Below the pieces are notes generated by a model. It was not told the origin of the DNA, searched no databases, and worked only from the letters and a program-made list of their open reading frames with translations. Of a stretch of DNA of 64,000 nucleotides, positions 1 to 64,000 are shown in pieces. The stretch spans positions 5,376,001 through 5,440,000 of the forward strand of contig OZ244960.1 in NCBI GenBank assembly GCA_965222605.1, given 5' to 3'. Within the stretch, counting starts at the first letter, position 1. Each line of letters starts with the position of its first letter. The position numbers and the translations under genes are program-made. Source of the stretch: Candidatus Latescibacterota bacterium (lineage in GTDB: Bacteria; Latescibacterota; UBA2968).

Positions 1-733
1 TGGGCAAAATGAAAGGGGTGCGTTCAGGATTTTCTTTCATATTGGACTTTAAGGGTGTCTTTATGCGTATGCGGTAGGTATCAAAACACCTTTTTTGCCA
101 GTCCAAGTCCATAAATGCCGCATCTGCCAAGACGGTTGTCTCTCCCATCGTACCATTCAGGAGTGCGTCTCGGCAGTTCTTGTCGTGTCCATACGCTTGC
201 AGGATCGGCGCGTGGACAATAAGACCATAATCCGTGATCCTAAGGCCACCCTTAAAGCCAAAATATGCTTCACTTTTGGCGGCACAAAAGCCTTTTGAGG
301 GGGGAGGGAACTCAAAGACTGGCTCTCTTGTAAATATCTTGCGATAATGTCGCCTTGCCAGTTTACAGATCGGTAAGGGTAGCGTATCTATGATCTGGCA
401 GGATGCCTGATGCCCTTCCAAGCTGGCAACAATCCGCTGTTGCATCCACATCTTGACAACCCACAAATTGGCACATTGACGCACAAAGGCAGGACGGTCT
501 TTCAAAGTGGGAAACCAATCTATGAAGTGTTCTTTCATCTGCTCATAAAGTTTTTTCTGGCTTGAATATCCCAAAAAGTGACCCACGATTTCTATGGTGA
601 GGCATTCGGCATCACTTAAACCGGGGTCAAAGCCTGCCCGACGGGGCTTGCCATGCACCTTACAGAAAGCCGGATAGAGTTCGTCTTCAATAAAACAGTA
701 GATTGCAATGACAAAAAGGTCTAAATTATACAT
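1..733 (-). CDS. IS982-family DDE transposase, 3' end outside window
   Basis: Not in the ORF track because there is no stop in the window. Hand translation from ATG 733: MYNLDLFVIAIYCFIEDELY...LSDAECLTIEIVG...IIDTLPLPIC...GFCAAKSEAYFGFKG...LADAAF, typical IS982 motifs. Confidence 0.85.
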   Translation of the reverse strand, partial: MYNLDLFVIAIYCFIEDELYPAFCKVHGKPRRAGFDPGLSDAECLTIEIVGHFLGYSSQKKLYEQMKEHFIDWFPTLKDRPAFVRQCANLWVVKMWMQQRIVASLEGHQASCQIIDTLPLPICKLARRHYRKIFTREPVFEFPPPSKGFCAAKSEAYFGFKGGLRITDYGLIVHAPILQAYGHDKNCRDALLNGTMGETTVLADAAFMDLDWQKRCFDTYRIRIKTPLKSNMKENPERTPFILP

Positions 734-830
734 CGGAGGTTCCTTTCGTTGAATGGCTTCTTGTTTAGTGAACAATTCAAGATAGCCGAGGAACCTCTTT
801 TTCGCTATTTAAAGTCACACATCACGTAGG
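1..830 (-). mobile_element. IS982-family insertion sequence, partial (continues past window start)
   Basis: Contains the transposase ORF below. The putative left end (minus-strand ..CTACGTGATGTGTG) is near 816-830; the right end is not in the window. Confidence 0.75.
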
Positions 831-854
831 CTTTAGTAAGTTTTGAGTTGTTCA

Positions 855-1844
855 TTATGACTTCCAGGGGATAGGTACATTGATCTCTGTGGCAATGCGT
901 TGCAACATGTCGAGATGTTCTTCGGTCAGCGGGATACCGCTTTGCTCGCGTGTTTGTTCGCGTTGCCATTCCAAACTGCCGGGGACTTCGGCGCTTGCCA
1001 ATCCCGGCATGGGGTTCAGTGACCGACTTTCGCGCAAAATGCGAGAAAGCTCCGTCTTGTAAGCTTCCAAATCGCCCAATCGAGCCACATCAATCGCCAC
1101 AATCATAAATCCTCGAGTGGCATTTGCAAATTTTGGTTTGTGCGATTCAGGTGTCGCTGTGCCCGCTAAAATACCCGCTAAGAACCACGATGTAAATCGC
1201 ATTCCCAAACTTTTAAAAATAAAATCTGGAAATGTCTGCAATGCCTCGGCGAGTTTGTTGCGGTCTTTCAGCATGTTCGCATTCATGTCCAGTACAAAAG
1301 GCGGGCCTTCTGCTGTTGGTATGCCAAAACACATCGGGGGTGCAGACATCGCATCCCATACCGTTGCATCGGGGCGCGTCGGTTTTTGCCAGGCGATTCC
1401 TCCTGCTACTGAAAAAGTCGCCAAATCGCGTGTTAGTCCCAGCCGCGCGTAAATCCCCGCACTGCCCACATGGCCGTGATTGCGCGTACACGCAACGGCA
1501 ATGCCATTTGTTTTTGCCTTTTCAATGACGGCCTCTGTTGCCCGTGTTGCCACGAGGTAACCCGCACCGCCGTCGCCGTCAAAAATCGCCATTGAAGGAG
1601 CATCCATGATTTGGGTAATTTCGGGCTGTGGGTTAATACGCCCTTCTCGAAACTCCGCCACATATCGGCGCAATTGGCGCGTACCGTGTGTGGCGACTCC
1701 GCGCAAATCCACATCTACCAGATAGCGCGCGATTAATGCAGCATCGCCATCGGGCAAATCGACTTTGCACAATACTTCGGTAGCAAAATCGCGCAACAGA
1801 TCAGGCATTATACGCCTGGCGTCTTTGGGGATATAAACGGGCAT
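855..1844 (-). CDS. Ldh_2 (malate/L-lactate dehydrogenase type 2) family oxidoreductase
   Basis: DLRGVATHG, DGDGGAG, RNHGHVGSAG motifs. Start reassigned to MPVYIP with a GGAG RBS. Confidence 0.85.
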   Translation of the reverse strand: MPVYIPKDARRIMPDLLRDFATEVLCKVDLPDGDAALIARYLVDVDLRGVATHGTRQLRRYVAEFREGRINPQPEITQIMDAPSMAIFDGDGGAGYLVATRATEAVIEKAKTNGIAVACTRNHGHVGSAGIYARLGLTRDLATFSVAGGIAWQKPTRPDATVWDAMSAPPMCFGIPTAEGPPFVLDMNANMLKDRNKLAEALQTFPDFIFKSLGMRFTSWFLAGILAGTATPESHKPKFANATRGFMIVAIDVARLGDLEAYKTELSRILRESRSLNPMPGLASAEVPGSLEWQREQTREQSGIPLTEEHLDMLQRIATEINVPIPWKS

Positions 1845-1866
1845 GGAAGTCTCCCATCTGAGGATG

Positions 1867-2886
1867 TCAGAAATCGTTTCGCACTTTCTCCGGCATTCCC
1901 GATCTGAGGGATGCCCAGCACGCAAGCCCCGTGGCGACGACCCTGGCTCCCTCGCGGACGCCAACCCAGGGTTTTGTGCCGTTCAGAACACAATCTGCCA
2001 TGTGCCGCAGCATGACGATCATCTCGCTGGCGTGGCCCCGCATGGATGAGAATTCTGCTGTGATCTTGCGCGAGGGCAGGTCGCCGGTTGGGTCGAGGCT
2101 TTTTACACCGTTGTGAATTGTGCCGCGGGTTCCATAGACGGTCAGGCTATTCATCGTGATGTCGTGCGGGTGTATGATACCGAGGAAATTTGCTATGCGT
2201 CCGATCTTTCCGGATTTGAACTTCACGTTGATGACGAAGTTGTCCTCCTGGGGATAGTCCGGGGAGACGCCGCTGCGCAGTCCGTAACAGTGGACTTCGT
2301 CGATGTCGCCCATAAACCAGCGCAGTAGATCGATCGGGTGGCAGGCGCCGCCCAGGATCAGGTCTTGCGGCATTTCGACCCGCCAGGGAGAGTAATCATA
2401 GACAGGGCGGAGGTCGTGAACGTAGTGGGCTTCGGCCATGAAGAGTTCGCCGATCTCCCCAGCATCGCAGGCGCGCTTTGCTTCGATGAAGTCATATCTC
2501 CCGCGCATACTCTGTGTGACGAGCAACACTTTTCCGGATCTGTCAACGGCTTCTACGACCTGCTCTACTTCTTCCATTGTGTACACCATCGACTTGGTGA
2601 CCATTACGTGCTTGCCCGCGTCGAGCGCGGTCAGGATTTGCTGTGCGTGGAGTGGCCCGGGCGTGTAGATGCCGATGATGTCGAGGTCTCTTCGCGCGAC
2701 CAGTTCGTCGAAGTCGGATGTGAGGGCGTCAATCCCGTATTCGTGGCCGAGTGCTTCGAGCTTGTCCTGTCGCGTGTCGCACAGGGCGGTGACGCGGATC
2801 GGCAGGGCACTGTTTTCCGGCTGGTTGGCGCCAAGCAGCGTTCTGCCGTGGCCAAGTCCGGCGACGCCGATGCGGAGGTGGCTCAT
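1867..2886 (-). CDS. Gfo/Idh/MocA family oxidoreductase
   Basis: IGVAGLG Rossmann motif, ALDAGKHV, HPIDLLRWFMG. Confidence 0.9.
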   Translation of the reverse strand: MSHLRIGVAGLGHGRTLLGANQPENSALPIRVTALCDTRQDKLEALGHEYGIDALTSDFDELVARRDLDIIGIYTPGPLHAQQILTALDAGKHVMVTKSMVYTMEEVEQVVEAVDRSGKVLLVTQSMRGRYDFIEAKRACDAGEIGELFMAEAHYVHDLRPVYDYSPWRVEMPQDLILGGACHPIDLLRWFMGDIDEVHCYGLRSGVSPDYPQEDNFVINVKFKSGKIGRIANFLGIIHPHDITMNSLTVYGTRGTIHNGVKSLDPTGDLPSRKITAEFSSMRGHASEMIVMLRHMADCVLNGTKPWVGVREGARVVATGLACWASLRSGMPEKVRNDF

Positions 2887-2947
2887 TTTCGTTTTTCTCC
2901 CGGTTGATATTGCTGATCGCGTTGTCAAAAAGGTATTCGAGGTGGAA

Positions 2948-4171
2948 CTACTGTTCTGTCCAACTCGCGATGAAGTCCGCAGTGCCGTAGTCCGCGGGCA
3001 TTTCGTTAAAGTAGTGTTTCATAGGGATGGACTGGAAGCCCGGCACAAAGTGTTCCTCGTCCGATTGGAGCAGTGCTTCGAGCGGACTGAATCGATCCCA
3101 AAGTGTGCATGCCTCATCAGAGGTGAATCGATCCGCGAATTTCGGTCCCCAGTTGAACGTGATGGGGTGTGTCCCCAGAACGCGGCGTTGGAGGTCTTCG
3201 GCGATTCCCCGAAGTGGGGGATTTTTTCGCTGTCGAATCGCAAGTGCCGCTTTGCAGAGGAAGACCGTTGACAGAATTCTGCCTTTTTCGGCTCGCTCCG
3301 GATGGAGGCGGTCCAGGGCGTTTAGATACGCGGTGCCATCTCTGGAGAGAACGGCTCTCAGCGCGGATTCCGTATGCTGCTTCATCTGTTCGCTGCGGTT
3401 GTTCCAGCGTGCGAACGCCTCCTGCGCCTGAGGAGATATGTAATTGGTAAACGAGAGGTCGTCGATTGAAGTGTGGGTCGAGAAGCCACCGTGAATGGTT
3501 CGCCGCATTTTGGGGCTGTAGTTGCTGCCCCAGTGGAGGATCGGGAGGATATAGACGACGCCGTCACCGGCTTCGAGATGGGTCTGCAAGGCATTGGGCA
3601 GCGGGCGGCAGGGATCTGCCAACAGTAGCTCGTTTTCTTCGGGGGTGTTCAACCGCAGATGACTGCCCGGTACCACCCAGAGGACGCTGTCGTCGTAGAG
3701 CGGGATGTTCCACTGGACGTAACGCGGACCTCCTTCGAGGATGTCGTCGATATAGCCCTGGAGCGGTGCTGTATCTATCGGATGGAGATCGCGGTGCCAC
3801 TTTGCCGGGCCGTGATGCCTGACGGGATTGCACATCATCATCATTTCTGTGACGGCTCCATCCGCTACATTGAGAAGCTCCGTGCTGACCCCGTGGATGT
3901 TCTCCTCGAGCCATACTTCGACTGCTGGCGCAGTCTCCTGGTCAATCTGATTGACGAGCGGCTGCCTTGAGAGTTGCAGGCGAGGCTGTGGCGCTGTTTC
4001 CCATACGCCTCCAGGTGGATCATTTTCTGCACGCTCGGCCTTCCAGTTTTCGCGTTGGCGGTTGACGAGCGTTTCGTACGCCTGACGCACGCGTTCGAGT
4101 TTGTCGCGTGGCACGGCTTCCTTAACAATGAGGTAGCCGGTTTCCAAGATTTCGTCGCGATTGAGTTGCAT
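2948..4171 (-). CDS. Phytanoyl-CoA dioxygenase (PhyH)-like protein with C-terminal extension
   Basis: WHRD, LWVVPGSH, ILHWG, RRTIH motifs. Confidence 0.8.
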   Translation of the reverse strand: MQLNRDEILETGYLIVKEAVPRDKLERVRQAYETLVNRQRENWKAERAENDPPGGVWETAPQPRLQLSRQPLVNQIDQETAPAVEVWLEENIHGVSTELLNVADGAVTEMMMMCNPVRHHGPAKWHRDLHPIDTAPLQGYIDDILEGGPRYVQWNIPLYDDSVLWVVPGSHLRLNTPEENELLLADPCRPLPNALQTHLEAGDGVVYILPILHWGSNYSPKMRRTIHGGFSTHTSIDDLSFTNYISPQAQEAFARWNNRSEQMKQHTESALRAVLSRDGTAYLNALDRLHPERAEKGRILSTVFLCKAALAIRQRKNPPLRGIAEDLQRRVLGTHPITFNWGPKFADRFTSDEACTLWDRFSPLEALLQSDEEHFVPGFQSIPMKHYFNEMPADYGTADFIASWTEQ

Positions 4172-4255
4172 AGCTGACTCCAATCGGGGTGAAGGAGTGT
4201 TAGTGCAAATGAATCTATTACACGTTGGTGCAAGCAGGGTACGGTGGGGAATCCC

Positions 4256-4285
4256 TTGACTTTCAAGAGGTCTCTGTTGTACTTT
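4256..4285 (+). promoter_or_regulatory. Putative sigma70 promoter of the TA operon
   Basis: TTGACT-18nt-TACTTT upstream of an AAGGAG RBS. Confidence 0.55.
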
Positions 4286-4326
4286 CGATTATCCCAAATA
4301 TAGCAAATCTATCAAGGAGAAACGAG

Positions 4327-4560
4327 ATGTCTGCGCCATCTCTTCTTGCTGAATTAGAAGAAAACATTCGTCGGTTGTCTTTAGATGATCAATTGTTGCT
4401 TATTGAGCGGATGAGCCACCGGATACGAACTGATATTTCTGGTAAAACTGATATAGATGCTCAATTGAGTGAAATGGCCGCTGATCCTGAAATCCAAAAG
4501 GAACTTCAGGAAATTGAGCATGACTTCTCAGCCACAGAGCAAGATGGGCTGGATGATTAA
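4327..4560 (+). CDS. Putative antitoxin of the MazF module
   Basis: Small protein with an acidic C-terminus; stop overlaps the toxin start (TAATG). Confidence 0.7.
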   Translation: MSAPSLLAELEENIRRLSLDDQLLLIERMSHRIRTDISGKTDIDAQLSEMAADPEIQKELQEIEHDFSATEQDGLDD

Positions 4561-4907
4561 TGGCTATTGAGCGTGGTGAAATATACTTCGTGAACCTCAA
4601 CCCGGTGAAAGGACGCGAGCAAGCGGGCCAACGTCCTGTATTGGTTCTGTCCATAGATGCAATTAATCGCTTGCCTCTTGTCGTGACCGTTGTTGTAGGT
4701 ACCAATGGTGCCAACATCACACGGGATTATCCTACAAATATTCGACTGAAGTCAGCAGAAACGGGTTTAGATTTGGAAACTGTTTTCCTTGGGTTTCAGA
4801 TTCGATCATTGGATTCAAAACGTTTTCCGGATCATGCAACAGGTCGAATTTCAGGAGCAACTTTAGAAAAAGTGGAAGCTGTTGTTCGGTATTGTCTCGG
4901 TCTGTAG
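4560..4907 (+). CDS. mazF: PemK/MazF family toxin
   Basis: RGEIYFVNLNPVKGREQAGQRPVLVLS, QIRSLDSKRF. Confidence 0.92.
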   Translation: MAIERGEIYFVNLNPVKGREQAGQRPVLVLSIDAINRLPLVVTVVVGTNGANITRDYPTNIRLKSAETGLDLETVFLGFQIRSLDSKRFPDHATGRISGATLEKVEAVVRYCLGL

Positions 4908-4976
4908 GTGTCTTTCGGTTTTCGCTAAATATAGAAAAACTCACCGCTGGCCCAAATTTTTAGGCGAGGGCACTTT

Positions 4977-5450
4977 CTACCCGGTCCGGATAAGTATGAA
5001 ATCTTCATCATCGCTCGGAGGTTCAAAGCGATTGACGAATTCTGTAAATGCTTGATCGTTGATCCAAAGTGCGTCCTCGTCACTTTTCGAACGAGTTAGA
5101 ATCCGCTTCCGAAGCACGTCAATTGGAGCGTCGAGAAAATAAAGTTTTGATTCCGCGCCTATGGCGGCAGCCGCTTGCCTGACATTTTCGCGCTCTCTTT
5201 TCCGCCAGAATCCCTTATCAAGTATGACATCTGTGCCGAGGGCGAGATTGCGCGTGGCAATGCGCCAGATCAGGTTGGAAACGCGGTTGAAAAGTGCTTC
5301 AAATTGCTCGGTAGAGGGCGATCTGCCAAAAAGCTGAACGATCCACTCGTCATAGGTATATCGCATGGCCTTGTGGGTCTTCTCAAGTTCCCGAGCAAAA
5401 GTGGTCTTGCCCGAACCCGGCTGGCCACAGAGTAGGTGAACAGTCGCCAT
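4977..5450 (-). CDS. AAA_33-type P-loop kinase
   Basis: CGQPGSGKTT, DVILDKGFW. Confidence 0.85.
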   Translation of the reverse strand: MATVHLLCGQPGSGKTTFARELEKTHKAMRYTYDEWIVQLFGRSPSTEQFEALFNRVSNLIWRIATRNLALGTDVILDKGFWRKRERENVRQAAAAIGAESKLYFLDAPIDVLRKRILTRSKSDEDALWINDQAFTEFVNRFEPPSDDEDFILIRTG

Positions 5451-5474
5451 CGTATTTGATCGATACCTCTTTTT

Positions 5475-6290
5475 TTAATCATCTGGTCTTTGTCCAATGT
5501 AGAGTATGTGTCTGGATGAAGCCACCATGCTTTGTTCTGAACTGATTTCGAATAGGAGATCCAACCAGAGGTCTCTCTGCTTTCCTTTAAGCGTGTTATA
5601 GCTCTCGTCGTTTGCAGAGATAGCTGGCTCGACACCTGCAATTTTGAGGGTGCGGAATCCCACGCGCTCATGCATGGGGGCGATTTCTTCCTGCCGAACA
5701 TAATAGCCCCGAAAGCCACCTCTTGGGACATTGGCGGGACGATGGCCGTGTTCTATATGTGACCAAACCGCTTCCTGATTCTCAATCCACGAAGGGTTGT
5801 CCTTGATGAGGTCCCCAAGAATACCAAATCTGGAAATCAGTGCAGAAAAGATCACGCCCTCTGGTTTTAGACAGGCGTGGGCGGCCCGCAGAGTTGCTAT
5901 TCGGTCAGCTTCAAGTAATAGGTGATAAAGAGGCCCCATGAGGAGAACAGCCTCGAACTCGCCACGCGGAATCCCATCCAGTTTGCGCGCATCGCCAGTG
6001 CGGAAATCGATTTGATCAGAGATCCCAAGCTCTTCCGCTTTCGCCTTGCATCGGGTGACGTACTCGTCGGCGAGGTCAATAGCCGTGATCTGGTAGCCTC
6101 GCTTTGCCAGAGAAAAGGTGTAAAATCCCGTGCCGAAACCAATTTCGAGGAGTCTGCCGCGAGGTGGGAGGTATAGATTCAGATAACGCCAGGTGATATC
6201 CGCTTCGAGTTGGTGGCGTTCCAACCTGTTTGCTTCAGCATCCCATGCAGCATTGTAAAATTCGCGTATGTCGGTCAGGTCGTCCATCAT
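5475..6290 (-). CDS. Class I SAM-dependent methyltransferase
   Basis: LLEIGFGTG, GDAR, VLLMGPLYHL. Confidence 0.9.
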   Translation of the reverse strand: MMDDLTDIREFYNAAWDAEANRLERHQLEADITWRYLNLYLPPRGRLLEIGFGTGFYTFSLAKRGYQITAIDLADEYVTRCKAKAEELGISDQIDFRTGDARKLDGIPRGEFEAVLLMGPLYHLLLEADRIATLRAAHACLKPEGVIFSALISRFGILGDLIKDNPSWIENQEAVWSHIEHGHRPANVPRGGFRGYYVRQEEIAPMHERVGFRTLKIAGVEPAISANDESYNTLKGKQRDLWLDLLFEISSEQSMVASSRHILYIGQRPDD

Positions 6291-6327
6291 GTCAAAGGAT
6301 TGTTCTATATATATGTGGCACTTTTCA

Positions 6328-7410
6328 TTACCTCGGCTCGTTGGGATATAAATCCCCTACATATTGGTCATATCCGTTGAACAGCAGAGTCGGACGCATT
6401 TCGGGGTTCGAAGCATTGGTGGTGATGAACCGTTCCTGGGCTTGAGACCACCGGGGATGATCGACCTTGGGATTGACATTGGCAAAGAAGCCGTATTCCC
6501 TTGGGACGAGCGTATTCCAAAAGGTTCTCGGTTGATCGCGGACAAACTCAATGCTCACAAGTGATTTGAGGCTCTTAAAACCGTACTTCCAGGGCACGAC
6601 CAGGCGGATAGGCGACCCGTGCTGGTTGGGCATTTCGTGACCGTAAATTCCCGTGCCTATAAAAGCGAGTTCGTTTGCCGCTTCTTCAATCGTCAGCCCC
6701 TCAACATAGGGCCAGGGCCACTGGGGATTGTTAAACTGTCCAATAGCCTGATTTGGGTCCAAAAAGGTTGTCATCTTGACGAATTTTGCTGTAGAAAGCG
6801 GTTGCACCGCGTCTAAGAGCGCTTTCATCGGAAAACCAGTCCAGGGTATCGCCATAGACCAGGCCTCCACACACCGCAAGCGGTAAAGCCGCTCTTCCAG
6901 CGGCAGAGTGCGGACCAGATCGCCAAAATCGTATGTCTTTTCCTGCGGGACCTCTCCTTTGATTACCACTGTCCAGGGGTCTGTCATGAAGTTTTCCGAT
7001 AGGGGTTTCACCAGATCCTTTCTGGTGCTGAATTCATAAAAATTATTGTACGATCCGGCAATTGACTCCTCGGTTAAAGGCCGGTCCAGTTCCTTGAATT
7101 CATCATTGAGCCTGGCAGGATAAAGCGGTTGCGGTGGCTGTGGTGGCTGCGGCGGTGGCGGTGGTTGCGGCGGTTGTTGTGGCGGCTGCGGCTGCGGCGG
7201 TTGTTGCGGTGGTTGTGGCTGTGGCGGTTGCTGAGGCTCCTCAGTCGGCGTAGAGGGTGGTTTTTCAGCAGGGGAAAAAATCCTCTCATGCCCGCAGCCT
7301 GTTAGTAGCCCCACCGCGCCTCCTGCGGCCATCATAAACTTCCGCCGGTTCATATATACATCTTCCGGCGTCGCCTCTCTCTCGGGTATTTCCCAACCTC
7401 GTTTTGGCAT
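6328..7410 (-). CDS. msrP: Protein-methionine-sulfoxide reductase catalytic subunit (YedY/MsrP)
   Basis: NRRKF Tat motif, YNNFYEF, RLRCVEAWSM, PWKYGFKS, YGFFANVNP, HPRWSQA. Confidence 0.93.
   Translation of the reverse strand: MPKRGWEIPEREATPEDVYMNRRKFMMAAGGAVGLLTGCGHERIFSPAEKPPSTPTEEPQQPPQPQPPQQPPQPQPPQQPPQPPPPPQPPQPPQPLYPARLNDEFKELDRPLTEESIAGSYNNFYEFSTRKDLVKPLSENFMTDPWTVVIKGEVPQEKTYDFGDLVRTLPLEERLYRLRCVEAWSMAIPWTGFPMKALLDAVQPLSTAKFVKMTTFLDPNQAIGQFNNPQWPWPYVEGLTIEEAANELAFIGTGIYGHEMPNQHGSPIRLVVPWKYGFKSLKSLVSIEFVRDQPRTFWNTLVPREYGFFANVNPKVDHPRWSQAQERFITTNASNPEMRPTLLFNGYDQYVGDLYPNEPR
7126..7236 (-). repeat. Pro/Gln-rich coding tandem repeat in msrP
   Basis: Encodes PQQPPQPQPPQQPPQPQPPQQPPQPPPPPQPPQPPQP. 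Confidence 0.9.
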
Positions 7411-7436
7411 ATAAACCTCCTTGATCAGGTCCCGGC

Positions 7437-8288
7437 TTATCGCTTAAGTGATATCCCAAACAAAAACGTATTTCCCGCAGCGGTATTGCAGCCCGCTGCA
7501 ATGTGAATCATATCCACACTCAGTTCCAGCCAATCGGTTAAACGGTAAATCACTCCGGGGGAGAGTTTTAAGACATTCTGATCACCGATCAGTTCCACCT
7601 CTCCAACCGGGTTGCACGTTCCAAAGGTACGGATACCCGAAAGATACCCCTTGAACAGGAACCGGTCCACCGTAATCCCAGCTTCCAGAGCATAAAACCA
7701 TTCATTAGTGAAGTTCCCTCCACGGATCCGGTAGCCGACCTCTCCGGTCACATAAATCGGAGCGGGGTACAGAGATTGACCCAATAGTATCCGAACATCT
7801 GCATCCACCTTTTTGGAACTCAGGGGAACCCGCGTGTTGAGATCTTCATCGTACCACAGCGGAATTTTACCCCCCACAGCAATCGATGCGACCACGGGCT
7901 GGTTGGCTAAAAGCCATCGCAAACGCATTTCCATATCGCCAAAACCCCACCTGCGCTCCAGTGCCGTTCCCGTAACAACCGAATTGAGATCTCTCAAGGT
8001 GCGGGTATCCCGTAGCTGTTTGTAGGGGACAGACGACACAAGTGTGAGCCGGTCCAGCAGGCCGTATTCCAGATAGGCTGAATAATTGAGGTCTCTCAGT
8101 TCCCCCATATTCGCCTTCTGAATCTGCTTGCCATTGGCATCGATATCCCTGGTTGAGTTCAAATAGCCGGCTGCAACCTTGAAATAATAGCCACCCTTTT
8201 TCTGGGTCCACGCCCCGGCAAAGGCCGCAGACGCCAGGCCCAGATAGGCGGCACAAATCGCGATAAAAAACAGGCTTCGATGAATCAT
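7437..8288 (-). CDS. Putative outer-membrane beta-barrel protein
   Basis: Signal peptide (AFA-GAW), YLEYGL and GFGDME motifs, amphipathic beta strands. Confidence 0.65.
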   Translation of the reverse strand: MIHRSLFFIAICAAYLGLASAAFAGAWTQKKGGYYFKVAAGYLNSTRDIDANGKQIQKANMGELRDLNYSAYLEYGLLDRLTLVSSVPYKQLRDTRTLRDLNSVVTGTALERRWGFGDMEMRLRWLLANQPVVASIAVGGKIPLWYDEDLNTRVPLSSKKVDADVRILLGQSLYPAPIYVTGEVGYRIRGGNFTNEWFYALEAGITVDRFLFKGYLSGIRTFGTCNPVGEVELIGDQNVLKLSPGVIYRLTDWLELSVDMIHIAAGCNTAAGNTFLFGISLKR

Positions 8289-8384
8289 ATGTTTATTCCT
8301 ATCTGATTTTAAGACCTTCTTCTAAATTGTACGATAAACTTTTTAAAACATTGCAAGACAAATGATTGTGGATAAAAAAGTATC

Positions 8385-8434
8385 CAGATATGAATGATCC
8401 ACACGTTGGGTTCTTTGTAATAGCCGATGTTGTT
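8385..8434 (-). pseudogene. 3' remnant of a GNAT homologous to 11385-12119
   Basis: Encodes NNIGYYKEPNVWIIH versus NNIGYHEEPNVWIIH; DNA is similar to 11395-11440. Confidence 0.8.
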
Positions 8435-8689
8435 TTATACAGGCTGGAGTATGGCTTCAGTTTCAATTTCCGCTCGTGCTACCTCGTAACCTGCCGATTT
8501 TACATTTGCGATGGCTGAACAAATAGCTGCTTCCAGGGAATCTCCCTCTCGGTGAAAATCAATCGAAAAGACACCGTTGCATATCCCTGGTGTTCCATCG
8601 TCACAACCGACCTCGAACAATTCGTCTGCAATTGCTTCTGTCAGTTCGAACTGGCCTTTGAGAATTAAGGTAAACTCGTATTTGGTCAT
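8435..8689 (-). CDS. Small HicB-like putative antitoxin
   Basis: MTKYEFTLIL...LFEVGCDD...FHREGDSLEAAI family pattern. Confidence 0.6.
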   Translation of the reverse strand: MTKYEFTLILKGQFELTEAIADELFEVGCDDGTPGICNGVFSIDFHREGDSLEAAICSAIANVKSAGYEVARAEIETEAILQPV

Positions 8690-8715
8690 TGGACTTAACC
8701 TTTCCAATTTACAGT

Positions 8716-8760
8716 TTACAGATGATGCGGGCAACGGTCAACTGGGCTCTGATCTCCGAA
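8716..8760 (-). pseudogene. C-terminal remnant of the cognate HicA-like toxin
   Basis: Encodes ..VDRCPHHL* just upstream of the antitoxin; resembles the C-terminus of toxins paired with this family. Confidence 0.45.
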
Positions 8761-8778
8761 ATATCTGTAAAAAAACTT

Positions 8779-10284
8779 TTAGTCAATACGTTGCTCCTCT
8801 TCAATCACGGCCGTGTGGGCAGTCATCGTCGCACTGGGCGAGAGTCGCGGCCTCAGGCCGCTGGCAGTCGTCAGCCCCCGGAGCCTTACTTGCTGGCAAG
8901 GGGTGTATGGGAAAGGACGTTCCTCAGACGCGGAGGCATGTTCGACGCCATCGTGGAAGTCGTCCGGGTCGGTGAAGAAGTACATGCCCTGGTAATTCTC
9001 GGGCGTATTGGAATCATCTACGAATAGTTCGTCGATAACGACTTCTTCAGGCATAGAGCAGGGATATCCGAAATCGTGCGTGCCGTCGTTGGCAACATTG
9101 ATCATGTGAGGCTGACAGATGTCTCCACAGGCTGGAATCCATCGGCAGTTGCGGATCTTGAGCGCTCCCCCCCAGGTGCTGCCATAGTCGCGCCGAAAGG
9201 AGACCAGGCTACTGCCGTACAACGTAGAATCCTCGAGTGTCAGCTGGCCTCGGCCGATCGCGTTCAGCCCCATATGGCCCAGGGTGCAGCGACGGATGAC
9301 GTAGGTGCCGGAAACGCCCATGTGCGTGTCCATTCTGGAGAGATGGCAGTCCTCGAGCAGGATGTCCTTGCAGAAGTTGGATCCGATCACGCCCCAGCGC
9401 GTGCGGTCGGTGATGTGGTTCATCCGACATCCAATCATTGTGAATCCCACGACGTTATTCGCATTGTAGTCGTAGGTGCCCATGCTGACCGGCTTACCCG
9501 CCGCGCCGATGGTCGAGTAGATTTTGTGCCCGGTGGCGAAGCAGTTGCGCAGCGTGATGTGGGCACACTGTTGCACGCTAATGAATCCGGAATAGGGACA
9601 GCCCACGGCTGTCTCGCCGACGACATAATGGGTCAGACCCGCGACTTCCGTGTTCGAGCGGGAGATCACAATGTTCCGATTCCAGTAGTTGTAACGTTTC
9701 GGGTGGTGCTCGCGGTTGGCGAACGTGGTAAAGACGCCGCCGCGCAGATAGAGCGTCCGGTCGTCGATTGGTCGTGCATCCACCCGGGTGACCAGATCGT
9801 ATTCCCAATCGATGTCCGCCTCCACCGAGCCGTCTCGACGCAGGACGAAGCAGTCGTGCTGGGGAACGCCTTCGTTCTGGTTGAGCCCCCGCCGGATATA
9901 CTGCCTCTTGTGTGCGTTTTCCACGAGGACATGACAGTCGTGCTCCGGCCGCGCATCCACCTGTCTCTGGTCTCTCGTGAGCCGATCGATCTGCAATTCC
10001 TCCGGCTCCAACAGCGAGCGTACCTCGAAGAGATGCGCCCTGTGGTCTTCAACCTGTGTGTCGTCAACCGTGAAACGGGAGGTGCTCCAGTCGGTATCGG
10101 TTGCGATCACGGCGGTCAGCGCCCGGCCGCCGAGATGGTACGTCGCGCCAGGCTGTGTCCTGACACTCAGGCCGTGCGCGTTGGCGTAGGCGTGCGCCTC
10201 GCAGATCGCCGGCATGTCATCCGTGACGCCGTCGCCCTTTGCACCGAAAGCCTCGTAGTCTATCAGGCCGTCTTTGAAATCCAT
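8779..10284 (-). CDS. Pectin-lyase-fold (right-handed beta-helix) protein
   Basis: FGAKGDGVTDD N-terminal motif and beta-helix-like repeats. Confidence 0.75.
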   Translation of the reverse strand: MDFKDGLIDYEAFGAKGDGVTDDMPAICEAHAYANAHGLSVRTQPGATYHLGGRALTAVIATDTDWSTSRFTVDDTQVEDHRAHLFEVRSLLEPEELQIDRLTRDQRQVDARPEHDCHVLVENAHKRQYIRRGLNQNEGVPQHDCFVLRRDGSVEADIDWEYDLVTRVDARPIDDRTLYLRGGVFTTFANREHHPKRYNYWNRNIVISRSNTEVAGLTHYVVGETAVGCPYSGFISVQQCAHITLRNCFATGHKIYSTIGAAGKPVSMGTYDYNANNVVGFTMIGCRMNHITDRTRWGVIGSNFCKDILLEDCHLSRMDTHMGVSGTYVIRRCTLGHMGLNAIGRGQLTLEDSTLYGSSLVSFRRDYGSTWGGALKIRNCRWIPACGDICQPHMINVANDGTHDFGYPCSMPEEVVIDELFVDDSNTPENYQGMYFFTDPDDFHDGVEHASASEERPFPYTPCQQVRLRGLTTASGLRPRLSPSATMTAHTAVIEEEQRID

Positions 10285-10303
10285 GGATATCTCCTTTTAA
10301 ATG

Positions 10304-10813
10304 CTATCTCGGTCCCTTGTATTTGCGACCGCGATCGGCCACACGCCGTTCTCTGACCAGAGCCATGATTGGAACACCGTAGCCACAACTCGTTTGCGTT
10401 TTTTCAATGTTCACTTCGATCACTTGTCGAGGCTTGTGCTTTAATTCTTGAGCCAGCGTTTCGAGCAACTGACGTGCGATAGGGGAGTCGTCAAGCTCGG
10501 CGATACGAGCATGGCCATAGAGTCGGACAATGCCAGCGTCACCTTCCTCAAAGGAGCAGACCATGATCGTGATTGGGCCACCAGAGATTGCATGACGCGC
10601 TGTCTCGTTTCCACTGCCGGGATAGTCGAGATAAGCAACGCGGTTTGGCGTGAGAATATGCAAGGGCGTTCCCCCCTTTGGCGACAAATTTACAGCACCT
10701 GTCCCATCAGGTCCGGTTTCCAAATTTGGATCGGCCGTCGCCACAAAAAATAGGGGAGCGTGCTTGATGAGCGCGGCTTGTTCATCCGTTATAGAAGTGT
10801 ATTGCGTTGCCAT
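10304..10813 (-). CDS. Pyridoxamine 5'-phosphate oxidase family FMN-binding protein
   Basis: FFVATA, NLSPKG, GSGNETARH, QTSCGYGVP. Confidence 0.88.
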   Translation of the reverse strand: MATQYTSITDEQAALIKHAPLFFVATADPNLETGPDGTGAVNLSPKGGTPLHILTPNRVAYLDYPGSGNETARHAISGGPITIMVCSFEEGDAGIVRLYGHARIAELDDSPIARQLLETLAQELKHKPRQVIEVNIEKTQTSCGYGVPIMALVRERRVADRGRKYKGPR

Positions 10814-10851
10814 TTCGCTTATGTCTCCTTTTAACGACGGTATTTCACATA

Positions 10852-11322
10852 TCAACGCTCAGTGGACTGTAGATCGTTTCTGATTTTTGCACAAATCTCA
10901 TTCATTTGATCTTCACTTACTCTTTGCTCAGGAGAGACCTCCAGATAGCCAAATACTTGAGCGCCGCGCCGGTCGGCTGGTTGATTAGCCATTCGTGGCA
11001 CGATATGGAAATGAACATGCGGATGATCCTCGTGTTCGGCAAATTGAATCACGTATGTTTTCACGCATCCGATTACACTTTTGAGGGACGAGGAAACACG
11101 GCGAATCAGAGGCCCCAATTCAGCGGCTTCCTGCTCAGTAAGCTCATCAAGAGATACAATGTGTCGTTGTAGAACCAACACCAGCCACCCAGGCAAAGCG
11201 GTGTTGTATGCATGCGCCACGTCCCAGTACTCGGTCTGGTAAATGCAGTCCCAAAGTGGTGCCTTACCCAGTCTTCTTTGCGCTGTTAATTCGCACGTTT
11301 TGCACGCGGCACTAACGTTCAT
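10852..11322 (-). CDS. HIT family hydrolase
   Basis: PHVHFHIVPR histidine triad. Confidence 0.9.
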   Translation of the reverse strand: MNVSAACKTCELTAQRRLGKAPLWDCIYQTEYWDVAHAYNTALPGWLVLVLQRHIVSLDELTEQEAAELGPLIRRVSSSLKSVIGCVKTYVIQFAEHEDHPHVHFHIVPRMANQPADRRGAQVFGYLEVSPEQRVSEDQMNEICAKIRNDLQSTER

Positions 11323-11384
11323 ATCCGGCTCAATCTATCTGATGTCATGAGTGATTTATTCATTTAAAGTTTCAATTGACATGC

Positions 11385-12119
11385 TCACACGTCATGGATA
11401 ATCCACACGTTGGGTTCTTCGTGATAGCCAATGTTGTTTTCTCGGTCGATTGAGACGAGTGCCAACGCTCCTGGAACGACGTATTCACCCGATGTTGGGA
11501 AGGACATGTCCGTCCATTTCTCCCAATCATCGACTGTACCTCGGACAGACATTGATCTCGGTGCCGCCCGTGCAATCCGGCCTCCAATCTTCCAATGTAC
11601 CCGGATCCACGGATCAAAGGGCTGCCCATCCTCTCGTTTCCACGCTATGTAATCGTCAATTGCTGTGAGCGGGTACCTGTCCTTGAACGTCGGTCGCACC
11701 GGCGCGATGAGGAATGAGAATCCATGGCAGTCGGCAATGTGTTTCATAGCCAGTAAAATTTCCCGGCTGTATCCTTGTCCCTGGCAATCCGGCCTTATAT
11801 CGACCCCCAACGCGCAGAGAGTTGTAGGGTTCTGTGTTCCTTCTCTCAAGCCCAATTCCAGCACTGATGTCCAGCCTTCTGGTAAGTCTTCGTCATGGCC
11901 GGTCCACGGGATGGGGATTGCAATACTATAGGCAACCAGTTGCTCCTCAGATTCGCAGTAATAGAGTTGAAACTGGGGAAACTTCGCGAGTAACTGGGAT
12001 GTTATCTCCTCGGGCCCCTCGGCATGAAAGATGAACTCGGGCCAGTTCGTCCGTGAATTCCATTTCTGCTCTTGCAGTTCGGGGCGCTCGGCATGCGAAT
12101 ACACTGTCAACTTTTTCAC
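11385..12119 (-). CDS. GNAT family N-acetyltransferase
   Basis: QGQGYS acetyl-CoA loop, APVRP, DPWIRVH. Confidence 0.85.
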   Translation of the reverse strand: MKKLTVYSHAERPELQEQKWNSRTNWPEFIFHAEGPEEITSQLLAKFPQFQLYYCESEEQLVAYSIAIPIPWTGHDEDLPEGWTSVLELGLREGTQNPTTLCALGVDIRPDCQGQGYSREILLAMKHIADCHGFSFLIAPVRPTFKDRYPLTAIDDYIAWKREDGQPFDPWIRVHWKIGGRIARAAPRSMSVRGTVDDWEKWTDMSFPTSGEYVVPGALALVSIDRENNIGYHEEPNVWIIHDV

Positions 12120-12166
12120 AGTATTTTTGTAATCCCTTCTAATAGATAGGATCAGTCGTCCCCCAT

Positions 12167-13027
12167 TTATTTTAATAATTGATGCGATCTATGCCGAGAG
12201 GTTCTATTGATAGTATCGGCCAGCAATTGGAATCCCCCGTCACGTTTATAGGTGCTCAGCCAAGCTCCGCTCACAAATTCAAAATTGCCGGTCTCCGTAT
12301 CGAGCGCACCAATACATCCTTCGTTTATAACCTGCAATGTTGGGTCTCTGGGGTTGCTCACCACGCTAGCGACCTGAATGCACTCCGTCTCATACACTTT
12401 TCTCGGGCCGACTGGATGGTGAAAGTGCCCAAATATATGGTAACGCGGTTTCGATACCATTAGATATTCGAGCAAAGCCTGAGGACCTTCCGCCAGGTTA
12501 TCTGCATCGGGACCAACTCCAAATCTTCCCTCATGTGAAACGAGAATATCTATACCTTTTGGATGGTTGTGTTGAAGAGCCTCTGGGTCTCCTCCTTCAC
12601 AAAAGCCAATCGCTTCTTTTCCAACCTCAAGTGTGAAGCCGTCCGGTACGCACTCGAATAGACCATGCGGGTCAAGTGGGATGGGTACAGAAGATTTTGT
12701 CTCTGTAGCATTTCGAATAGCAGAGAATTCGTCGTGATTGCCTGCCACCACAAGGATCGAAGATGTCAATTGCGCCCGTGTATCGCGTGCGAGTTGCACA
12801 TCTGTCCCCTCTGCCAGGATGAGGCTGCACAAATCGTACACGGATGGATCCCACTGTGAAAACCTGTCGTATGGAATCTCACCGCTCTGCGGCAGTGGCA
12901 TAACCCCGAGATCGCCAACCTGAACGACAAGGTCAAACATTTTTTTTCGCATCGACTGCCAGGTCAGAAGAATGGCAAGAGCATGGCATGCGCGCCCGTG
13001 TATATCACCTATGAAACCTATAATCAA
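12167..13027 (-). CDS. Calcineurin-like metallophosphoesterase
   Basis: GDIHG, QVGDLG, GNHD, GHFH. Confidence 0.9.
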   Translation of the reverse strand: MIIGFIGDIHGRACHALAILLTWQSMRKKMFDLVVQVGDLGVMPLPQSGEIPYDRFSQWDPSVYDLCSLILAEGTDVQLARDTRAQLTSSILVVAGNHDEFSAIRNATETKSSVPIPLDPHGLFECVPDGFTLEVGKEAIGFCEGGDPEALQHNHPKGIDILVSHEGRFGVGPDADNLAEGPQALLEYLMVSKPRYHIFGHFHHPVGPRKVYETECIQVASVVSNPRDPTLQVINEGCIGALDTETGNFEFVSGAWLSTYKRDGGFQLLADTINRTSRHRSHQLLK

Positions 13028-13058
13028 TTTAAGTTCCTTTGTGTAAACGAACGCACGT

Positions 13059-13283
13059 TTATAATTCTTCTATATTCAAAGGTTGTGTTCGTCCTACTCT
13101 GTGTGCTACAATGGCCTCATCGGCCAACCGCTCCAGCACATCTTCGGACTCGGGACGGCTAAACAACTTAGTCCATCGCTGATCCGACTCAAGTTCGGCC
13201 AGCAGGAAACGCGCAAATTCATCTTGTTTCTCTTGAGGGAGTTCGGTGGCTCTCTCGAAAGCCTTTTGAAGAAGTGGGGTCAT
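13059..13283 (-). CDS. Small putative antitoxin with no adjacent toxin
   Basis: MTPLLQKAFERATELPQEKQDEFARFLLAELESDQRW resembles addiction-module antitoxins; AGGAG RBS. Confidence 0.6.
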   Translation of the reverse strand: MTPLLQKAFERATELPQEKQDEFARFLLAELESDQRWTKLFSRPESEDVLERLADEAIVAHRVGRTQPLNIEEL

Positions 13284-13308
13284 TTGTTTTACTCCTTCCT
13301 GAGCGAAC

Positions 13309-13374
13309 AATTAACGTTTTCACCGTGTCCGAACCTCGGGCTATGCGCTGAAACCGCGTATGGATGTGTTAGCC
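13309..13374 (-). repeat. Degenerate attC-like site
   Basis: GGCTAAC-A...AAAAC-GTTAATT ends 66 bp apart, with poor internal pairing. Confidence 0.4.
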
Positions 13375-13458
13375 GCCGAATGTTTGTTTTGTAGCCCCGA
13401 CAGCAGGATTTGGTTTGTTTATTTGAAACCCAAGTTGTGTGATTTTGCCATCACCGAA

Positions 13459-14115
13459 TTAGTAGTGCTTTATAGTATCATACATAGATAAATCATTCCA
13501 ATCCGCTCTCAATTTCGGGCGAGTGAGCGACGCCTCGGGGCACCACTGTTCTAGACTTTCCGAATACAGCCCACTATTACGCTCAATTTCCATAACTGCG
13601 AGTTGCCCTTCTTCTCTGACTGCTTTGCTCTGCGCAGGTGTCAGGCGCCCAAGTTCCACAGCAAGGTCAAGTTCATCTTGATCTTTCCATCTCCAATTGC
13701 GATCAGGTTCAACAATAATATCTAATTGATGATCTCTAAAATCAAAGCCCAGACGCGTACGACATAGTTTACTTTGCAGGTTTACATACCAACCTTGAAA
13801 CACGCGATCTGCCGACCATCGTACCCAAGTTGCACGACAATTGTCCGGGCGAACTACGATCAGAAGTTCTGCCCATTGCCAAGTCGAATCCACCAATGCC
13901 CAAGATCCCTCGACCCAATTACGTGGTGTGCCCGGAGTATGGTTCAGCAATACCGGCTTTTTCGTCGGTGTTCCCAATGGAAGCCAAAGAGCAATTTGCA
14001 CATCAGAATCTTCAATAACGGTGACGGGCTTCACATCGACAACTTGACCATGCTCGTCAAGCTCTCGATATAGAATTGGTTCGCCGTAACAAAATTTAGA
14101 CGGTATATATTTCAT
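13459..14115 (-). CDS. DUF402 domain protein
   Basis: FQGWYVNLQ, DHQLDIIV, WRWKDQDEL. Confidence 0.85.
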   Translation of the reverse strand: MKYIPSKFCYGEPILYRELDEHGQVVDVKPVTVIEDSDVQIALWLPLGTPTKKPVLLNHTPGTPRNWVEGSWALVDSTWQWAELLIVVRPDNCRATWVRWSADRVFQGWYVNLQSKLCRTRLGFDFRDHQLDIIVEPDRNWRWKDQDELDLAVELGRLTPAQSKAVREEGQLAVMEIERNSGLYSESLEQWCPEASLTRPKLRADWNDLSMYDTIKHY

Positions 14116-14348
14116 GAAGAGAGCACTGTTCAAATAAATTGGCACCCGGAAACAACTCTGTTTTCGATGTCAGGTGCCGGATACCAGATGGTCCCTATCG
14201 TAGCCACGTCCACGCGGCCCGAGTTGATCGAGGTACTCAATGACGATACCATCTTTATCCATACATCGCCGCTCAATCTCAAATAGATGGCGATTTTCCG
14301 ATCCTTAGAATGGTATAATTTTGCTTTTATTCATTCAGTGAGAGATTT

Positions 14349-15077
14349 TTAGAGATTTACTTCCGTAGCTACAAGATCCGTTATGTCATCAAGTAGTCTT
14401 TCAAGGAGATCGAGATCATGAAGTTGAACGTTTCCAAGGACGTATTCGTGGACGTCTCGAAGGGCATTTCGATAGCGGTCTCCGTATTCGGTCTCCAGAA
14501 ATATCGGGATCAGTTCTCGCTTGTTTAGAATGAAGGCATCCGTGCGATCCCAAATGAACAGTCTGATCTCTATCAGTATTCTGTTTACAGTAGCAACGAT
14601 TGTACGCTCCCGATCCGGACGACCCAAACTTCTCAACCAGGTATAGAATACTTTCGCATACGCCCGGAAATCATCGCGAGAAGGCGTAGGAATGCCCGAT
14701 AGATCATATTCTCCCCAGAGCGGCTTGCCTTGCTGAAGAAGCCTGTATATCTCGGGAACAAGCTCTTTCTCAGGATCATACGGGGGTTTCATATCCTGTT
14801 CCCTCAGGACAATGCCGCCAAACCCCTTTGGTATGCGATATTTCGACTGGTAGGAGGCTCTCATTTCTTTTAGTCTTGCGCGAAACTCATCAGAGATTGA
14901 ATCACGCGCAACAATCACAGTGTCGATGTCGCTCCGACCAGGGTGATACTGTTTTACGGCCAGGGAGCCGATCATGAAGATTCCAAGGATGTAGCGGTTA
15001 ATGTCCTGACTCGTTGCCTCTGCCGCAAATTCTCGCGCGATTTCCCAGGCACGGGCTTCAGAAATTGGTTTGTTCAC
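14349..15077 (-). CDS. Nucleotidyltransferase domain protein
   Basis: IGSLA..YHPGRSDIDTVIV (GS...DxD); GTG start. Confidence 0.8.
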   Translation of the reverse strand: MNKPISEARAWEIAREFAAEATSQDINRYILGIFMIGSLAVKQYHPGRSDIDTVIVARDSISDEFRARLKEMRASYQSKYRIPKGFGGIVLREQDMKPPYDPEKELVPEIYRLLQQGKPLWGEYDLSGIPTPSRDDFRAYAKVFYTWLRSLGRPDRERTIVATVNRILIEIRLFIWDRTDAFILNKRELIPIFLETEYGDRYRNALRDVHEYVLGNVQLHDLDLLERLLDDITDLVATEVNL

Positions 15078-15123
15078 GTCTTCACATTCCTCAACGCAGA
15101 TACAACTATTTGGGCATGATAAC

Positions 15124-16488
15124 TCAGAGTTTGTGTGTAGCAATCTCGTACATTTTAGCTGTGCAGGTCTCGAGTACCTTCAGGAGTTCGGGATATGGTT
15201 CGCCGTAGCCAGTGAGCAGTCCGGAATGCTGGCGGTCCTGTTTTTGGGCGACCAGGTTGGATGCATCGATCAGGCCGCAATAGTGCCAGCCAACAAATTC
15301 CGGGCGCGCAAAGGCGTTCTGGAAGAACTCGGTGGTCCATTCAGCTCGTTGTTCGATGTTGTCCGCCACGGGGCCATAGGGTCGCGGCATGGTGTCTGTA
15401 ATCATCGTGAAAGCAGAATCGCCATTGATCAGCGGCTTGTTGGAGATTCTATACCAGCGATCTAATCCGGGTTTTTGCACCTCGTATCGCGCATACATTT
15501 GATAGAACACGATGTCGGTAAATTGGCTTGTAATGGGGAGTAAGGTATCCACCGCATCTGTGTTGGCATTGATTTTGTCGCCGACGAATAGATGATTTGG
15601 ATCGTATCGAAGGATCGCATCCCGCGCTGTCTGGTAGTATTTTTCGACTACTTTTTTCAGGAATTCAATATTGTCGCGGGTTTCGTTGCCATTAGAAAGA
15701 TCGGTGTGTGGCCGCCAGCCCTCGGCTGTTTGGAGCGCGTCAAACGAATCAAATTGCGAGCCATAAGTGGCGTTGAAATCGCTGATTTGCCTGCGATAGA
15801 TATCGCGCATGGTCCGAACATAAGCCTTTTTGCCCGGTGCATCGGCACCCAAATTGCGCAACCGACGTGGCCAGCCGATTCGAGCTTCCCGGCGTGCACC
15901 GCCAATCACGTCGGGGCGTTCCCTGCAATCTTCTTCTGTAAATAACGGACAGTCGGTCATGGCATAACCGAGCAGGAAGGGATCATCTTTTGCAGGTGCG
16001 GCAAATTCCTTTGCCATCTGATCGCAGTGTGAGGCAAATGTTTCTGAAAATACATCCCAAAAATTGCTATCGGGTATTTCTGTCTTCCAATGTGGGATAT
16101 CGACGAAGTGAATTGACTGCATATAGGGGATAGATGGCTGTGGGCGATTGATGGCTGACAACTCCGTGTGTACGCCTACGGTATTGAAGCCGTATTGACG
16201 ACACGTCTGTAAGAACCAGGTTTTGAGGGCGGGTGCGAATTCGCGGCTGTCCAGATTGTCTAAGCCCAACCGCTTTTTCCAGGCTTCGCGATTGTAGTCC
16301 TGCTTCCAAAGATGGGGATGCAGATGGTTTATTCCGAAACTCAGAAATGCATTTCCTTCGGGCGTTACGAGCCACCATCTTTCGTCTTTTTCTACGCGAA
16401 AAAAGCCCGTTGCCGCAAATTTTTTGCCGGTCCAGCCGCCGTATTGATCGCGTTCGGCGATGTCCTGGTGCGATTTATGTCTGTTCAT
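15124..16488 (-). CDS. Agarase-like glycoside hydrolase
   Basis: DQYGG, ATGFFRVEK, WWLVTPEG, GFNTVG, DPFLLGY, YDPNHL, FVGWHY. Confidence 0.75.
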   Translation of the reverse strand: MNRHKSHQDIAERDQYGGWTGKKFAATGFFRVEKDERWWLVTPEGNAFLSFGINHLHPHLWKQDYNREAWKKRLGLDNLDSREFAPALKTWFLQTCRQYGFNTVGVHTELSAINRPQPSIPYMQSIHFVDIPHWKTEIPDSNFWDVFSETFASHCDQMAKEFAAPAKDDPFLLGYAMTDCPLFTEEDCRERPDVIGGARREARIGWPRRLRNLGADAPGKKAYVRTMRDIYRRQISDFNATYGSQFDSFDALQTAEGWRPHTDLSNGNETRDNIEFLKKVVEKYYQTARDAILRYDPNHLFVGDKINANTDAVDTLLPITSQFTDIVFYQMYARYEVQKPGLDRWYRISNKPLINGDSAFTMITDTMPRPYGPVADNIEQRAEWTTEFFQNAFARPEFVGWHYCGLIDASNLVAQKQDRQHSGLLTGYGEPYPELLKVLETCTAKMYEIATHKL

Positions 16489-16550
16489 TTGGATACCTTC
16501 ATGTGGAGCGTCCGTTAGTTCTCAGAGCATTTGGCATTGGACGCAGTGTT

Positions 16551-17402
16551 TTACTCGGCGGGAACAACCTCTCGTGTGACTTCCCGAACTTTACCGGGAA
16601 AGGTTTGTCCTCTTACCCACATGATGGGCTGGCCTTTGCCAGCATTTTCCGGATTCATCCATTCTGCTTGCGCGCTTAAGTAATGCGATACATAGCTGCG
16701 TCTAAATCGCTGGCTGTGGTTATTCGTGCTTTTGTGCAGGAGGTGAGAATGGAACCAGATGACCGCACCGGGGGGGACTTCCACAGAAATCCCGTCCTCA
16801 TCGCGAGCATTGCGCGCGAGTTTAAATTCATTTTGCTGTGATCCCTCAATGTCGTCGTGTTCGGAAATTGCCTGTTTGTGGCTGCCGGGGATTACGTAGA
16901 GGCAGCCGTTGTCGCGATCGGCGGGATCGATTGCTGTCCAGGTGCCGACGGTTGTTGCGGTTTTGAATCGCTTGCCAAAGTAAAATTTGTCCTGGTGCCA
17001 GGGGAATCCCAATCCGATTTCTGGGGCTTTCCAGATGAAGAGGTTGTTGATGCCCAGAACGTCTGGGCCGAGTATGTCGAGGAGCGGATCGGTCAGGCGT
17101 GGGTCGCGCACGCGAGCGAGGAATTCCGGGATGTAGCAACTGGGGTGGTGGATTTTGTGCATACCATAGATGCCAGACCGCGTGTCTTTGCCGTCTCGGA
17201 TAAGGGCATTGCGGTCGATGTGAGCCATTGGCATTTTTCGTTTCCCGGCGACAATGTCTTCGGCGACCTGTCGCAGGTAGTCGTTCTCATTGTGTGAAAA
17301 GACGTTTTCGCGCACAAAATATCCATGGCGTTCCCAGTGCTGAATTTCATCGGGCGTCATGCGATTGGTATTTATTTTTAATGGTGTTGCTGGGTTTTTC
17401 AT
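16551..17402 (-). CDS. Phytanoyl-CoA dioxygenase family protein
   Basis: WHQD, NGCLYVIPGSH, LLHKS..N.S..FRR. Confidence 0.92.
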   Translation of the reverse strand: MKNPATPLKINTNRMTPDEIQHWERHGYFVRENVFSHNENDYLRQVAEDIVAGKRKMPMAHIDRNALIRDGKDTRSGIYGMHKIHHPSCYIPEFLARVRDPRLTDPLLDILGPDVLGINNLFIWKAPEIGLGFPWHQDKFYFGKRFKTATTVGTWTAIDPADRDNGCLYVIPGSHKQAISEHDDIEGSQQNEFKLARNARDEDGISVEVPPGAVIWFHSHLLHKSTNNHSQRFRRSYVSHYLSAQAEWMNPENAGKGQPIMWVRGQTFPGKVREVTREVVPAE

Positions 17403-17592
17403 ATACGATCTTCTGAGTGTTTTTGGGGTGGGCTTGAAACGATTACCAGTAACATTTTAGGGTTGCCGTCAGGCAGAGAAACTGCTGTTGTGTTCTTGGG
17501 AGACGGACTAATTCTTCGTTGATTTGTCCGGTTGAGATCACAAATTCCGATCCTCTTGTATTCTTATCGTGTTGGCACAACCTATCAAAGTC

Positions 17593-17862
17593 TTAGGCTG
17601 CTTTGATCGGTTCCAATTCTACGGGTTCTGGTCTGCTAAGCCCCAGACGATCAAAGACGCTCTGTATCTCATCTATACTCACGATTTCGGGTGAGACAAT
17701 CTCAATCCCAAGAGGCGTGCCATCTTGAGCGTAGTCAATGAGGAGGTCTTCTGTTATCGCTTCGGTGCGTACACTTTTCTGTCCGCGCCGATGAGATAGG
17801 TAAATATAGGCAGCAAATGGTTTGCCCTTTCGATATGTGATTTGTAGAGAAACAGTTTTCAT
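17593..17862 (-). CDS. DUF2283 domain protein (TA-associated)
   Basis: AAYIYL, LLIDYAQDGTPLGIEI. Confidence 0.8.
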   Translation of the reverse strand: MKTVSLQITYRKGKPFAAYIYLSHRRGQKSVRTEAITEDLLIDYAQDGTPLGIEIVSPEIVSIDEIQSVFDRLGLSRPEPVELEPIKAA

Positions 17863-17881
17863 TCCCACCAGCTTGGCCAAT

Positions 17882-18241
17882 TCATGCGGACATCTTTCTC
17901 TCACCGATCCAGACCTGATTGCCATCGGGATCGCGAACTCGAAATTCTGTCATGCCGTAGAAAGTTACACGGATAGGATCGGGTTCGAAACCAGCGGCGA
18001 TCACGCGGTCTCTTAACGTTTCAATATCGGACGTATAGTAGTAAATGACGGTTGAGGCGTTCGATTCCGTTCGAATCGAACGGTCTATCATCACCTGGCA
18101 ACCGTGTTCACCTTCCAAAAGGGCATGGCCCCACTCGTCTTTACGTTGGATAACCTGGAGACCCAGGCCTTGTGAGTAGAAGCTTATAGCTTGATCCAAA
18201 TTGGTTATTGGAACCATTGCAGTGATGCGATGTATGTTCAC
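17882..18241 (-). CDS. VOC/glyoxalase/bleomycin-resistance family protein
   Basis: AISFY..LG, YGMTEFRVRDPDGN. Confidence 0.9.
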   Translation of the reverse strand: MNIHRITAMVPITNLDQAISFYSQGLGLQVIQRKDEWGHALLEGEHGCQVMIDRSIRTESNASTVIYYYTSDIETLRDRVIAAGFEPDPIRVTFYGMTEFRVRDPDGNQVWIGERKMSA

Positions 18242-18265
18242 AGTTTATTTCCCCAATTCAACTCT

Positions 18266-18724
18266 TTATTCAGTTCTGATCGGTTTTACCATCTCAAGAT
18301 ACCATGGAATGAATCCACAATCCCGATAAAATGCAAGGATGTCATCGAAACGCTTCGCTGCCGAGTAGAGCCGCATGTGGCTGAATCCATCGGCTTCTGC
18401 TTTTGCTTGGAGAGTTTTGACCATCTGCTGGCCTATTCCACTGTGACGGGATTCGGGACGCACATATAGTTCAATGATTTCGAGAATACGGCTACCTTTG
18501 GGGAATACACATTCGCCTTCATACGGCCGTTCTACACAATAGATGAATCCAACAGGCTCACAGCCATCTATCGCCAGAAAGAGCCAATCCAGGTCGCGGT
18601 CATTCCACACTTCTGCCGAATCGGGTCCATAGCCCCATATTGCGCCTTCGGATGCCAGATTTTGCTGCATTGAAAGGACGGCGGCTATATCCTCCTCATT
18701 TGCTTTACGGATTGTAATAGTCAT
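18266..18724 (-). CDS. GNAT family N-acetyltransferase
   Basis: LYVRPESRHSGIG, FYRDCGF. Confidence 0.9.
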   Translation of the reverse strand: MTITIRKANEEDIAAVLSMQQNLASEGAIWGYGPDSAEVWNDRDLDWLFLAIDGCEPVGFIYCVERPYEGECVFPKGSRILEIIELYVRPESRHSGIGQQMVKTLQAKAEADGFSHMRLYSAAKRFDDILAFYRDCGFIPWYLEMVKPIRTE

Positions 18725-18829
18725 TTTGCATTCAGTCCATTACTGGCAATTTCTCCATCTAACCGAACCGCTTCTCTAACCAGATTGCTCTCCCGTTTTT
18801 AGATCTGGTTTGTCGTTCATCATAATCCT

Positions 18830-20104
18830 CTATTCCTCTACACCAGGTACAACTGCGCCATGTGACAAAAGCAATTCGCGCAAATCGGAAATTGGGACTT
18901 CGCGAGGTGTTGTTTCCAGACGTACAGATAATGCAGCGGCAGCACCCACAGCCTGTCCCATGGCCATAGATGAAGCCTGTACTCGCAAAGCGGAATTCGC
19001 CAACCGGTCACTGCTCACACTGCGACCGGCGACCAGCAAATTGCGACTCTCTTTGGGGATAAGCGCGCGAAGAGGGACGGTGGGAACGATCCCTTTGGAT
19101 AGAGGTCTGGGTTTGATGCCATCGCGGTCGTGGAGATCGATGGGGTAAAAAGAATAGGATACGGCATCGTCAAAAAATCGTCCGCTCGTGTAATCCTCAT
19201 GGGTTATTTGCATATCACCAACAATGCGATAGGTCTCACGTACGGCTGTTTCAGCCTGGGCTTTCAAAACACAGGCGTTTTCGCACCCTGGTAGAGAACG
19301 CACAAAACGCAAAATTCGCAATAGCGACTGCCGCCCTGCTATGTTGGTTTTTGTATGCCTGTCAGAGGTTGATGCATCAGCACCCAATACATGCTGGGCA
19401 TTTTCTCCGCCTCTTTGAAGATAACTGATAAATCGCACCTGTGGATTCCTTACATCGCCATGCTGTAAACGGCCATCTTTAATGGCAGCAGAAAAATGTG
19501 TCTGAATGACATCCTCATCCAGTGCTTCAACATCATAACCACCGAGTTTAAAAATCAATGTGCCGGGTTGGGTTTCTTCTTCGCGCAAACGGGGGAAACC
19601 GATCTGTCCGACAATATTTGCACCGCCAGTACAATCAATTAACTGCTTGGCCCGTATAGTGCGGCGCATGTTTTTGCCTGTGGTTTCTACTGTCCAGCCC
19701 GTGTCCGTTTCTGAAACCCGAGTTGGTATTTCGTAGAAATGTAATTTCACACCTGCTTGCGTACAGGCTTCTTCGGCGAGTGCGGCATAGACTGGGCCAT
19801 TGATGCGAATCTGGTGCATCCAATGGCGCTCGGGGGGTACTGAAAAATCTGGCAGTTTTCTACTGTCAAGTGCCACTGCTTTTGTAACAAGTTCCCATCC
19901 GATACCCGCAATAATCTGCTTTCCCCAGGCGTGAAAAAGGCCAGGAAACGAAACCCCACCCGTTGTGGTTACTCCACCGAGTTGGCTGCCGGATTCAATC
20001 AGGGCTGTGCGAAGTCCCGTGCGCCCAGCTTGTATCGCAGCAATGGTGCCCGCTGTACCACCGCCAATGACCAGAATATCTACATTGTCTTTCATGTGCT
20101 CCAT
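18830..20104 (-). CDS. FAD-dependent oxidoreductase (FAD_oxidored family)
   Basis: VIGGGTAG, IDCTG, VRETYRIVG, VPLRALIP, MAMGQAVG. Confidence 0.9.
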   Translation of the reverse strand: MEHMKDNVDILVIGGGTAGTIAAIQAGRTGLRTALIESGSQLGGVTTTGGVSFPGLFHAWGKQIIAGIGWELVTKAVALDSRKLPDFSVPPERHWMHQIRINGPVYAALAEEACTQAGVKLHFYEIPTRVSETDTGWTVETTGKNMRRTIRAKQLIDCTGGANIVGQIGFPRLREEETQPGTLIFKLGGYDVEALDEDVIQTHFSAAIKDGRLQHGDVRNPQVRFISYLQRGGENAQHVLGADASTSDRHTKTNIAGRQSLLRILRFVRSLPGCENACVLKAQAETAVRETYRIVGDMQITHEDYTSGRFFDDAVSYSFYPIDLHDRDGIKPRPLSKGIVPTVPLRALIPKESRNLLVAGRSVSSDRLANSALRVQASSMAMGQAVGAAAALSVRLETTPREVPISDLRELLLSHGAVVPGVEE

Positions 20105-20302
20105 ATTGACATTTCCTTTGCACTCAGGATATCTTCTTCTTTCCCCATACCATAAAATGATTTAGTTCTTTGTCTTTGAGAGTTAGGCTGAGTCTTGCCT
20201 TTTGAATTGGACAGGGCGAGTGGGGAGTGCGCCATTAGATGGTGACACCTGCTGGGGATAGTCAGAGTGGCAAGCTGGTGAGGTCATTCCCAAGATTAGA
20301 AA

Positions 20303-20578
20303 TCACTTCAGGTTTAACTCTAATTCTTTACCCAAAGCCTTGGCTGCTTTTCTCAGAGTAGAGAGCTTAATATCTCCAGCACGGTTTTCCAGACGAGAAA
20401 TCGCTGTTTTCTTGGTATGCATTAACTTGGCGAGTTGCTCCTGTGTTAAGCCAGCCTCCTCCCGGGCCTGACGCAGTAAAACGCCAAATTCGAATTCCTT
20501 ATATCCTTCCTCAAATCCTTCTGCAAATTCAGGATCGGTCTTTTTTCTTTTAGCAATATACTTTTCTACATCACTCAT
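20303..20578 (-). CDS. XRE-family HTH antitoxin (HigA-like)
   Basis: AREEAGLTQEQLA...ISRLEN. Confidence 0.9.
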   Translation of the reverse strand: MSDVEKYIAKRKKTDPEFAEGFEEGYKEFEFGVLLRQAREEAGLTQEQLAKLMHTKKTAISRLENRAGDIKLSTLRKAAKALGKELELNLK

Positions 20579-20937
20579 GGTGTGTACTCCTTATGACGAT
20601 TTAGATAATCCCGTTTATATGTTTCGGCTCTTCTGATCTCTCGAAGATCAATTTTTCGGGTCTTCTTTGAATATCCATGGGTGAGAATAAGTCTATTTCC
20701 CTGGATGAAAAAGCCGAAAAAGCGATAAGTTCCCTTATGTGTTGGAATCCTACATTCCCAAATATTCGCTGTTCCGATCAGTTTCTTAAAGTAATTCGAC
20801 GGAACTCGGTTGATTCTTTCTATGAGTCTGAAAACCCATAAGACCTTCTGTGATTCTTTGGGTGCCAATTTACCAAGAAAGTCTTCAACTGGACATTTTT
20901 GATCCTTTGTGCGATAGAATTCAATATTTCTAAACAT
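20575..20937 (-). CDS. RelE/HigB (Gp49-like) toxin
   Basis: CPVEDFL, IWECR, YRFFGF, LTHGYSKKT; ATGA overlap with the antitoxin. Confidence 0.9.
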   Translation of the reverse strand: MFRNIEFYRTKDQKCPVEDFLGKLAPKESQKVLWVFRLIERINRVPSNYFKKLIGTANIWECRIPTHKGTYRFFGFFIQGNRLILTHGYSKKTRKIDLREIRRAETYKRDYLNRHKEYTP

Positions 20938-20988
20938 AGATAAAGATAACCTGCACGTTAACTTCTGGCAATAGAAGACTGAATTTGA

Positions 20989-21132
20989 ATTGACCAAACA
21001 GGAAAATATCTTGTAGAGCCGAAATTTGATAAAGTCTGGAGGTTTTTTAATAGCTTAAGTGCAGTGATGACAGGAGAAATCTATGGCTATATCGATACAA
21101 AAGGAAACCGCATTTGGTGGCCTGACGAGTAG
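20989..21132 (+). pseudogene. C-terminal remnant of a WG-repeat protein
   Basis: IDQTGKYLVEPKFD...YGYIDTKGNRIW with no start codon. Confidence 0.75.
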
Positions 21133-21150
21133 AACTCGTGCAGGGGTGTG

Positions 21151-22221
21151 TTAGCGACTGCTCTCTCCAACTTTGAGGCATGGTAGCATGTCTTCTGCCT
21201 TGCCTTCCAAGAATAGATCCTCTTGATGCAGAAATTCGGGTCTATTCGGCGAGATTGCTGTAATCAGAATCCTCTGGTCACGGCAATAACTGATCAAGCC
21301 ATGCTCATCTCTGCCTAAGCCAATGGCGAGGAGGTTTCTTCCTTTTTTTAACCAATCCCATCCCTTTCCGTCAGGCTCAAAATGTGTATGGCTTTTCAGG
21401 TGTACCCGCCTGGATCCGGCCCGTTCATGGAGTTTGTCATCATTCCCGGTGATGATAAGGCGGATTGTGCCGATCTCTTCGAGATGTGCCAGTGCCTTGT
21501 GGGCAGCATTCGGCTCTGCCTGAATGAACGCCGCCTGGAACTGCGCGAGTACCTGAGCCAGCCTGCGCGGTTTCTCAATCATCAGATTCGCAACTGTACC
21601 TGGAAATGGTTCATGCAGCGGGAAATGCCGTTCCAATCCTTTCTCTCCCCGAAAGCTCGGAATACCACTTCCCGTTGAGATCCCTGCACCAGTGATCGCG
21701 ATTGCAGGATTTTGAGAAAGGAGGTTGGATAATTCAGTCAGTGAGACCTTCTTCGCTTCACCAGGATTTGCCTTCTGACTCACAGGATAGTAATAGCCCC
21801 GCTCCCAAAGGGGATTATCAGAGGCTTTGGATTTTGGTCGAAACCGTTCAAAGTGAAGATCCCGGAGGTCATTTGCGTTTCCGTAGGTCAGCACAAGATG
21901 ACTATTTGTGGTCCCACGATGGGTCGCCTCGGATGTGAAATCGACCCAAAATTGTTCCCCTTCTTCATGTTTGAATTGAGACCGACGAAGTGCCTTTTTG
22001 AGTGCCGCAATCTCAGTGGGCTGTTCGTTCTCTGAATGCTTTCCGGAGCAGGCGACACATAGATCGAGAAGGTCAATCGATCCAGTTTCATCTACTCTTA
22101 GTCTCCCATAGAATCCAAATGTCCTTTCTGGGCCCGCAAAAGTCCAACCGAAGTCTGTGAAACTTCCCCAGATGGAACGGTAGCTCTGTAGTTGGGAGTG
22201 GGTGAGATCGGTTACGTGCAT
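21151..22221 (-). CDS. Atypical Sir2-family protein with N-terminal extension
   Basis: TGAGISTGSGIPSFRG, AEPNAAH, ITGNDDKLHERAG. Confidence 0.8.
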   Translation of the reverse strand: MHVTDLTHSQLQSYRSIWGSFTDFGWTFAGPERTFGFYGRLRVDETGSIDLLDLCVACSGKHSENEQPTEIAALKKALRRSQFKHEEGEQFWVDFTSEATHRGTTNSHLVLTYGNANDLRDLHFERFRPKSKASDNPLWERGYYYPVSQKANPGEAKKVSLTELSNLLSQNPAIAITGAGISTGSGIPSFRGEKGLERHFPLHEPFPGTVANLMIEKPRRLAQVLAQFQAAFIQAEPNAAHKALAHLEEIGTIRLIITGNDDKLHERAGSRRVHLKSHTHFEPDGKGWDWLKKGRNLLAIGLGRDEHGLISYCRDQRILITAISPNRPEFLHQEDLFLEGKAEDMLPCLKVGESSR

Positions 22222-22303
22222 CGTATCTTGCATCCATATTATTGAGGATAGAGTCTGAAGCTTCCTCAATGGAAGTAGCCAGTGAATACTATCCCCTGTA
22301 TTT

Positions 22304-22816
22304 TTAACTATTCTTTCCTGCTAAATATAGTATTCGATGGACAAAGTCGGTTTTGCCTTCTGTATAACCCTTGCCAGATGGGTCTTTCCGTAATAACTCT
22401 TCTTTGAGTTTTGCATACTCATCTCTTGCTTCTTGATTAGATCGCAAAAAGTCGCAGAAAAGGATCTGACGATCCCAAAATCCTCCACGGTCAGTATAGG
22501 CAATAGATAGATGAAACTTGACAGGAATGCCCTTGGCAAAGAAGTGCCGTTCAGTACTAGACCGAGTGGGATAGAAATCGTACCCTATTTGAGCAAGGGC
22601 TTTTATGAATCCATCGGCATTTTTGTGATTTTCAATCTTAACGGCAATATCAATTATCGGTTTTGATGGCAGATTTTCAATGGATGTACTACCGATATGT
22701 TCAATCTCTATAGCTGCCGTACTGAATATCTCCCAGAGCTTACGTTTTTCGATATTAAATTCCCGCTTCCAGGTTGGCTGATATTGAGACAATTGGATTG
22801 GAGTCGAACTATTCAT
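22304..22816 (-). CDS. GrpB family protein
   Basis: IEHIGSTSI..KPIIDI, FCDFLR, Y..LK, YTEGK. Confidence 0.92.
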   Translation of the reverse strand: MNSSTPIQLSQYQPTWKREFNIEKRKLWEIFSTAAIEIEHIGSTSIENLPSKPIIDIAVKIENHKNADGFIKALAQIGYDFYPTRSSTERHFFAKGIPVKFHLSIAYTDRGGFWDRQILFCDFLRSNQEARDEYAKLKEELLRKDPSGKGYTEGKTDFVHRILYLAGKNS

Positions 22817-22884
22817 TGTTTGGTCCTGGTTGTGGTGTCCTGCCTCCACTCTCCATTTGTTTCCATAAGCATCAAAAGGATTGT

Positions 22885-23664
22885 TCAACTCTTGACCAGA
22901 ATCACGTAGGTCCTGCGGGAGACCTCTCGAAAGCCAAGTTTCGCTGCAACTCGCAATGAGGCAAAGTTGTCCTCTCCCGTGCTCCAAACGGGAACTCGTC
23001 CTTGTTCCTGAAGCCGATTCGATACTATCGAGGCGGCGGCGCTGCACAGGCCTCTTTTGCGCCAGGGTTCAAGGGTGCCAACACCAATCTCGCCGTGAAG
23101 ATCCGTGACGCCGCTTGTGTGGGCTATGGACACCAATTGACCCGCATCAATAGCTCCTGCCACAATTCCCTCTGAGAGCATCGTTTCCATATCCTCATAG
23201 CTACCACCCTGTATTTCGGCGGGTGCAGAGGCAATCAAGGACCGGTCCTGCGTGGTCAATGCACGGACATGGTCATTGGTGAATAGTTGGACTGGTCTCG
23301 TCAACGAATGATAAACATCGTCATAGTAGCGTACTTTTACTCCGTTAGAATTCTCTATCAGATCACCAAGCGGTTTGGCGCATTGTCGATTCACACCTAT
23401 ACAATCCCAACCCTCCACTAACTGAAGCAATTCCCACAGTGCTCGCGCCTCGGTCCCAAATCCCCTGGGTTCTTCTGAATCGAAGTGGCCCTGGACGATA
23501 GCTGCGCTGAAGGAGGTGGGGCTTCCCGCTACAAAGGCCTTGCACAGTTTCTTTTTTAGAAGGTGTACTGCCACCACGGTCTCAGGGGTATCACCCAGAG
23601 TATTCGCGAGTTCGGCAAAATCTGCTGGATCCAGTTGCGCTATGTTGTATGCCATTGAAATCAC
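22885..23664 (-). CDS. GNAT family N-acetyltransferase
   Basis: EIGVGT..WRKRGL, NFASLRVAAKLGF. Confidence 0.88.
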   Translation of the reverse strand: MISMAYNIAQLDPADFAELANTLGDTPETVVAVHLLKKKLCKAFVAGSPTSFSAAIVQGHFDSEEPRGFGTEARALWELLQLVEGWDCIGVNRQCAKPLGDLIENSNGVKVRYYDDVYHSLTRPVQLFTNDHVRALTTQDRSLIASAPAEIQGGSYEDMETMLSEGIVAGAIDAGQLVSIAHTSGVTDLHGEIGVGTLEPWRKRGLCSAAASIVSNRLQEQGRVPVWSTGEDNFASLRVAAKLGFREVSRRTYVILVKS

Positions 23665-24381
23665 TCAGGTCAGTTTTTCGACCAGATCATCGAAGTCAGA
23701 CGCGCTTACATCGAAAGTCTCAAGAGGCAGGGTAGGCTCATCAGTCGGATACACCCTCCACCAATCGTCTTCCCGATGTACGTATGCGGTTTTCAGACCT
23801 GCGTCTTTGGCGCCCTTGAGATCGTTCGCATGCGCCGCCACCATCATCACTTCATCAGGTGCGCAACCGAGGAGTTCAGCGGCCTGTTGATAAGCTCGCG
23901 TGTCTGTTTTATATCGCTCCAGGAATTCACACGATACTATACCATCCCAGCTAAGGCTATTATATTTAGAGCAATCTACTGCAATTGCGAAACTCAATAC
24001 GGTTAATATGATGACTGAATAATGATCTCGCAATTTGTGTATTGCGCTAACGGCATCTGGCCAGGTCTTCATCCTGTGCCACACCAGATTCAGGTCGTTC
24101 CTTTCCTTTGCGGAAAGATGAATGGCGTTGTGTTTCTCGAGAATATCGTCAAGTACGAGCCGATGAATCGCATCGGCGTTCATCCTTGGCAACTCACCTG
24201 TTTTCACTCGCGCCAGCATTCCAAACATACCACTGCGCCAGTTGGTGGCGAACTGGCGTACGTCAAACTTCACACCTTTTTTAGCCGATAATGCGCGGAG
24301 TTCAGCCTCAATCGTCCCTCTCCAATCAAAAACAGTACCTCCGACATCGAATGTAAGCACTTTTACACCTGGATATTTCAT
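23665..24381 (-). CDS. Haloacid dehalogenase type II
   Basis: FDVGGTVFDW, MMVAAHANDL; start reassigned to MKYPG with an AAGGAG RBS. Confidence 0.9.
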   Translation of the reverse strand: MKYPGVKVLTFDVGGTVFDWRGTIEAELRALSAKKGVKFDVRQFATNWRSGMFGMLARVKTGELPRMNADAIHRLVLDDILEKHNAIHLSAKERNDLNLVWHRMKTWPDAVSAIHKLRDHYSVIILTVLSFAIAVDCSKYNSLSWDGIVSCEFLERYKTDTRAYQQAAELLGCAPDEVMMVAAHANDLKGAKDAGLKTAYVHREDDWWRVYPTDEPTLPLETFDVSASDFDDLVEKLT

Positions 24382-24418
24382 TGTTGACTCCTTGTATTTT
24401 CTACTCGAAGGGCGTCTG

Positions 24419-25543
24419 TTATTTGCCCTTCTCTGTCTCGCCGACCGCAGGCAACACATGATCAATCGCGATCCGGAACGCCTGATTGGCCACAGATGAA
24501 CCGTAGTTGCCCCCCGTGAAGACGATGACCAGAGACAACTCTGGAATAGCGAAGATGTACTGACCGCCGTTTCCTTCGGCCGCAAGAACGTCAACCGATC
24601 GCCCGCGGTATGGGAAATGATCGAGCCACCAGCCGAAACCATATCGGTCGTTGCCGTAATGCCCCTTTGCCGACTCGCTGATCCAGGCTGCCGATACAAT
24701 CTGTCTGCCCTGAAAACGCCCGTTATCTACATAGAGTTGGCCGATCTTGGCCATGTCGCGCGGCCTGATTCGCAGGCCAGCATGCGTTTGGGGCAAGCCA
24801 CTCTTGGTGTACCACCATTCTGAGTGATCTATTCCGAGCGGAGCAAAGAGATGGTTATCTGCAAATTTGTCCGCGTGCATACCTGATGCCCGCTTAATTA
24901 CGCCAGCGAGTAAGATGAAACAACCGCTGTTGTAGTTGAATCGTGAACCTGGCTCGTCCGACAGCTCTCTGGAAAGCACATACTCTATAAAGTCGCTGGT
25001 ATTCTCCATCTGCGCTTCGGAATTGAGGGAACCTGGCTCGGAGTTATGTGTACCAGATTGATCCCAGTTGAATCCGGCGGTCATCGTCAGTAGATGCTTC
25101 AGGGTAATTCGCCCTTTCTCCTCCGTCAGGTGGCGGGCATACTCCGGAAAAAAACGAGCCATCGGCACATCCACAGAGTCGATATACCCACGATCGATGG
25201 CGATGCCGATTAGTGTAGATGTGATGCTCTTAGAAACGGACCGTGTATCATGCAGGGTTTGCTCGCCGAACTCGACCACGCCCCTTGCACCATCTGTGCC
25301 GGTGTAATACGCTTCGAACACCAGTTTGCCATTTCTGACGATCAGAAAGCCATGGATGTTCTTGTACGCCTGGCTGCGTATCTGATGCACAATCTGGACT
25401 ATCGGTTCTGAATTGATTCCCTCCGATTCAAGTGTTGATAAGGGCCAGTCATAGGATAGGGTAGATTCTGTGGTTTCTTCCGCCATTGCGACGCTGGGAA
25501 GGCAAAAGAACCATAGGAACAGGGCTATAGTTGGCTTCAACAT
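24419..25543 (-). CDS. Beta-lactamase-family serine hydrolase (AmpC/NylB-like)
   Basis: Signal peptide, SVSK, HLLTMTAG, FNYNS, GNGGQ. Confidence 0.9.
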   Translation of the reverse strand: MLKPTIALFLWFFCLPSVAMAEETTESTLSYDWPLSTLESEGINSEPIVQIVHQIRSQAYKNIHGFLIVRNGKLVFEAYYTGTDGARGVVEFGEQTLHDTRSVSKSITSTLIGIAIDRGYIDSVDVPMARFFPEYARHLTEEKGRITLKHLLTMTAGFNWDQSGTHNSEPGSLNSEAQMENTSDFIEYVLSRELSDEPGSRFNYNSGCFILLAGVIKRASGMHADKFADNHLFAPLGIDHSEWWYTKSGLPQTHAGLRIRPRDMAKIGQLYVDNGRFQGRQIVSAAWISESAKGHYGNDRYGFGWWLDHFPYRGRSVDVLAAEGNGGQYIFAIPELSLVIVFTGGNYGSSVANQAFRIAIDHVLPAVGETEKGK

Positions 25544-25555
25544 GTGGAATCTCTA

Positions 25556-26194
25556 CTATGTATTTTCGACTCGAAAACCACTAACGAATTCGCGAATCAC
25601 CCAAAGATGTTGATCTGGTTTATAAAGCGTTTGAATGTATCCTGTATCCCCAAAGGAAAATTCAATCCCCTGGCCACTAACCGCTGGTTGTGCACCAACT
25701 ATGCAGCGCAACGTGGCATTTAAAATACCTCCGTGTGCGACCACCAGATAGCGCCCTCCTCCCAGTCTGATCACTTTCTCCAGCGCCTGTGCGGCTCGAC
25801 TGTGAAATGCCCAGGCACTCTCCCCAGCATCTGCACTTACAACATGAGGTTGAAAGGGATTGTGAAAATCAGGCAATGGATACCTGGCTCTGGCGACCTG
25901 ATGTGGCAAACCTGCAATTGGACCATTATCCTTTTCCATCCAGTCTTCATCAAACTCGACACCTATATCCAGGATGTTACCCACAATTTGGGCTGTCTCG
26001 CAGGCACGCTTTAATGGGCTTGCTATAAGCCTGTCAAATTTGATCTCTCTCGCCTTCAGTTCCTTTGCTCGGACTTCAGCTTGTTCACGACCCACGTCTG
26101 TAAGAGGTGCATCATATCGGCCCTCAATGACATTCTCATCATCTGCTCGAGAGCGTCCGTGGCGCATGAACATAATCTTGATATCATCATTCAT
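25556..26194 (-). CDS. Histidine phosphatase family protein
   Basis: RHG, SPLKRACET, VVAHGG. Confidence 0.92.
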   Translation of the reverse strand: MNDDIKIMFMRHGRSRADDENVIEGRYDAPLTDVGREQAEVRAKELKAREIKFDRLIASPLKRACETAQIVGNILDIGVEFDEDWMEKDNGPIAGLPHQVARARYPLPDFHNPFQPHVVSADAGESAWAFHSRAAQALEKVIRLGGGRYLVVAHGGILNATLRCIVGAQPAVSGQGIEFSFGDTGYIQTLYKPDQHLWVIREFVSGFRVENT

Positions 26195-26221
26195 AAAATA
26201 ACTCCATCATCAATCAGAAGA

Positions 26222-26328
26222 GGGGGAAACTCCACCTGGTCGGCATAAAGATTCACCCACGAGCTCTCGTAGATTATCTCCCGAGATAACCGACGCGGCT
26301 TTCGCGGTTCATGGCTATCTGTAGTCAT
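26222..26328 (-). pseudogene. N-terminal remnant of a NUDIX hydrolase
   Basis: RLSREIIYESSWVNLYADQVEFP, then breaks off before the NUDIX box. Confidence 0.7.
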
Positions 26329-26377
26329 TTCTTCCTCACTTTTGGGCAACTTCCTTCTGGGATAGGCCCTTGTTTCC

Positions 26378-26491
26378 CCGAGTCTCAAAAATCTTCAAAG
26401 AAAGTTCTGCAATTTGTCTCTCTTCTTCATAAAGTCTTCTAAATTGATCATTCTTGAGTTTTTTATTCAGGTGTTTTCTAAAGGTCCTCAT
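26378..26491 (-). pseudogene. Frameshifted N-terminal remnant of an HTH antitoxin
   Basis: MRTFRKHLNK/(shift)LKNDQFRRLYEEERQIAELSLKIFETR; HTH missing. Confidence 0.6.
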
Positions 26492-26597
26492 CCATTGGCT
26501 CCTTCAACTTGTTCTCATCAAATTGTAAAGCCCACTACCATTTTGGGGCAGTGGGCGATTAGCGGCCTGCAGAACTTCTATAGTGCCTCTTTTTTAA

Positions 26598-26783
26598 CTA
26601 TACCGATGTCTTCTGAATTGAGCTTTCAAAAAAGCGAAGGCGTTCTTCCATTGATAAATCTTTGGTCTGCAAATAATGCATTTGCCGAATGAAGTGTATT
26701 TCCTGCATCATTTCATCATTTGGAAATTCCTTCCGAACATCCTCCCAAATCTTCTCCTGATCTGTCTGCGTCACTTCCTTCAT
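26598..26783 (-). CDS. Small protein, putative antitoxin of the PIN module
   Basis: GGAGG RBS; directly follows the PIN remnant. Confidence 0.55.
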   Translation of the reverse strand: MKEVTQTDQEKIWEDVRKEFPNDEMMQEIHFIRQMHYLQTKDLSMEERLRFFESSIQKTSV

Positions 26784-26793
26784 GGATGACCTC

Positions 26794-27018
26794 CTATAAC
26801 TCCGGCGGAGCAATAATCTCTATCGGTCCATAGCCCTTCAACGCATTGATCAAATTAACCTCTCGCCGCGTGTTCACTTTTACCAGATGTGTGAAGTTCC
26901 AACTGCAAAAATACCCAATTCCATTGGTCACCGCAATAGCAACATGGTTGGCATCATCTATATACTTTTCCGGAAAAACTTCTCTTCTGACATATTCTTG
27001 AGCCAGAGCGTCATAATT
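26794..27018 (-). pseudogene. C-terminal half of a PIN-domain toxin
   Basis: LAQEYV...DDANHVAIAVTNGIGYFCSWNFTHLVK...IIAPPEL*; N-terminal half absent. Confidence 0.85.
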
Positions 27019-27118
27019 TTCAGAATGGTAGATGGGTTTTTAGAGGTTTTTCCTTGACTCTTTACTTGCTATAGAGTTTATATTTTTTTTAAAGGCACCC
27101 TTAATATACTCTTAATAT

Positions 27119-27937
27119 ATGGAGAGAGCTATGGCTGGATTAACTTTGAATACACGCATACGTGCGAAACCTGACGATAGCACGGACACATTCGAAATCG
27201 CGACAAAAACAGTAGAATGGGACCCGGCGAGAGCCGCTGTTATCATCTGTGATATGTGGGATACCCATCACTGCATTTCGACTGCTGAACGGGTCGCTGA
27301 AATGGCACCTCGCATGAATGAAGTCATAGCAGGTATTCGAAAAGAAGGTGCTCTGATCATACACGCTCCCAGCAGTTGTATGGGATTCTATGACAAGACA
27401 CCTCAACGCAAACGCGCCGAGGAAGCACCCTTTGTAGAGGCCTCGGTTGAATTCAGATGGAACGGGTGGGAGCAACCCCGTGAGATTTGTCAACTTGAGG
27501 AATCACCATTACCAGTTGGAATCACCAATCCGAGACCGTGCTCGTGCCATACTCCTGAGCCTTGCTGTAAAGAGAGTTATGCGTCCTGGGTTCGCCAAAT
27601 CGAGACGATTGAGATTGCAGAGGAGGATGCGATCAGCGACGATGGTCAGGAAGTATATAATCTGCTTCAACGCATTGAGAACATACTCGTGATGGGTGTT
27701 GCTGCGAACATCTGCGTACTCGGCCGGCCATTTGGTATTCGTCAACTCGTCTATCTGGGTAAGAAGCCGTTACTGTGTCGCGATCTGACCGACTCCCATC
27801 ACTGTGATCACGGAGGTCATTTCCAGGGCACAGATCTCACGATCGAACATATCGAAAAATACTGGTGTCCAACTGTGACAAGTGATCAGTTGGTAGGAGG
27901 CAAAGCATTCCGGTTTCGAGATGACAAGCGCGAGTAG
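27119..27937 (+). CDS. Isochorismatase/cysteine-hydrolase-like protein
   Basis: AVIICDMW, IIHAPS, MGVAANICVLGRPFG; AT-rich upstream region with TTGACT. Confidence 0.8.
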   Translation: MERAMAGLTLNTRIRAKPDDSTDTFEIATKTVEWDPARAAVIICDMWDTHHCISTAERVAEMAPRMNEVIAGIRKEGALIIHAPSSCMGFYDKTPQRKRAEEAPFVEASVEFRWNGWEQPREICQLEESPLPVGITNPRPCSCHTPEPCCKESYASWVRQIETIEIAEEDAISDDGQEVYNLLQRIENILVMGVAANICVLGRPFGIRQLVYLGKKPLLCRDLTDSHHCDHGGHFQGTDLTIEHIEKYWCPTVTSDQLVGGKAFRFRDDKRE

Positions 27938-28003
27938 CATTGATGTTTTTTGCTTGTACATAATTCATGCGTGCCATGACCACGCTATTAGCCGAAGGCC
28001 CAT

Positions 28004-28666
28004 CTACAAGCCCTCTCTTTTGACGGCAAAGAAAAATGGGTGAACTTCCTCCGGCGCATCAACACTTTTGGATCCTCCTCCTACGACACCTTCCTGTTCA
28101 ATCTGAAACCCAGTCTCAGTGAGAAACTTCTTGTAGGTTGAGGGACCAAAGTTGCTCCAGTACATGGTCCCGCCGAAGAAGTCATCTTCAGTATATCCAG
28201 GCCCATCGTCGTACCTTGCAACCGTAAACAGAAGGAGGCCGCCGGGCCGAAGCCACTGTGCAAATCGACGAAAGAGGTCCTGATGCTCTTGTCTCGGGAT
28301 ATGGAAGATGGCGTAAAAGCTGACAATTGCATTGAAGCTACATGCGGGGAATTCGGCCTCCATTACGTCGGCGATGACGAATTTGGCTGTGGGGACGTTT
28401 TTCTTAGCTAAAGCTATCATGTTGGAGGAGCTGTCGATCCCTGTGAGGCTGAACGTCTCTGCAAGATGCCGTGCGACCGGGATACCAGCACCACACCCAA
28501 CGTCAAGGACCTTTGAGCCGGGTATCAGATGCTTATTTATCAAGTTGAGTTCCGCTTCTGGCGTGGTACTCCTTTGCCCAGCGTAATCCCTCGCACACCG
28601 GTTATAGGCGGACCTTACCAGTTCCCGATAATCGGTCTCCGGATCGTCAGCGATTTTGAATGGCAT
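28004..28666 (-). CDS. Class I SAM-dependent methyltransferase
   Basis: VLDVGCGAG, WLRPGG. Confidence 0.92.
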   Translation of the reverse strand: MPFKIADDPETDYRELVRSAYNRCARDYAGQRSTTPEAELNLINKHLIPGSKVLDVGCGAGIPVARHLAETFSLTGIDSSSNMIALAKKNVPTAKFVIADVMEAEFPACSFNAIVSFYAIFHIPRQEHQDLFRRFAQWLRPGGLLLFTVARYDDGPGYTEDDFFGGTMYWSNFGPSTYKKFLTETGFQIEQEGVVGGGSKSVDAPEEVHPFFFAVKREGL

Positions 28667-28702
28667 GGGTCTCCTTTTTGTAATCTGAGTTATGTATTTC
28701 CG

Positions 28703-29632
28703 CTATCCGATTCCGACGAAAACAAGCCCTGTGAAGATAATGGCGACCCCGAGGTATTTGGGTGTGTAGCCGGGTTCTTTGAGAAGGAGGATACCGAAAA
28801 TAGTGCCCAGGGGAATGCTGATCTGGCGAAAAGTAACGACATAGCTGACGTTTGAGACAAAGGCCAGGCTGATCAGGACCAGAGTATAAGCGGCGGCCAT
28901 GCCAGCGCCTGCCAGTAGGGCGCGAGATGTTCGCGTTCTCAGGATTTCCCGCATAAGGATGCGACCGCGTTCTCGAAATAGAACCCAAACGCCCAGCCAG
29001 AGAGAGGTAATGAGGCCTTCAAAAAAGGCGTAGAGAATCGTAGCCTGCCAGCCTGCAATGGGGAGGGAGGGAGAATCTCTGAGGAGACGCAAAGCCTCGT
29101 CGTCGATGATCGAATAACCGGCTGTGGCGAAGGCGGCCATCAATGCAAACAATACCGATGCATTCAGGTAGTTGTCAATATGGAAATTACTCAGATGCTT
29201 CATGGGCAGGACAAACATTCCAACGGCAACCAGAGCAATGCCCCAAATGCACTGTGCGCTGACCTGGTCTGCGCGGTCAAAAAAAAGCGTCACGATAATG
29301 GCCACGATGACCGGAGAGGACCGGGCGAGGGGGTAGAGGATAGACAGGTCTCCTCTCTGGTATGCGTTGGCCAACCCGAGGATGTAGATGGCCTGAAAAA
29401 TACCTGTTGCGATAAGCAAGAGCCATACGGAGGTAGGGAATGTGGGAATTGCCGAACCGAACAGGATGAGTGCGGGAACCAGGCACAGAGTTCCCAATGT
29501 GTTGACCAGGAGGAAGAAGGCAGAGGACGGATGTTCCCGCTTACACAACAGGTTCCAGCCCACATGAGTGAAGGCGGAGATGAGGATGAGGATGATGGCG
29601 GTGAGAGTCAAGGCGATATTTCTCGAATTCAA
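28703..29632 (-). CDS. EamA/DMT family transporter
   Basis: About 10 hydrophobic segments, GDLS..YPLAR, LLKE. Confidence 0.9.
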   Translation of the reverse strand: MNSRNIALTLTAIILILISAFTHVGWNLLCKREHPSSAFFLLVNTLGTLCLVPALILFGSAIPTFPTSVWLLLIATGIFQAIYILGLANAYQRGDLSILYPLARSSPVIVAIIVTLFFDRADQVSAQCIWGIALVAVGMFVLPMKHLSNFHIDNYLNASVLFALMAAFATAGYSIIDDEALRLLRDSPSLPIAGWQATILYAFFEGLITSLWLGVWVLFRERGRILMREILRTRTSRALLAGAGMAAAYTLVLISLAFVSNVSYVVTFRQISIPLGTIFGILLLKEPGYTPKYLGVAIIFTGLVFVGIG

Positions 29633-29733
29633 TTGCCTGATGATGGCAGTACTGAAGTTGGCGGCTCGAAACAGGGATCTTATCGTAATGATTCTATACG
29701 ATGATGCACTCTGTGCCCGGGGTGCGTTCCGAT

Positions 29734-31026
29734 CTAACCGTCATCACGCCCATACGCACTCTCCCACGCCTTCACCCGTTCAAACAACACGCCCACGCGT
29801 TCTTGATATCTTTCATCCTCAATCCGATTATAAAACTCCTTCGGATCATTCACTAAATCATAATACTCTCCTGCCTCATCCTGATATACATTCAACTTTT
29901 CCGTCTCTGTCCGAATCATCTGAGTATTACCAATCTGACTGAATACCGCATCCCGCCAATCATCAGGGGGCGGCTCTCTATCCAGCAATGGTTTCAAAGA
30001 CCGTCCGTGTACAGAGTCAGGAACCTCAGCCCCAATCAGATCACAAATCGTCGGAAACAAATCAATGTGTTCTACCAGTTCCTCCCGTACCCCCGATCGC
30101 ATTCCTGGATCAGAAATCAGCAACGGCACATGCACCGAAGCCTCTCGCATATTAAACTTCAAAAACATCTCATGCTCCCACATCTGATCGCCGTGGTCTG
30201 CCGTCCAGATCACAATCGTCTCGTCCCTGATCCCCAACCGATCCAATGCATCTAAAACCATCCCACAATATCCATCCACAAGCTCAATCATCCCATAATA
30301 CCCCGCAATCACTTGCCTCAGTTCCACAGGTGTCAAATGCGTCCACTCTTTCCGTTTTCTCAAAATATCTTTGTGAGGCAACGGGGCATCAGCAGGTGCT
30401 TGCTCTGGTAATTCGATCTTTGACTGATCGATCTTTTCATAAATCTCTTTGGGCGGATAAAACGGGGGATGGGGCTCTGTAAAACTCGTCCAGGACAGAA
30501 ATTTCTCCCCTTTACTGACAGCCTCTTCAATCTGCCGAATTGACTCCGTCGCCACATGATATCCCCAATACTGTTCCCGACTTCGCGGACTTGGGCCGCC
30601 AGATGACCGCCGCAACACCGCCTCATTTTCCCAATCGTATCGGGCCAGCATATCCTCAGGCATTGTCTCGCGCCACATCTGTTGTGTAATCTCTGGCTCA
30701 TAGCCATTGTCCATATCGGGATCTTTCCAGTGCATATGGCCCAGATGAAAACGGCGATAATTCAAGGGTTGCACAGCGTGTGCAATCGTATACATCCCCG
30801 GATAAGGCATTGAGCTATTGGTAAAAACGCCCTGTGCATGTACATATTTGCCGGTTGCCAAACTGTGCCGCGCTGGCGCACACACAGGCGACTGTGTATA
30901 ACACCGGTCAAATCGCACACTCATTTCGGCCAGACGATCCAGATTGGGCGTATGTGCCAGTGGATTCCCCAGACACCCCAACGCATCAAATCTGTGATGG
31001 TCGCTCATCAAAACAAGCACATTCAT
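29734..31026 (-). CDS. Sulfatase
   Basis: TPNLDRLA, CAPAR, ADHG, IDLFPT. Confidence 0.92.
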   Translation of the reverse strand: MNVLVLMSDHHRFDALGCLGNPLAHTPNLDRLAEMSVRFDRCYTQSPVCAPARHSLATGKYVHAQGVFTNSSMPYPGMYTIAHAVQPLNYRRFHLGHMHWKDPDMDNGYEPEITQQMWRETMPEDMLARYDWENEAVLRRSSGGPSPRSREQYWGYHVATESIRQIEEAVSKGEKFLSWTSFTEPHPPFYPPKEIYEKIDQSKIELPEQAPADAPLPHKDILRKRKEWTHLTPVELRQVIAGYYGMIELVDGYCGMVLDALDRLGIRDETIVIWTADHGDQMWEHEMFLKFNMREASVHVPLLISDPGMRSGVREELVEHIDLFPTICDLIGAEVPDSVHGRSLKPLLDREPPPDDWRDAVFSQIGNTQMIRTETEKLNVYQDEAGEYYDLVNDPKEFYNRIEDERYQERVGVLFERVKAWESAYGRDDG

Positions 31027-31066
31027 CAATAAATCTCCTTTTAATTAAGATTCTTACAAGGAATAT

Positions 31067-32332
31067 TCAGGTTCCCGCCAACTCGAACTCACTCTCAAAC
31101 GCTGTCAGGGATTCCTGCATTTCACTTGCCAGTGCCCTCGAGTCGGGCGCTTCCGCCAGGTTCCTGGTCTCCCATGGATCCGCGTCCATATCGAAGAGCT
31201 GGATTATTGGATCGTCCTCATAGGTAATAAGCTTATGCGTGTCGGTGCGGAGCATTTTACCGCCTCCGGTGGCGTGTGCAACCACAAAATCCCGCCAATC
31301 TGGATTCTCCCCCTCAGCAATCGCACGCAGGCTGTATCCCCGCATCCTGGGAGGCGGCGAGATCCTGGCATAGTCACAAACTGTCGGAAAAACATCCACG
31401 CCCGATACGAGATGCTCCTGGTCGATCACCTGTTCCTCGATGTGACCGGGCCAACTCATGATAAAGGGTACCCGCACAGCCTCATCGTATAGAAAGCTCT
31501 TAAAGACCATTTTGTGCCGAAGATGCCCGTCCCCATGGTCGGACGTAAGGATCACGGCCGTATTGTCCTTAAATGCTGAGTTCTCGAGCGCGTCCAGGAT
31601 CAAGTCGATCTGCCCATCCACCTTTTCAATGTAGCGGTAATAGGTCCAGATATAGTATCGGAAGAGTTTCTCCTCCCACTTTTCCATACCCGATTCTTCG
31701 CCTCGGTCTGCCATTTTCTGATTCCGGGAATTCCTGACGCTTTCCGGCTCCGCCATGTCTGTCTCGAAATTGGGAGGCAGCGGAGGAAGATCGTCGATCT
31801 CGGGGAACGGCATCTTTCCATCATACATCGTATGCGTCAGCACGAAGGAGCAGATATCGTGCGGATTCAAGAGTCCGACTGACAGGAAGAAGGGTTCTTT
31901 CCTCTGGTAGTTCTGGAGAAACCCGATCGCACTGCGGGTCGAAACAATGTCTCCGGTTTCAGCCGTATTCCGCGGGTCGTTGCAGACATAGTGAAAACTC
32001 TGTGCAACATCTCTGCCGGGAATATGCCATTTCCCGCTGTAGTAGGCGTTGTAACCATTTTTGTTCAGCCATTGCCCCAGGTCCGGCATGGACGGAACCA
32101 TGTTGGCACCATTGGTCACCACTCCGTTCTCGGGGGTGTGGCGCCCGGTAAACCAACTCGCACGCGCTGGACAGCAGACAGGATTCGCGCTATAGGACTT
32201 TACAAAGCTGATTCCCCTTGCTGCAAGCCGGTCCATACTGGGCGTCTTCACGTCATTGCACCCCAGATGTCCAAGGGCTTCCGCGCTATGCTGATCGGTC
32301 GTAATCAGAAGAATATTCGGTCTCTGTTCCAT
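31067..32332 (-). CDS. Sulfatase
   Basis: PNILLITTDQH, CCPAR, GKWH, SDHG. Confidence 0.93.
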   Translation of the reverse strand: MEQRPNILLITTDQHSAEALGHLGCNDVKTPSMDRLAARGISFVKSYSANPVCCPARASWFTGRHTPENGVVTNGANMVPSMPDLGQWLNKNGYNAYYSGKWHIPGRDVAQSFHYVCNDPRNTAETGDIVSTRSAIGFLQNYQRKEPFFLSVGLLNPHDICSFVLTHTMYDGKMPFPEIDDLPPLPPNFETDMAEPESVRNSRNQKMADRGEESGMEKWEEKLFRYYIWTYYRYIEKVDGQIDLILDALENSAFKDNTAVILTSDHGDGHLRHKMVFKSFLYDEAVRVPFIMSWPGHIEEQVIDQEHLVSGVDVFPTVCDYARISPPPRMRGYSLRAIAEGENPDWRDFVVAHATGGGKMLRTDTHKLITYEDDPIIQLFDMDADPWETRNLAEAPDSRALASEMQESLTAFESEFELAGT

Positions 32333-32335
32333 CGC

Positions 32336-33064
32336 TTATGACGCCTCCCTCTTGAGAATCACCGTCCGACGCGTACTCATCACCAGAAATAATCGTCCAT
32401 TCGCATCCACATAATAACAGGTCGGAATAACGGATTCCCCGTAATGACAATACACATCGGTAGTCACAGCACTTTGATCTGTTGTGATCTCCGATGTCCC
32501 GCGATAAATTAGAAACTGCCTTTCTCGGATCATCGAGAACTCTTCTATCAGGTCAAATGTATGCTTTGTAGTGTCCATTCCGACGGCCAGCCGCTGGACT
32601 GCGTCAAAAAGACACCAGTCGGCGGTATAGTGCCCAAGCGTCTTTGAACGCGCAGGCTCTTTGCCATCCATCAAAAGTCGGCTATCTCGAACTTCGCCTT
32701 TCTGGGTGTAGCCAACCAGTCCTTTTCCCGCCGGGCTCCCGTTGGAATACTTTAGCGTCCAGGCCTTTGGAGATGTGAGTGCGTTGTTCTCGCATTGTGC
32801 ATTAATCTCTGTCGTGTTATCGAACTTCAGGTCCGAGCAGGTGATTCCCAAATGACGGTCTTCACCCTCATTTCTGGCGGAAATCCTGAGCGTAGCCTCA
32901 GGCTCGTGAGATCTACTGCCGGAATTCCCTCGCTTCGTCCGAATGTTCATCCAGTAGATATCGTATGTCTGCTCTCCCGGTGCCTCCGGATTAAAGGCTC
33001 CGGCGGGCAAACCGTACTTGTTCAATACCCTTTTCGTATGGATATATTCCCATGGCTCAGCCAT
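32336..33064 (-). CDS. Hypothetical protein
   Basis: 242-aa ORF with RBS, tightly coupled to the sulfatase. Confidence 0.65.
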   Translation of the reverse strand: MAEPWEYIHTKRVLNKYGLPAGAFNPEAPGEQTYDIYWMNIRTKRGNSGSRSHEPEATLRISARNEGEDRHLGITCSDLKFDNTTEINAQCENNALTSPKAWTLKYSNGSPAGKGLVGYTQKGEVRDSRLLMDGKEPARSKTLGHYTADWCLFDAVQRLAVGMDTTKHTFDLIEEFSMIRERQFLIYRGTSEITTDQSAVTTDVYCHYGESVIPTCYYVDANGRLFLVMSTRRTVILKREAS

Positions 33065-33202
33065 TCCCCCGCTCCTTTCTAAGGAAGTCTCTCAATGAAA
33101 GATATTTAGATTCTACAACATACCGGGTGGGAGTGCAAGTATCATCTGGTATGGATTTCGAAAGGGTGTTGGAAAATGCTCTATGACCTACTTTGGCTGG
33201 GC

Positions 33203-33231
33203 TTGACCCACAAAGGCGAAGTCGCTATCGT
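33203..33231 (+). promoter_or_regulatory. Putative sigma70 promoter
   Basis: TTGACC-17nt-TATCGT. Confidence 0.55.
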
Positions 33232-33277
33232 ATCGGGCGCGAATTGTATTATAGGAGCGACTAATGGAGGACCGATA

Positions 33278-34363
33278 ATGTCGAATGAAAAGCCAAATGT
33301 GCTGGTGATTCAGCCCGATCAGCACCGCGGAACGGTGATGGGTTGCGCAGGTGACTCGCAAGTGAAAACGCCGAATCTGGACCGCCTTGCGTCGGAGGGA
33401 ATCCGGTTCTCCCGCTGCGCTTCGTCCAGCCCTGTGTGCTCCCCATTTCGGGGGACGATGCAGACCGGATTGTATTGCCATACCCACGGCGTGGATGTGA
33501 ACAATATTCTGCTGGATCCCGAGATGATCACGTTCGCCGACCTGTTTGCGGACGCTGGATACGCCACGGGCTATATCGGGAAATGGCATCTGGATGGGGG
33601 CATTCCCAGTGGTGGCGGATTCATCGAGCCCGGTCCAAGGCGAGCGGGATGGCAGGAATGGCACGGATATCAGAAGGGGCACCAGTTTTTCGAAGTCTGG
33701 GACTACAACGAGAATCGCGAGAAGGTGCGGATCGAAGGCTACGACTGGGAGCCGACATGGCATACGGATATGGCTCTGGACTTTGCAAAACGAAATCGCG
33801 ACGCTGGTCATCCCTGGCTCTACTATTTGGGATATGGCCCGCCGCACAAGCCCGAACAGTGCCCGCAGAAGTATCTGGATATGTACGATCCAGATACCTT
33901 TGAACTGCCAGACGACGTGAAGGGACGGTTCGGAGAGCGGGAACACGAGCTTCGGAGGCTTTATCAGATGTATTACGGTCAGGTAACGGCGGTGGATGTG
34001 GACCTCACCCCTACGATTTTAGACCTGGCGGGATTGGGGATTCCCGATGTGATGCAGGGCGACAGTATGGCGAGCTGGTGTCTGGAGGGAAAAGGCGTGG
34101 AGAACGACTGTGTATATATGGGACTCCGTGGCGCAAGCCAGCCTGGTGGATGGCGCGCCGTGTGGGATGGCGGCTACGTGTTTTCGCCAGGTATTCACAA
34201 TGTTCTATATGACCACGAATCCGATCCGCTGGAGATGGAAAATCTCATCGACGTGCCACAGATTTCAGGTGAGAGGAAGCGGTTGGCGGAGCTACTCGTA
34301 CAGATGGCCGAGAAGACGGAAGATCCGATGCTGCAAGAGGTGAAAGGCCTTTGCAGTATGTGA
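33278..34363 (+). pseudogene. Sulfatase with an in-frame internal deletion (probably inactive)
   Basis: CSPFR and GKWH present, but YYGQVTAVD is joined directly to VDLTPT; the SDHG segment is missing. Confidence 0.75.
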
Positions 34364-34369
34364 GCTAAG

Positions 34370-34490
34370 GCGCGTGGTTTAATGGATCGCCTTCAACTCC
34401 TTTTATGCAGGGCAGCAGAGAGCGTCCTTCAGTTTCTCCTGGATTTTCAGCATCGGCCAGATGGAGAATATTGGTCTGTGTATCATGTGT
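34370..34490 (-). pseudogene. Sulfatase-like internal fragment
   Basis: Encodes NILHLADAENPGETEGRSLLPCIKG. Confidence 0.5.
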
Positions 34491-34528
34491 TCGGGGTGGG
34501 GGAGGGGTCGATTGATCTTTTTTTTCTA

Positions 34529-36985
34529 TCAGTTGCTTTTGAAAGGGTCGCTCAAAACAACGAGGGTGATGAGATCATGCAGGCCCTTATTTTTTTCCTG
34601 TACATCCCGAACTATTGCATCAACCCCTGGTCGATCAGAAATTCCCAACTCGCGACCAATTGCATAGGTCAGCAATTTATCTGTCAGACAACGCGTGAAT
34701 TCTGCGTGACGCTTTGTCATTAGCTTGCGAAATTCGATGAAGGATTTAAAAGTTTCGCCACTCGGCAATTTTCCCGAAGGATCAATCGCTGCGCTTTGGG
34801 TATAGCGGGTTCGCCAACCGCCGATCGCATCAAAGTTTTCCAGCGCAAAACCAGGCGGATCGATTTTGCTATGACATTGGGCGCAGGTCGGCATCTCGCG
34901 GTGCTTGACCAGTTGATCTCTGATGGTTGTTGCCCCTCGCGTGTCTGGCTCAATCTCAGGCACATCGTCCGGCGGTGGCGGCGGTGTGTATCCCAGCAAA
35001 TTTTCCAGCACATAAATCCCGCGCACCACAGGCGAAGTATCTACGCCATTGGCCGAAGCCATGAGAAAACTGCCCTGGCCCAGCAAACCACCGCGTGGTG
35101 TCCCGGTGAGCGGAACCCGGCGAAAATGCGCTCCCTCAATACCTTCTATCCCATAATGCCGGGCAAGTTCCCGATTGAGAAAGGAATAATCAGCAGAAAG
35201 AAATTCACGGAGCGAAAGATTGTTGTCGAGTACGTGCCCAAAAAACGTCTCTGTTTCAGTCAACATAGCAGGGCCGAGATTATCGCGGAAATAGACTCTA
35301 AAATCCGGGGACGGTGGCATCTCACCAATGTTGTCATAGTCGAGCCACACGCGAATGAAATCTTTAACAAAGCGGTGCGACTTTGTGTCACTGAGCATAC
35401 GATGGATCTGCTTACTGAGCGTGGCCGGGTCGCTGAGTTTCTTCTGTTGAGCAAGTGATAGCAGTTCATCATCTGGCACGGAAGACCACAAAAAATAGGA
35501 TAATCGGGCAGCCAGAGAATAATCATCCAGGGCGCCCTCGCCTTCATGCAAAAACAGAAAAGCAGGCGAACTGAGAATGGCCTGAAAACCCAGTTGTAAT
35601 GCGGCCAACGGCGCCATGCCATTGCTGAGTTTTTCATGCGCAAGCGACTCAAATGGTGCCAGTTCTCCAGGCCGCAAGGGCCTGCGAAAAGCGTCTGTGG
35701 CAAATGCACGCAAACGCTCCGAAATGCTCTTCCGGTCCAAATCCTCAGGTTGTAAATCGCCATACATCAACTGATGTCCGCGTGGAGGCCAGTCTTTCAC
35801 TTGGGGTCCACTAACCTGAACTTCCCAAATCCTTAGCTTAGGCCCGCGGTAAACCTTGAGCAGCGCGTGATTTCTTTCATTACCCGGTTTCTGATCTACG
35901 AAGGGCAGGATTTCGGGTTTTGGATTTTTTGCCCTGGTAAGCTTGCGAACCAGTGCTTTGGTTGCCAATGTTCCATTGCGGAAACGAACCTCAGGCTCAA
36001 CCCCTTTTTCCAGATAAACATCCCATTCAAACCACTGAGGCTCTTCACGGATCAGTTCAACAGTTGCAAGCGTGTATTCGCGAGAAATATTGCCCGTGCT
36101 CTCCACACTGCCTTTGCGATCTACGGCCGCCAACTCCAGCACAAGCGGATCGCCTTTGGGAAAATCGTTGAGTTCTTTGTCATAATGGTGATTGCGATCA
36201 ATTGCTGCCGCCCGCACCCTTATAGTATAGGTTCCACTGACAGGGACACCACCATCCATCAGCGGATAAAAACCAATATGACCACCCCGGTAGTGCCGTC
36301 CAGTCAGATCATCGTATCCCGTATCTGACACAAACCGAAAGCGATCCTCTCTAAAAACCTTGGGCAAGGAGCTGGCCTGTTTGCCTTTAAAATAGAAAGG
36401 GGATTTCTGCACGTAATTTTTGGCTTCGGGTTTGGCTTCAAAATGCGTGGCTCGCGTGACGGCTTCTTCAGCAACACGCAAATAGTGATCGAGCAACATG
36501 CCCGACGTGACAAGCCCGGCGGCATTGTTATCAAAGCCTTTGACCTTCACTTCGGGTGGAAAATCTTCCGTTGGATCCCAGGCCTCCATATTCAGACGGA
36601 GTAAATCACCGAGTGTTTGGCGATATTCCCAGGCGTTGAGTCGCCTAAGAGGTGTATGCTGTCCTTTGCCTGACAATCGCATACGCGCTTCAGCAATTGA
36701 TACTGTAATCACTTGAACAGTGGCAAGCACCTCATCTTTACTCGGCTGCATCTGGCGCTTTGGTGGCATCGACTGCAGGTTGAGCTGATCAACAATATCC
36801 TGCCATAGTTCTAATTCTTTGAGGTTGACAATCGTCTCAGAAAACTGATCAAAGCGCCGATCGGCTTTTTGCACGCTTGAACCATGACACTTTACACAAT
36901 ATTGTGTAAGAAATGCCCCGGGCAGTTCTGCCCAAACAGAATGAGCGCATAGCGTGAAGACAATAACCATCAAAACCCGCTTCAT
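34529..36985 (-). CDS. DUF1592/DUF1588 (planctomycete cytochrome c domain) protein
   Basis: CVKCH, LRRLN..EY, RLSYFLWSS.PD, TSPVVRG, CAQCH. Confidence 0.93.
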   Translation of the reverse strand: MKRVLMVIVFTLCAHSVWAELPGAFLTQYCVKCHGSSVQKADRRFDQFSETIVNLKELELWQDIVDQLNLQSMPPKRQMQPSKDEVLATVQVITVSIAEARMRLSGKGQHTPLRRLNAWEYRQTLGDLLRLNMEAWDPTEDFPPEVKVKGFDNNAAGLVTSGMLLDHYLRVAEEAVTRATHFEAKPEAKNYVQKSPFYFKGKQASSLPKVFREDRFRFVSDTGYDDLTGRHYRGGHIGFYPLMDGGVPVSGTYTIRVRAAAIDRNHHYDKELNDFPKGDPLVLELAAVDRKGSVESTGNISREYTLATVELIREEPQWFEWDVYLEKGVEPEVRFRNGTLATKALVRKLTRAKNPKPEILPFVDQKPGNERNHALLKVYRGPKLRIWEVQVSGPQVKDWPPRGHQLMYGDLQPEDLDRKSISERLRAFATDAFRRPLRPGELAPFESLAHEKLSNGMAPLAALQLGFQAILSSPAFLFLHEGEGALDDYSLAARLSYFLWSSVPDDELLSLAQQKKLSDPATLSKQIHRMLSDTKSHRFVKDFIRVWLDYDNIGEMPPSPDFRVYFRDNLGPAMLTETETFFGHVLDNNLSLREFLSADYSFLNRELARHYGIEGIEGAHFRRVPLTGTPRGGLLGQGSFLMASANGVDTSPVVRGIYVLENLLGYTPPPPPDDVPEIEPDTRGATTIRDQLVKHREMPTCAQCHSKIDPPGFALENFDAIGGWRTRYTQSAAIDPSGKLPSGETFKSFIEFRKLMTKRHAEFTRCLTDKLLTYAIGRELGISDRPGVDAIVRDVQEKNKGLHDLITLVVLSDPFKSN

Positions 36986-38235
36986 GAAATCTCCATCGCA
37001 GAAAAGGTCCCGGTGCTTTTACCAAAGCTATCTCGCTCTACGCCAAACCACTGCAGGGCGGAAAGCCAGAGATTTGACAGCGGAATTCGCTTGTGTGCCT
37101 CAGCAGGACACACGAGATGCCCTTGATGGTTCAAACCGCCCCCCGCGAGAATTACCGGCAAATTCTTATTGGAATGCCTTGAACCATCGCCCATGCCACT
37201 TCCCAGAACAATTAGTGTGTCGTCAAACACCTTTGCTTCTTTGAGGTGATCCAGAAACCGACCAAACTGAGTCAACAAATATTCTTCCACAACCTGCAGG
37301 TCTTTCAATCGCCCCTCCGCCTTGCCGTGATGTGAAAGGCCGTGATATCCGCCAAGGTTGAGTTCGGACGTCTTAAAGGCCAGGGGGATTTCAAAGGTCG
37401 CAACCCGTGTCGAGTCTGTCTGTAATGCCAGCGTTAGCAGATCATAAAAAAGCGGCATTTCCTCAATTTGCATCCGTTCGAGGTCTTCCACAGGCTCAAT
37501 TGGAGATTCTGGCTTGGGTTTGTCGAGCCATTCGCGCGACATTTGCAGGCGATGCTCGACATCGCGCACCGAAGTCAGATATTGATCGAGCTTACCGCGA
37601 TCCGCCGCATTCAATTGCCCATGGAGTGTCTTGGCCGACTCAAGCAAGGCGTCAAGTACACTGCCCCGATTTGATAATGTACGACGCTCTGCGCTTCGCA
37701 TAGCCTCATCATTCTGTACAAACAAAGCTTGAAAAATGCGGGCAGGATTGTTAATCGGTGCCACATTTACGCCCGACCGCATCCATACCATGTCTGTACC
37801 TTTGCCCAACCCTGCAGTAATTGAGGGAAAGCGCGTTGTACTGCCCACATGCTCAGCCGCCATCTGGTCCAGCGTCATATTCTTTTCGGGGAAACCCGCG
37901 GCTTCTTCCTTGCGCACGCTGCTCAGAAACACGTGTACGCCAGCGTGTCCACCACCCGTACCATGATCGAGATTTGAAAAGACAGTAAAATCACCTCGGT
38001 GTGAATTGATATACTTCAGCGTCAGGCTCGTCTCATAGTCCTTACCGAGTTGCTTGGGAAAAAATCCGCCCGGCCAAAATCCCAGATGATTGCCCACGCA
38101 GACCAGGCGCCTCGGATTTGCCGCACCGTACACCATTCTGCTTTCTAAGAAAGGCAAAGATAGTGCTACGCCTGCGCCCTGTAAAAAGTGCCGACGATTA
38201 ACCCGCGCTTGCAAAAGTTCAGAAATGACGTTCAT
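36982..38235 (-). CDS. DUF1552 domain protein
   Basis: NRRHFL Tat motif, ALQTDSTRV, H.LSHH; canonical partner of DUF1592. Confidence 0.93.
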   Translation of the reverse strand: MNVISELLQARVNRRHFLQGAGVALSLPFLESRMVYGAANPRRLVCVGNHLGFWPGGFFPKQLGKDYETSLTLKYINSHRGDFTVFSNLDHGTGGGHAGVHVFLSSVRKEEAAGFPEKNMTLDQMAAEHVGSTTRFPSITAGLGKGTDMVWMRSGVNVAPINNPARIFQALFVQNDEAMRSAERRTLSNRGSVLDALLESAKTLHGQLNAADRGKLDQYLTSVRDVEHRLQMSREWLDKPKPESPIEPVEDLERMQIEEMPLFYDLLTLALQTDSTRVATFEIPLAFKTSELNLGGYHGLSHHGKAEGRLKDLQVVEEYLLTQFGRFLDHLKEAKVFDDTLIVLGSGMGDGSRHSNKNLPVILAGGGLNHQGHLVCPAEAHKRIPLSNLWLSALQWFGVERDSFGKSTGTFSAMEIS

Positions 38236-38311
38236 GCCTTATCCCCTGATTAACTGTTTCTGTATAAGTTGGAATCTCTACGCCAAAATTCGTCCTAATA
38301 TAGCAGACAAC

Positions 38312-38397
38312 GCGGCATTTGGCAACGAGTGGTATGTACGCAATATGTATATCGAAGGTTCGCCTGAGCACGAGCATTTTGTGTCGCGAATTGGAGA
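38312..38397 (+). pseudogene. Internal fragment of a GH29 alpha-L-fucosidase
   Basis: AFGNEWYVRNMYIEGS resembles the GH29 VPAFGNEWY.RNMY motif. Confidence 0.7.
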
Positions 38398-38419
38398 TGT
38401 GACATCATTTGATAGGGGT

Positions 38420-39418
38420 TCAGATTGTCGTTCTTCCCTGATACAGTAGTGGATGTATGATCCCAATCGCGTCAATCTCAGACTGGAGATCGGTGGGGAG
38501 GGGGCCACGCTCAATGGCGTCGATATTCGATTCGATTTCATGCGGATTTTTGAAGCCAGTCACGATACATTTGAGACGCTGCTCAGGCAGTAGCCAGCGC
38601 AGGGTGAGCTCCGGCAACTCCAGGCCCGATGATGCCTGGATGTCCAGGTATTTGCAATACGCGCGGTGGAAGCCTTCATCCATCCATTCGGGAAGATGGT
38701 CACGCCAGTCTGACTTGGCAACGGCAAGCCAGCCCTTCATAAACATCGCACCACCAACTACTCCTACGCCCTCTTCTTCGGTAAGGGGAAGCAGAAAGCG
38801 GGCAGCGTTGCGATAAATCGGATTGTATTGGTGTGCGACCATCATTGAGTCCAATTCAGTGGCGCTGACCAGCCGAGCAAGGCGTCGTGCATCTTTACCC
38901 GTGATGCCGATGAAGCGTGCCTTGCCTTGTTTCTTTGCAATGCGAAGAAACTCCAAACAAGGTGCCGCCGGAAAGTCATACTCTTCCTCGTCTATGATCA
39001 GTGGTCCTCCGTGGGATATGGCAATCTCCTCAGGCAAAGGATCATCTGACCACCACTTTCGCTGATCTGCCTCATGTAGCTGGATCAGATCCACATAGTC
39101 GGTCTGAAGTCTGCATAGACTCTCTTCAAATTGTCGCATGAGGGAGTCGACTTTGCGGTGTCCCCCTGGGTCTTCTACACCACCCACCTTGGTCGCCAAG
39201 AATACCGTTTCCCGCCGACCTCGCAATGCCTCACCTAACAGACGCTCATCTTCGCCTTTGCCATAGGCGGCAGCCGTATCGAAGTAATCGATCCCCCGGT
39301 CAACTGCCAGGGCAATACATTCGTTTACTCCCTGTTGGCCCTGGCCAGACATAAAACAGGTGCCCAGGCCAAGTTCGCTGACGTTCACTCCCGTATTTCC
39401 AAGTGCTCGACGCTTCAT
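38420..39418 (-). CDS. Aldo/keto reductase
   Basis: LGNTGVNVSELGLG, FDTAAAYG, LATK, LQTDYVDLIQLH. Confidence 0.93.
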   Translation of the reverse strand: MKRRALGNTGVNVSELGLGTCFMSGQGQQGVNECIALAVDRGIDYFDTAAAYGKGEDERLLGEALRGRRETVFLATKVGGVEDPGGHRKVDSLMRQFEESLCRLQTDYVDLIQLHEADQRKWWSDDPLPEEIAISHGGPLIIDEEEYDFPAAPCLEFLRIAKKQGKARFIGITGKDARRLARLVSATELDSMMVAHQYNPIYRNAARFLLPLTEEEGVGVVGGAMFMKGWLAVAKSDWRDHLPEWMDEGFHRAYCKYLDIQASSGLELPELTLRWLLPEQRLKCIVTGFKNPHEIESNIDAIERGPLPTDLQSEIDAIGIIHPLLYQGRTTI

Positions 39419-39460
39419 ATGAATACCGTAATCCTTTCGCCGTCATACGGAATGATTCTG

Positions 39461-40366
39461 TCAATTCAAGTGGTTGTCCAAGAATCCCAATACTCTCGCT
39501 AAGGCGGCTTTCACTTGGGGGTCCCACCAACGTCCGTCGAATCCGTGGCCGCCGCCCTCGATCGTGACCATCTCGTGGTCTACGCCCGCCTCCTTCAGGC
39601 GGTTCTGCATACGCACCGACAGTTCGTACGGAACGTCTGTGTCGTCTGTCCCGTGTAGCAGCAGCGTTGGCGGATAGTTCGCATTGACGTTCTGATCTGG
39701 GCAGTACGGGGTGAAAAACGCGGGATCCTTCGCAGGATCGAAGCCGCTGACCTCGATCGGCCAGATGCCCTGCTGCCGCGTGTACCGATAGAACGTGCCT
39801 GGACGTCTGCCTTCCGAAATCGCTCTCGGCTCGACCTGCTCCATCGCCTCTTCGCGCCCGATGTGCCGCTGCTCCAAGTAGAACGGGGACGGTTTTGTAT
39901 ACCACGAACCGATCAGATCTCCATATCCATAGAAGGACACCAGGGCCCCAGGCTTCGAATCGAACGTGCCCATCATCAACGCCAGGTAACCGCCCGCGGA
40001 ATGTCCGACCGCGCCAATTCGCGCAGGATCGACACCGAGTTCATCTGCGTTCGACCGAATCCACCCAAACGCATCGCGGACGTCTGCTATGATCTCTGGT
40101 AGTTTGGTCTCAGGGGCGAGCCGGTAGCTGATCGAGATGACCTTGTATCCCGCATCCACGTAGCGAGCCGCGTGGCCCTGACCGGCTTCTCGACTACCCA
40201 TTATGAGTGCACCACCGTGAATCCACACTACGGCGGGGGATATTTTGGCCATCGCTTCTGACGAATACACGTCGAGATGGATGTCGCAGTCTGTCGTCTT
40301 CTTGAAGGCGTAGGTTCGGCGCAGGAGTGTGAAAATGGGTTCCGGCAAAGTATCCTCTCCAATCAT
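39461..40366 (-). CDS. Alpha/beta hydrolase (esterase)
   Basis: HGGA, YRLAPE, GHSAGG, HGTDD, GHGF. Confidence 0.93.
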   Translation of the reverse strand: MIGEDTLPEPIFTLLRRTYAFKKTTDCDIHLDVYSSEAMAKISPAVVWIHGGALIMGSREAGQGHAARYVDAGYKVISISYRLAPETKLPEIIADVRDAFGWIRSNADELGVDPARIGAVGHSAGGYLALMMGTFDSKPGALVSFYGYGDLIGSWYTKPSPFYLEQRHIGREEAMEQVEPRAISEGRRPGTFYRYTRQQGIWPIEVSGFDPAKDPAFFTPYCPDQNVNANYPPTLLLHGTDDTDVPYELSVRMQNRLKEAGVDHEMVTIEGGGHGFDGRWWDPQVKAALARVLGFLDNHLN

Positions 40367-40387
40367 CTTAGAAATCGTTCAATGTTA

Positions 40388-40993
40388 TTAAAGAAGCCCC
40401 AGATGATTCAGCTTCTGCCGAAGACCGTCGGCTCCAGCATAGGTGTGTCCGGCTATACCCAATCTGGTCGCCGCTGCTACATGCCCGGCGTTGTCGTCTA
40501 TGAACAGAGCCTGCCCTGGAGTTGCTGCCACGGTATCCAGGGCTGCGAAGTAGATGCCGGGATCGGGTTTTGCAGACCCCACCTCTGAGGAGTTGACGAT
40601 GTAGTCGAAATTTTCGGTGATGCCCAATCGCCGAAGATCTGAGGGTAATCTCGACGTCGCATTGCTGATGAGGACTAAGTGTGCCCTCTTTCGACAAGCC
40701 TGTAAGATCCCCAGAACCTCCAAATCGACTTCTCCTGGCGATACGGACCAGATCGCAACCGCGCGCTTCGCGTTGGCTTTCGAGAAGCCCTTGCTGAGCA
40801 GGTCCGCAGTTCTCCCACGCCACTCTTCGTCAGATATTTGGCCTGTGATCACCAGGGGGAGCAAGTCATCTGAAAACGCAGCCCTGGGGATGGCTCCCTC
40901 GGGAAGCCCGGTTGCTCGCTCAGCCTTCCGGTGTATTTCAGGGGACCAGATGCGAATCACCCCGTCGAGGTCTGTCAAGATTGCGTTCGTCAT
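40388..40993 (-). CDS. HAD-IA family hydrolase
   Basis: DLDGV, SNA, KPDP, FIDD. Confidence 0.92.
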   Translation of the reverse strand: MTNAILTDLDGVIRIWSPEIHRKAERATGLPEGAIPRAAFSDDLLPLVITGQISDEEWRGRTADLLSKGFSKANAKRAVAIWSVSPGEVDLEVLGILQACRKRAHLVLISNATSRLPSDLRRLGITENFDYIVNSSEVGSAKPDPGIYFAALDTVAATPGQALFIDDNAGHVAAATRLGIAGHTYAGADGLRQKLNHLGLL

Positions 40994-41000
40994 TTAGGTT

Positions 41001-41160
41001 TTACGTTTCTTTTCTCGCAGCGATGTACGGCAATTCTGAAATAGTAGGGTGGGGACCTTGCATTTCCGAAAGGTCATCGATTGATGCCCTCGTCTTGATG
41101 GCCATCGCTATGGCCGCGAGGGAATCAGCGGCATTCCTTCCAACAGCTAATCCTCCGGAC
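41001..41160 (-). pseudogene. C-terminal remnant of a pyridine nucleotide-disulfide oxidoreductase
   Basis: AMAIKTRASIDDL...PHPTISE dimerisation-domain motif only. Confidence 0.8.
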
Positions 41161-41164
41161 CTCT

Positions 41165-42379
41165 TCACAAAAGATTCCCTTGTGCGCAGGAGTTGTGACC
41201 TATCACCGTGATCGGCTCGGTCATTCCTATACAAACATTGCCACTCACAAGGTTCCAGTCACTGTGGCCACTCTCGATGATGCCCCGCGTCTGGCACGGT
41301 GTGTCCCCCCCAACCGTCGGAGATTTGTCAGCATCATCGGCGCAATGGTTGCCCTGGACAAGAAACCTTTTGGCATTATGCAGGCGCAGGGCGGGATAAG
41401 CTCCTGGCTTCTTCCAGGAATTGCTACGGAGGATGTTCCCGACGATCACATGTTCCACGCCATTGCTTGCGTTAATGCCCCACTTGCCATTCTCTGAGCA
41501 CACATTGTTGCTGATGATGTTGTGATGATCCTCCCCATGCCCCACGCCGCCGATGCCACTGTAGTCGTTGCCTGTGAACACACTGTCGCTACATATAGAG
41601 TCGCGCACATGGCCGCAGAAGTACAGACCGTCTCCGCCGTTTCCAATGGCGATGTTGTGTGACCAAATGCTGCGTTCTATACCAGTGCCGGGATGGTATC
41701 CGTGTCCGCGACAAAAGCGAACCTGACAGTGGGTGACCTGCACATCCGAGCCGCCCTGCACGCTGATGCCGTCACTCGACCAGTCGATGACCGTTACATT
41801 TTGGATGCGTACACCTCTACAGCGGACAATGTGTACAGCGCTGTAAGTAAAGTCTTGCCACCAGCGCCCTTTGGGATCTCTTGACCCGCGTAGCGTCAGA
41901 TTGTACAAGCTCACGTCATCTCTACTGACAGCGGTAATGCCCGGGAAGAGGCCGACGATCTGGGCTCCCTCTTTCACCCTCAAGCCCCTGTTCAGTGGCT
42001 CGCTCAAGCGAACGAGGTTGCCCTTTACCGACCTCACCAGCGCGTGGGTCCCATCCCACCATTGGCGAGGACGGTCGTTCAGCCCGACGCCATCGTCTGA
42101 GACGAAGGGCACTCGCCCACGTAAGTGGACGCTGCGGGAACCTTTGCGTACATCTCGAATCAGGAACAGCGCTCTGGGAGCAGCTATCGTCAGCTCAGTA
42201 GCTGATCCCTCGCCGATGAGGCTCACGCCACTTCGAAGGACAATCGACTGACGTAGCCGCCATTTGCCTGCCGGAATCCGGACGCTCCCACCTCGCTCGC
42301 CAAGGGCGTCAATCGCCTCCTGAATCCCCGAGGTAGCCGAATCCTGATCGAGAGATGCCATGATTACTTCGCTCATCAT
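41165..42379 (-). CDS. Right-handed parallel beta-helix protein
   Basis: IQEAIDAL..GG.V.IPAG, repeated N...GI motifs. Confidence 0.85.
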   Translation of the reverse strand: MMSEVIMASLDQDSATSGIQEAIDALGERGGSVRIPAGKWRLRQSIVLRSGVSLIGEGSATELTIAAPRALFLIRDVRKGSRSVHLRGRVPFVSDDGVGLNDRPRQWWDGTHALVRSVKGNLVRLSEPLNRGLRVKEGAQIVGLFPGITAVSRDDVSLYNLTLRGSRDPKGRWWQDFTYSAVHIVRCRGVRIQNVTVIDWSSDGISVQGGSDVQVTHCQVRFCRGHGYHPGTGIERSIWSHNIAIGNGGDGLYFCGHVRDSICSDSVFTGNDYSGIGGVGHGEDHHNIISNNVCSENGKWGINASNGVEHVIVGNILRSNSWKKPGAYPALRLHNAKRFLVQGNHCADDADKSPTVGGDTPCQTRGIIESGHSDWNLVSGNVCIGMTEPITVIGHNSCAQGNLL

Positions 42380-42456
42380 AGGCTTTCAATACCTTTCATC
42401 AAGGCGTGTAGCTGTTATCGGCTGTGGACAAAGAATGCTGTAGCCTCACGGGTCCT

Positions 42457-43350
42457 TTATTTATTGAGCATACTATACAGGCGTGGGATCTGTTCGACCA
42501 GGATTTCTGCCCTGGTCATCTTTTCCCACACGTCGCCGACTCCACCATATTCGAATGTCACAATCCACGGTCGCCCCCACGTACCATTGTTAATCTGATC
42601 TATCACCCATGCCAAGAACGACCAGTCATCGTGCCCCATTGGCATGTGATCCACCAAACGGCCCTCGACGCGCTGGATAATTGCTTCATCCACTCCTATC
42701 TGGCGTGCCATCTCTATGTAGGTTCCTTCAATCCGGTGGATGCCAGTGATATGAAGTTCTTCGATGTGTTGGACTGGCAAGTCTGTAATATACTCACGTG
42801 CGTCGATACCCAAATAGTCGGCAGCCAGGCGAGCATGAGATACATCTAAAAGCAACCCACAACCCGTCTCCGCTACTATCTGACAAATGACTTCTGATAA
42901 GAACGCTGGACGTAATACGTTGTGTGTTCTTCCATCGAAATCGTTCTCAACAACTACCCGCTCTGCTCCAAAACGCCGGACTACGGCACTCACATCCCGG
43001 ATCATATTATCTCTCAGCATTTCGATATGTATCGGATCCGTGGTATTGGCCGATACTTCTGGGTAATCAGTATCTTCTGGTGCCAGATGCAGGTTTATAA
43101 AAGGTGTGTCTGTTTGTTCCATTAGACCTTCGACCTGATCCCACTTGGCTGGCTGATTGGTATGGGGATTCACTGCATCAGAGATACCCAGGCCTACCTT
43201 AAGTGGAAAGTGTAGGTAAACGGGGTGACTTTCTTGAATCGTTGTAATTTGGTCAAACAAATGGTCAGAACACTTGAAACGTTCGAAGGCAATCTGCTGC
43301 TGCCGCAGCAACTCTGCCGCTTGGATAGAATAATTTACAGCAAGTTTCAT
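42457..43350 (-). CDS. DUF692-family (multinuclear non-heme iron) protein
   Basis: VVEN, LLLDVSHA, ELHITG, DH, FEYG. Confidence 0.75.
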   Translation of the reverse strand: MKLAVNYSIQAAELLRQQQIAFERFKCSDHLFDQITTIQESHPVYLHFPLKVGLGISDAVNPHTNQPAKWDQVEGLMEQTDTPFINLHLAPEDTDYPEVSANTTDPIHIEMLRDNMIRDVSAVVRRFGAERVVVENDFDGRTHNVLRPAFLSEVICQIVAETGCGLLLDVSHARLAADYLGIDAREYITDLPVQHIEELHITGIHRIEGTYIEMARQIGVDEAIIQRVEGRLVDHMPMGHDDWSFLAWVIDQINNGTWGRPWIVTFEYGGVGDVWEKMTRAEILVEQIPRLYSMLNK

Positions 43351-43438
43351 AGCTGTCTCTCCAGCAATAATTCTGATTCGCTACCTAAATGTGTAAATAA
43401 ACGAAAGCGATTAGCCTCGGTTTTTTATTTTTTTCCAT

Positions 43439-44239
43439 TTACTTGGTTACCGACCAGTAGGTATTGGTGATATGTGGTGAGCCCACGTAGGGTTTGCCGT
43501 CGTGGCTCCCGTATAATTCCCACTGGTCAAATCCACTCAACCGTAGTAGCAACTGAAATTCCTTCTTGTGAATCCATCGAGCTTGCATTGGCACTTTGGC
43601 CGTCTCCCCGTCATACTCAAAGGTCCAAGTGTAGGTTTCCGTCTGCGATGTCAGGTCACATATTTTCGAGTAATTAACCCGAATCGGCTTCCCCGTCTCG
43701 GGGTGCATGCACTCACCGAACTCCTCCTCTGCTGGCGGGGTGTCTTGGTGAAGGAGTATGTCTTCTGTGTAGGAAGGAATGTAGAAGTTCAGGAGTAGGC
43801 GTCCTCCTGGCTGCAAATGCTCATAGACACGTCGAAGGCAGTTAATTTGGCTTTGCTGAGTCGGCAGCATCATGAAGGAACTGGCAGGTATGAGAACCGC
43901 TGCAAATTGGCGGTCATAGATAAAATCGGCAAGATCGTGTTGTGAGATTCGAGAATCTATATCTGAAATTCCCAAATCTATTGCCTTGTATCTGAGCACT
44001 TCCAACATGGGAAGCGAAACATCAAACCCAAAGATATCAAACCCATCCAGAAGCAGAGGCAGCATTTTACAACCCGTTCCACAGGCAGCCTCCAATATCG
44101 AACCACGCGTGTTCTGCAATTGATTTCGGTAAAAGTGTAACTCCCGTTCATTTAGTGCAGAGCGGCCACCAGTCTCGTTCCATTGATCATAGATTAGTGC
44201 CCACCAACGGGTATCATAGTTACTTCCAGTCTCTTGCAT
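43439..44239 (-). CDS. Class I SAM-dependent methyltransferase
   Basis: ILEAACGTG, HLQPGG. Confidence 0.9.
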   Translation of the reverse strand: MQETGSNYDTRWWALIYDQWNETGGRSALNERELHFYRNQLQNTRGSILEAACGTGCKMLPLLLDGFDIFGFDVSLPMLEVLRYKAIDLGISDIDSRISQHDLADFIYDRQFAAVLIPASSFMMLPTQQSQINCLRRVYEHLQPGGRLLLNFYIPSYTEDILLHQDTPPAEEEFGECMHPETGKPIRVNYSKICDLTSQTETYTWTFEYDGETAKVPMQARWIHKKEFQLLLRLSGFDQWELYGSHDGKPYVGSPHITNTYWSVTK

Positions 44240-44306
44240 GAGTACCCCTATGCAAAGATAGGTTTGGCTTTTTCTTTGTGAACCCGCATAGAAAGGCCAC
44301 TTTGAA

Positions 44307-44831
44307 TTACGTTTGGAGCCTTTGAAAGGCTTTAAGAGTTGATGAATCAGTGACTATTTCCCTTGCGGCTTCAATAGTCAACCATTTGGTAGCATAGAAT
44401 TCCTGTAGATCAATGTTGAAATTGCTGCCATCTGTAAGAAGCAAATACCAGATGTCATAATGAGACTGACAAGGTTGCACAGGATTTTCTATTGGTGTAA
44501 TGGTAAACAAAAACGGTTGTGGTTCGGATTTGAAAAAGCTCCATATTCCCAATTCTTCACCTATCTCACGGTTCAAAGCTGCCAAAAGCGTCTCGTCTTT
44601 ATCTATATGACCACCAGGAGAAAGCCAAAGGCCAGACTTTTTATGGTGGATGACAAATACCTTTTTGCTCTGGGAATCATAGGGCAGAAAATAGACACAA
44701 AAGTGGGTCTCCGGATTTTCATCTCGCGTTGGTTTTCCTTCTTTCACTCTTTGTTTATAGCGACTATAGGTTTTCCCATTGTCACATATATCATGGTCGA
44801 TAACTTTTGCAATTGATTCTTGTGTTTTCAT
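44307..44831 (-). CDS. NUDIX hydrolase
   Basis: WLSPGGHID..E...A..REIGEELG. Confidence 0.9.
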   Translation of the reverse strand: MKTQESIAKVIDHDICDNGKTYSRYKQRVKEGKPTRDENPETHFCVYFLPYDSQSKKVFVIHHKKSGLWLSPGGHIDKDETLLAALNREIGEELGIWSFFKSEPQPFLFTITPIENPVQPCQSHYDIWYLLLTDGSNFNIDLQEFYATKWLTIEAAREIVTDSSTLKAFQRLQT

Positions 44832-45123
44832 AGCGGCTTTTCGGGTAGGTTCCGTTGAGCAACGTGTTAGAAGAAGCAGTGTCGATTAAATCCTTCTAAT
44901 TCGTTAGTGATATGTGCAAGAATCGTTGCTCGAAAGGGCACTGAAACGGATTGAATGGAGCCGTCATCCCTGCTTCTTTTTTCATGCCCTGTGCATACGC
45001 TAAAGAGTGACCATCATCTAAAAAACAACCTGCGCGCATAACCGCGCTGTTATACGCTGGCAGAAATCCAACCCTACTGGTTTAACTCATCTTTCAATTC
45101 CATTCGGATGAATAAGCACTGTT

Positions 45124-46236
45124 GTTATGCGTTGTGGGCTTCTCAATCAGGTTCGACTGCATTCTCCAAAATGGTAAATTTGCGCCAATCAGAGTCGATT
45201 TCTGCTTGAATTCTATACGGAAGAACGAACATCGGATCTGTGTGCCCGAAATCCATCTGCGTAATTATGGGGAGCGAAGTCAATCCTTCCTCGTCAGCGA
45301 CTATCTGAAGTATGGCATCGTCATAAGCATGAAACGAATCAGGCGACAACTCGTGGCCACCTGGTCTTCCAAAGAGAATCCCACTCAAAGATGGAAGAAT
45401 ATCCATCGCAGCAAGAGACCGGAAAAACCTGGTTACCGTACTTGGCGGCGGTGTTTCTTCAGACGTTTCGATAAAGAGTATCGCGCCTTCCCACACTTCC
45501 TTGTTAGGCCAAACGTCTGTACTTCTTATCCAGTCGAGAACTTCGAGGCAACCACCTATGAGGTGTCCTTCCGCTTGCCCTTCTCCCTGGAGATACTGCC
45601 AACCCGCAGAGCCTTGAAGGATCCTCTTTCTTTTTTGATTCGCAGGATTTGCCCAGTCAAGACGTTCGACGGTCCAGCCATCTCGATTCTCCGGTATTTC
45701 ACCAATATTTCCAGAATCAAATAAGGTCCGTCTAACGGAGTTCACCATGTAGGGAAACAACCCACCGTTCTCGGCAAATCCCGCCATAATTGCTGGACCA
45801 TAAAAGGAGACAATGCCCGCCTTTAGGCACGCAAAGTGGGAAACGGTCGTATCGGAATATCCCACGAAGGGCTTCGGATTATTCCTGATAAGATCAAGGT
45901 CTAGGTGACGAAGAATTCTAATCGAGTCATCGCCGCCAATAGTCGATATAATTCCTTTGATTTCTGAGTTTGAAAAGGCTTCCATCAAGTCATCCGCACG
46001 CGCTTTTGGATTCTCAAAGAGCCATTTTGGCTCTCTGAGTGTATGAGGCATCTCGATCACGACTAGGCCAAATGCTTCTTCCAGTTGCTTTTTTCCAGCT
46101 TCATATCGATGTGGAATTAGCCCCGGTCCACCCCATGACAGAGATACAGTGGCTACCTTATCTCCCTCTTGAAGCTTTGGTGGTTTAGTAAGCGATGGTT
46201 TCATTTTAGTAAATGGCGACTCCCGTTACGCATAAC
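45124..46236 (-). mobile_element. Integron gene cassette carrying the S66 peptidase, bounded by complementary attC core sites
   Basis: Minus-strand AAAAC-GTTATGCGT (46228-46241) before the gene and the exact complement ACGCATAAC (45124-45132) 11 bp after its stop. Confidence 0.75.
45143..46204 (-). CDS. S66 peptidase (LD-carboxypeptidase/MccF-like)
   Basis: STIGGDDS, GYSDTT, FYGP, GG.LE, FIETSE, DFGHTDP. Confidence 0.93.
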   Translation of the reverse strand: MKPSLTKPPKLQEGDKVATVSLSWGGPGLIPHRYEAGKKQLEEAFGLVVIEMPHTLREPKWLFENPKARADDLMEAFSNSEIKGIISTIGGDDSIRILRHLDLDLIRNNPKPFVGYSDTTVSHFACLKAGIVSFYGPAIMAGFAENGGLFPYMVNSVRRTLFDSGNIGEIPENRDGWTVERLDWANPANQKRKRILQGSAGWQYLQGEGQAEGHLIGGCLEVLDWIRSTDVWPNKEVWEGAILFIETSEETPPPSTVTRFFRSLAAMDILPSLSGILFGRPGGHELSPDSFHAYDDAILQIVADEEGLTSLPIITQMDFGHTDPMFVLPYRIQAEIDSDWRKFTILENAVEPD

Positions 46237-46372
46237 GTTTTCCGGTTTGCGAATCCGCGAAGCGGGTTGCCGAAGGGCAAGCAGCACAGCACGCACCGTC
46301 CCCCTAATTGTCTTTTATTTTTAACGCCGGGAATCTAATGGATTCGCCACTGATGTCAATCAGATACGAAGT

Positions 46373-46477
46373 TGGCAGAGGGTGTGGGAATCGAACCCAT
46401 ATACGAGATATCCTACAGGATACTCGTAGCCCTCGGTTTGGAAGCCTCGGGGCCGACACCATCGGCTCTCACCCCCT
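46373..46477 (-). tRNA. Non-canonical 8/4 tRNA (allo-tRNA-like) with long variable arm and anticodon loop CUUCCAAA
   Basis: Acceptor AGGGGGTG/CACCCTCT (8 bp)+G+CCA; T arm TGGG-TTCGATT-CCCA (4 bp); D arm GCCGA-TGGTG-TCGGC; anticodon arm CCCGAGG/CCGAGGG; 11-bp variable arm. Confidence 0.85.
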
Positions 46478-46598
46478 GCTCAATAATTCGACGATATCAT
46501 AAAATGGAATGTTTCGGCTGGGATAGGGAAGACTACACATTGTTCTTTTTGAAGTGCATCGACCGGGTTTTTCGTCGCTGCGATGAGGACTGACTTGC

Positions 46599-47861
46599 CT
46601 ATTCTGTCACAACCGCTTCAGGTGGGACACGAACTGATGACAATATCAAGTAGGTAAAGGCCATCATCATTACAGCAGCTGAAATCAATAGTGTTGCCTC
46701 CCAGCCAAAAGTTTCACCAAGGTAGCCACCTGACAACGCCGCAATCGGAATTATTCCGAATACGACAAGACGCCTGGTGGCATTAATTCTACCTAACAGT
46801 CTATCCGGAGTCACTGCTTGCCTCAGGCTAACTTGGCTTATGCTAAAGAGGGTCAACGCCAGGCTAAAGACTGCTTGGATAGCAATGACGGCAGGGAGCT
46901 TCATCCAACCGAAGTAGCCTGCAAAAGGAAGCACTCCCATCGCAATCCCCTCAAGTAGCGACGCAATGATCAACAACCAGCCTGCACCCATCCGCTTTGC
47001 AAGTGGAACAGCGGATAGGGCCCCGATAATCGAGGCACCTCCTGCAACAGATCCGATGATTCCCAGCCAGATCGGAGTAATGTCCAGGGTGCGAATAAGA
47101 AAAAGTGTCCAAACTGTATGTTGTACAGCACCTGCTGCACTTGCGAGAGCCGTCCCGATAGTCATGGCTCTCAGAATAGGGTGACTAAATAGGATCGATA
47201 TTCCCTCCTTGATGGCAGCTATCACCCCCTGGTCCATCCTGGTCTTGATATCATCAGATTCATCAAATCGGATCCTCGATAGGAGCAGACCAGATAAAAA
47301 GTACGAAACTGAATCCACAAGTATTGCCAACGGCGCACCCAGAATGTCCACAAGGTATCCAGCTGCTCCGGGTCCTGCTACATTCGTTGTTGAAGTGCTT
47401 AGCTGAAGTCGGGCATTCCCCTCGACCAGATCTTCCCGTTTCACGATGGAAGGCAAAAACGATGTCGAGGCAAGGACGTACATCATCGCGAGTGTACCAC
47501 CTGTAAAAGCCACAATATATAGCAACTCTATGGATAGCCAGCCAAACAAAGCTGCTGCAGGGACCAGACTTATGACCAATCCTTGTCCGAACGCACTCGC
47601 GACCAGTATGGGCTTTCGTTTGGCCCGATCAATCCAGACACCAGCCAAGAGTGCAAAGAGAAGTACTGGAAGATGCCATGACGCGTTGAGGAATCCCATT
47701 TCCTTCGCGCCAACCTGAAGAGTTATCACTGCAACAAGGGGGAGGGCAAGGTTGGTGACAGAAGAACCAAGATCCGAAATAGTGACTCCGCTCCAGAGCT
47801 TGGCAAAGTCAGAATTGGAGCACGCCAGCCGAAAGAGGCCGCCCTCAGATGCTCTATTCAT
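46599..47861 (-). CDS. MFS transporter (MFS_3-like efflux)
   Basis: AGVWIDR, 12 hydrophobic segments, RQAVTPDRLLGR. Confidence 0.92.
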   Translation of the reverse strand: MNRASEGGLFRLACSNSDFAKLWSGVTISDLGSSVTNLALPLVAVITLQVGAKEMGFLNASWHLPVLLFALLAGVWIDRAKRKPILVASAFGQGLVISLVPAAALFGWLSIELLYIVAFTGGTLAMMYVLASTSFLPSIVKREDLVEGNARLQLSTSTTNVAGPGAAGYLVDILGAPLAILVDSVSYFLSGLLLSRIRFDESDDIKTRMDQGVIAAIKEGISILFSHPILRAMTIGTALASAAGAVQHTVWTLFLIRTLDITPIWLGIIGSVAGGASIIGALSAVPLAKRMGAGWLLIIASLLEGIAMGVLPFAGYFGWMKLPAVIAIQAVFSLALTLFSISQVSLRQAVTPDRLLGRINATRRLVVFGIIPIAALSGGYLGETFGWEATLLISAAVMMMAFTYLILSSVRVPPEAVVTE

Positions 47862-47929
47862 TCGAAATATCCTCTATATGGTGGTTCGTCTGTTTAGTTT
47901 TTGTGGGCAATGAAACCCATCTGGTTTTT

Positions 47930-48475
47930 CTATAAGATAGTCCGTGCAATCCGAATAGAACCTTCCAAAAGAATCTCTCTGTGTTCGTCTTTCCTCTCGG
48001 TTCTCCAGTATTCTCGTGCCCTCTCAAACATTGATTCGAGAGTTTCAGACTCTTCAAAATAGCTTATGAGATCCATATTCGCAGCAAACACACGAGAGCA
48101 ATCAACAATCTCAACTTCGTAGAGTTCAGCGTCTGCTCTTTTCGAATTGAACCGTCTGGCAACACTCTCGTCTGTCCAGAGGAAGAGGCAATCAAATCGA
48201 CTTGGTCTATATGGAAACTCTCTGAGGCGCACCGCCTCCCAGGCGACTTCCAACAGGACACTTCCCGTTGAGGCCGCATCTGGAACCGTCACGGTGAGAG
48301 GACTGGTTTGCACTTTGATCAGGGTTTGGCGCATCAGATGGTCTTGAAAGTTCCCCGGTTTCACAAGGGTCCCAGAAGAAAGCCCGGACTTCGCTGACCA
48401 AAACAGTAGAGCTTCTCGACCAATATCAAGAGCCATTGTGTTGGGTGCGTCCCTGTAGTGGTTTAGTTTTGCCAC
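47930..48475 (-). CDS. DUF2441-like protein
   Basis: EAVRLREFPYRPSRFDCLF, LYEV, A.EYW, EILLEG. Confidence 0.7.
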   Translation of the reverse strand: MAKLNHYRDAPNTMALDIGREALLFWSAKSGLSSGTLVKPGNFQDHLMRQTLIKVQTSPLTVTVPDAASTGSVLLEVAWEAVRLREFPYRPSRFDCLFLWTDESVARRFNSKRADAELYEVEIVDCSRVFAANMDLISYFEESETLESMFERAREYWRTERKDEHREILLEGSIRIARTIL

Positions 48476-48514
48476 AGCTATGCCTCGCTCTTCTATGTGG
48501 GAAAGACAGCTTGC

Positions 48515-48561
48515 GTGTAACGCCTGCGCCTCGCCTCCGGTAAGCCCTACCTATGTTACGT
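48515..48561 (-). repeat. Internally shortened attC-like site
   Basis: ACGTAAC overlaps the upstream stop codon, with CAGGC-GTTACAC at the other end; only 47 bp. Confidence 0.5.
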
Positions 48562-48996
48562 CCCGCTGGCGTCGCGCAATTCTCGCTTCTTCACCATCCT
48601 GGATAGCAACGCCGATCCGACAGCTGAGACTGTGCTCAGTAGAGTCACGGAACCGATTATTACGATCCCCCACAGCCACAGCGGGAGTTCGGTATTCGCC
48701 GTCCCGACAACAAAGGGAAGCACGCCCACCAGCAGACCACTCACCGCCCCTCAGGCGCTGACTCGTGAAAGCGACAACTCAGCGAATCTGCGACGGCCCT
48801 CTGCAATCCCAAGCACTGCGGAAAAGACCGCACCGCAAAGGAAGCCCGGATACGCTCCCACCGCCACCCACATTTCCTCCATGGAATCGCTCGGGTCCAC
48901 AATCATCCCTATCAGCACACCAATCGGTGCCCATACCACGGCCCAGGTCAGGGCCATCAAGACTGCACCGCGGATACGTCTCAGCCATGTATTCAT
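48556..48996 (-). pseudogene. Membrane protein with an in-frame TGA at 48751-48753
   Basis: The two ORF-track halves are in the same frame (..LSRVSA*GAVSGLLVG..); probable TGG>TGA change. Confidence 0.75.
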
Positions 48997-49077
48997 TTGA
49001 TACCTCCCTGTGACTTGGATCTTCTCCACCAATCCTAACGATCAGATCTACGTCACGAAAACCGACTGGCAGAGCTT

Positions 49078-49533
49078 TTATTCAGACTTACGACAGGAAA
49101 AAACGACGATATCATGCTCCGATGGTTCGGTGTCCCCGTAAGCTTTCGTCGTCTGTATATCCATAAATCCTGCGGTACGTAGCATTTCTTCAAATTCAAC
49201 TGTGTCATAAAACCGTTCATTATAGTCGAACAGTTCAGTCGTAGTGAGTTCTCCATTCATATACACTTCATATTTGGTTAGGTTGCGAATGACTCGTCCA
49301 CCGTCTCTTTCAGACCATAATGAAGTAATCCAAACGGTCGAACCATCAAGCCGGTCTTCGATTTCAATTTCCGTTTCGCCTGATTTTCCAAACTCACCTT
49401 CTTCAAGTGGCGTCTTGACGTCCAGAACAAACCATCCACCGGGCAAGAGATAGTCCCAGAGTTTCTGGAGAGATTTCCGAGCAGATTCCTTTTCATAGAG
49501 ATGACCAAATGAACGGTCCGGGATGAAAATGAA
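49078..49533 (-). pseudogene. C-terminal part of a SAM methyltransferase, 5' end replaced by a GNAT gene
   Basis: IFIPDRSFGHL...YLLPGGWFVLD; motif I absent. Confidence 0.8.
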
Positions 49534-50074
49534 TCCATTTGTCCCGATACAAGAGAAATACAGACCGCTCGGGCAACATGTGGTCCTCAAATTCGCCTCT
49601 ACCCAGTCCAGGGGGTACACGCTCGATCTCCTCAAAATCCAGCCGGTGGAGAAGCCGGACAGACCGTTTGTTTGCAACAACGCATCTGGCTTCAATTTCG
49701 TCCAGATCCAAATCTTCAAAACCTACCTGCAGGATGCTTCGGACAGCCTCTGATGCAAAGCCCTGACCCCAATAAACGGGCGACAATTCGTAGCCTATGT
49801 CACCCCGCCGGCTCTCAATGCTTTCTGTGCGTATTCCGCAGTTACCGAGTAATATCCCATTTGAGCGGTCTGTGATGGCGAACTGGAACTTGCATCTCGG
49901 ACTTTCTTTGGACCATGCGATGCACTTATCTACAAAGCGGACGCACTCCTCTCTGGTGTAGGCGGGCCGGTAGTAGTATTCCAGATACCTTGGGTCCCTT
50001 CTGAACTCGACGATGGCGTCCACGTCTTGTTTGGTGAACTCCCTCAGAAGTAAGCGTTCAGTCAACTTTTCCAA
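49493..50074 (-). CDS. RimJ/RimL-type GNAT (copy 1)
   Basis: TERLLLREF, IGYEL..YWGQGFASEA, N.RS.RLL.RL; TTG start after GAGGAAGG. Confidence 0.88.
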   Translation of the reverse strand: MEKLTERLLLREFTKQDVDAIVEFRRDPRYLEYYYRPAYTREECVRFVDKCIAWSKESPRCKFQFAITDRSNGILLGNCGIRTESIESRRGDIGYELSPVYWGQGFASEAVRSILQVGFEDLDLDEIEARCVVANKRSVRLLHRLDFEEIERVPPGLGRGEFEDHMLPERSVFLLYRDKWIHFHPGPFIWSSL

Positions 50075-50150
50075 TTTGGCCTTCCTCAATTCATAGCCTC
50101 TTTTCAAAAAAAATCACATCAAACCCGGATATCTTCTGTCGTTCTATTTC
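50075..50150 (-). repeat. 3' remnant and downstream flank of the GNAT at 62752-63210
   Basis: Near-identical to 62735-62810; encodes EIERQKISGFDVIFFEKRL*. Confidence 0.88.
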
Positions 50151-50155
50151 CAAAG

Positions 50156-50893
50156 TTACATTTTTCTGACTATAAAGTATGCACGTCTGCCCAGCTCATA
50201 GGGCTCGCAATCCAGTGACGAAAAAGTATCGCACACCTCGAAACCCACCTCGGAAAAGAGAAATGTCAACTCTCGAAATCCATAGACCCGCATAGAGCTT
50301 GTCTTCGTCTCGGAAATTCCGTTCGCAACCAAAGTCCATTCATTATCAATCCGGCTCTCCGTGTGTCTGTATTTCGTGTCATCCAGGACAGTAGTTTCAC
50401 CTACTTTGCTCCAACTGCGGAGCTGGAGTCTTGGGAGTATTGTTTCTGCGACGTTGGGAATATCCAGAGCAAATCTCGAACCAGTCTTGAGCGTTCGATG
50501 CACTGCCTCGAGGAATCGCCTATTTCCGTCGTCGTCGAAGTATCCAAAACTTCCCCAAAAACAGAATGCCGCATCGAATGTCTCAATCCAGGACAGATCC
50601 CTCATATCCGTCTCAACAAGCTCAAGACCAAGATTCGCTCCTTGTGAAGCGGATTGCGCCTCTTGAAGAAGGACGGTTGTAATGTCAACGCCGGTTACTT
50701 TATAGCCTCTCTCAGCCAGAGGAATCGCCAATCTACCATTGCCACACGGCACATCGAGAACCCGACAACCTGGCTTCAAATTGAGCACGCGCACGAGGAA
50801 ATCTACCTCTTCTGAGGTACGCTCTGCTCGCATGTTTCTTTGAACGTCGAGCCAATTTCCAGAAAAAAAAGTGGTCCACCATTCAGTACTCAC
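50156..50893 (-). CDS. Class I SAM-dependent methyltransferase
   Basis: VLDVPCGNGR, DMRDL, SFGYF; GTG start with a GGAG RBS. Confidence 0.92.
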   Translation of the reverse strand: MSTEWWTTFFSGNWLDVQRNMRAERTSEEVDFLVRVLNLKPGCRVLDVPCGNGRLAIPLAERGYKVTGVDITTVLLQEAQSASQGANLGLELVETDMRDLSWIETFDAAFCFWGSFGYFDDDGNRRFLEAVHRTLKTGSRFALDIPNVAETILPRLQLRSWSKVGETTVLDDTKYRHTESRIDNEWTLVANGISETKTSSMRVYGFRELTFLFSEVGFEVCDTFSSLDCEPYELGRRAYFIVRKM

Positions 50894-51199
50894 ATTTCGT
50901 CTCCAATCTCGGATCACTTTGCCGGGGTGGGGTTGGGGGCTTTCACAGAACGACAAGCCTGAGATCAAATCATGATATATTCCGCTATCAGTTTCTTCAA
51001 CGCTTTGCCTTTTTCAGCTATCTCCTGACTCTCAAAATGTCGAATTTCAAAAAGTCTCACTAAACTCTCATAAAGATCCGCAATCTCAGAATCTCAACAA
51101 TCTGTTCATTAATCCGCTTATCATAGGCAATAGGAGTGCATCCGTATTTGTTGAATAGAAAGGCCTTCAAACATAATCCTATCTACAAGCAGGCGGCGT

Positions 51200-52222
51200 A
51201 TGCAAACATCTGAACAGACGAAGACCAACCTGAGGAGTTACGATTCCCTTACCCAAAGAGGCCAAGCTCGGCGTCTGCGCGAACTCGCGAAGTCCGCACT
51301 GCGTCAATTCGGCATTCGCGTCCATCGCCTCGAACTCATCAAGCACCTGGTCAACACGACATTCAGACTCCGATCAAGTGAAGGAGAATTTCTGGTTCGC
51401 GTGCACCGGGAAAAAAACCACACCGTTCGCCTGGTCGAATCAGAACTGGCGTGGCTCTTGGCGCTATCCAAAGAAGCCGATGTTACAGTCCAGACGCCCT
51501 ATCTCGCCCCAGACGGCAGAAGCGTTGTTTTGGCGGAGGCAGCCGGTGTGCCCAAAGCTTACCCCGTCACCGTGCTTTCATGGCTCAAAGGAAGGATCGT
51601 GCCTCAGGTGCGTCGGACAACCATGCATTACGAAGGCCTCGGGCGCCTTGTTGCCACACTACACAAACACGCGATACAGTGGGAGCCACCTGACGATTTC
51701 GAACGCCCTGTCTATGATGCCATTCATCAACTGGGAAAGCTATCAGTCCGACCCTTGCCTGAGTTAGGGCCTCGATACCTGCCCGCGTACGTCTTGAGGG
51801 ACATGGAAGCCGTCTATGAACGGCGTCAAGAAGCCGAAAAGGTGCTGGGTACTGGTTGCGAGCATTTTGGCCTGATCCACTTTGATCTCAGCTTCAGCAA
51901 TATCCTATTCTATGGCCGGGAAGCACTACCGATCGATTTCGATGCGTGTGGCTTCGGTTTTTATGCCTACGATCTCGGTGTTGCTCTGACAGGTCCCTTT
52001 GCCTACGAGAACTTTATGGCCCGATGTGAGGCTGTCTTCCGAGGCTATCGCCAGGTCCTACCTCTCAGGCGCGAATGGATCGAGTACCTCCCGACCTTCA
52101 TGGCATCTCGCACTGCTTCCTATATCTTACATGTCGCAGCGAATCCGAAGGCTGTAGAGTCACAGTGGCGCTCCCTCCTACGTCCCCTTCTTAAGGCCAC
52201 TCTTGATCAGTTTCCCTCCTGA
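51200..52222 (+). CDS. APH/homoserine kinase type II family phosphotransferase
   Basis: ESELAWL, LIHFDL...NI, IDFD. Confidence 0.88.
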   Translation: MQTSEQTKTNLRSYDSLTQRGQARRLRELAKSALRQFGIRVHRLELIKHLVNTTFRLRSSEGEFLVRVHREKNHTVRLVESELAWLLALSKEADVTVQTPYLAPDGRSVVLAEAAGVPKAYPVTVLSWLKGRIVPQVRRTTMHYEGLGRLVATLHKHAIQWEPPDDFERPVYDAIHQLGKLSVRPLPELGPRYLPAYVLRDMEAVYERRQEAEKVLGTGCEHFGLIHFDLSFSNILFYGREALPIDFDACGFGFYAYDLGVALTGPFAYENFMARCEAVFRGYRQVLPLRREWIEYLPTFMASRTASYILHVAANPKAVESQWRSLLRPLLKATLDQFPS

Positions 52223-52258
52223 TGTCCTTAGTTTCTGGTGACGAACAAACCGATTCAG

Positions 52259-52338
52259 ATATACGAGATATCCTACAGGATACCCGTAGCCCTCGGTTTG
52301 GAAGCCCTCGGGGCCAGCACCACCGGCTCTCACCCCCT
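52259..52338 (-). pseudogene. Second, 3'-truncated copy of the allo-tRNA-like gene
   Basis: Matches 46399-46477, and the upstream flank also matches to about 52401; T arm, 3' acceptor strand and CCA are absent. Confidence 0.88.
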
Positions 52339-52400
52339 GCTCAATAATTCGACGATATCATAAAATGGAATGTTTCGGCTGGGATAGGGAAGACTACACA

Positions 52401-52979
52401 TTATTTGTCTCGAAGCGCGTGGATCCATTTGTCCCGATACAAGAGAAATACAGACCGCTCGGGCAATGTGCGGTCCTCAAATTCATCTCTACCCGGTCCG
52501 GGGGGTACACGCTCAGTCTCCTCGAAACCCAGCCGGTGGAGAAGCCGGACAGACCGTTTGTTTGCAACAACGCATCTGGCTTCAATCTCGTCCAGGCCCA
52601 AATCTTCAAAACCTACCTGTAGGATGCTCCGGACAGCCTCTGACGCAAAGCCCTGACCCCAATAAACGGGCGACAATTCGTAGCCTATGTCACCCCGCTG
52701 GCTCTCAATGCTTTCTGTGCGTACTCCACAGTCACCGAGTAATATCCCATTTGAGCGGTTCGTGATGGCCAACTGGAACTTGCATCTGGGACTTTCTTTG
52801 GACCATGCGATACACTTATCTACAAAGCGGACGCACTCCTCTCTGGTGTAGGCGGGCCGGTAGTAGTATTCCAGATACCTTGGGTCCCTCCTGAACTCGG
52901 CGATGGCGTCCACGTCTTGTTTGGTGAACTCTCTCAGAAGCAAGCGTTCGGTCAGCTTTTCCATATAGATCCAGTTCAT
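52401..52979 (-). CDS. RimJ/RimL-type GNAT (copy 2)
   Basis: Near-identical to 49493-50074; start at 52979 (ATGA overlap) or 52964. Confidence 0.88.
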   Translation of the reverse strand: MNWIYMEKLTERLLLREFTKQDVDAIAEFRRDPRYLEYYYRPAYTREECVRFVDKCIAWSKESPRCKFQLAITNRSNGILLGDCGVRTESIESQRGDIGYELSPVYWGQGFASEAVRSILQVGFEDLGLDEIEARCVVANKRSVRLLHRLGFEETERVPPGPGRDEFEDRTLPERSVFLLYRDKWIHALRDK

Positions 52980-54214
52980 GATTCTTTGTCTTCGATATGA
53001 ACAACAGACGGAATCATCCGAGCAGATGTTCCAAGAACGAGGGTCAGTAATCCTCCTGCTAAGAACCACGGCTGCGGGCCAAATACATCGGTTACGGGAC
53101 CTATCACGATGAGACCGAGCATCGTTGTAGACTGCACGGAACTATGAAGAGCGCCAAATACGCGGCCTTGTAGATGGGGATCGACATTGGCCTGAAGGAG
53201 CGCCCGGAGAGGCGCGTTGATAAGCGAGCTACCGACGCCGCTTAAAGCTATGCCTATGATGGCTAAAGCAAGACGGGTATGAGGGGCTATACCTACGAGT
53301 ATTGTTCCAATGCCATACACAATCCAGCCGAAGATCGTCGTCATGATTCGGCGACGGAATCCACCCCAAGCCCCAACCAGAAGGCCTCCCAAGACAATGC
53401 CCGCTCCCCATGCAGAATTAAACCAACCAAGTTCGGTAGCACCTCCATTGAAGTGATCTGTTATCAAGAGGGGCGAGATGGTCATCTTCGTGTTCCCAAA
53501 TATGTTTAATACGGCAGCAATCAATATTAAGTTCCGAAGACCAGGCCATCTCCACAAATAACGAAATCCTTCCAGCATATCAGCCCATATTCCACTCCCT
53601 TGGCTATGCTTCCCCTCCATCCTTTTTGGCTGTGGAATCCAAATGAAGAGGAGAGGACCGATAGCAAGCATTGCCGTCAAAACATCGATGGCCAATATGA
53701 GATGTATCTCAAACACAGCCAATGCTATTGCTCCAAGGGGAGGCCCTCCCATACTGAGTACTCCATGCAGGGTTTGATTCGTCCCCTGGATCCTGGCCAG
53801 ATGTTTTTCGGGCACCATCAGAGGCGTGGAAGTTATCATCGCCAAGCCTTGAAATGCACGGCCAATACTCGCAAGGAAGTTTACTGCGTAGATATGCCAG
53901 ATCTCGATAATTCCCATCCAGAAAAGACCAGCAAGACCGGCCATGGCTATCGCAACAAGCGTATCCGAGACGATCATTACAATTCGGCGGTTCCATCTAT
54001 CGTTCAGTGCGCCAATGATGGGAGCCAAGAAGACTTCTGGTAGATAGGCGACAAGGACTGAGGTCGCGAGAATGGTCGCAGATCCTGTCTTTTCTGTAAG
54101 CCACCACACCAGAGCAAACTGTGCAACTTGAGTTCCAAAAGACGACAGCGTTTGTCCCGTCCATATGGTAAAAAAGCCGCCAGCCCATGCCCCGTCTCTA
54201 TTCAGATGAATCAA
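52976..54214 (-). CDS. MFS transporter (Mef-like macrolide-efflux family)
   Basis: IWTGQ.LS.FG, FALVWW..TGSA, DRWNRR, QGRVF. Confidence 0.92.
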   Translation of the reverse strand: MIHLNRDGAWAGGFFTIWTGQTLSSFGTQVAQFALVWWLTEKTGSATILATSVLVAYLPEVFLAPIIGALNDRWNRRIVMIVSDTLVAIAMAGLAGLFWMGIIEIWHIYAVNFLASIGRAFQGLAMITSTPLMVPEKHLARIQGTNQTLHGVLSMGGPPLGAIALAVFEIHLILAIDVLTAMLAIGPLLFIWIPQPKRMEGKHSQGSGIWADMLEGFRYLWRWPGLRNLILIAAVLNIFGNTKMTISPLLITDHFNGGATELGWFNSAWGAGIVLGGLLVGAWGGFRRRIMTTIFGWIVYGIGTILVGIAPHTRLALAIIGIALSGVGSSLINAPLRALLQANVDPHLQGRVFGALHSSVQSTTMLGLIVIGPVTDVFGPQPWFLAGGLLTLVLGTSARMIPSVVHIEDKES

Positions 54215-54257
54215 TTATCTCTCCTTTTACTATACAAATATGGATTCCCTGCATGGC

Positions 54258-54340
54258 GTATAACGTCTCGCGTATCCCCGAAGCCGAGAAGCGGTTTGAG
54301 GGGGTGGGATTAGGTAGTATCCGGAGCTGTGGTGTTATAT
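54258..54340 (-). repeat. attC-like site (83 bp), diverged copy of 61315-61397
   Basis: ATATAAC...GAGAC-GTTATAC; shared sequence with the 61.3 kb copy extends to about 54396. Confidence 0.65.
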
Positions 54341-54398
54341 GTTATGACAGTTTTGTGATCATTCAAAGAAGAAAGGGGACGTCATCACTTTTCTTTTC

Positions 54399-54477
54399 TT
54401 AGAGATGGACTGCTAGCGTTTTGTTTCATGATTGGCTTAAAAATTCTCTACTATTTTAATGGGGGGTGCGGGACACG
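54399..54477 (+). promoter_or_regulatory. Repeated promoter module P (copy a)
   Basis: Similar to 60597-60657 and 62355-62434; TTGGCT-17nt-TTTAAT. Confidence 0.6.
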
Positions 54478-54564
54478 ATGAAACAGACTGTGGATGCCGT
54501 ATATGAAAATGGAGTCTTCAAACCTTTGAAACCTCCTGAACTATCTGAGGGTCAGCACGTTCGT
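54478..54564 (+). pseudogene. N-terminal remnant of a DUF104 antitoxin
   Basis: MKQTVDAVYENGVFKPL..EGQHVR, then similarity to the 62435 copy ends. Confidence 0.85.
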
Positions 54565-54686
54565 TTTTCGATCATTACACAGTATGAGATTCTACGCGGC
54601 CTGCCATTCCCTCATTGCTTTCTCTCGCGGATTTGTTCATATAAGGAGCAAGCCGTTGTTATCTTTTTAAAACAGGAGGTTACTGG

Positions 54687-55667
54687 ATGTCCAAACCGCT
54701 TTATCAACTGGACTGGCAGCGTCAGGAGCAGCCGGTTCTGTCGGGGATGACCACAAACCAGGACTGGTGCCGGGTGACGGTGTACAGCCCGGCCGTTCTC
54801 CGTATGGGCGATACGTACAAAATGTGGTACCTGGGCAACCGAACGGCCACGCGTACGAGCGATATGGATCTGGGGTATGCCGAGTCCCAGGATGGGCTGA
54901 CCTGGACGCCACATCCGGACAATCCGATCCTCAGCGGCGGGTTGCCGTGGGGCCGTGCGTGGCAGACGCCGCACGTGATCTTCGACAGCGATGAGAATCT
55001 TTACAAGATGTGGTTCGTGATGGCCGACAGCCATCCGGGTGAGGGGGGCAGGGCGATCGTTCTGGGGCAGAAGCTGGGGTATGCGACCAGCTCCGACGGT
55101 CTGGCATGGGAAGCCTACCCCGAGCCGATCTATCCGAGCGGGCGGGGGCCGTGCGTGTTGAAGGAGGGGCCGAACGCCTACCGGATGTGGATGTGTTCAT
55201 CCCCCAGTCCGGACGGAGAATTTGGAGATCTGGTCGGGAATATCTACCACTTCGAATCGGCCGACGGCATCGCCTGGACGCGGGACCCCGAACCGATGAT
55301 CCAGGCCACGGAAACACGCCAGAGCGTGATCTATCCGAGCGTTTTGCGGGACGAGCGGGGGTATACGATGTGGTACGGGTGCCATGTGGAGGGGGGAATC
55401 TTCGAGCTTTTCTGTTCGACGTCGGAGGACGGGCTGAATTGGACGCACCACCTAAAGGAGCCTTCGTTTCCCGCAACACGCGATCCGAACGATTTCGACG
55501 GACGGTACACGTCCACGCCATGCGTGCTGGACGACGGCGACCGTTACCTGATGTACTACTCCGCCCGAGACTGGGGAAACCTCTACCGGGCCGGGGACGG
55601 GACGATTAAGACCGACGGCGCGGGCATTTACCGCCACATCGGGGTGGCCGTATGTCCGAAGAAATAA
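54687..55667 (+). CDS. Five-bladed beta-propeller glycoside-hydrolase-like protein
   Basis: Repeated P.V...Y.MWY...YA.S.DG..W blades. Confidence 0.8.
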   Translation: MSKPLYQLDWQRQEQPVLSGMTTNQDWCRVTVYSPAVLRMGDTYKMWYLGNRTATRTSDMDLGYAESQDGLTWTPHPDNPILSGGLPWGRAWQTPHVIFDSDENLYKMWFVMADSHPGEGGRAIVLGQKLGYATSSDGLAWEAYPEPIYPSGRGPCVLKEGPNAYRMWMCSSPSPDGEFGDLVGNIYHFESADGIAWTRDPEPMIQATETRQSVIYPSVLRDERGYTMWYGCHVEGGIFELFCSTSEDGLNWTHHLKEPSFPATRDPNDFDGRYTSTPCVLDDGDRYLMYYSARDWGNLYRAGDGTIKTDGAGIYRHIGVAVCPKK

Positions 55668-55744
55668 ACCGCGACAAGATGAGATCGGGGCGTCAATAGT
55701 GCACACGCCATAGACCTGTTTTTTTCTTTTGACTCTTCTTTTCC

Positions 55745-55798
55745 CGTTTGCGCTCAAGCGCTCGGTTTACCGTCTCGCTGTGCAACGCTTTGTTGGGC
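55745..55798 (-). repeat. Near-complete attC site lacking the TT of R'
   Basis: TAG overlaps GCCCAAC-AAAGCGTTGCA...TTGAGCGCAAAC-G|GG. Confidence 0.65.
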
Positions 55799-57564
55799 TA
55801 TACTGATTTACTTTCTTTTTTGAGTCGCTCTTTCACCCAGCGATATTCTCCCAGATGGTTTCGTTGCTCCTCCGTGACCAATCTGTCCAGGGCGGCTCTT
55901 CCTAGCCTGTCTTGTACTTGCTGATAGTATAGGCTGGCTGGTGTAACGCGGGTGCCTGCCTCATCGCTCTTGCCAGAACCGATCACCCAGCTGATTCCGT
56001 CTGGGGGTGCTTCCACGTCGAATCCCGGAGCGACACAGTTATAGAAACAGGTCTGAGTTCCGGCCCACCCATGACCGGTACCAGAGTTGCCTCGGAACCG
56101 TGATTCCATTCCCCGCTCAGATTTTACATTGTCGAACAGGGTACCAACAGAATAGCGATGGTGCGGACCCGCAGAAGACTTGGTGTCGAATCCAATACAA
56201 TCGACGAAGACGTTGGGCCCTGCCGTTCTTTCCTGTGTGACAAATTCATGGCGTCCGTTATAGGCAAGGCAACGTTGCACCAGATTCAGTTGCCCATCAA
56301 TCATGAATGTGTAGCGACGACCGCCGACGATTTTTGACGCATGACCAAGATTGACACAGTCTTGTACAGTTGCACGCTTGCCGGAAGCAGAGACCAAGGA
56401 CCAACCGAAATAGTGTCCCGTGACGTTACGTACCCAGGTATTCTCGGTATTGCTCTTGAGTTGGACCCCATGCCAGGCGTGGTTTTCAGCCCGACTCGTT
56501 TCCGTAAGGTTTCCGTAGGGATGATCAGGAGCAGGTGCGGCGAACTCTGAAACCAGGAGCATGTTTTCAACACCGACTTCAGTCACACGTCCTGCTGGCT
56601 CGTATTGGTAGATTGCGCCTCCGCCATATTGATGCTCCATCGGATGGACGATTGGGGCATCAACAATGATGCGGTTTGCATCAACTCCAATGATACGACG
56701 TTCAAAATAGAGATCATAGTCTCCGGCTTCCCATTGTCTGGTAAAGTCAAATGTCTTCCCATCCTCAGACAAAGGTACCCGCTTAACAAAGTCGTCCCAG
56801 GATTCATCTGGCTTCTGCAGCAGACAGTACTTGCTATGACTGTCAAGACGTTGGTAGTAGAAGCCTGCTGCCTCGTCGTCCTTTACCCAGCGCACGTTAC
56901 GAACGCCAGCCCACCTGGGTTTCAGTTTATCGCAACCAATGAGATGGATCCAATCCGCCGTTGATGGCCTATGCACGACAATTCGATCTCCGGGCTTATA
57001 GCCTGAAGCCGATTTCACTTCAAAGGAATGACTCCCGATAGGAACATAAGCATCGACGATCGCCTGCCTGGAATCCGTTACCAGTTTTATTTGGTCCGTC
57101 GGGTATCCATGTAGGATATGAGCCTCGAGATTGTCTGATTTGGGACTAACCGTGATCAACGCCCGCTGGTATTTCTGGTCGTCGTAACCGGTGGCAATGA
57201 TGATGGTGTCATCCGGGCCGTCGCCTTCGCCCCTGAGAACAATACCACTGTGCGTAATTGTAAGCGTTCCCTCGACTCGGTAAACGCCACGCTTGAGCAA
57301 CAAAGCCCCGCGAAAGCCAACCTTGTCAGGCGGGAAGGTACTCAGTTTATCCAGCGCATCCTGGATGCGCTGGGTATCGTCACCATGACTCGATTCAAGG
57401 GTAATTTTCACAGGGACGTGAGGAATCGCCCTTTCGCCGGAATGATAGCCTACATGGGAGAAGTCAGGGAGACGGTTGCCCTTTGGGTCCTTCAAGTAGA
57501 TCAACTTTCCTGACGGATCAAGATGGTACAGATTGCTTGTGCTGCGGTGTGTCGATGTCTTCAT
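55798..57564 (-). CDS. Pectin-lyase-fold polysaccharide-lyase-like protein
   Basis: LPDFSHVGY, DDT.RIQ.ALD, SGIVLRGEG, GRH.F, SGTGHGWAG. Confidence 0.8.
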   Translation of the reverse strand: MKTSTHRSTSNLYHLDPSGKLIYLKDPKGNRLPDFSHVGYHSGERAIPHVPVKITLESSHGDDTQRIQDALDKLSTFPPDKVGFRGALLLKRGVYRVEGTLTITHSGIVLRGEGDGPDDTIIIATGYDDQKYQRALITVSPKSDNLEAHILHGYPTDQIKLVTDSRQAIVDAYVPIGSHSFEVKSASGYKPGDRIVVHRPSTADWIHLIGCDKLKPRWAGVRNVRWVKDDEAAGFYYQRLDSHSKYCLLQKPDESWDDFVKRVPLSEDGKTFDFTRQWEAGDYDLYFERRIIGVDANRIIVDAPIVHPMEHQYGGGAIYQYEPAGRVTEVGVENMLLVSEFAAPAPDHPYGNLTETSRAENHAWHGVQLKSNTENTWVRNVTGHYFGWSLVSASGKRATVQDCVNLGHASKIVGGRRYTFMIDGQLNLVQRCLAYNGRHEFVTQERTAGPNVFVDCIGFDTKSSAGPHHRYSVGTLFDNVKSERGMESRFRGNSGTGHGWAGTQTCFYNCVAPGFDVEAPPDGISWVIGSGKSDEAGTRVTPASLYYQQVQDRLGRAALDRLVTEEQRNHLGEYRWVKERLKKESKSV

Positions 57565-57862
57565 TGTTATTATTCTTCAAGTGAAACTTGATATAGAGAG
57601 ATTTGCTTTGTATGAGGTTTTCTTGGTTTTTGTGCACGATTTGTCGGGGTGGAGTGGTTGGGAGTTCTTGCGCCGCTTGCCTGTAACTACGGGATTAACG
57701 AACAGTTACGGTAATATTTGTTTACTGCATCAGTTCATCGTGCATTAACGCAAAGGCAGATGGTTTTTGGGGGTTTCTTAAAGCATCCAACACTCGGGCT
57801 ACAGCCGTCTCGGGTGTCTCCTTGAAAGTATCCACTTCAACAGGGACTCTGATTCTCAGACT

Positions 57863-59842
57863 TTAACGCTGCTCCGACGATTTTATTCGCTTCACGACGG
57901 GAGCTCTATTCCTTGGAGGATAATCTGGGTGCAGCCCGGCCATTCGCGGCGTCTGGGGACGGATCGGTCCCCAGTTGATCGCATAGGGGTGATCCTTACA
58001 GAGTTGCTCGATCTTTTCCCAGGTGGCGAGTACGTTCGCCTGTTCGCTTTTGTCTCCGTTCCAATACCGGGTCATTCCAGCGCGAATGTCGATCATGTGG
58101 CGGGTGTGATCCAGGCCTATGCGGACGAAATCGATCCGCGCTCCGAACCGCTCCGGTTCGTCCGTGACCTTGCGTGACGCCTGTTCGAGTAGCGCGTAAG
58201 CGCGGTCGAAGAACGCCTTGTCATAGACATCTGGGTATGCTCGTTCACTTGCCCAAAAGATGCTGCGCGTCTCATCCATCAGATTCCAATAGGCCTCGAG
58301 TTCCGTGGCTGCTGGGCCGAATGCGCGTTGATAGTAATTCTGTAGAATCGCCTGCCCATCCTGCGACGGATCCCACAAGAGATGCGCCATGAGATAGTAT
58401 TGTGGCCCGTGCGTTGCCCAGTGTTCCCATACCATATCGACAAAGATGCCCATCGCTTTTTCGCCGATCAGTTTGAAGTCCTCGATTGCTTGTGTGAGAG
58501 CCACATCCGGCTGTCCCTGAGGCCAGCCCGCGGGGTCACCGACATTGGGTCGCCACATCATGTGCTTCGCGACCTTCGACCACGCGATATATTGCTCTTT
58601 GTGCGTGGAACTCCTGGTCGAACCACGGTCGATCAGGCCGTCCCGGTTGAGGAAATTTGCCACGCTTGCTACAATGACATTCTCCGCCGGAACTTCGCGA
58701 ATCGGAGCAGGCCGGGAATGCCCATAGGCTAGCATCATGACATAGTAGTCTCGATCCGGATAGCGCTGCTTGAGTAACCGCGCACATGTGTTAGCAAACC
58801 GGACGTGCCGATCGGAGAGCGCGGGCAGTTCCTGCGTGGTTCCTTTCCAGTGAAACGAACGGGGCTCGCCATCCGGATGGTCCCAGGCGCGACAGGGCTC
58901 ACAAACACAATGCCCGCTGGCCCAGCCGTCGTTAGGCGACGCATTGAAGACGCGTTGATTTGGATTTTGTTTTAGCGCTTCCTCGACATCCGCGAGCCAT
59001 TGCTGAGGCACCTCCGGATTCGATTGGCAGAGCTTGGCGTGTTTGGATCGTGGAAATCCGCTCCGCGTTCCGTCGGGCTGAAGTGCGAAGTATTCGGGGT
59101 GTGTTTCGTGAAATCGCTCCCACCAATCGCCGAATCCGTGCCCTCCTTCCATTTCGAGGGAACCCAACTGCAGCCGTTGACGGCGTGTCCACTTCTGGGA
59201 TCGACCGTATTTTCCCCTGGGCGCCAGCCTGGAGTAACTGAACAGCCCGGCCCGGTAACGAAGACTGGGATGGTAGCGATACCTGAAGGTCGCGAAGCGG
59301 ATGGATTCCTGCGGGACGATGTCCTCGCCGAGCTCGCCGGGCCAGAGCCAACGCACGCCGAGTCGATCGTGCAGAAACGTATAGATCGCATTTACAGTCC
59401 CATACTCTTGCTGGATTCCCTCGATCCGTTTCCCGTTGATCTGTGCAATCAGGTGGTTGGGATCCCAACGGTCTCGTCCCGCGATTACGAGGTGCTTTTC
59501 GCTCGCCGCGATGACGATTTTCTCGGGGTGTTGGAAGTCGAAGTCGATCTTTGGAAACAGCGAATCAAGCGCCGGTTGGTAACCCACCCAGATGGCCCGA
59601 TCCGGAAGTTGGCGGGGTGGACCATCGATCCATTCCGGCCGAGTCCCACAGGTTTTCTCGATGTAATCGGCAAGGTCAACCGCGGCTTTGCGCGTGAAAG
59701 GTGGTGCATCTGGAAAGAGGATCAGCGGCGCCGGTTTGATCCCGGCTTTTTTATCGACGAGGGTGAACTCGGCGGTATCGGCTGCTGAAATCGAGGTTAG
59801 CACGATGGAAACGGTGCGGAGCAGCTTGATTTTTTTTAACAT
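57863..59842 (-). CDS. DUF4838 domain protein
   Basis: LGVRWLWPG, HPEYFAL, LCQSNPEV, SPNDG...C.C..C, LLWDP, AFGPAA. Confidence 0.88.
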   Translation of the reverse strand: MLKKIKLLRTVSIVLTSISAADTAEFTLVDKKAGIKPAPLILFPDAPPFTRKAAVDLADYIEKTCGTRPEWIDGPPRQLPDRAIWVGYQPALDSLFPKIDFDFQHPEKIVIAASEKHLVIAGRDRWDPNHLIAQINGKRIEGIQQEYGTVNAIYTFLHDRLGVRWLWPGELGEDIVPQESIRFATFRYRYHPSLRYRAGLFSYSRLAPRGKYGRSQKWTRRQRLQLGSLEMEGGHGFGDWWERFHETHPEYFALQPDGTRSGFPRSKHAKLCQSNPEVPQQWLADVEEALKQNPNQRVFNASPNDGWASGHCVCEPCRAWDHPDGEPRSFHWKGTTQELPALSDRHVRFANTCARLLKQRYPDRDYYVMMLAYGHSRPAPIREVPAENVIVASVANFLNRDGLIDRGSTRSSTHKEQYIAWSKVAKHMMWRPNVGDPAGWPQGQPDVALTQAIEDFKLIGEKAMGIFVDMVWEHWATHGPQYYLMAHLLWDPSQDGQAILQNYYQRAFGPAATELEAYWNLMDETRSIFWASERAYPDVYDKAFFDRAYALLEQASRKVTDEPERFGARIDFVRIGLDHTRHMIDIRAGMTRYWNGDKSEQANVLATWEKIEQLCKDHPYAINWGPIRPQTPRMAGLHPDYPPRNRAPVVKRIKSSEQR

Positions 59843-59892
59843 GTTTCATTCCTTCCTTGGACAAGGTTAAGCATCAAGACCAGATAAGCTGT

Positions 59893-59985
59893 AGATCCAT
59901 TTGTCCCGACACAAGAGAAATACAGACCGCTCGGGCAATGTGCGGTCCTTAAATTCGCCTCTACCCGGTCCGGGCGGTACACGCT
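59893..59985 (-). pseudogene. 3' fragment (third copy) of the RimJ-type GNAT
   Basis: Encodes RVPPGPGRGEFKDRTLPERSVFLLCRDKWI, near-identical to the ends of both full copies. Confidence 0.9.
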
Positions 59986-59987
59986 TA

Positions 59988-60536
59988 TTAGACTGTATTA
60001 TGCCTGGACTCAAATTCTGCTCGCAAAATTCCGAATAAGAGCCTGTCCCAACGTCGATTGGACCAATATAGAGCCTCACGCTCGCACCCTTCCTGAGTAA
60101 ACCCGAGCTTCTCGAGAACTCGGATGGCACCCGTATTATTGGAGGTTGTCGCAGCCGAAATCCTGTACAAGTCCAAATGTTCAAACCCAAATCGTAGTAT
60201 TACCAGTACGGCATCTGTGCAGTACCCCTTACCTCTATCCTTCCTACGGGCAATGCCAGCACCGAGGCTGGCGGTACGATTTCTCAAGTCGATTTCCGAC
60301 AACTGAATATCGCCAAGAAGATTTCCATCTGGACTGAAGATGCCCAGGTAAACTTGAGTCTTTCCCTGCTGCTCCTGGATTTCCTCGAACCATTTTTCTG
60401 AGCCCTCGAGTGAATGACCAGGCCTGACTGGTTCAGTCGGGATTGGCTCTTCGAGCTCATAATGTTCCCAAAGGGTGCGGCAATGCTCGCGTTCCATTGT
60501 CCGCAATACCACTTTTTTACCACGCAACTCGATCAT
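59988..60536 (-). CDS. RimJ/RimL-type GNAT
   Basis: DRGKGY, N..AIRVLEKLGF..EG..RE. Confidence 0.92.
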   Translation of the reverse strand: MIELRGKKVVLRTMEREHCRTLWEHYELEEPIPTEPVRPGHSLEGSEKWFEEIQEQQGKTQVYLGIFSPDGNLLGDIQLSEIDLRNRTASLGAGIARRKDRGKGYCTDAVLVILRFGFEHLDLYRISAATTSNNTGAIRVLEKLGFTQEGCEREALYWSNRRWDRLLFGILRAEFESRHNTV

Positions 60537-60566
60537 GAGAGGTAACCTGTTGACAGATTTTCGATA

Positions 60567-60657
60567 TTGAAAACCATCTATATTCTTTTATATTCATTAG
60601 AGATGGATTGCTATCGTCTTGTTTCAAGATTGGCTTAAAAGTTCTCAACTATTTTAA
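60567..60657 (+). promoter_or_regulatory. Repeated promoter module P (copy b)
   Basis: Similar to 62324-62414 but placed in front of an unrelated gene. Confidence 0.6.
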
Positions 60658-60680
60658 ACCGCCTAAGACAAGGAGGAATC

Positions 60681-61154
60681 ATGCTACGAGTCAGCGACCC
60701 TATCGTTCAGAAGTACATCGATTCCGAGTTCGGGCAGCGATGTCTCTACGAGGGAACGCATTGCACGGAGTGTGTGAGGGAAGAAGACAAAGAGATATGG
60801 GGAGTCGGTGATGCACCTTCCTCCTCAGCTTATCCGGGCTTAGCGGCTCGAAAGTTCATTAAAGCTCACGAGATCCACGAAGAACTTGGCCTTGCAAGCC
60901 CGGCCGAGATTACCGGCGTAGGCATATTGAATGAGCTATCTGCTCACACAACAGCTAAGACTCGGGATTCCCTCTGGTACGAAGCTCACGGAAGCGAAGG
61001 TGGCATCCCCGTCTGCATCAGGCCGTGTATGTGGCAGGCTGGGCAAGATGTACTTGACATCGCGATCCTTGAATCCATGCTCCAACGGAAGGAATTGGGA
61101 ATCGCCACCGAAATGCTGTCTCGTTTCCTGGCCAGGATTGCGGAGCATAGGTAA
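60681..61154 (+). CDS. Hypothetical protein
   Basis: Strong AAGGAGG RBS, 157 aa. Confidence 0.7.
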   Translation: MLRVSDPIVQKYIDSEFGQRCLYEGTHCTECVREEDKEIWGVGDAPSSSAYPGLAARKFIKAHEIHEELGLASPAEITGVGILNELSAHTTAKTRDSLWYEAHGSEGGIPVCIRPCMWQAGQDVLDIAILESMLQRKELGIATEMLSRFLARIAEHR

Positions 61155-61314
61155 TCAGCGATTCCAGCCCGATTTTTGCCATAGTATAGAGAAGTAATCC
61201 AGGCTTCCTGAATCTGACTGTGCATTAAGGTCTAAGGGAAAGAATGCGGGAGAAGCCAGAAAGTAGTATCTGGCCCTCCCGTTTTTTCGTGCGTCAAACG
61301 AACTCACTGCTTGC

Positions 61315-61397
61315 GGCTAACGGTTCCCACATCCCCGAAGCCGGGAAGCGGTTTGAGTGGGGGAGGGGAGATGGTGTCCGGAGTTGTGGTGTTATAT
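61315..61397 (-). repeat. attC site (83 bp), best preserved in the window
   Basis: ATATAAC-A-CCACAACTCCGGA ... TTCGGGGATGTGG-GAACC-GTTAGCC; 12 of 13 positions pair (counting G-T). Confidence 0.75.
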
Positions 61398-61454
61398 GTT
61401 GTGACAGTTTTATGATCAGCAAAGAAGAAAGGGAACGTCATCACTTTTCTTTGT

Positions 61455-62240
61455 TCACTTCTTTCGAGCGAGCCAAATCTGTTCACCTCCATACAGATAA
61501 GGACCCCGATGAAAGTTTCCATACAACGCCAGAATCTGATATCCACACAATTCTAGTAGATACTGCATTTCGTTCTTATAGATATGTCGTGTCGTACCGA
61601 CGTTATGAATCCTTGAAATTGTCTCGCCAGATTTGCTAATTTCTTCATAAGTATAATGCCATTCTGAAATTTGGGTCTCAAGATCACATTTTCGACTTCC
61701 CCAAAGTATAACACGATTTCCCGTCTCCGGATGATTCAACTCTTGTAGCTTTTTCAATGCTGTACCTCCACCAGATGCGGAGACAAGCTCATCCAAACTG
61801 GGATCACCATTATGTATTATCAGAAGTCCATTATCTAAAAGATGCTCATTGATGCACAAAAGGGACTTTCTTTGGTCTTCTGGTGTTAAGATATGGTGGA
61901 AAGCTCTGTAGGGAATCAAGATGGTGTTGAATCGGTTTTTCAGCGAAAAATCACGCATGTCGCCTGCAACGAGGTTTATACGCTCCTGAACTTCATTACT
62001 GAGCTTCGAGACATTTTCGTTCGCTAATTCAAGCATCTCAGAAGATGGCTCAAGCCCAAAAACATCTAAACCGGATTCAGCCATTGGGATCAGCACTCGC
62101 CCTGTCCCACATCCGAGTTCCAAAACTGGGCTTCCCGCATTCTGGACTTCTTGAATATAAAATTCTATATCATCTTTTGTTTTCAGTGCGTCTTCTCGAG
62201 CATCATAGAGTTTAGCTCTGATACCTCGATAACCTTCCAT
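61455..62240 (-). CDS. Class I SAM-dependent methyltransferase
   Basis: VLELGCGTGR, GDMRDF. Confidence 0.93.
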   Translation of the reverse strand: MEGYRGIRAKLYDAREDALKTKDDIEFYIQEVQNAGSPVLELGCGTGRVLIPMAESGLDVFGLEPSSEMLELANENVSKLSNEVQERINLVAGDMRDFSLKNRFNTILIPYRAFHHILTPEDQRKSLLCINEHLLDNGLLIIHNGDPSLDELVSASGGGTALKKLQELNHPETGNRVILWGSRKCDLETQISEWHYTYEEISKSGETISRIHNVGTTRHIYKNEMQYLLELCGYQILALYGNFHRGPYLYGGEQIWLARKK

Positions 62241-62323
62241 AAAACCTCCACAAAATCACACATCAAGTGAGTTGTATATGGTTGAAAATAAATATCTTAC
62301 AAGAATATTGCTTGATGCTAAAT

Positions 62324-62434
62324 TGAAAACCAGCTATATTCTCTTACATCTCATTAGAGATGGACTGTTAGCGTTTTGTTTCATGATTGGCTTAAAAGTT
62401 CTCAACTATTTTAATGGGGGAGGTACGGGACACG
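62324..62434 (+). promoter_or_regulatory. Repeated promoter module P (copy c)
   Basis: TTGGCT(62387)-17nt-TTTAAT, GGAGG RBS. Confidence 0.6.
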
Positions 62435-62671
62435 ATGAAACAGACTATGGATGCCGTATATGAAAATGGAGTCTTCAAACCTTTGAAACCCCCTAAATTG
62501 TCTGAGGGTCAGCACGTTCGTATTGAAATAGAAACGCCTTTTGAAGAGAGTTTCGATGATCTTCTTGAACTGGCTGCAAAGGTCTATGAGGGACTCTCCG
62601 ATGACGACATCGACAGCATTGAGAAGATTGCACACGACCGTCGGGACTTTTTCGGAGATAGGACCCAATAA
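62435..62671 (+). CDS. DUF104/AF2212-like antitoxin
   Basis: AVYENGVFKPL..L.EGQ.VRI; followed only by TAATG MALPK*. Confidence 0.85.
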   Translation: MKQTMDAVYENGVFKPLKPPKLSEGQHVRIEIETPFEESFDDLLELAAKVYEGLSDDDIDSIEKIAHDRRDFFGDRTQ

Positions 62672-62751
62672 TGGCCTTACCCAAATAGGCCCGGGGTCGT
62701 CACCAACAATGAGAGACATTTTCAACGGATTCCCTTTTGGCCTTCCTCAAT

Positions 62752-63210
62752 TCATAGCCTCTTTTCAAAAAAAATCACATCGAACCCGGATATGTTCTGT
62801 CGTTCAATTTCACAATATCCGTTCTTTTCATATAGTTTGCGAGCCGCAATCTGCTGCACTGTTGTATCCAGGCAGAGTATTTTATACCCCAAATCATCTG
62901 CTCTCATCTCAAGTCTATTCAGAATCGTCTGACCAAATCCTCGTCTTTGAAAATCAGGATGAACGCGCATCCTTTTAATTTCTGCCTTGTCATCTAAAAT
63001 TCGTTGCAAGGCACCCATTGCAACCAATTTCTCTTCGCAGAATCCTGCTAAAAACTCGCCTTTGTCAGCTATATATGTCTCTTTAATAGCATGAAGGTCA
63101 TTGTCTTGAGTGCCGCTACCTGCATTCGCTCCAACCTGATCCAGTGCTAAGTTGTGTAGATTCCAGACTTCATTGTGGTCAGAAGCCTGATAACGACGAA
63201 TTTTCAACAT
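62752..63210 (-). CDS. GNAT family N-acetyltransferase
   Basis: AEIKRMRVHPDFQRRGFG, LYEKNGY; true start MLKIRR. Confidence 0.92.
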   Translation of the reverse strand: MLKIRRYQASDHNEVWNLHNLALDQVGANAGSGTQDNDLHAIKETYIADKGEFLAGFCEEKLVAMGALQRILDDKAEIKRMRVHPDFQRRGFGQTILNRLEMRADDLGYKILCLDTTVQQIAARKLYEKNGYCEIERQNISGFDVIFFEKRL

Positions 63211-63224
63211 GAATATTCCCTCTT

Positions 63225-63385
63225 TGTGACCTTTGTTGTCATCGGAGCAGTTGAGATAAAAGGCGAGGATCTTCCCGTCTTCATACTCGACGAGTGCGTG
63301 CCCGAGATTTCCGCTTCTTCCCGTCTGGGAGTGATCGACGAAGAGAATCCCATCGTTCGGCGGGTTTTTCGGGATGACATCAATC
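63225..63385 (-). pseudogene. Fragment of a sialidase-like (BNR) protein N-terminus
   Basis: GILFVDHS..GRSGNLGHALVEYEDGKILAFY.NCS with no start or remainder. Confidence 0.45.
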
Positions 63386-63946
63386 GGTAAGAAAGAACGT
63401 TCCCCTCTTTTTGAACCGAAAACTCTCATCGGGTACGACGAACGCCAGTTTATCACATAAAAAAGAGCCAGACGGAGCTGAATTTTGGAGCCTTGCACAA
63501 AGCTCAAGGCTCTCGTCTATGGATATGAACTCGGCGATGGTCATGTGCGGAGCTATGTTGCGCCTGTGATACGCTTCGCCGGAAAATGCCGATGTCCCGT
63601 GGAGGATCTGCTTTAAATTATCGATAGGCTCTTGTGGCCTTATAGGATACGAGACACCAGGGTGCCTGGTTGAGGCATGCGGCTTGTCGTAATAAAGAGT
63701 GAATGGCTGGACATCAGTAATGACGTTGTTGATTTCATTGATAAGATTAGGCGTCATTTCCCGGCTCAAGGGATCTGACAAAGATATGTGCGTCGGACAA
63801 GAGGCAGCTGAGCGGAGATCATACTTTGCTCGCAAGAGGTCGATCTCCTGCGATACCTCTGAAGGGGGCATGATAAGGATGAGGCCAAATCGGTAGTCGC
63901 GTTGCCAATCTTCCCACTTCGATGTGTCTTTTACGTATGGAATCAT
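63380..63946 (-). CDS. 2H phosphoesterase (2'-5' RNA ligase family)
   Basis: THISL and PHMTI motifs. Confidence 0.88.
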   Translation of the reverse strand: MIPYVKDTSKWEDWQRDYRFGLILIMPPSEVSQEIDLLRAKYDLRSAASCPTHISLSDPLSREMTPNLINEINNVITDVQPFTLYYDKPHASTRHPGVSYPIRPQEPIDNLKQILHGTSAFSGEAYHRRNIAPHMTIAEFISIDESLELCARLQNSAPSGSFLCDKLAFVVPDESFRFKKRGTFFLTD

Positions 63947-64000
63947 GATGAACTCTCACGAGGTGTCAGACAGGTTCTATTGAGGTTATGCGTCTCAGGC

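Follow-up and report, generated by a model that had tools for sequence, protein, structure and literature searches.

Background

Additive flexible genomic islands, as described in Alteromonas by Lopez-Perez and Rodriguez-Valera (2016), hold cassettes whose number and order are independent of phylogeny, with some cassettes almost unchanged from one species to another and with partial repeats of tRNA, and illegitimate recombination is invoked in that account (PMC4898812). Another mark of such islands is a tRNA or tmRNA gene, or an integrase, where they are inserted. A complete integron has IntI, a tyrosine recombinase carrying an IntI-specific insert, beside an array that begins upstream with attI and the Pc promoter and consists of co-oriented genes that vary in order and presence among relatives, with an attC after nearly every cassette, and a CALIN consists of at least two attC within 4 kb with no integrase nearby; in the treatment by Cury et al. 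(2016), attC clusters without an integrase are proposed as a step to cassette stabilisation (PMC4889954). The integrase is also reported to insert cassettes at non-att genomic sites, attG, where host promoters express them (Loot et al., bioRxiv 10.1101/2022.09.11.507474).

Here we analyse a stretch of 64,000 nt (the window) from the 6.34-Mb genome, denoted G000, of a Candidatus Latescibacterota bacterium (GCA_965222605.1 OZ244960.1:5376001-5440000). We put the probability at roughly 0.5 that the window represents the larger part of an additive flexible genomic island and that co-oriented repeats recombine to reshuffle it. The island is known from one clade of a genus whose records carry the Latescibacterota label, and it is made up of closely spaced accessory modules, many of which amount to one ORF with a ribosome-binding site.

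With the islands outlined in PMC4898812 the locus shares a fixed place between conserved flanks, differing cassette combinations and near-identical modules in different species that are uncoupled from their neighbours; its partial repeat of a tRNA-like sequence may be a further parallel. Unlike them, the locus consists mainly of single ORFs cut back to their ends, nearly all of them co-oriented and none ever flipped, the site is without a functional tRNA, integrase, ICE or integron, and the island is very large, with 200 families in nine genomes. With sedentary chromosomal integrons and CALIN, as characterised in PMC4889954, it has in common one-directional, mostly promoterless genes, toxin-antitoxin modules, cassette-type cargo, and shuffling and presence/absence differences between relatives, the most variable end lying upstream. 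It differs from them in that the window has no intI, no evident attI (a site type without a general model) and no model-supported attC, half of its junctions have no room for an attC, gene fragments occur at junctions, and module ends depend on the context.

Gene content, polarity and composition

The following features of the window bear on its gene content.

830..64000, minus strand: co-oriented accessory gene stack, 60 minus-strand and 8 plus-strand genes (curated)
4225..4907, plus strand: MazEF-like toxin-antitoxin module, inverted (PemK toxin at 4560-4907)
20303..20997, minus strand: HigB/HigA-like pair (Gp49 toxin family and HTH_3), in array orientation
59891..59985, minus strand: GNAT 3'-end fragment, a copy from the Acetyltransf_3 paralogues at 49493-50107 and 52401-53069
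54461-54567: gene fragment, a copy of the 3' part of the ORF at 62411-62725

A sequence-only reading had described the window as a one-directional, cassette-like stack lacking nearly all attC sites, and this description holds in part: strand, cargo, the absence of integrase and attC, and the gene fragments are confirmed, whereas the GC spread and a residual handful of attC-like sites are not. The "about 60 unrelated genes" on the minus strand correspond to 60 of the 68 curated genes, with functionally unrelated cargo that comprises seven GNAT and six methyltransferase genes, two toxin-antitoxin pairs, sulfatases, MFS, NUDIX, HAD, glyoxalase and other genes. Many units of the stack are large or multi-gene, such as a 3.7-kb DUF1592/DUF1552 pair. 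The strand bias of -0.76 is equalled or passed by 4% of 64-kb windows in the genome, whose overall balance is about 50/50, so that the whole genome is not equally biased, an outcome on which the reading depended. Replication co-orientation was discarded as the cause of the bias, the array being head-on to replication by GC skew.

GC content said to differ visibly from gene to gene proved to have a spread that is normal for this genome: the standard deviation of gene GC3 is 0.094 in the window vs 0.080 genome-wide, 10.8% of equal-sized gene runs in the genome are equally heterogeneous in GC, and the mean GC of the window is that of the genome. Spacers are indeed often short, as the reading stated, with 33 of the 67 junctions under 50 nt, but this is no special trait, the co-directional median being 33 nt genome-wide and the spacing classes alike in the variable zone and genome-wide. 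Of the toxin-antitoxin genes described as inverted, the MazEF-like module does lie on the plus strand and the HigBA-like pair does not. Gene fragments at junctions were correctly noted, for example at 59891-59985 and 54461-54567. Counts of promoter-like and terminator-like sequences were no different from those in shuffles.

Variation of the locus among relatives

Nine single-contig genomes of this uncultured genus, all metagenome-assembled, were compared as 36 mutually non-independent pairs, with crude longest-ORF gene calls, families defined as 70%-identity clusters of at least 100 aa, and only single-copy families counted for order and orientation. The features involved are listed here.

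830..40993, minus strand: "backbone" part, order mostly collinear in nine genomes, 968/1132 adjacencies kept
40994..64000, minus strand: "hot" upstream part, 146/345 adjacencies kept, 0.5-2 kb modules with an order differing in every genome
29734..31048, minus strand: sulfatase module, spanning exactly 19 nt upstream of the ATG through the stop codon
45109..46205, minus strand: LD-carboxypeptidase module, DNA 97-99% identical in several species, neighbours 88-93%
46376..46478, minus strand: tRNA-Sec-like element, 37 bits against an Rfam threshold of 47 bits, no ARAGORN call
52259..52423, minus strand: partial second copy of the tRNA-like element and its upstream sequence, direct orientation

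The variable zone measures 43-96 kb between the conserved flank families 53 and 161 (ten genomes) and 77 kb in G000, where it extends past the window by about 9.9 kb on the left and about 3.1 kb on the right. Each species has a gene content and order of its own; orientation is unchanged, and homology breaks at ORF ends. The zone holds 200 families in the nine genomes, 90 of them in one genome only and 17 in all nine. Orientation was kept in 1549 of 1549 comparisons of shared single-copy genes; among DNA matches of at least 250 bp, 343/345 are strand-collinear, the two exceptions being an insertion sequence. Eight reverse-only families found in at least three genomes never flip, including family 54 in nine genomes and nine contexts. 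Adjacencies were kept in 1137 of 1513 cases in the zone vs 285 of 285 in the flanks, with gene order conserved at 42% in the upstream third, 86% in the rest and 100% in the flanks. The conserved order of an ordinary operon cluster, which the sequence-only reading had named as an outcome that would speak against it, is therefore not what the upstream third shows. In the backbone part the genomes differ by single- or few-gene insertions, deletions and local moves; the MazEF-like module is missing from the corresponding place in G072, and the HigB- and HigA-like families were seen in G000 only.

Homology-block ends are intergenic in 133 of 196 cases, vs 11% of the DNA, left ends falling mostly 0-46 nt upstream of a start codon and right ends mostly within about 45 nt of a stop codon. 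Single modules can be near-identical between species, adjacent genes being about 10% diverged; modules 96-99% identical sit in different contexts, and a DUF4838 module 98% identical is found at a remote place of G083. The sulfatase module occupies the same place in four genomes and another, about 3.3 kb off in G000 coordinates, in five, in the same orientation and with nucleotide-exact limits at both positions, and the 5' limit of the LD-carboxypeptidase module lies at the ATG or at most 11 nt from it in four different contexts. Elsewhere, junction positions of the same module shift by a few to tens of nt between contexts, and the left partners of some junctions are cut at arbitrary places inside genes.

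Metagenome contigs of three other studies contain alternative joints, for example 43430>44301 (one methyltransferase gene skipped), 41157>44887 and 46503>52419, the last of which fuses both direct copies of the tRNA-like repeat in one contig and deletes the 5.9 kb that separate them. The joint 46205>44748, in a short-read contig, matches the arrangement of an independent genome record. Duplicates at 70% protein identity are few: G072 has one duplicated family and an inverted duplicated pair, G083 has one duplicated family, and G000 has none.

Integrases, attC sites and the integron hypothesis

No match to TIGR02249 above its cut-off (265 bits) was obtained in the 6.34-Mb genome; the best, of 88 bits with a same-frame piece of 62 bits, belongs to a 313-aa frame that is remote from the window and in which model positions 182-243 are missing. 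Three IntI proteins of the phylum, used as tblastn queries, detected no intI in or beside the array and no intI pseudogene in nine arrays. By TIGR02249, IntI is found in none of 21 genomes of the genus (that of the window and 20 others) and in 17 of 168 genomes of the phylum, with a broken copy in one genome of the same family; the family's only intI adjoins the orthologue of G000 position 3.358 Mb, a locus other than the array, and a relic intI at the present locus was rejected on these grounds. Ten arrays and about 20 kb on either side of them contain no PF00589 tyrosine recombinase, nor was a reverse transcriptase, recombinase or integrase found in or beside the arrays. Their upstream flank has genes for a PLP decarboxylase, a PhyH-family protein and an aminotransferase. 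The absence of an integrase from the window, asserted from the sequence alone, thus extends to the surroundings, where the same reading had suggested looking for intI or another recombinase or reverse transcriptase.

Two attC covariance models, R1 and R2, were built from true integrons of the same class, i.e. of one class of the phylum, and run with filters off. These one-class models gave no credible attC in the 64-kb window, their best matches (10.4 and 15.8 bits, E 1.3 and 0.16) both lying inside genes, as against 11 matches in 12 kb of a true array used as a positive control. Over 880 kb of array and flank sequence from the genus R2 recognised one attC and, on whole genomes of the genus, nothing among the 150 candidates scored of about 1000 per genome. 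Neither 80 homologues of the LD-carboxypeptidase gene from other phyla nor 80 metagenome homologues of the G073 methyltransferase discussed below had an attC beside them by R2, results of little weight given that the model is lineage-specific. R-box pairs (xxxxAAC...GTTxxxx, at least 6/7 complementary) are present in 29 of 299 junction types vs 23.0 +/- 4.1 in shuffles, which is chance level, and the 33 junctions under 50 nt are too short for an attC. A scan for AAC...GTT hairpins found nothing in its strict form and about 15 matches per 20 kb per strand in its loose form; it recovered true attC sites but was dropped as too noisy. A literature search on integrons and attC in Latescibacter* found nothing. 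The following sites resemble attC to the eye.

45018..45142, minus strand: spacer in which a perfect 7/7 box pair, GCATAAC...GTTATGC, is separated by 95 nt; it also has a small hairpin
54252..54342, minus strand: attC-like relic A (ATAAC...GTTAT ends), halves mispair, recognised by no model
61309..61399, minus strand: copy B of relic A, 87% identical

The first is unrecognised by R1 and R2, relics A and B are both restricted to the window's genome, and Blast and nhmmer searches with the eye-picked relics A, B and C returned copies inside the window only. The earlier statement that a handful of attC-like sites remain is thus not confirmed, in view of the chance level of R-box pairs and the failure of eye-picked sites under both models. 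Its forecast that attC-counting tools would miss the stack is borne out, and the intact sites at most junctions that would have made this an ordinary CALIN were found by neither model.

In the relative G073, the model recognises an attC (24 bits, E 0.013) after a methyltransferase gene, and nhmmer with short true attC sites found this site alone; in G080 the same gene lacks the attC and abuts the next gene. The pair represents a captured integron cassette whose attC was kept in one species and lost in the other. Insertion at an attG, as set out in the preprint by Loot et al., could explain the single attC-bearing gene but needs an integrase and leaves an attC, so that attC-free shuffling in integrase-less genomes is unexplained by it.

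On these data we regard as unlikely the possibility of a relic sedentary chromosomal integron, in which an ancestral intI, attI and array lost the integrase, attC sites were deleted singly and cassettes became fixed, so that present differences would be mostly inherited, with later deletions. The integron-like polarity with its most shuffled third at the upstream (5') end, the cassette-typical GNAT, methyltransferase, toxin-antitoxin, glyoxalase and NUDIX cargo, and some small array genes with homologues 49-60% identical in true cassette arrays of the class are all compatible with such an origin, as are the stabilisation step proposed in PMC4889954 and the attC history of G073 and G080; but modules have moved recently and are joined differently in present-day populations, gene fragments are common at junctions, and many units are large or multi-gene. 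Similarly, the integrases scattered through the phylum, with a broken one in the same family, have to be set against their absence from the whole genus and the separate location of the family's only copy, and the G073 attC against a density of one per 880 kb where a true array has 11 per 12 kb. The sequence-only reading had offered two interpretations. What it got right is an integron-like, one-directional, exchangeable stack, but its "domesticated array locked by attC deletion" rests on one case, that of G073 and G080, and is opposed by the lack of an intI remnant in nine arrays and of a tyrosine recombinase near ten, and by reshuffling that is ongoing without an integrase. Its alternative, an integrase-independent capture locus, fits better and largely coincides with an additive flexible genomic island.

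Junctions and the proposed mechanism of reshuffling

Across the arrays, linkers that recur and the ends of paralogous genes are found in direct orientation only, and deletion between two direct repeats is seen in natural populations. Most repeated linkers and fragments sit in the hot part of the window, including the following.

62730..62826, minus strand: recurrent linker, second copy at 50069-50165

In relatives this linker stands upstream of other genes (a NUDIX gene in G073, a GNAT gene in G073 and G083). Spacer similarities across junctions that share no gene are direct in 184 cases vs inverted in two, and 55 junction types form one cluster. From such comparisons we infer that reshuffling proceeds by general recombination, be it homologous, illegitimate or through short homologies, and that the partners are co-oriented repeats of the same array or of different arrays. 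The products would be duplications, deletions, excised circles and re-insertions, and no inversions would be expected because the repeats are direct. New genes may be gained when related arrays exchange sequence and, rarely, when foreign DNA, including integron cassettes, is captured, and steady deletion would trim non-functional DNA, attC included, down to the ORF ends. Trimming would favour a stop codon abutting the next start, allowing translational coupling, and co-orientation would let promoterless genes be read through from upstream promoters.

Several observations fit this scheme less easily. Duplicates in transit are fewer than a pure duplication-and-loss model suggests. Many junctions show no detectable repeat or microhomology, so that not every move can be put down to homologous recombination between linkers. 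The exact module ends (19 nt before the ATG to the stop codon; the start codon in four contexts) are more regular than random deletion plus selection obviously gives, and a dedicated directional mechanism could account just as well for the fact that even reverse genes with promoters of their own strictly keep their orientation. Quite unlikely, in our estimate, is that this integrase-independent island is a working gene-collecting array in which units of a ribosome-binding site plus an ORF are moved one-way without an attC-like site and captured cassettes are stripped of their attC.

Rather improbable is an undescribed, dedicated capture-and-shuffle mechanism acting on such units by one-way insertion without a long structured site, be it integrase-independent or dependent on a factor encoded elsewhere. 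The unvarying orientation, own-promoter genes included, the exactness of some module ends, the near-identity of single modules between species and the lack of any known recombination site or enzyme would agree with it; yet all-against-all comparison of spacers yields several unrelated recurrent elements and no single motif, 8-mer enrichment over 415 spacers reveals ribosome-binding-site words only and no shared junction motif, the junctions of one module vary and their left partners are cut arbitrarily inside genes, and no candidate enzyme is linked to the locus.

Finally, ordinary strand-biased operons with apparent shuffling due to paralogue confusion or chimeric assembly of strain mixtures are highly improbable, since the 4% of 64-kb windows that are as strand-biased, the genome-typical GC spread and spacer lengths, the several GNAT, methyltransferase and MFS paralogues and the metagenomic origin of all the genomes that would favour them are outweighed by the restriction to single-copy families, by DNA blocks 88-99% identical that map one-to-one within the locus, by the full collinearity of flanks in the same assemblies, and by short-read contigs of other studies with alternative joints, one matching an independent genome record.

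Implications

Integron finders count attC, and island finders seek integrases, tRNA genes or atypical composition; the present island has none of these. Such an unflagged island still comprises, over nine genomes, 200 or more families of accessory genes, with gene-by-gene turnover. If one-way packing and direct-repeat recombination suffice for integron-like shuffling, a sizeable part of the accessory-gene flux in uncultured phyla may use unflagged loci. The G073/G080 pair is a concrete case of a cassette turned ordinary chromosomal gene via attC loss, a step proposed in the integron literature and rarely seen directly. A working integrase-independent array, if true, would be a second, unrelated solution to the integron's task, in a clade that lost or never had integrases. 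Ten complete versions of the locus and the population joints in public metagenomes make a good natural data set for island rearrangement.

Other elements of the window

1..829, minus strand: insertion sequence with a DDE transposase, interrupting the array
62354..62420, plus strand: repeated element beside plus-strand ORFs, further copies at 54399-54465 and 60597-60663

At Rfam gathering thresholds there was no match within the window. In metatranscriptome run X15, short contigs cover 36.6-40.3 kb and a few other places, and could be DNA carry-over. A motif, ACGCATAAC, seemed enriched in spacers genome-wide; its excess consists of the ends of an insertion sequence. The insertion sequence at 1..829 has 100% identical copies elsewhere in the genome, including one in direct orientation that lies some 32 kb beyond the right end of the window. 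At 60567-60594 there is a sigma-70-like hexamer pair, TTGAAA-16-TATATT, and a pair of this kind overlaps the 60597 copy of the repeated element and adjoins the 62354 copy.

Gene content and orientation

The window covers 5,376,001-5,440,000 of a single 6.34-Mb contig, and its gene set was curated from an ORF list and Pfam scans of 74 ORFs. The minus strand carries 60 of the resulting 68 genes and the plus strand 8. By Pfam, the array carries a mixed cargo of unrelated accessory functions: seven GNAT acetyltransferases, six SAM methyltransferases, three sulfatases, two MFS transporters, HAD, NUDIX, HIT, glyoxalase, PhyH and aldo-keto reductase proteins, an esterase, a beta-lactamase-fold protein, an APH-type kinase, an LD-carboxypeptidase and a DUF1592/DUF1552 pair. 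Upstream of the array lie metabolic genes. Individual features of the window are as follows.

1-829: insertion sequence; other copies in the genome are 100% identical
4225-4907, plus strand: MazEF-like pair
6328-7410: molybdopterin-oxidoreductase gene
20303-20997, minus strand: HigBA-like pair
29734-31048: sulfatase module
33176-34363, plus strand: sulfatase gene
40388-40993: HAD gene
45143-46204: LD-carboxypeptidase gene
46376-46478, minus strand: tRNA-Sec-like element, with a partial copy at 52259-52423

The molybdopterin-oxidoreductase gene contains a 9-nt periodic GC-rich repeat at 7110-7250 (11 overlapping copies), which probably encodes a low-complexity linker. The plus-strand sulfatase gene matches only positions 1-214 of the 301 of its profile, and the relatives' DNA matches to it all break at 33998-34002; in this genome the gene probably carries a truncation or a frameshift.

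The one-directional stack described in the sequence-only reading stands as a local feature of a genome that is unbiased overall, but a bias of this size (-0.76) is also reached by 4% of 64-kb windows and is therefore unusual rather than unique. Two other traits to which that reading gave weight are not special. The GC differences between genes correspond to a GC3 spread of 0.094 in the window vs 0.080 genome-wide, 10.8% of equal-sized gene runs are as heterogeneous in GC, and the mean GC of the window is that of the genome; short spacers are typical of the genome as a whole.

Variation of the locus among relatives

A DNA search with window positions 1-60000 against 21 genomes of the genus (60001-64000 were compared separately) found the same genes, at 85–99% identity and at one locus each, in about 16 of the 21. 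Gene-order maps of 100 kb from eight single-contig relatives, based on crude ORF calls and on protein families clustered at 70% identity and 70% cover, show a variable zone between two flank genes: family 53, a PLP decarboxylase, and family 161, which encodes 650 aa. The zone spans 77 kb here and 43–96 kb across ten genomes. Within the genus, family 53 is found in 16 and family 161 in 14 of the 21 genomes; outside it, no family 53 gene was found, and family 161 gave matches, more distant ones, in just two genomes. Across nine genomes the zones contain 200 families (100 aa or longer), of which 90 are confined to a single genome and 17 are common to all nine.

Gene order is not fully conserved in these relatives. 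Shared genes remain neighbours in 1137 of 1513 comparisons in the zone vs 285 of 285 in the flanks and, when the zone is split at the HAD gene, in 146 of 345 upstream and 968 of 1132 in the rest. Single-copy genes shared by two genomes have the same orientation in every one of 1549 comparisons; as the 36 genome pairs are not independent, these orientation and adjacency counts describe a pattern and are not a test statistic. DNA matches of at least 250 bp lie on the same strand in 343 of 345 cases, the other two being the insertion sequence, and the eight families that are always reversed (in 3–9 genomes and 2–9 contexts) never flip.

Public sequencing runs from several studies contain 50–71% of the words of window 36001-46000, and contigs from three of them, placed on window 36001-56000, show alternative joints.

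Alternative joints in metagenome contigs (a>b, window positions brought together)
43430>44301: leaves out one methyltransferase gene; two runs
41157>44887: four genes replaced by 34 other letters
46503>52419: from one direct copy of the tRNA-like repeat to the other
48593>55677: 7.1 kb left out
55685>52422 and 55685>49533: re-orderings
46205>44748: the arrangement in an independent genome record, L083

The last record (OZ244560.1, 5.02 Mb, labelled with a different lineage, Candidatus Azotimanducaceae), which is not among the 21 genomes searched, has the LD-carboxypeptidase module at 98% DNA identity, along with a 5' fragment of NUDIX and spacers of the array at 90–94%. This is either a matter of labelling or a spread of array modules beyond the genus.

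Integrase and attC sites

Nowhere in the genome does a match to the integron integrase profile TIGR02249 exceed the cut-off, the best being an XerC/D-like 313-aa frame at 2.66 Mb, which agrees with the earlier remark that an integrase is missing. Matches over the cut-off occur in 17 of 168 genomes of the phylum and in none of the 20 other genomes of the genus. The sequence-only reading had proposed a check beyond position 64000 for a recombinase or reverse transcriptase: tyrosine recombinases are absent in and within ~20 kb of ten arrays, and serine recombinases and reverse transcriptases are absent from five arrays tested and from the whole of this genome. Two short C-terminal fragments of tyrosine recombinases lie at genome positions 5467899-5468895, ~28 kb right of the window end. 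They are 42–43% identical over 63–71 aa to the end of an IntI of the class and are too short to separate an integron integrase from other members of the family.

The reference for attC sites was an array adjoining the intI of G157, a genome of the same class, whose repeated sites (124–128 nt) have a consensus hairpin with compensatory changes in 14 of 27 pairs. One covariance model (R1) was made from this array and another (R2) from 19 sites of three genomes. Run with filters off, they gave no credible attC match in the window, a negative limited mainly by the breadth of the models, which represent one class of the phylum rather than attC sites generically; the best scores, 10.4 and 15.8 bits, are both inside genes. 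As a positive control, R2 recovered 11 sites in 12 kb of the true array. An ordinary cluster of attC sites lacking an integrase is not what these models detect, nor did they recognise the handful of attC-like sites that had been reported. The sites picked by eye are either specific to this genome or have halves that fail to pair, and AAC...GTT box pairs are present in 29 of 299 junction types vs 23.0 +/- 4.1 in shuffles. Independently of any model, 33 of the 67 junctions in the window are shorter than 50 nt and would not hold an attC, the shortest known of which measure ~55–60 nt.

One link to integrons is a single site, the only one found with R2 in 880 kb of genus arrays and flanks. The site, in the relative G073 (59 nt, 24 bits, E 0.013), is directly 3' of a methyltransferase gene, in cassette orientation, and is very similar in sequence to short attC sites from true integrons of the class, with the last box altered. 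In another relative, G080, both the final 10 codons of this gene and the attC are gone, and the new stop codon overlaps the LD-carboxypeptidase ATG. Cury et al. (PMC4889954) proposed attC clusters without integrase as a possible step to cassette stabilisation, and G073 and G080 together exemplify the stage that follows it. A few small array genes also have 49–60% identical homologues in true cassette arrays, and the work of Loot et al. (bioRxiv 10.1101/2022.09.11.507474) concerns cassette insertion at non-att sites. Against descent of the locus from an integron, which we consider unlikely, the family's only intI (broken, in G062) adjoins the orthologue of position 3.358 Mb of the present genome, nine arrays contain no intI relic, and the two recombinase fragments sit in an IS-rich insert specific to this genome, ~25 kb off the flank.

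Two identical, directly oriented copies (100%) of the insertion sequence, at window 1-829 and genome 5471766-5472594, bracket ~95 kb, within which lie the upstream flank and most of the array. The stretch from this flank to the second copy is specific to the genome, rich in IS66 and IS3 transposases, and encodes a HEPN protein and an AAA-ATPase/PD-(D/E)XK protein.

Module ends and spacers

Homology blocks end between genes in 133 of 196 cases, though intergenic DNA amounts to 11%, and several of the 63 "intragenic" ends sit where ORF calls start too early. Most left ends lie 0–46 nt upstream of a start and most right ends within ~45 nt of a stop. The sulfatase module at 29734-31048 extends from exactly 19 nt upstream of the ATG to the stop codon and, with its orientation unchanged, occupies one place in 4 genomes and another in 5. 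The limit of the LD-carboxypeptidase module is at or within 11 nt of the ATG in four contexts, among them those of the window, G080 and L083:2398-3579; in three of the four the stop of an upstream ORF, truncated in two, abuts or overlaps that ATG, an arrangement that suggests translation by coupling. By eye, the gene shows no Shine-Dalgarno-like sequence.

"Empty" sites have 0–38 nt of unrelated filler, the limits of one module vary by a few to tens of nt between contexts, and neighbours leave fragments, such as 27–45 nt of a GNAT 5' end behind the NUDIX gene, which bears out the earlier report of gene remnants at junctions. Such features argue against one precise crossover site.

In 415 forward-forward spacers (median 53 nt) no shared junction motif was found, only ribosome-binding-site words being enriched. 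Compared all against all, 306 junction types gave spacer similarities between junctions without a common gene in 184 direct and 2 inverted pairs, and 55 types, all of the upstream part, form one cluster. The recurrent pieces are heterogeneous: the tRNA-Sec-like element; a linker that, depending on the genome, precedes a GNAT gene, a NUDIX gene or a small ORF; an element next to genes of reverse orientation, with a sigma-70-like hexamer pair overlapping one of its copies; and GNAT gene ends. The tRNA-Sec-like element matches the whole Rfam model RF01852 at 37 bits (threshold 47), has an 8-nt anticodon loop and two mismatched anticodon-stem pairs, and is not called by ARAGORN; the true tRNA-Sec of the genome lies elsewhere and scores 73 bits. 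The element is also present, among differing neighbours, in arrays of at least five relatives. It could be a decayed tRNA, or else a tRNA-like gene of an unusual type.

Possible mechanism

The closest described kind of locus is the additive flexible genomic island, which, as described (PMC4898812), occupies a fixed hot spot, varies in cassette number and order independently of phylogeny, shares near-identical cassettes across species and often has partial tRNA repeats. Compared with such islands, the present locus is unusual in its strict one-way packing, in units trimmed to ORF ends, and in an integron-like shuffling of order that proceeds without inversion and without any recognised integrase, tRNA gene or site.

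The most economical mechanism, to which we assign a probability of about one half, would combine general recombination between direct repeats, exchange between related arrays and steady deletion. Its weak points are that few duplicates in transit are seen, that some junctions have no detectable homology and that some module ends are regular. Regular ends might also be produced by a dedicated mechanism of an undescribed kind acting at the locus, which strikes us as quite improbable. Co-orientation with the replication fork cannot explain the stack, because cumulative GC skew (origin near 3.0 Mb, terminus near 0/6.3 Mb) makes the minus-strand genes head-on to replication. Local GC skew from 5.2 to 5.45 Mb is negative, unlike that of the remainder of the replichore.

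Follow-up and report, generated by a model that had tools for sequence, protein, structure and literature searches.

Several genetic-code-expansion tools are built on allo-tRNAs. Allo-tRNAs with 8/4 and 9/3 folds, including ones with a G3:U70 pair, have been published, and both folds function in translation in E. coli (Mukai et al. 2017, Nucleic Acids Res, PMC5389517). According to the same paper, allo-tRNAs with G3:U70 led to the insertion of Ala in E. coli, and of Ser as well when the discriminator was G73.

Here, we describe a 105-nt gene in a 64-kb window (the whole stretch of DNA that was analysed, 64,000 nucleotides) of a genome that consists of a single 6.34-Mb contig with 51% G+C and, according to ARAGORN, carries a full set of ordinary tRNAs. 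The locus is a genuine, evolutionarily maintained gene for a tRNA of the allo-tRNA type. New here are the lineage, a sister family with non-anticodon loops, and two properties of the RNA itself: its anticodon loop is obligatorily 8 nt long, and its CCA is fixed and goes with a Trp-type identity set. The features of the locus are collected in Table 1.

Table 1 Features of the 105-nt tRNA gene and its surroundings, in window coordinates.
Feature	Position	Strand	Basis
Allo-type (8/4) tRNA gene, 105 nt, CCA end encoded	46373..46477	-	Sequence; fold; Rfam tRNA-Sec, 37 bits; own covariance models, 123-129 bits
Acceptor stem, 5' strand AGGGGGUG (A1, G2, G3...), 8 bp	46470..46477	-	Partner strand at 46377-46384
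Acceptor 3' strand CACCCUCU, discriminator G73, CCA	46373..46384	-	Sequence
D arm, GCCGAU-GGU-GUCGGC	46452..46466	-	5/6 pairs changed on both sides among homologs
Anticodon arm, CCCGAGG/CCGAGGG, 7 "pairs" with tandem G.A/A.G, 8-nt loop	46430..46451	-	Fold; homolog comparison
8-nt anticodon loop CUUCCAAA; inferred positions: U33 46442, anticodon CCA 46439-46441, A37 46438	46437..46444	-	NNUCCAAR in 22/23 family matches
Long variable arm, 11 bp, one bulged U	46402..46428	-	Fold; 7/11 pairs changed on both sides
T arm, UGGG-UUCGAUU-CCCA, 4-bp stem UGGGUUCGAUUCCCA	46385..46399	-	Fold; outer pair U-A/A-U/G-C among homologs
Conserved upstream DNA, ~60 nt, with TATTAT/AATTAT -10-like box ending 5 nt before +1	46478..46540	-	Kept in 12/12 aligned copies
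Promoter-like TTGACA-16-TAGATT, 3' of the tRNA, facing the downstream gene	46332..46359	-	One found in scan vs 0.9 expected, not significant alone
Second copy: upstream region and tRNA nt 1-79 (tRNA part 52259-52338), broken just before the T stem	52259..52423	-	91-98% identical to 46399-46562

Fold and conservation of the 105-nt gene

Read along the minus strand from 46477 to 46373, the gene is laid out as AGGGGGUG, AGA, GCCGAUGGUGUCGGC, CCCGAGG, CUUCCAAA, CCGAGGG, C, a 27-nt hairpin, AU, UGGGUUCGAUUCCCA, CACCCUCU, G, and CCA. The cloverleaf is the minimum-free-energy fold of the gene (-45.0 kcal/mol, z -2.60), and 2 of 200 shuffled sequences are equally stable. All the structural elements listed in an earlier note on this DNA (8-bp acceptor stem, G73, CCA end, 4-bp T stem, D stem, anticodon arm, and variable arm, 105 nt in total) are present in the sequence and in this fold. 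At the third acceptor pair, G3:U70 forms a G.U wobble, a feature absent from that description. The D stem consists of five base pairs and an optional sixth U.G pair, which makes a six-pair hairpin in the minimum-free-energy fold. In the anticodon arm of the same fold, three and two Watson–Crick pairs flank the tandem G.A/A.G. The D loop has the canonical GG, and the T loop is UUCGAUU.

The fold contains an 8-bp acceptor stem and a 4-bp T stem, in agreement with the 8/4, allo-tRNA-like shape proposed in the earlier note. In a 7/5 reading, the fifth T-stem pair is an A.C (or U.C) mismatch in every copy, and G8 instead pairs with that C. Therefore, the 8/4 reading is preferred to the 7/5 reading.

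Standard models do not accept the gene. ARAGORN at normal settings finds no tRNA in the 64-kb window, and none of its 50 genome-wide calls falls at this locus. Likewise, Rfam at gathering thresholds gives no match in the 64 kb. With relaxed thresholds, the sole real Rfam match is tRNA-Sec (RF01852), with 37.0 bits and an E value of 5.6e-6 over 351 nt against a gathering score of 47; in this alignment, the CUUCAAA loop receives a single inserted C. When introns are allowed (ARAGORN -ps40 -i), the exact 105 nt are called as tRNA-Trp(cca) with a forced intron. Together, ARAGORN, whose use was suggested in the earlier note, and Rfam give a sub-threshold likeness to tRNA-Sec (37.0 bits) and no acceptance at normal thresholds.

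We rejected a tRNA-Sec identity of the gene, which has a 12-bp branch rather than a 13-bp one, lacks UCA, and scores 37 bits, below 47. A separate true selC at C1:3614049-3614146 scores 73.3 bits, has an 8/5 fold and a CUUCAAA loop, and is called tRNA-SeC by ARAGORN as well. Therefore, the 105-nt gene is not the selC of this organism.

Intact copies of the gene are present in 11 of the 20 sister-species genomes, as detected with BLAST and our own covariance model (116-131 bits, 90-94% identity). A twelfth genome has a 5'-deleted copy only, and the other eight, 95-99% complete, have no copy. The sister genus contributes one further copy with an imperfect acceptor stem. Metagenome contigs hold five diverged copies (65-93 bits) on four contigs, two of them in tandem on one contig; these come from a single scan with the pattern UCCAAAC tied to the T arm and acceptor end. 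Among the 16 genus copies, four are damaged: one is truncated, one is 5'-deleted, and two have a 26-nt insertion in the T loop. A loose-pattern scan of genome contigs returned chance matches, and among the 80 matches listed the model found one ordinary Ser-type tRNA, at 25 bits. In viral contigs, no copy of the 105-nt type was found, and most of the 35 sequences that matched the acceptor/T pattern are phage tRNA-Ser genes of the ordinary kind, with A3-U70.

The stems are kept among the homologs, as the earlier note had anticipated for a real gene. In an alignment of 12 distinct sequences that was fitted to the covariance model and thereby favours the structure, both sides have changed in 16 of the 34 pairs, and pairing holds in 92.4% of cells; none of 500 shuffles reaches as high, and slid partners give two to five such pairs. 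The compensations in the D stem and variable arm are already evident in a MAFFT alignment that was not fitted to the model. The outer pairs of the anticodon stem change from C-G to U-A among relatives, and its tandem G.A is replaced by A.A/G.A, C.U, a bulge, or Watson–Crick pairs. The acceptor pairs A1-U72, G2-C71, G3.U70, G4-C69, and G5-C68, by comparison, are constant in 12/12 distinct rows. The acceptor 3' end, CACCCUCU-G73-CCA, is unchanged in the 21 of 23 family matches that retain it; it is absent from the truncated window copy and one base short in the sister-genus genome G030 (locus L050).

These observations bear on the reading that the gene is a decaying duplicate of selC, tRNA-Ser, or tRNA-Trp with random indels. 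Such a duplicate could account for the existence of damaged copies and for a top Rfam match to tRNA-Sec that is sub-threshold and carries an inserted C in the CUUCAAA loop. However, 16 of the 34 pairs show compensatory change, the acceptor/T branch has 12 bp where selC has 13 bp, and the 8-nt loop and acceptor stem are retained down to ~65 bits, on four metagenome contigs and in a second genus. In addition, the 20-40% divergence of the distant copies argues against recent transfers of one sequence. We regard decay as very improbable. The earlier note had named a decayed selC or tRNA-Ser with random indels as the finding that would speak against its proposal; what is found is a separate selC, intact homologs, and compensatory stem changes.

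Anticodon loop and amino-acid identity marks

An 8-nt loop closed by a G-C pair is present in 22 of the 23 family matches (CUUCCAAA in 16, CAUCCAAA in three, AUUCCAAA in two, and CCUCCAAG in one), and the 8-nt anticodon loop seen in the earlier note is thus common to 22/22 copies of this type. The U-CCA-A part of the loop is constant, and the two bases on its 5' side vary (CU, AU, CA, or CC) across the 22 copies. Only with U33, anticodon CCA, and A37 is the anticodon preceded by a U in each of the 22 copies. Therefore, this is the consistent reading. A reading of UCC or UCCA places A or C at position 33 in four of the 22 copies. Among the anticodons considered in the earlier note, CCA (Trp codon UGG) fits 22/22 copies; UCC (Gly) and the quadruplet UCCA do not fit those four. 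The loop sequence points to a tRNA-Trp loop with one extra 5' base, in which U33 and CCA are positioned to read the Trp codon UGG. The host tRNA-Trp is a normal 76-nt tRNA with the loop CUCCAAA, A1-U72, and G73.

The anticodon stem, seven to eight "pairs" long, is irregular in 21 of the 22 copies, with a tandem G.A, A.A/G.A, C.U, or a bulge. An extra G is present on the 5' side of this stem in half of the genus copies and can be read as a 9-nt loop or as a bulge. An irregular stem of this length and the extra G may fit the ribosome and TrpRS poorly.

Our preferred reading, to which we assign a probability of about 0.45, is that the gene encodes a functional, separately transcribed 8/4 allo-type tRNA whose expanded loop presents U33-CCA-A37 and would read UGG. 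In this reading, the gene would be expressed, and its product would be charged and used in decoding. Transcription would proceed from the conserved upstream box and start at or beside A1, and the RNA would fold into the normal L shape through the GG of the D loop and the UUCGAUU of the T loop. Aminoacylation would be with Ala and/or Ser in the first place (G3:U70; long variable arm and G73), and with Trp in the next. The extra base 5' of U33, fixed in the family, would allow triplet reading by analogy with U33a of yeast mitochondrial tRNAThr1; like the insertions in sufD and SufJ, it may also lead to some slippage into the +1 frame. A missense tRNA that replaces Trp with Ala or Ser should be harmful, and long conservation of such a function would be hard to explain. 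We also count the following against decoding: the gene is not accepted by ARAGORN and Rfam at normal thresholds, four of the 16 genus copies are damaged, eight of the 20 sister genomes lack the gene, and the sister family has loops of 4, 6, 10, and 12 nt that cannot decode.

A natural +1 frameshift (quadruplet-type) tRNA would read UGG-N as one residue, for programmed recoding or as a translational poison. The 8-nt loop of 22/22 copies, with its extra base 5' of the anticodon, is consistent with this reading and belongs to the same position class as sufD (between 33 and 34) and SufJ (C31.5) (PMC4238358). However, a gene dependent on such a shift was not found among those beside family members, and the neighbours differ between genomes. 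The UCCA:UGGA pairing is not the conserved reading, as the base before the U varies, and the natural 8-nt-loop tRNAThr1 reads triplets (PMC4267643). The lone frameshifted neighbour is a PhyH-like gene beside a member of the sister family; it is intact in 7/7 sister loci with a match (10 searched), so its frameshift is strain-specific, and we rejected it as a case of programmed recoding. A frameshift tRNA is, in our judgement, distinctly improbable.

The triplet-reading tRNA that we prefer carries identity marks for three amino acids. G73 (12/12 distinct rows) and the long variable arm are Ser-type marks by the criteria used for allo-tRNAs. The Ser-type identity assigned in the earlier note is supported by these two marks and is one of three readings, as G3:U70 and eight of nine Trp determinants are also present.

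G3.U70, an AlaRS determinant, is present in 12/12 distinct rows and in all 25 sister-family sequences. It never changes to G-C or A-U while the neighbouring stems covary, and this is the pattern of substitution to be expected when selection acts on the AlaRS determinant. Of the features of tRNA-Ala, G2-C71, G3.U70, and G4-C69 are present; A73, a class I body, and an Ala anticodon are absent. The host tRNA-Ala genes start with GGGG and have A73. The genome contains one AlaRS gene and one SerRS gene, and no extra copy of either was found in it.

Bacterial Trp identity is listed as G73, A1-U72, G2-C71, G3-C70, G4-C69, G5-C68, A9, and C34C35A36 (PMC9976931). Eight of the nine determinants in that table are found in the 105-nt tRNA, where A9 is the base after G8; the exception is pair 3-70. 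The class features of a plain tRNA-Trp are absent: the fold is 8/4 and not 7/5, the variable arm is long, and the loop has 8 nt instead of the 7-nt CUCCAAA. Two viral contigs encode an ordinary 77-nt tRNA-Trp(CCA) with the stem AGGGGGU/ACCCUCU, including G3.U70, and with the same T arm as the 105-nt gene. Therefore, the acceptor stem also occurs in a presumably normal Trp tRNA.

The sequence leaves the predicted charging identity ambiguous among Ala, Ser, and Trp. We rank Ala/Ser slightly above Trp, because the G.U pair is actively kept and because the anticodon stem exceeds the normal length by two pairs. By inference from the complex in PMC12135181, a stem of this length should hinder the two-point grip of TrpRS.

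Flanking DNA, sister family, and TrpRS paralog

Beyond ~60 nt upstream, the DNA is unrelated among the 12 aligned copies. The TATTAT 5 nt before A1 also occurs in the metagenome copies. A strict sigma-70 scan does not call this -10-like box, which we predict to be a promoter. On the 3' side of the tRNA, a block TGATTGACATCAGTGGCGAAT is kept in 10 of the 12 aligned copies, and the downstream TTGACA-16-TAGATT is likewise a predicted promoter. In one RNA library (one among 23 runs; four runs were compared, as assembled contigs), a single 165-nt contig lies over 46220-46382; it contains the 3' trailer but, of the tRNA itself, only the final 10 nt.

From ~60 nt upstream to ~35 nt downstream of the tRNA, the copies share a conserved unit of ~200 bp among unrelated flanks. 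In different sister genomes this module lies between different genes; the same genes occur in another order. We found no transposase, intact integrase, or classical attC beside the module. Thus, of the mobility proposed in the earlier note, the changing position across sister genomes is observed, and a transposase, intact integrase, or classical attC adjoining the gene is not. A classical integron is not supported as an explanation of the gene array. A regular expression for attC (R''...R') gives four matches per strand, none of them well folded. The tyrosine-recombinase matches closest to the window, 28 kb outside it, are fragmentary; the one that was translated is an 84-aa C-terminal remnant beside IS elements.

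The second copy carries the extra-G variant known from sister genomes. Together, the two 165-bp copies bracket a 5.86-kb segment with APH, methyltransferase, GNAT, DUF2441, and MFS genes. The 105-nt gene thus also acts as a point of recombination. A further reading is that of a tRNA-derived structural module with no role related to aminoacylation, which would serve as an RNA processing or punctuation site with an outward promoter within the long array of co-directional genes, or as a recombination target. It draws on the ~200-bp unit (upstream box, tRNA, and TTGACA-N16-TAGATT) kept between unrelated flanks, on the bracketed segment with its break just before the T stem, and on the T-loop insertion in two other genomes. 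However, it leaves unexplained the invariant CCA end, G73, G3.U70, and U-CCA-A loop of the diverged copies, and one metagenome contig has the gene surrounded by housekeeping genes instead of in an array. This reading is improbable.

The genes of the window are nearly all on the minus strand and encode small accessory proteins (GNAT, methyltransferases, MFS pumps, NUDIX, APH, and beta-lactamase-fold proteins). MazF and HigB-type toxin pairs, sulfatases, and planctomycete-type PSD/PSCyt proteins are encoded in the window as well. On the metagenome contig, the neighbours are heme, ClpP, and RsmB genes. The ORF downstream of the tRNA in sister genomes matches no Pfam family. An MbnB/TglH-like gene 3 kb away was rejected as a partner, having no counterpart at other loci. 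The adjacency of PhyH-type genes to family members was also dismissed, as PhyH matches number 155 in this genome.

A second kind of gene, also detected with our covariance model and missed by ARAGORN, lies at C1:4238736-4238822 in this genome. In most sister genomes, it is a tandem pair of 87 and 93 nt. Members of one or the other family are found in 17 of the 20 sister genomes, and also in four other genera. Across the class, the superfamily is present in 24 of 132 genomes: 20/30 in genome family f1, 2/22 in f2, 1/3 in f4, and 0/76 in f3.

The RNAs of this sister family have AGGGGGUG(A)...CACCCUCU-G-CCA ends, a 9/3 fold, and a 6-bp variable hairpin. All 25 sequences keep A1-U72, G2-C71, and G3.U70. 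The anticodon loop is replaced by an arm with a 5-bp stem, in which compensatory changes occur, and a 4-nt loop (AUUG, ACUG, or AUAU); other loops have 6 or 10-12 nt. Two members with an 8-nt loop, CAUUCUGG/CAUUCUGA, may have the same format with UCU. The predicted loops of 4, 6, 10, and 12 nt cannot decode; therefore, the superfamily as a whole would not depend on decoding. Its distribution indicates that the common acceptor end is important irrespective of the ability of an RNA to decode.

The genome contains one normal TrpRS and a second TrpRS-like gene. This paralog is arranged tail to tail with a GNAT gene and is present in 21/21 genomes of the genus. Its long form has 332 aa with HIGH and KMGKS; short forms of ~235-255 aa lack KMSKS and the anticodon-binding stretch, and those of two other genera also lack HIGH. 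The paralog genes are unlinked to the tRNA genes described here. A paralog beside a GNAT gene is found in 23 of the 24 genomes with the RNA family and in 15 of the 108 without it, a contrast that is confounded by kinship, as genome family f3 has neither; the one exception is an 88%-complete assembly. The paralog is more widespread than the RNA family. We rejected the idea that the form of the paralog tracks the 105-nt tRNA: eight short and four long forms occur where the tRNA is present, and three short and five long forms where it is absent, in a count that leaves out G015 (damaged tRNA copy only, long form). The co-occurrence of paralog and RNA family is thus a lead and not a finding.

These observations bear on whether the 105-nt RNA decodes at all. 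In a non-decoding tRNA-like RNA, the acceptor/T minihelix would be charged or bound, and the variable "anticodon" arm would be a specificity module for a protein or RNA partner. The RNA could supply aminoacyl groups to a non-ribosomal transferase, act as a regulator, or serve as a tRNATrp-loop decoy for a tRNA-targeting enzyme. The main reason for the weight that we give to this alternative is the significance of the shared acceptor end regardless of decoding: the sister family has the same acceptor stem, G3.U70, G73, and CCA with loops of 4 or 10-12 nt. A long irregular anticodon stem and a loop of 8-9 nt are features of a poor decoder. The TrpRS paralog beside its GNAT gene (23/24 family genomes against 15/108), some forms of which lack KMSKS, HIGH, and the anticodon-binding part, and the location of the gene in an array with many GNAT, toxin-antitoxin, and resistance-type genes are consistent with it as well. 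However, an invariant U-CCA-A-R with variable 5' bases is the pattern of a working anticodon loop, and a candidate partner gene is adjacent in only a subset of loci. In addition, kinship confounds the co-occurrence with the paralog (f3 lacks both), and the paralog is found more widely than the RNA. We regard a non-decoding RNA as possible but doubtful; it is the strongest of the alternatives to our preferred reading.

A bolder combination, which we consider unlikely, is a private tRNA-like family with a Trp-type G3:U70 acceptor and interchangeable "anticodon" modules, served by the TrpRS paralog and the GNAT. The 105-nt member would then be the UGG-reading decoding arm, delivering another amino acid or a +1 shift. 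If true, this would be a naturally evolved, near-orthogonal charging and recoding pair.

Comparison with known systems

To our knowledge, very few conserved wild-type tRNAs outside mitochondria have an anticodon loop of 8 nt. The 105-nt tRNA would make it possible to test whether expanded loops read triplets or shift the frame in bacteria, and its overlapping Ala, Ser, and Trp marks would show how three synthetases compete for one RNA. It would also let one ask whether allo-tRNAs are translators or something else. The tetraloop sister family and the co-distributed TrpRS paralog make this question experimentally approachable.

With the allo-tRNAs (Mukai et al. 2017, PMC5389517), the 105-nt gene shares a 12-bp branch split 8/4, a sub-threshold tRNA-Sec match, G73, and the G3:U70 of one subgroup. 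The long variable arm like that of tRNA-Sec and the long D and anticodon stems are also common to both (here, an 11-bp variable arm, a 5-6-bp D stem with a 3-5-nt loop, and a 7-pair anticodon stem), as is a variable DNA context rich in toxin-antitoxin genes. The anticodon table of that paper implies an ordinary 7-nt loop, whereas the loop here has 8 nt in 22/22 copies. Therefore, the 105-nt gene is a variant and not a plain member of the allo-tRNAs. Moreover, anticodons differ between sister copies of allo-tRNAs, whereas the 105-nt gene has a fixed CCA and a near-complete Trp set. The allo-tRNA hosts named there are Clostridia, Proteobacteria, and Acidobacteria, and the present lineage is not among them. 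The main text of PMC5389517, as distinct from its supplementary sequence lists, makes no mention of "anticodon loop", Trp, UGG, or planctomycetes. A full-text literature search found no description of an 8-nt or expanded-loop tRNA of this kind; an unremarked example may be present in the supplementary allo-tRNA lists.

Other systems resemble single aspects of the gene. The (8/4) tRNA-Ser and tRNA-His of bacteria and phages are odd in shape yet cognate (PMC5389517), and a Trp-charged 105-nt tRNA would be the same idea. The (8/4) set described in that paper includes no 8/4 tRNA-Trp, and the 105-nt gene has Ala and Ser determinants in addition. The selC* tRNACys and its CysRS*, which lacks the anticodon domain (Mukai 2017, PMC5389517), likewise combine a tRNA-Sec-like 8/4 tRNA in a Sec-using organism with a synthetase paralog that partly lacks the anticodon-binding part. 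Unlike selC* tRNACys, which has U73, the 105-nt tRNA has G73, its synthetase paralog is not adjacent and has several forms without catalytic motifs, and the two are linked by co-occurrence only.

For the loop, one precedent is yeast mitochondrial tRNAThr1(UAG) with U33a (PMC4267643), which reads triplets and whose natural 8-nt loop has its extra base immediately before the anticodon. Unlike the 105-nt gene, it is mitochondrial, class I, and 7/5, and it takes part in a codon reassignment with dedicated recognition by ThrRS. The frameshift suppressors sufD and SufJ also have 8-nt loops made by insertion 5' of the anticodon (PMC4238358). These are laboratory mutants of ordinary tRNAs, whereas the expanded loop of the 105-nt gene is the conserved wild type.

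Repeats around the tRNA gene

The 105-nt tRNA gene takes part in a pair of direct 165-bp repeats, each copy of which consists of the region upstream of the tRNA and tRNA nucleotides 1–79. Together the two copies bracket 5.86 kb (window 46563–52258) encoding APH, a methyltransferase, a GNAT protein, a DUF2441 protein, and an MFS protein. The upstream copy breaks off immediately before the T stem, which it lacks, and is of the extra-G type (one more G on the 5' side of the anticodon stem), as in sister genomes. The direct duplication, the position of the break, and the sister-genome type of the upstream copy suggest that the bracketed segment was gained through recombination inside the tRNA gene.

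The whole window is a long array of small co-oriented accessory genes, including toxin–antitoxin pairs. Mosaic repeats occur within the array, the end of a GNAT gene being repeated three times, and gene order is reshuffled from species to species. A search of the array for classical attC sites found none. Only tyrosine-recombinase remnants and IS elements are present 28 kb beyond the window (C1:5467899–5468895, on the single contig of the host genome).

Over a stretch of ~50 nt downstream of the tRNA (window 46233–46282), the summed contig depth is ~4- to 22-fold that of the flanks in three metagenome-type runs (~4–13-fold in X1, up to 17–20-fold in X3, and up to 22-fold in X7), and the many contigs covering this stretch diverge to both sides of it. 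This pattern makes it look like a short element that related organisms carry in multiple copies. The host genome has only three loosely similar copies, all inside the gene array of the window.

Coordinates of the repeats, tRNA-related genes, and associated protein genes (C1, host genome; L, compared loci or contigs)
Feature	Location	Strand	Remark
Direct repeat copies, 165 bp	window 46399–46562 and 52259–52423		91–98% identical
Second copy of the 105-nt gene with T-loop insertion	L031:327–458 and L032:1128–1259		two sister genomes
tRNA-Trp(CCA) of phage, ordinary length	L204:1427–1503 and L224:3880–3956		viral contigs
"tRNA-Ile(GAU)", 87 nt	C1:5780692–5780778	-	ARAGORN call
tRNA-like gene of the second family	C1:4238736–4238822	-	outside the window
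TrpRS paralog	C1:1202740–1203483 = L195:3738–4484	-	
GNAT acetyltransferase gene beside the TrpRS paralog	L195:3145–3726	+	

Irregular tRNA genes and a TrpRS paralog

A 26-nt hairpin-forming insertion interrupts the T loop of the second 105-nt gene copy in two sister genomes; apart from it, both copies are intact (102–107 bits). The "tRNA-Ile(GAU)" of the host has a long variable arm, a Ser-tRNA-like body, and a 5' acceptor strand that is now unpaired, and is probably a further irregular or decayed class II tRNA.

A second tRNA-like family (86–96 nt, frequently in tandem pairs), called by neither ARAGORN nor Rfam, shares the G3:U70 acceptor stem of the 105-nt tRNA. Its layout is 9/3, and a loop of 4, 6, or 10–12 nt occupies the anticodon-loop position. 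In conserved synteny, its genes lie behind a PhyH-type (phytanoyl-CoA dioxygenase family) gene, also in sister loci (L051, L052, L054, L056, L057, L059, and L061–L064). The adjoining PhyH copy in the host (C1:4238993–4239838), where PhyH has 155 matches genome-wide, carries a +1 frameshift that is absent from sister genomes.

The distribution of the tRNA-like family is enclosed by that of the TrpRS paralog. This paralog and a GNAT acetyltransferase gene are neighbours in tail-to-tail orientation. The host paralog has lost ~84 residues in frame, among them the KMSKS motif and the greater part of the anticodon-binding region; a long form of 332 aa is found in other species, and the forms of two other genera lack HIGH.

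Phage tRNA-Trp(CCA)

The acceptor stem of the phage tRNA-Trp(CCA) on both viral contigs contains a G3.U70 wobble, and on L224 the gene belongs to an array of 13 tRNAs. Base by base, its acceptor and T arms are nearly identical to those of the 105-nt tRNA gene.
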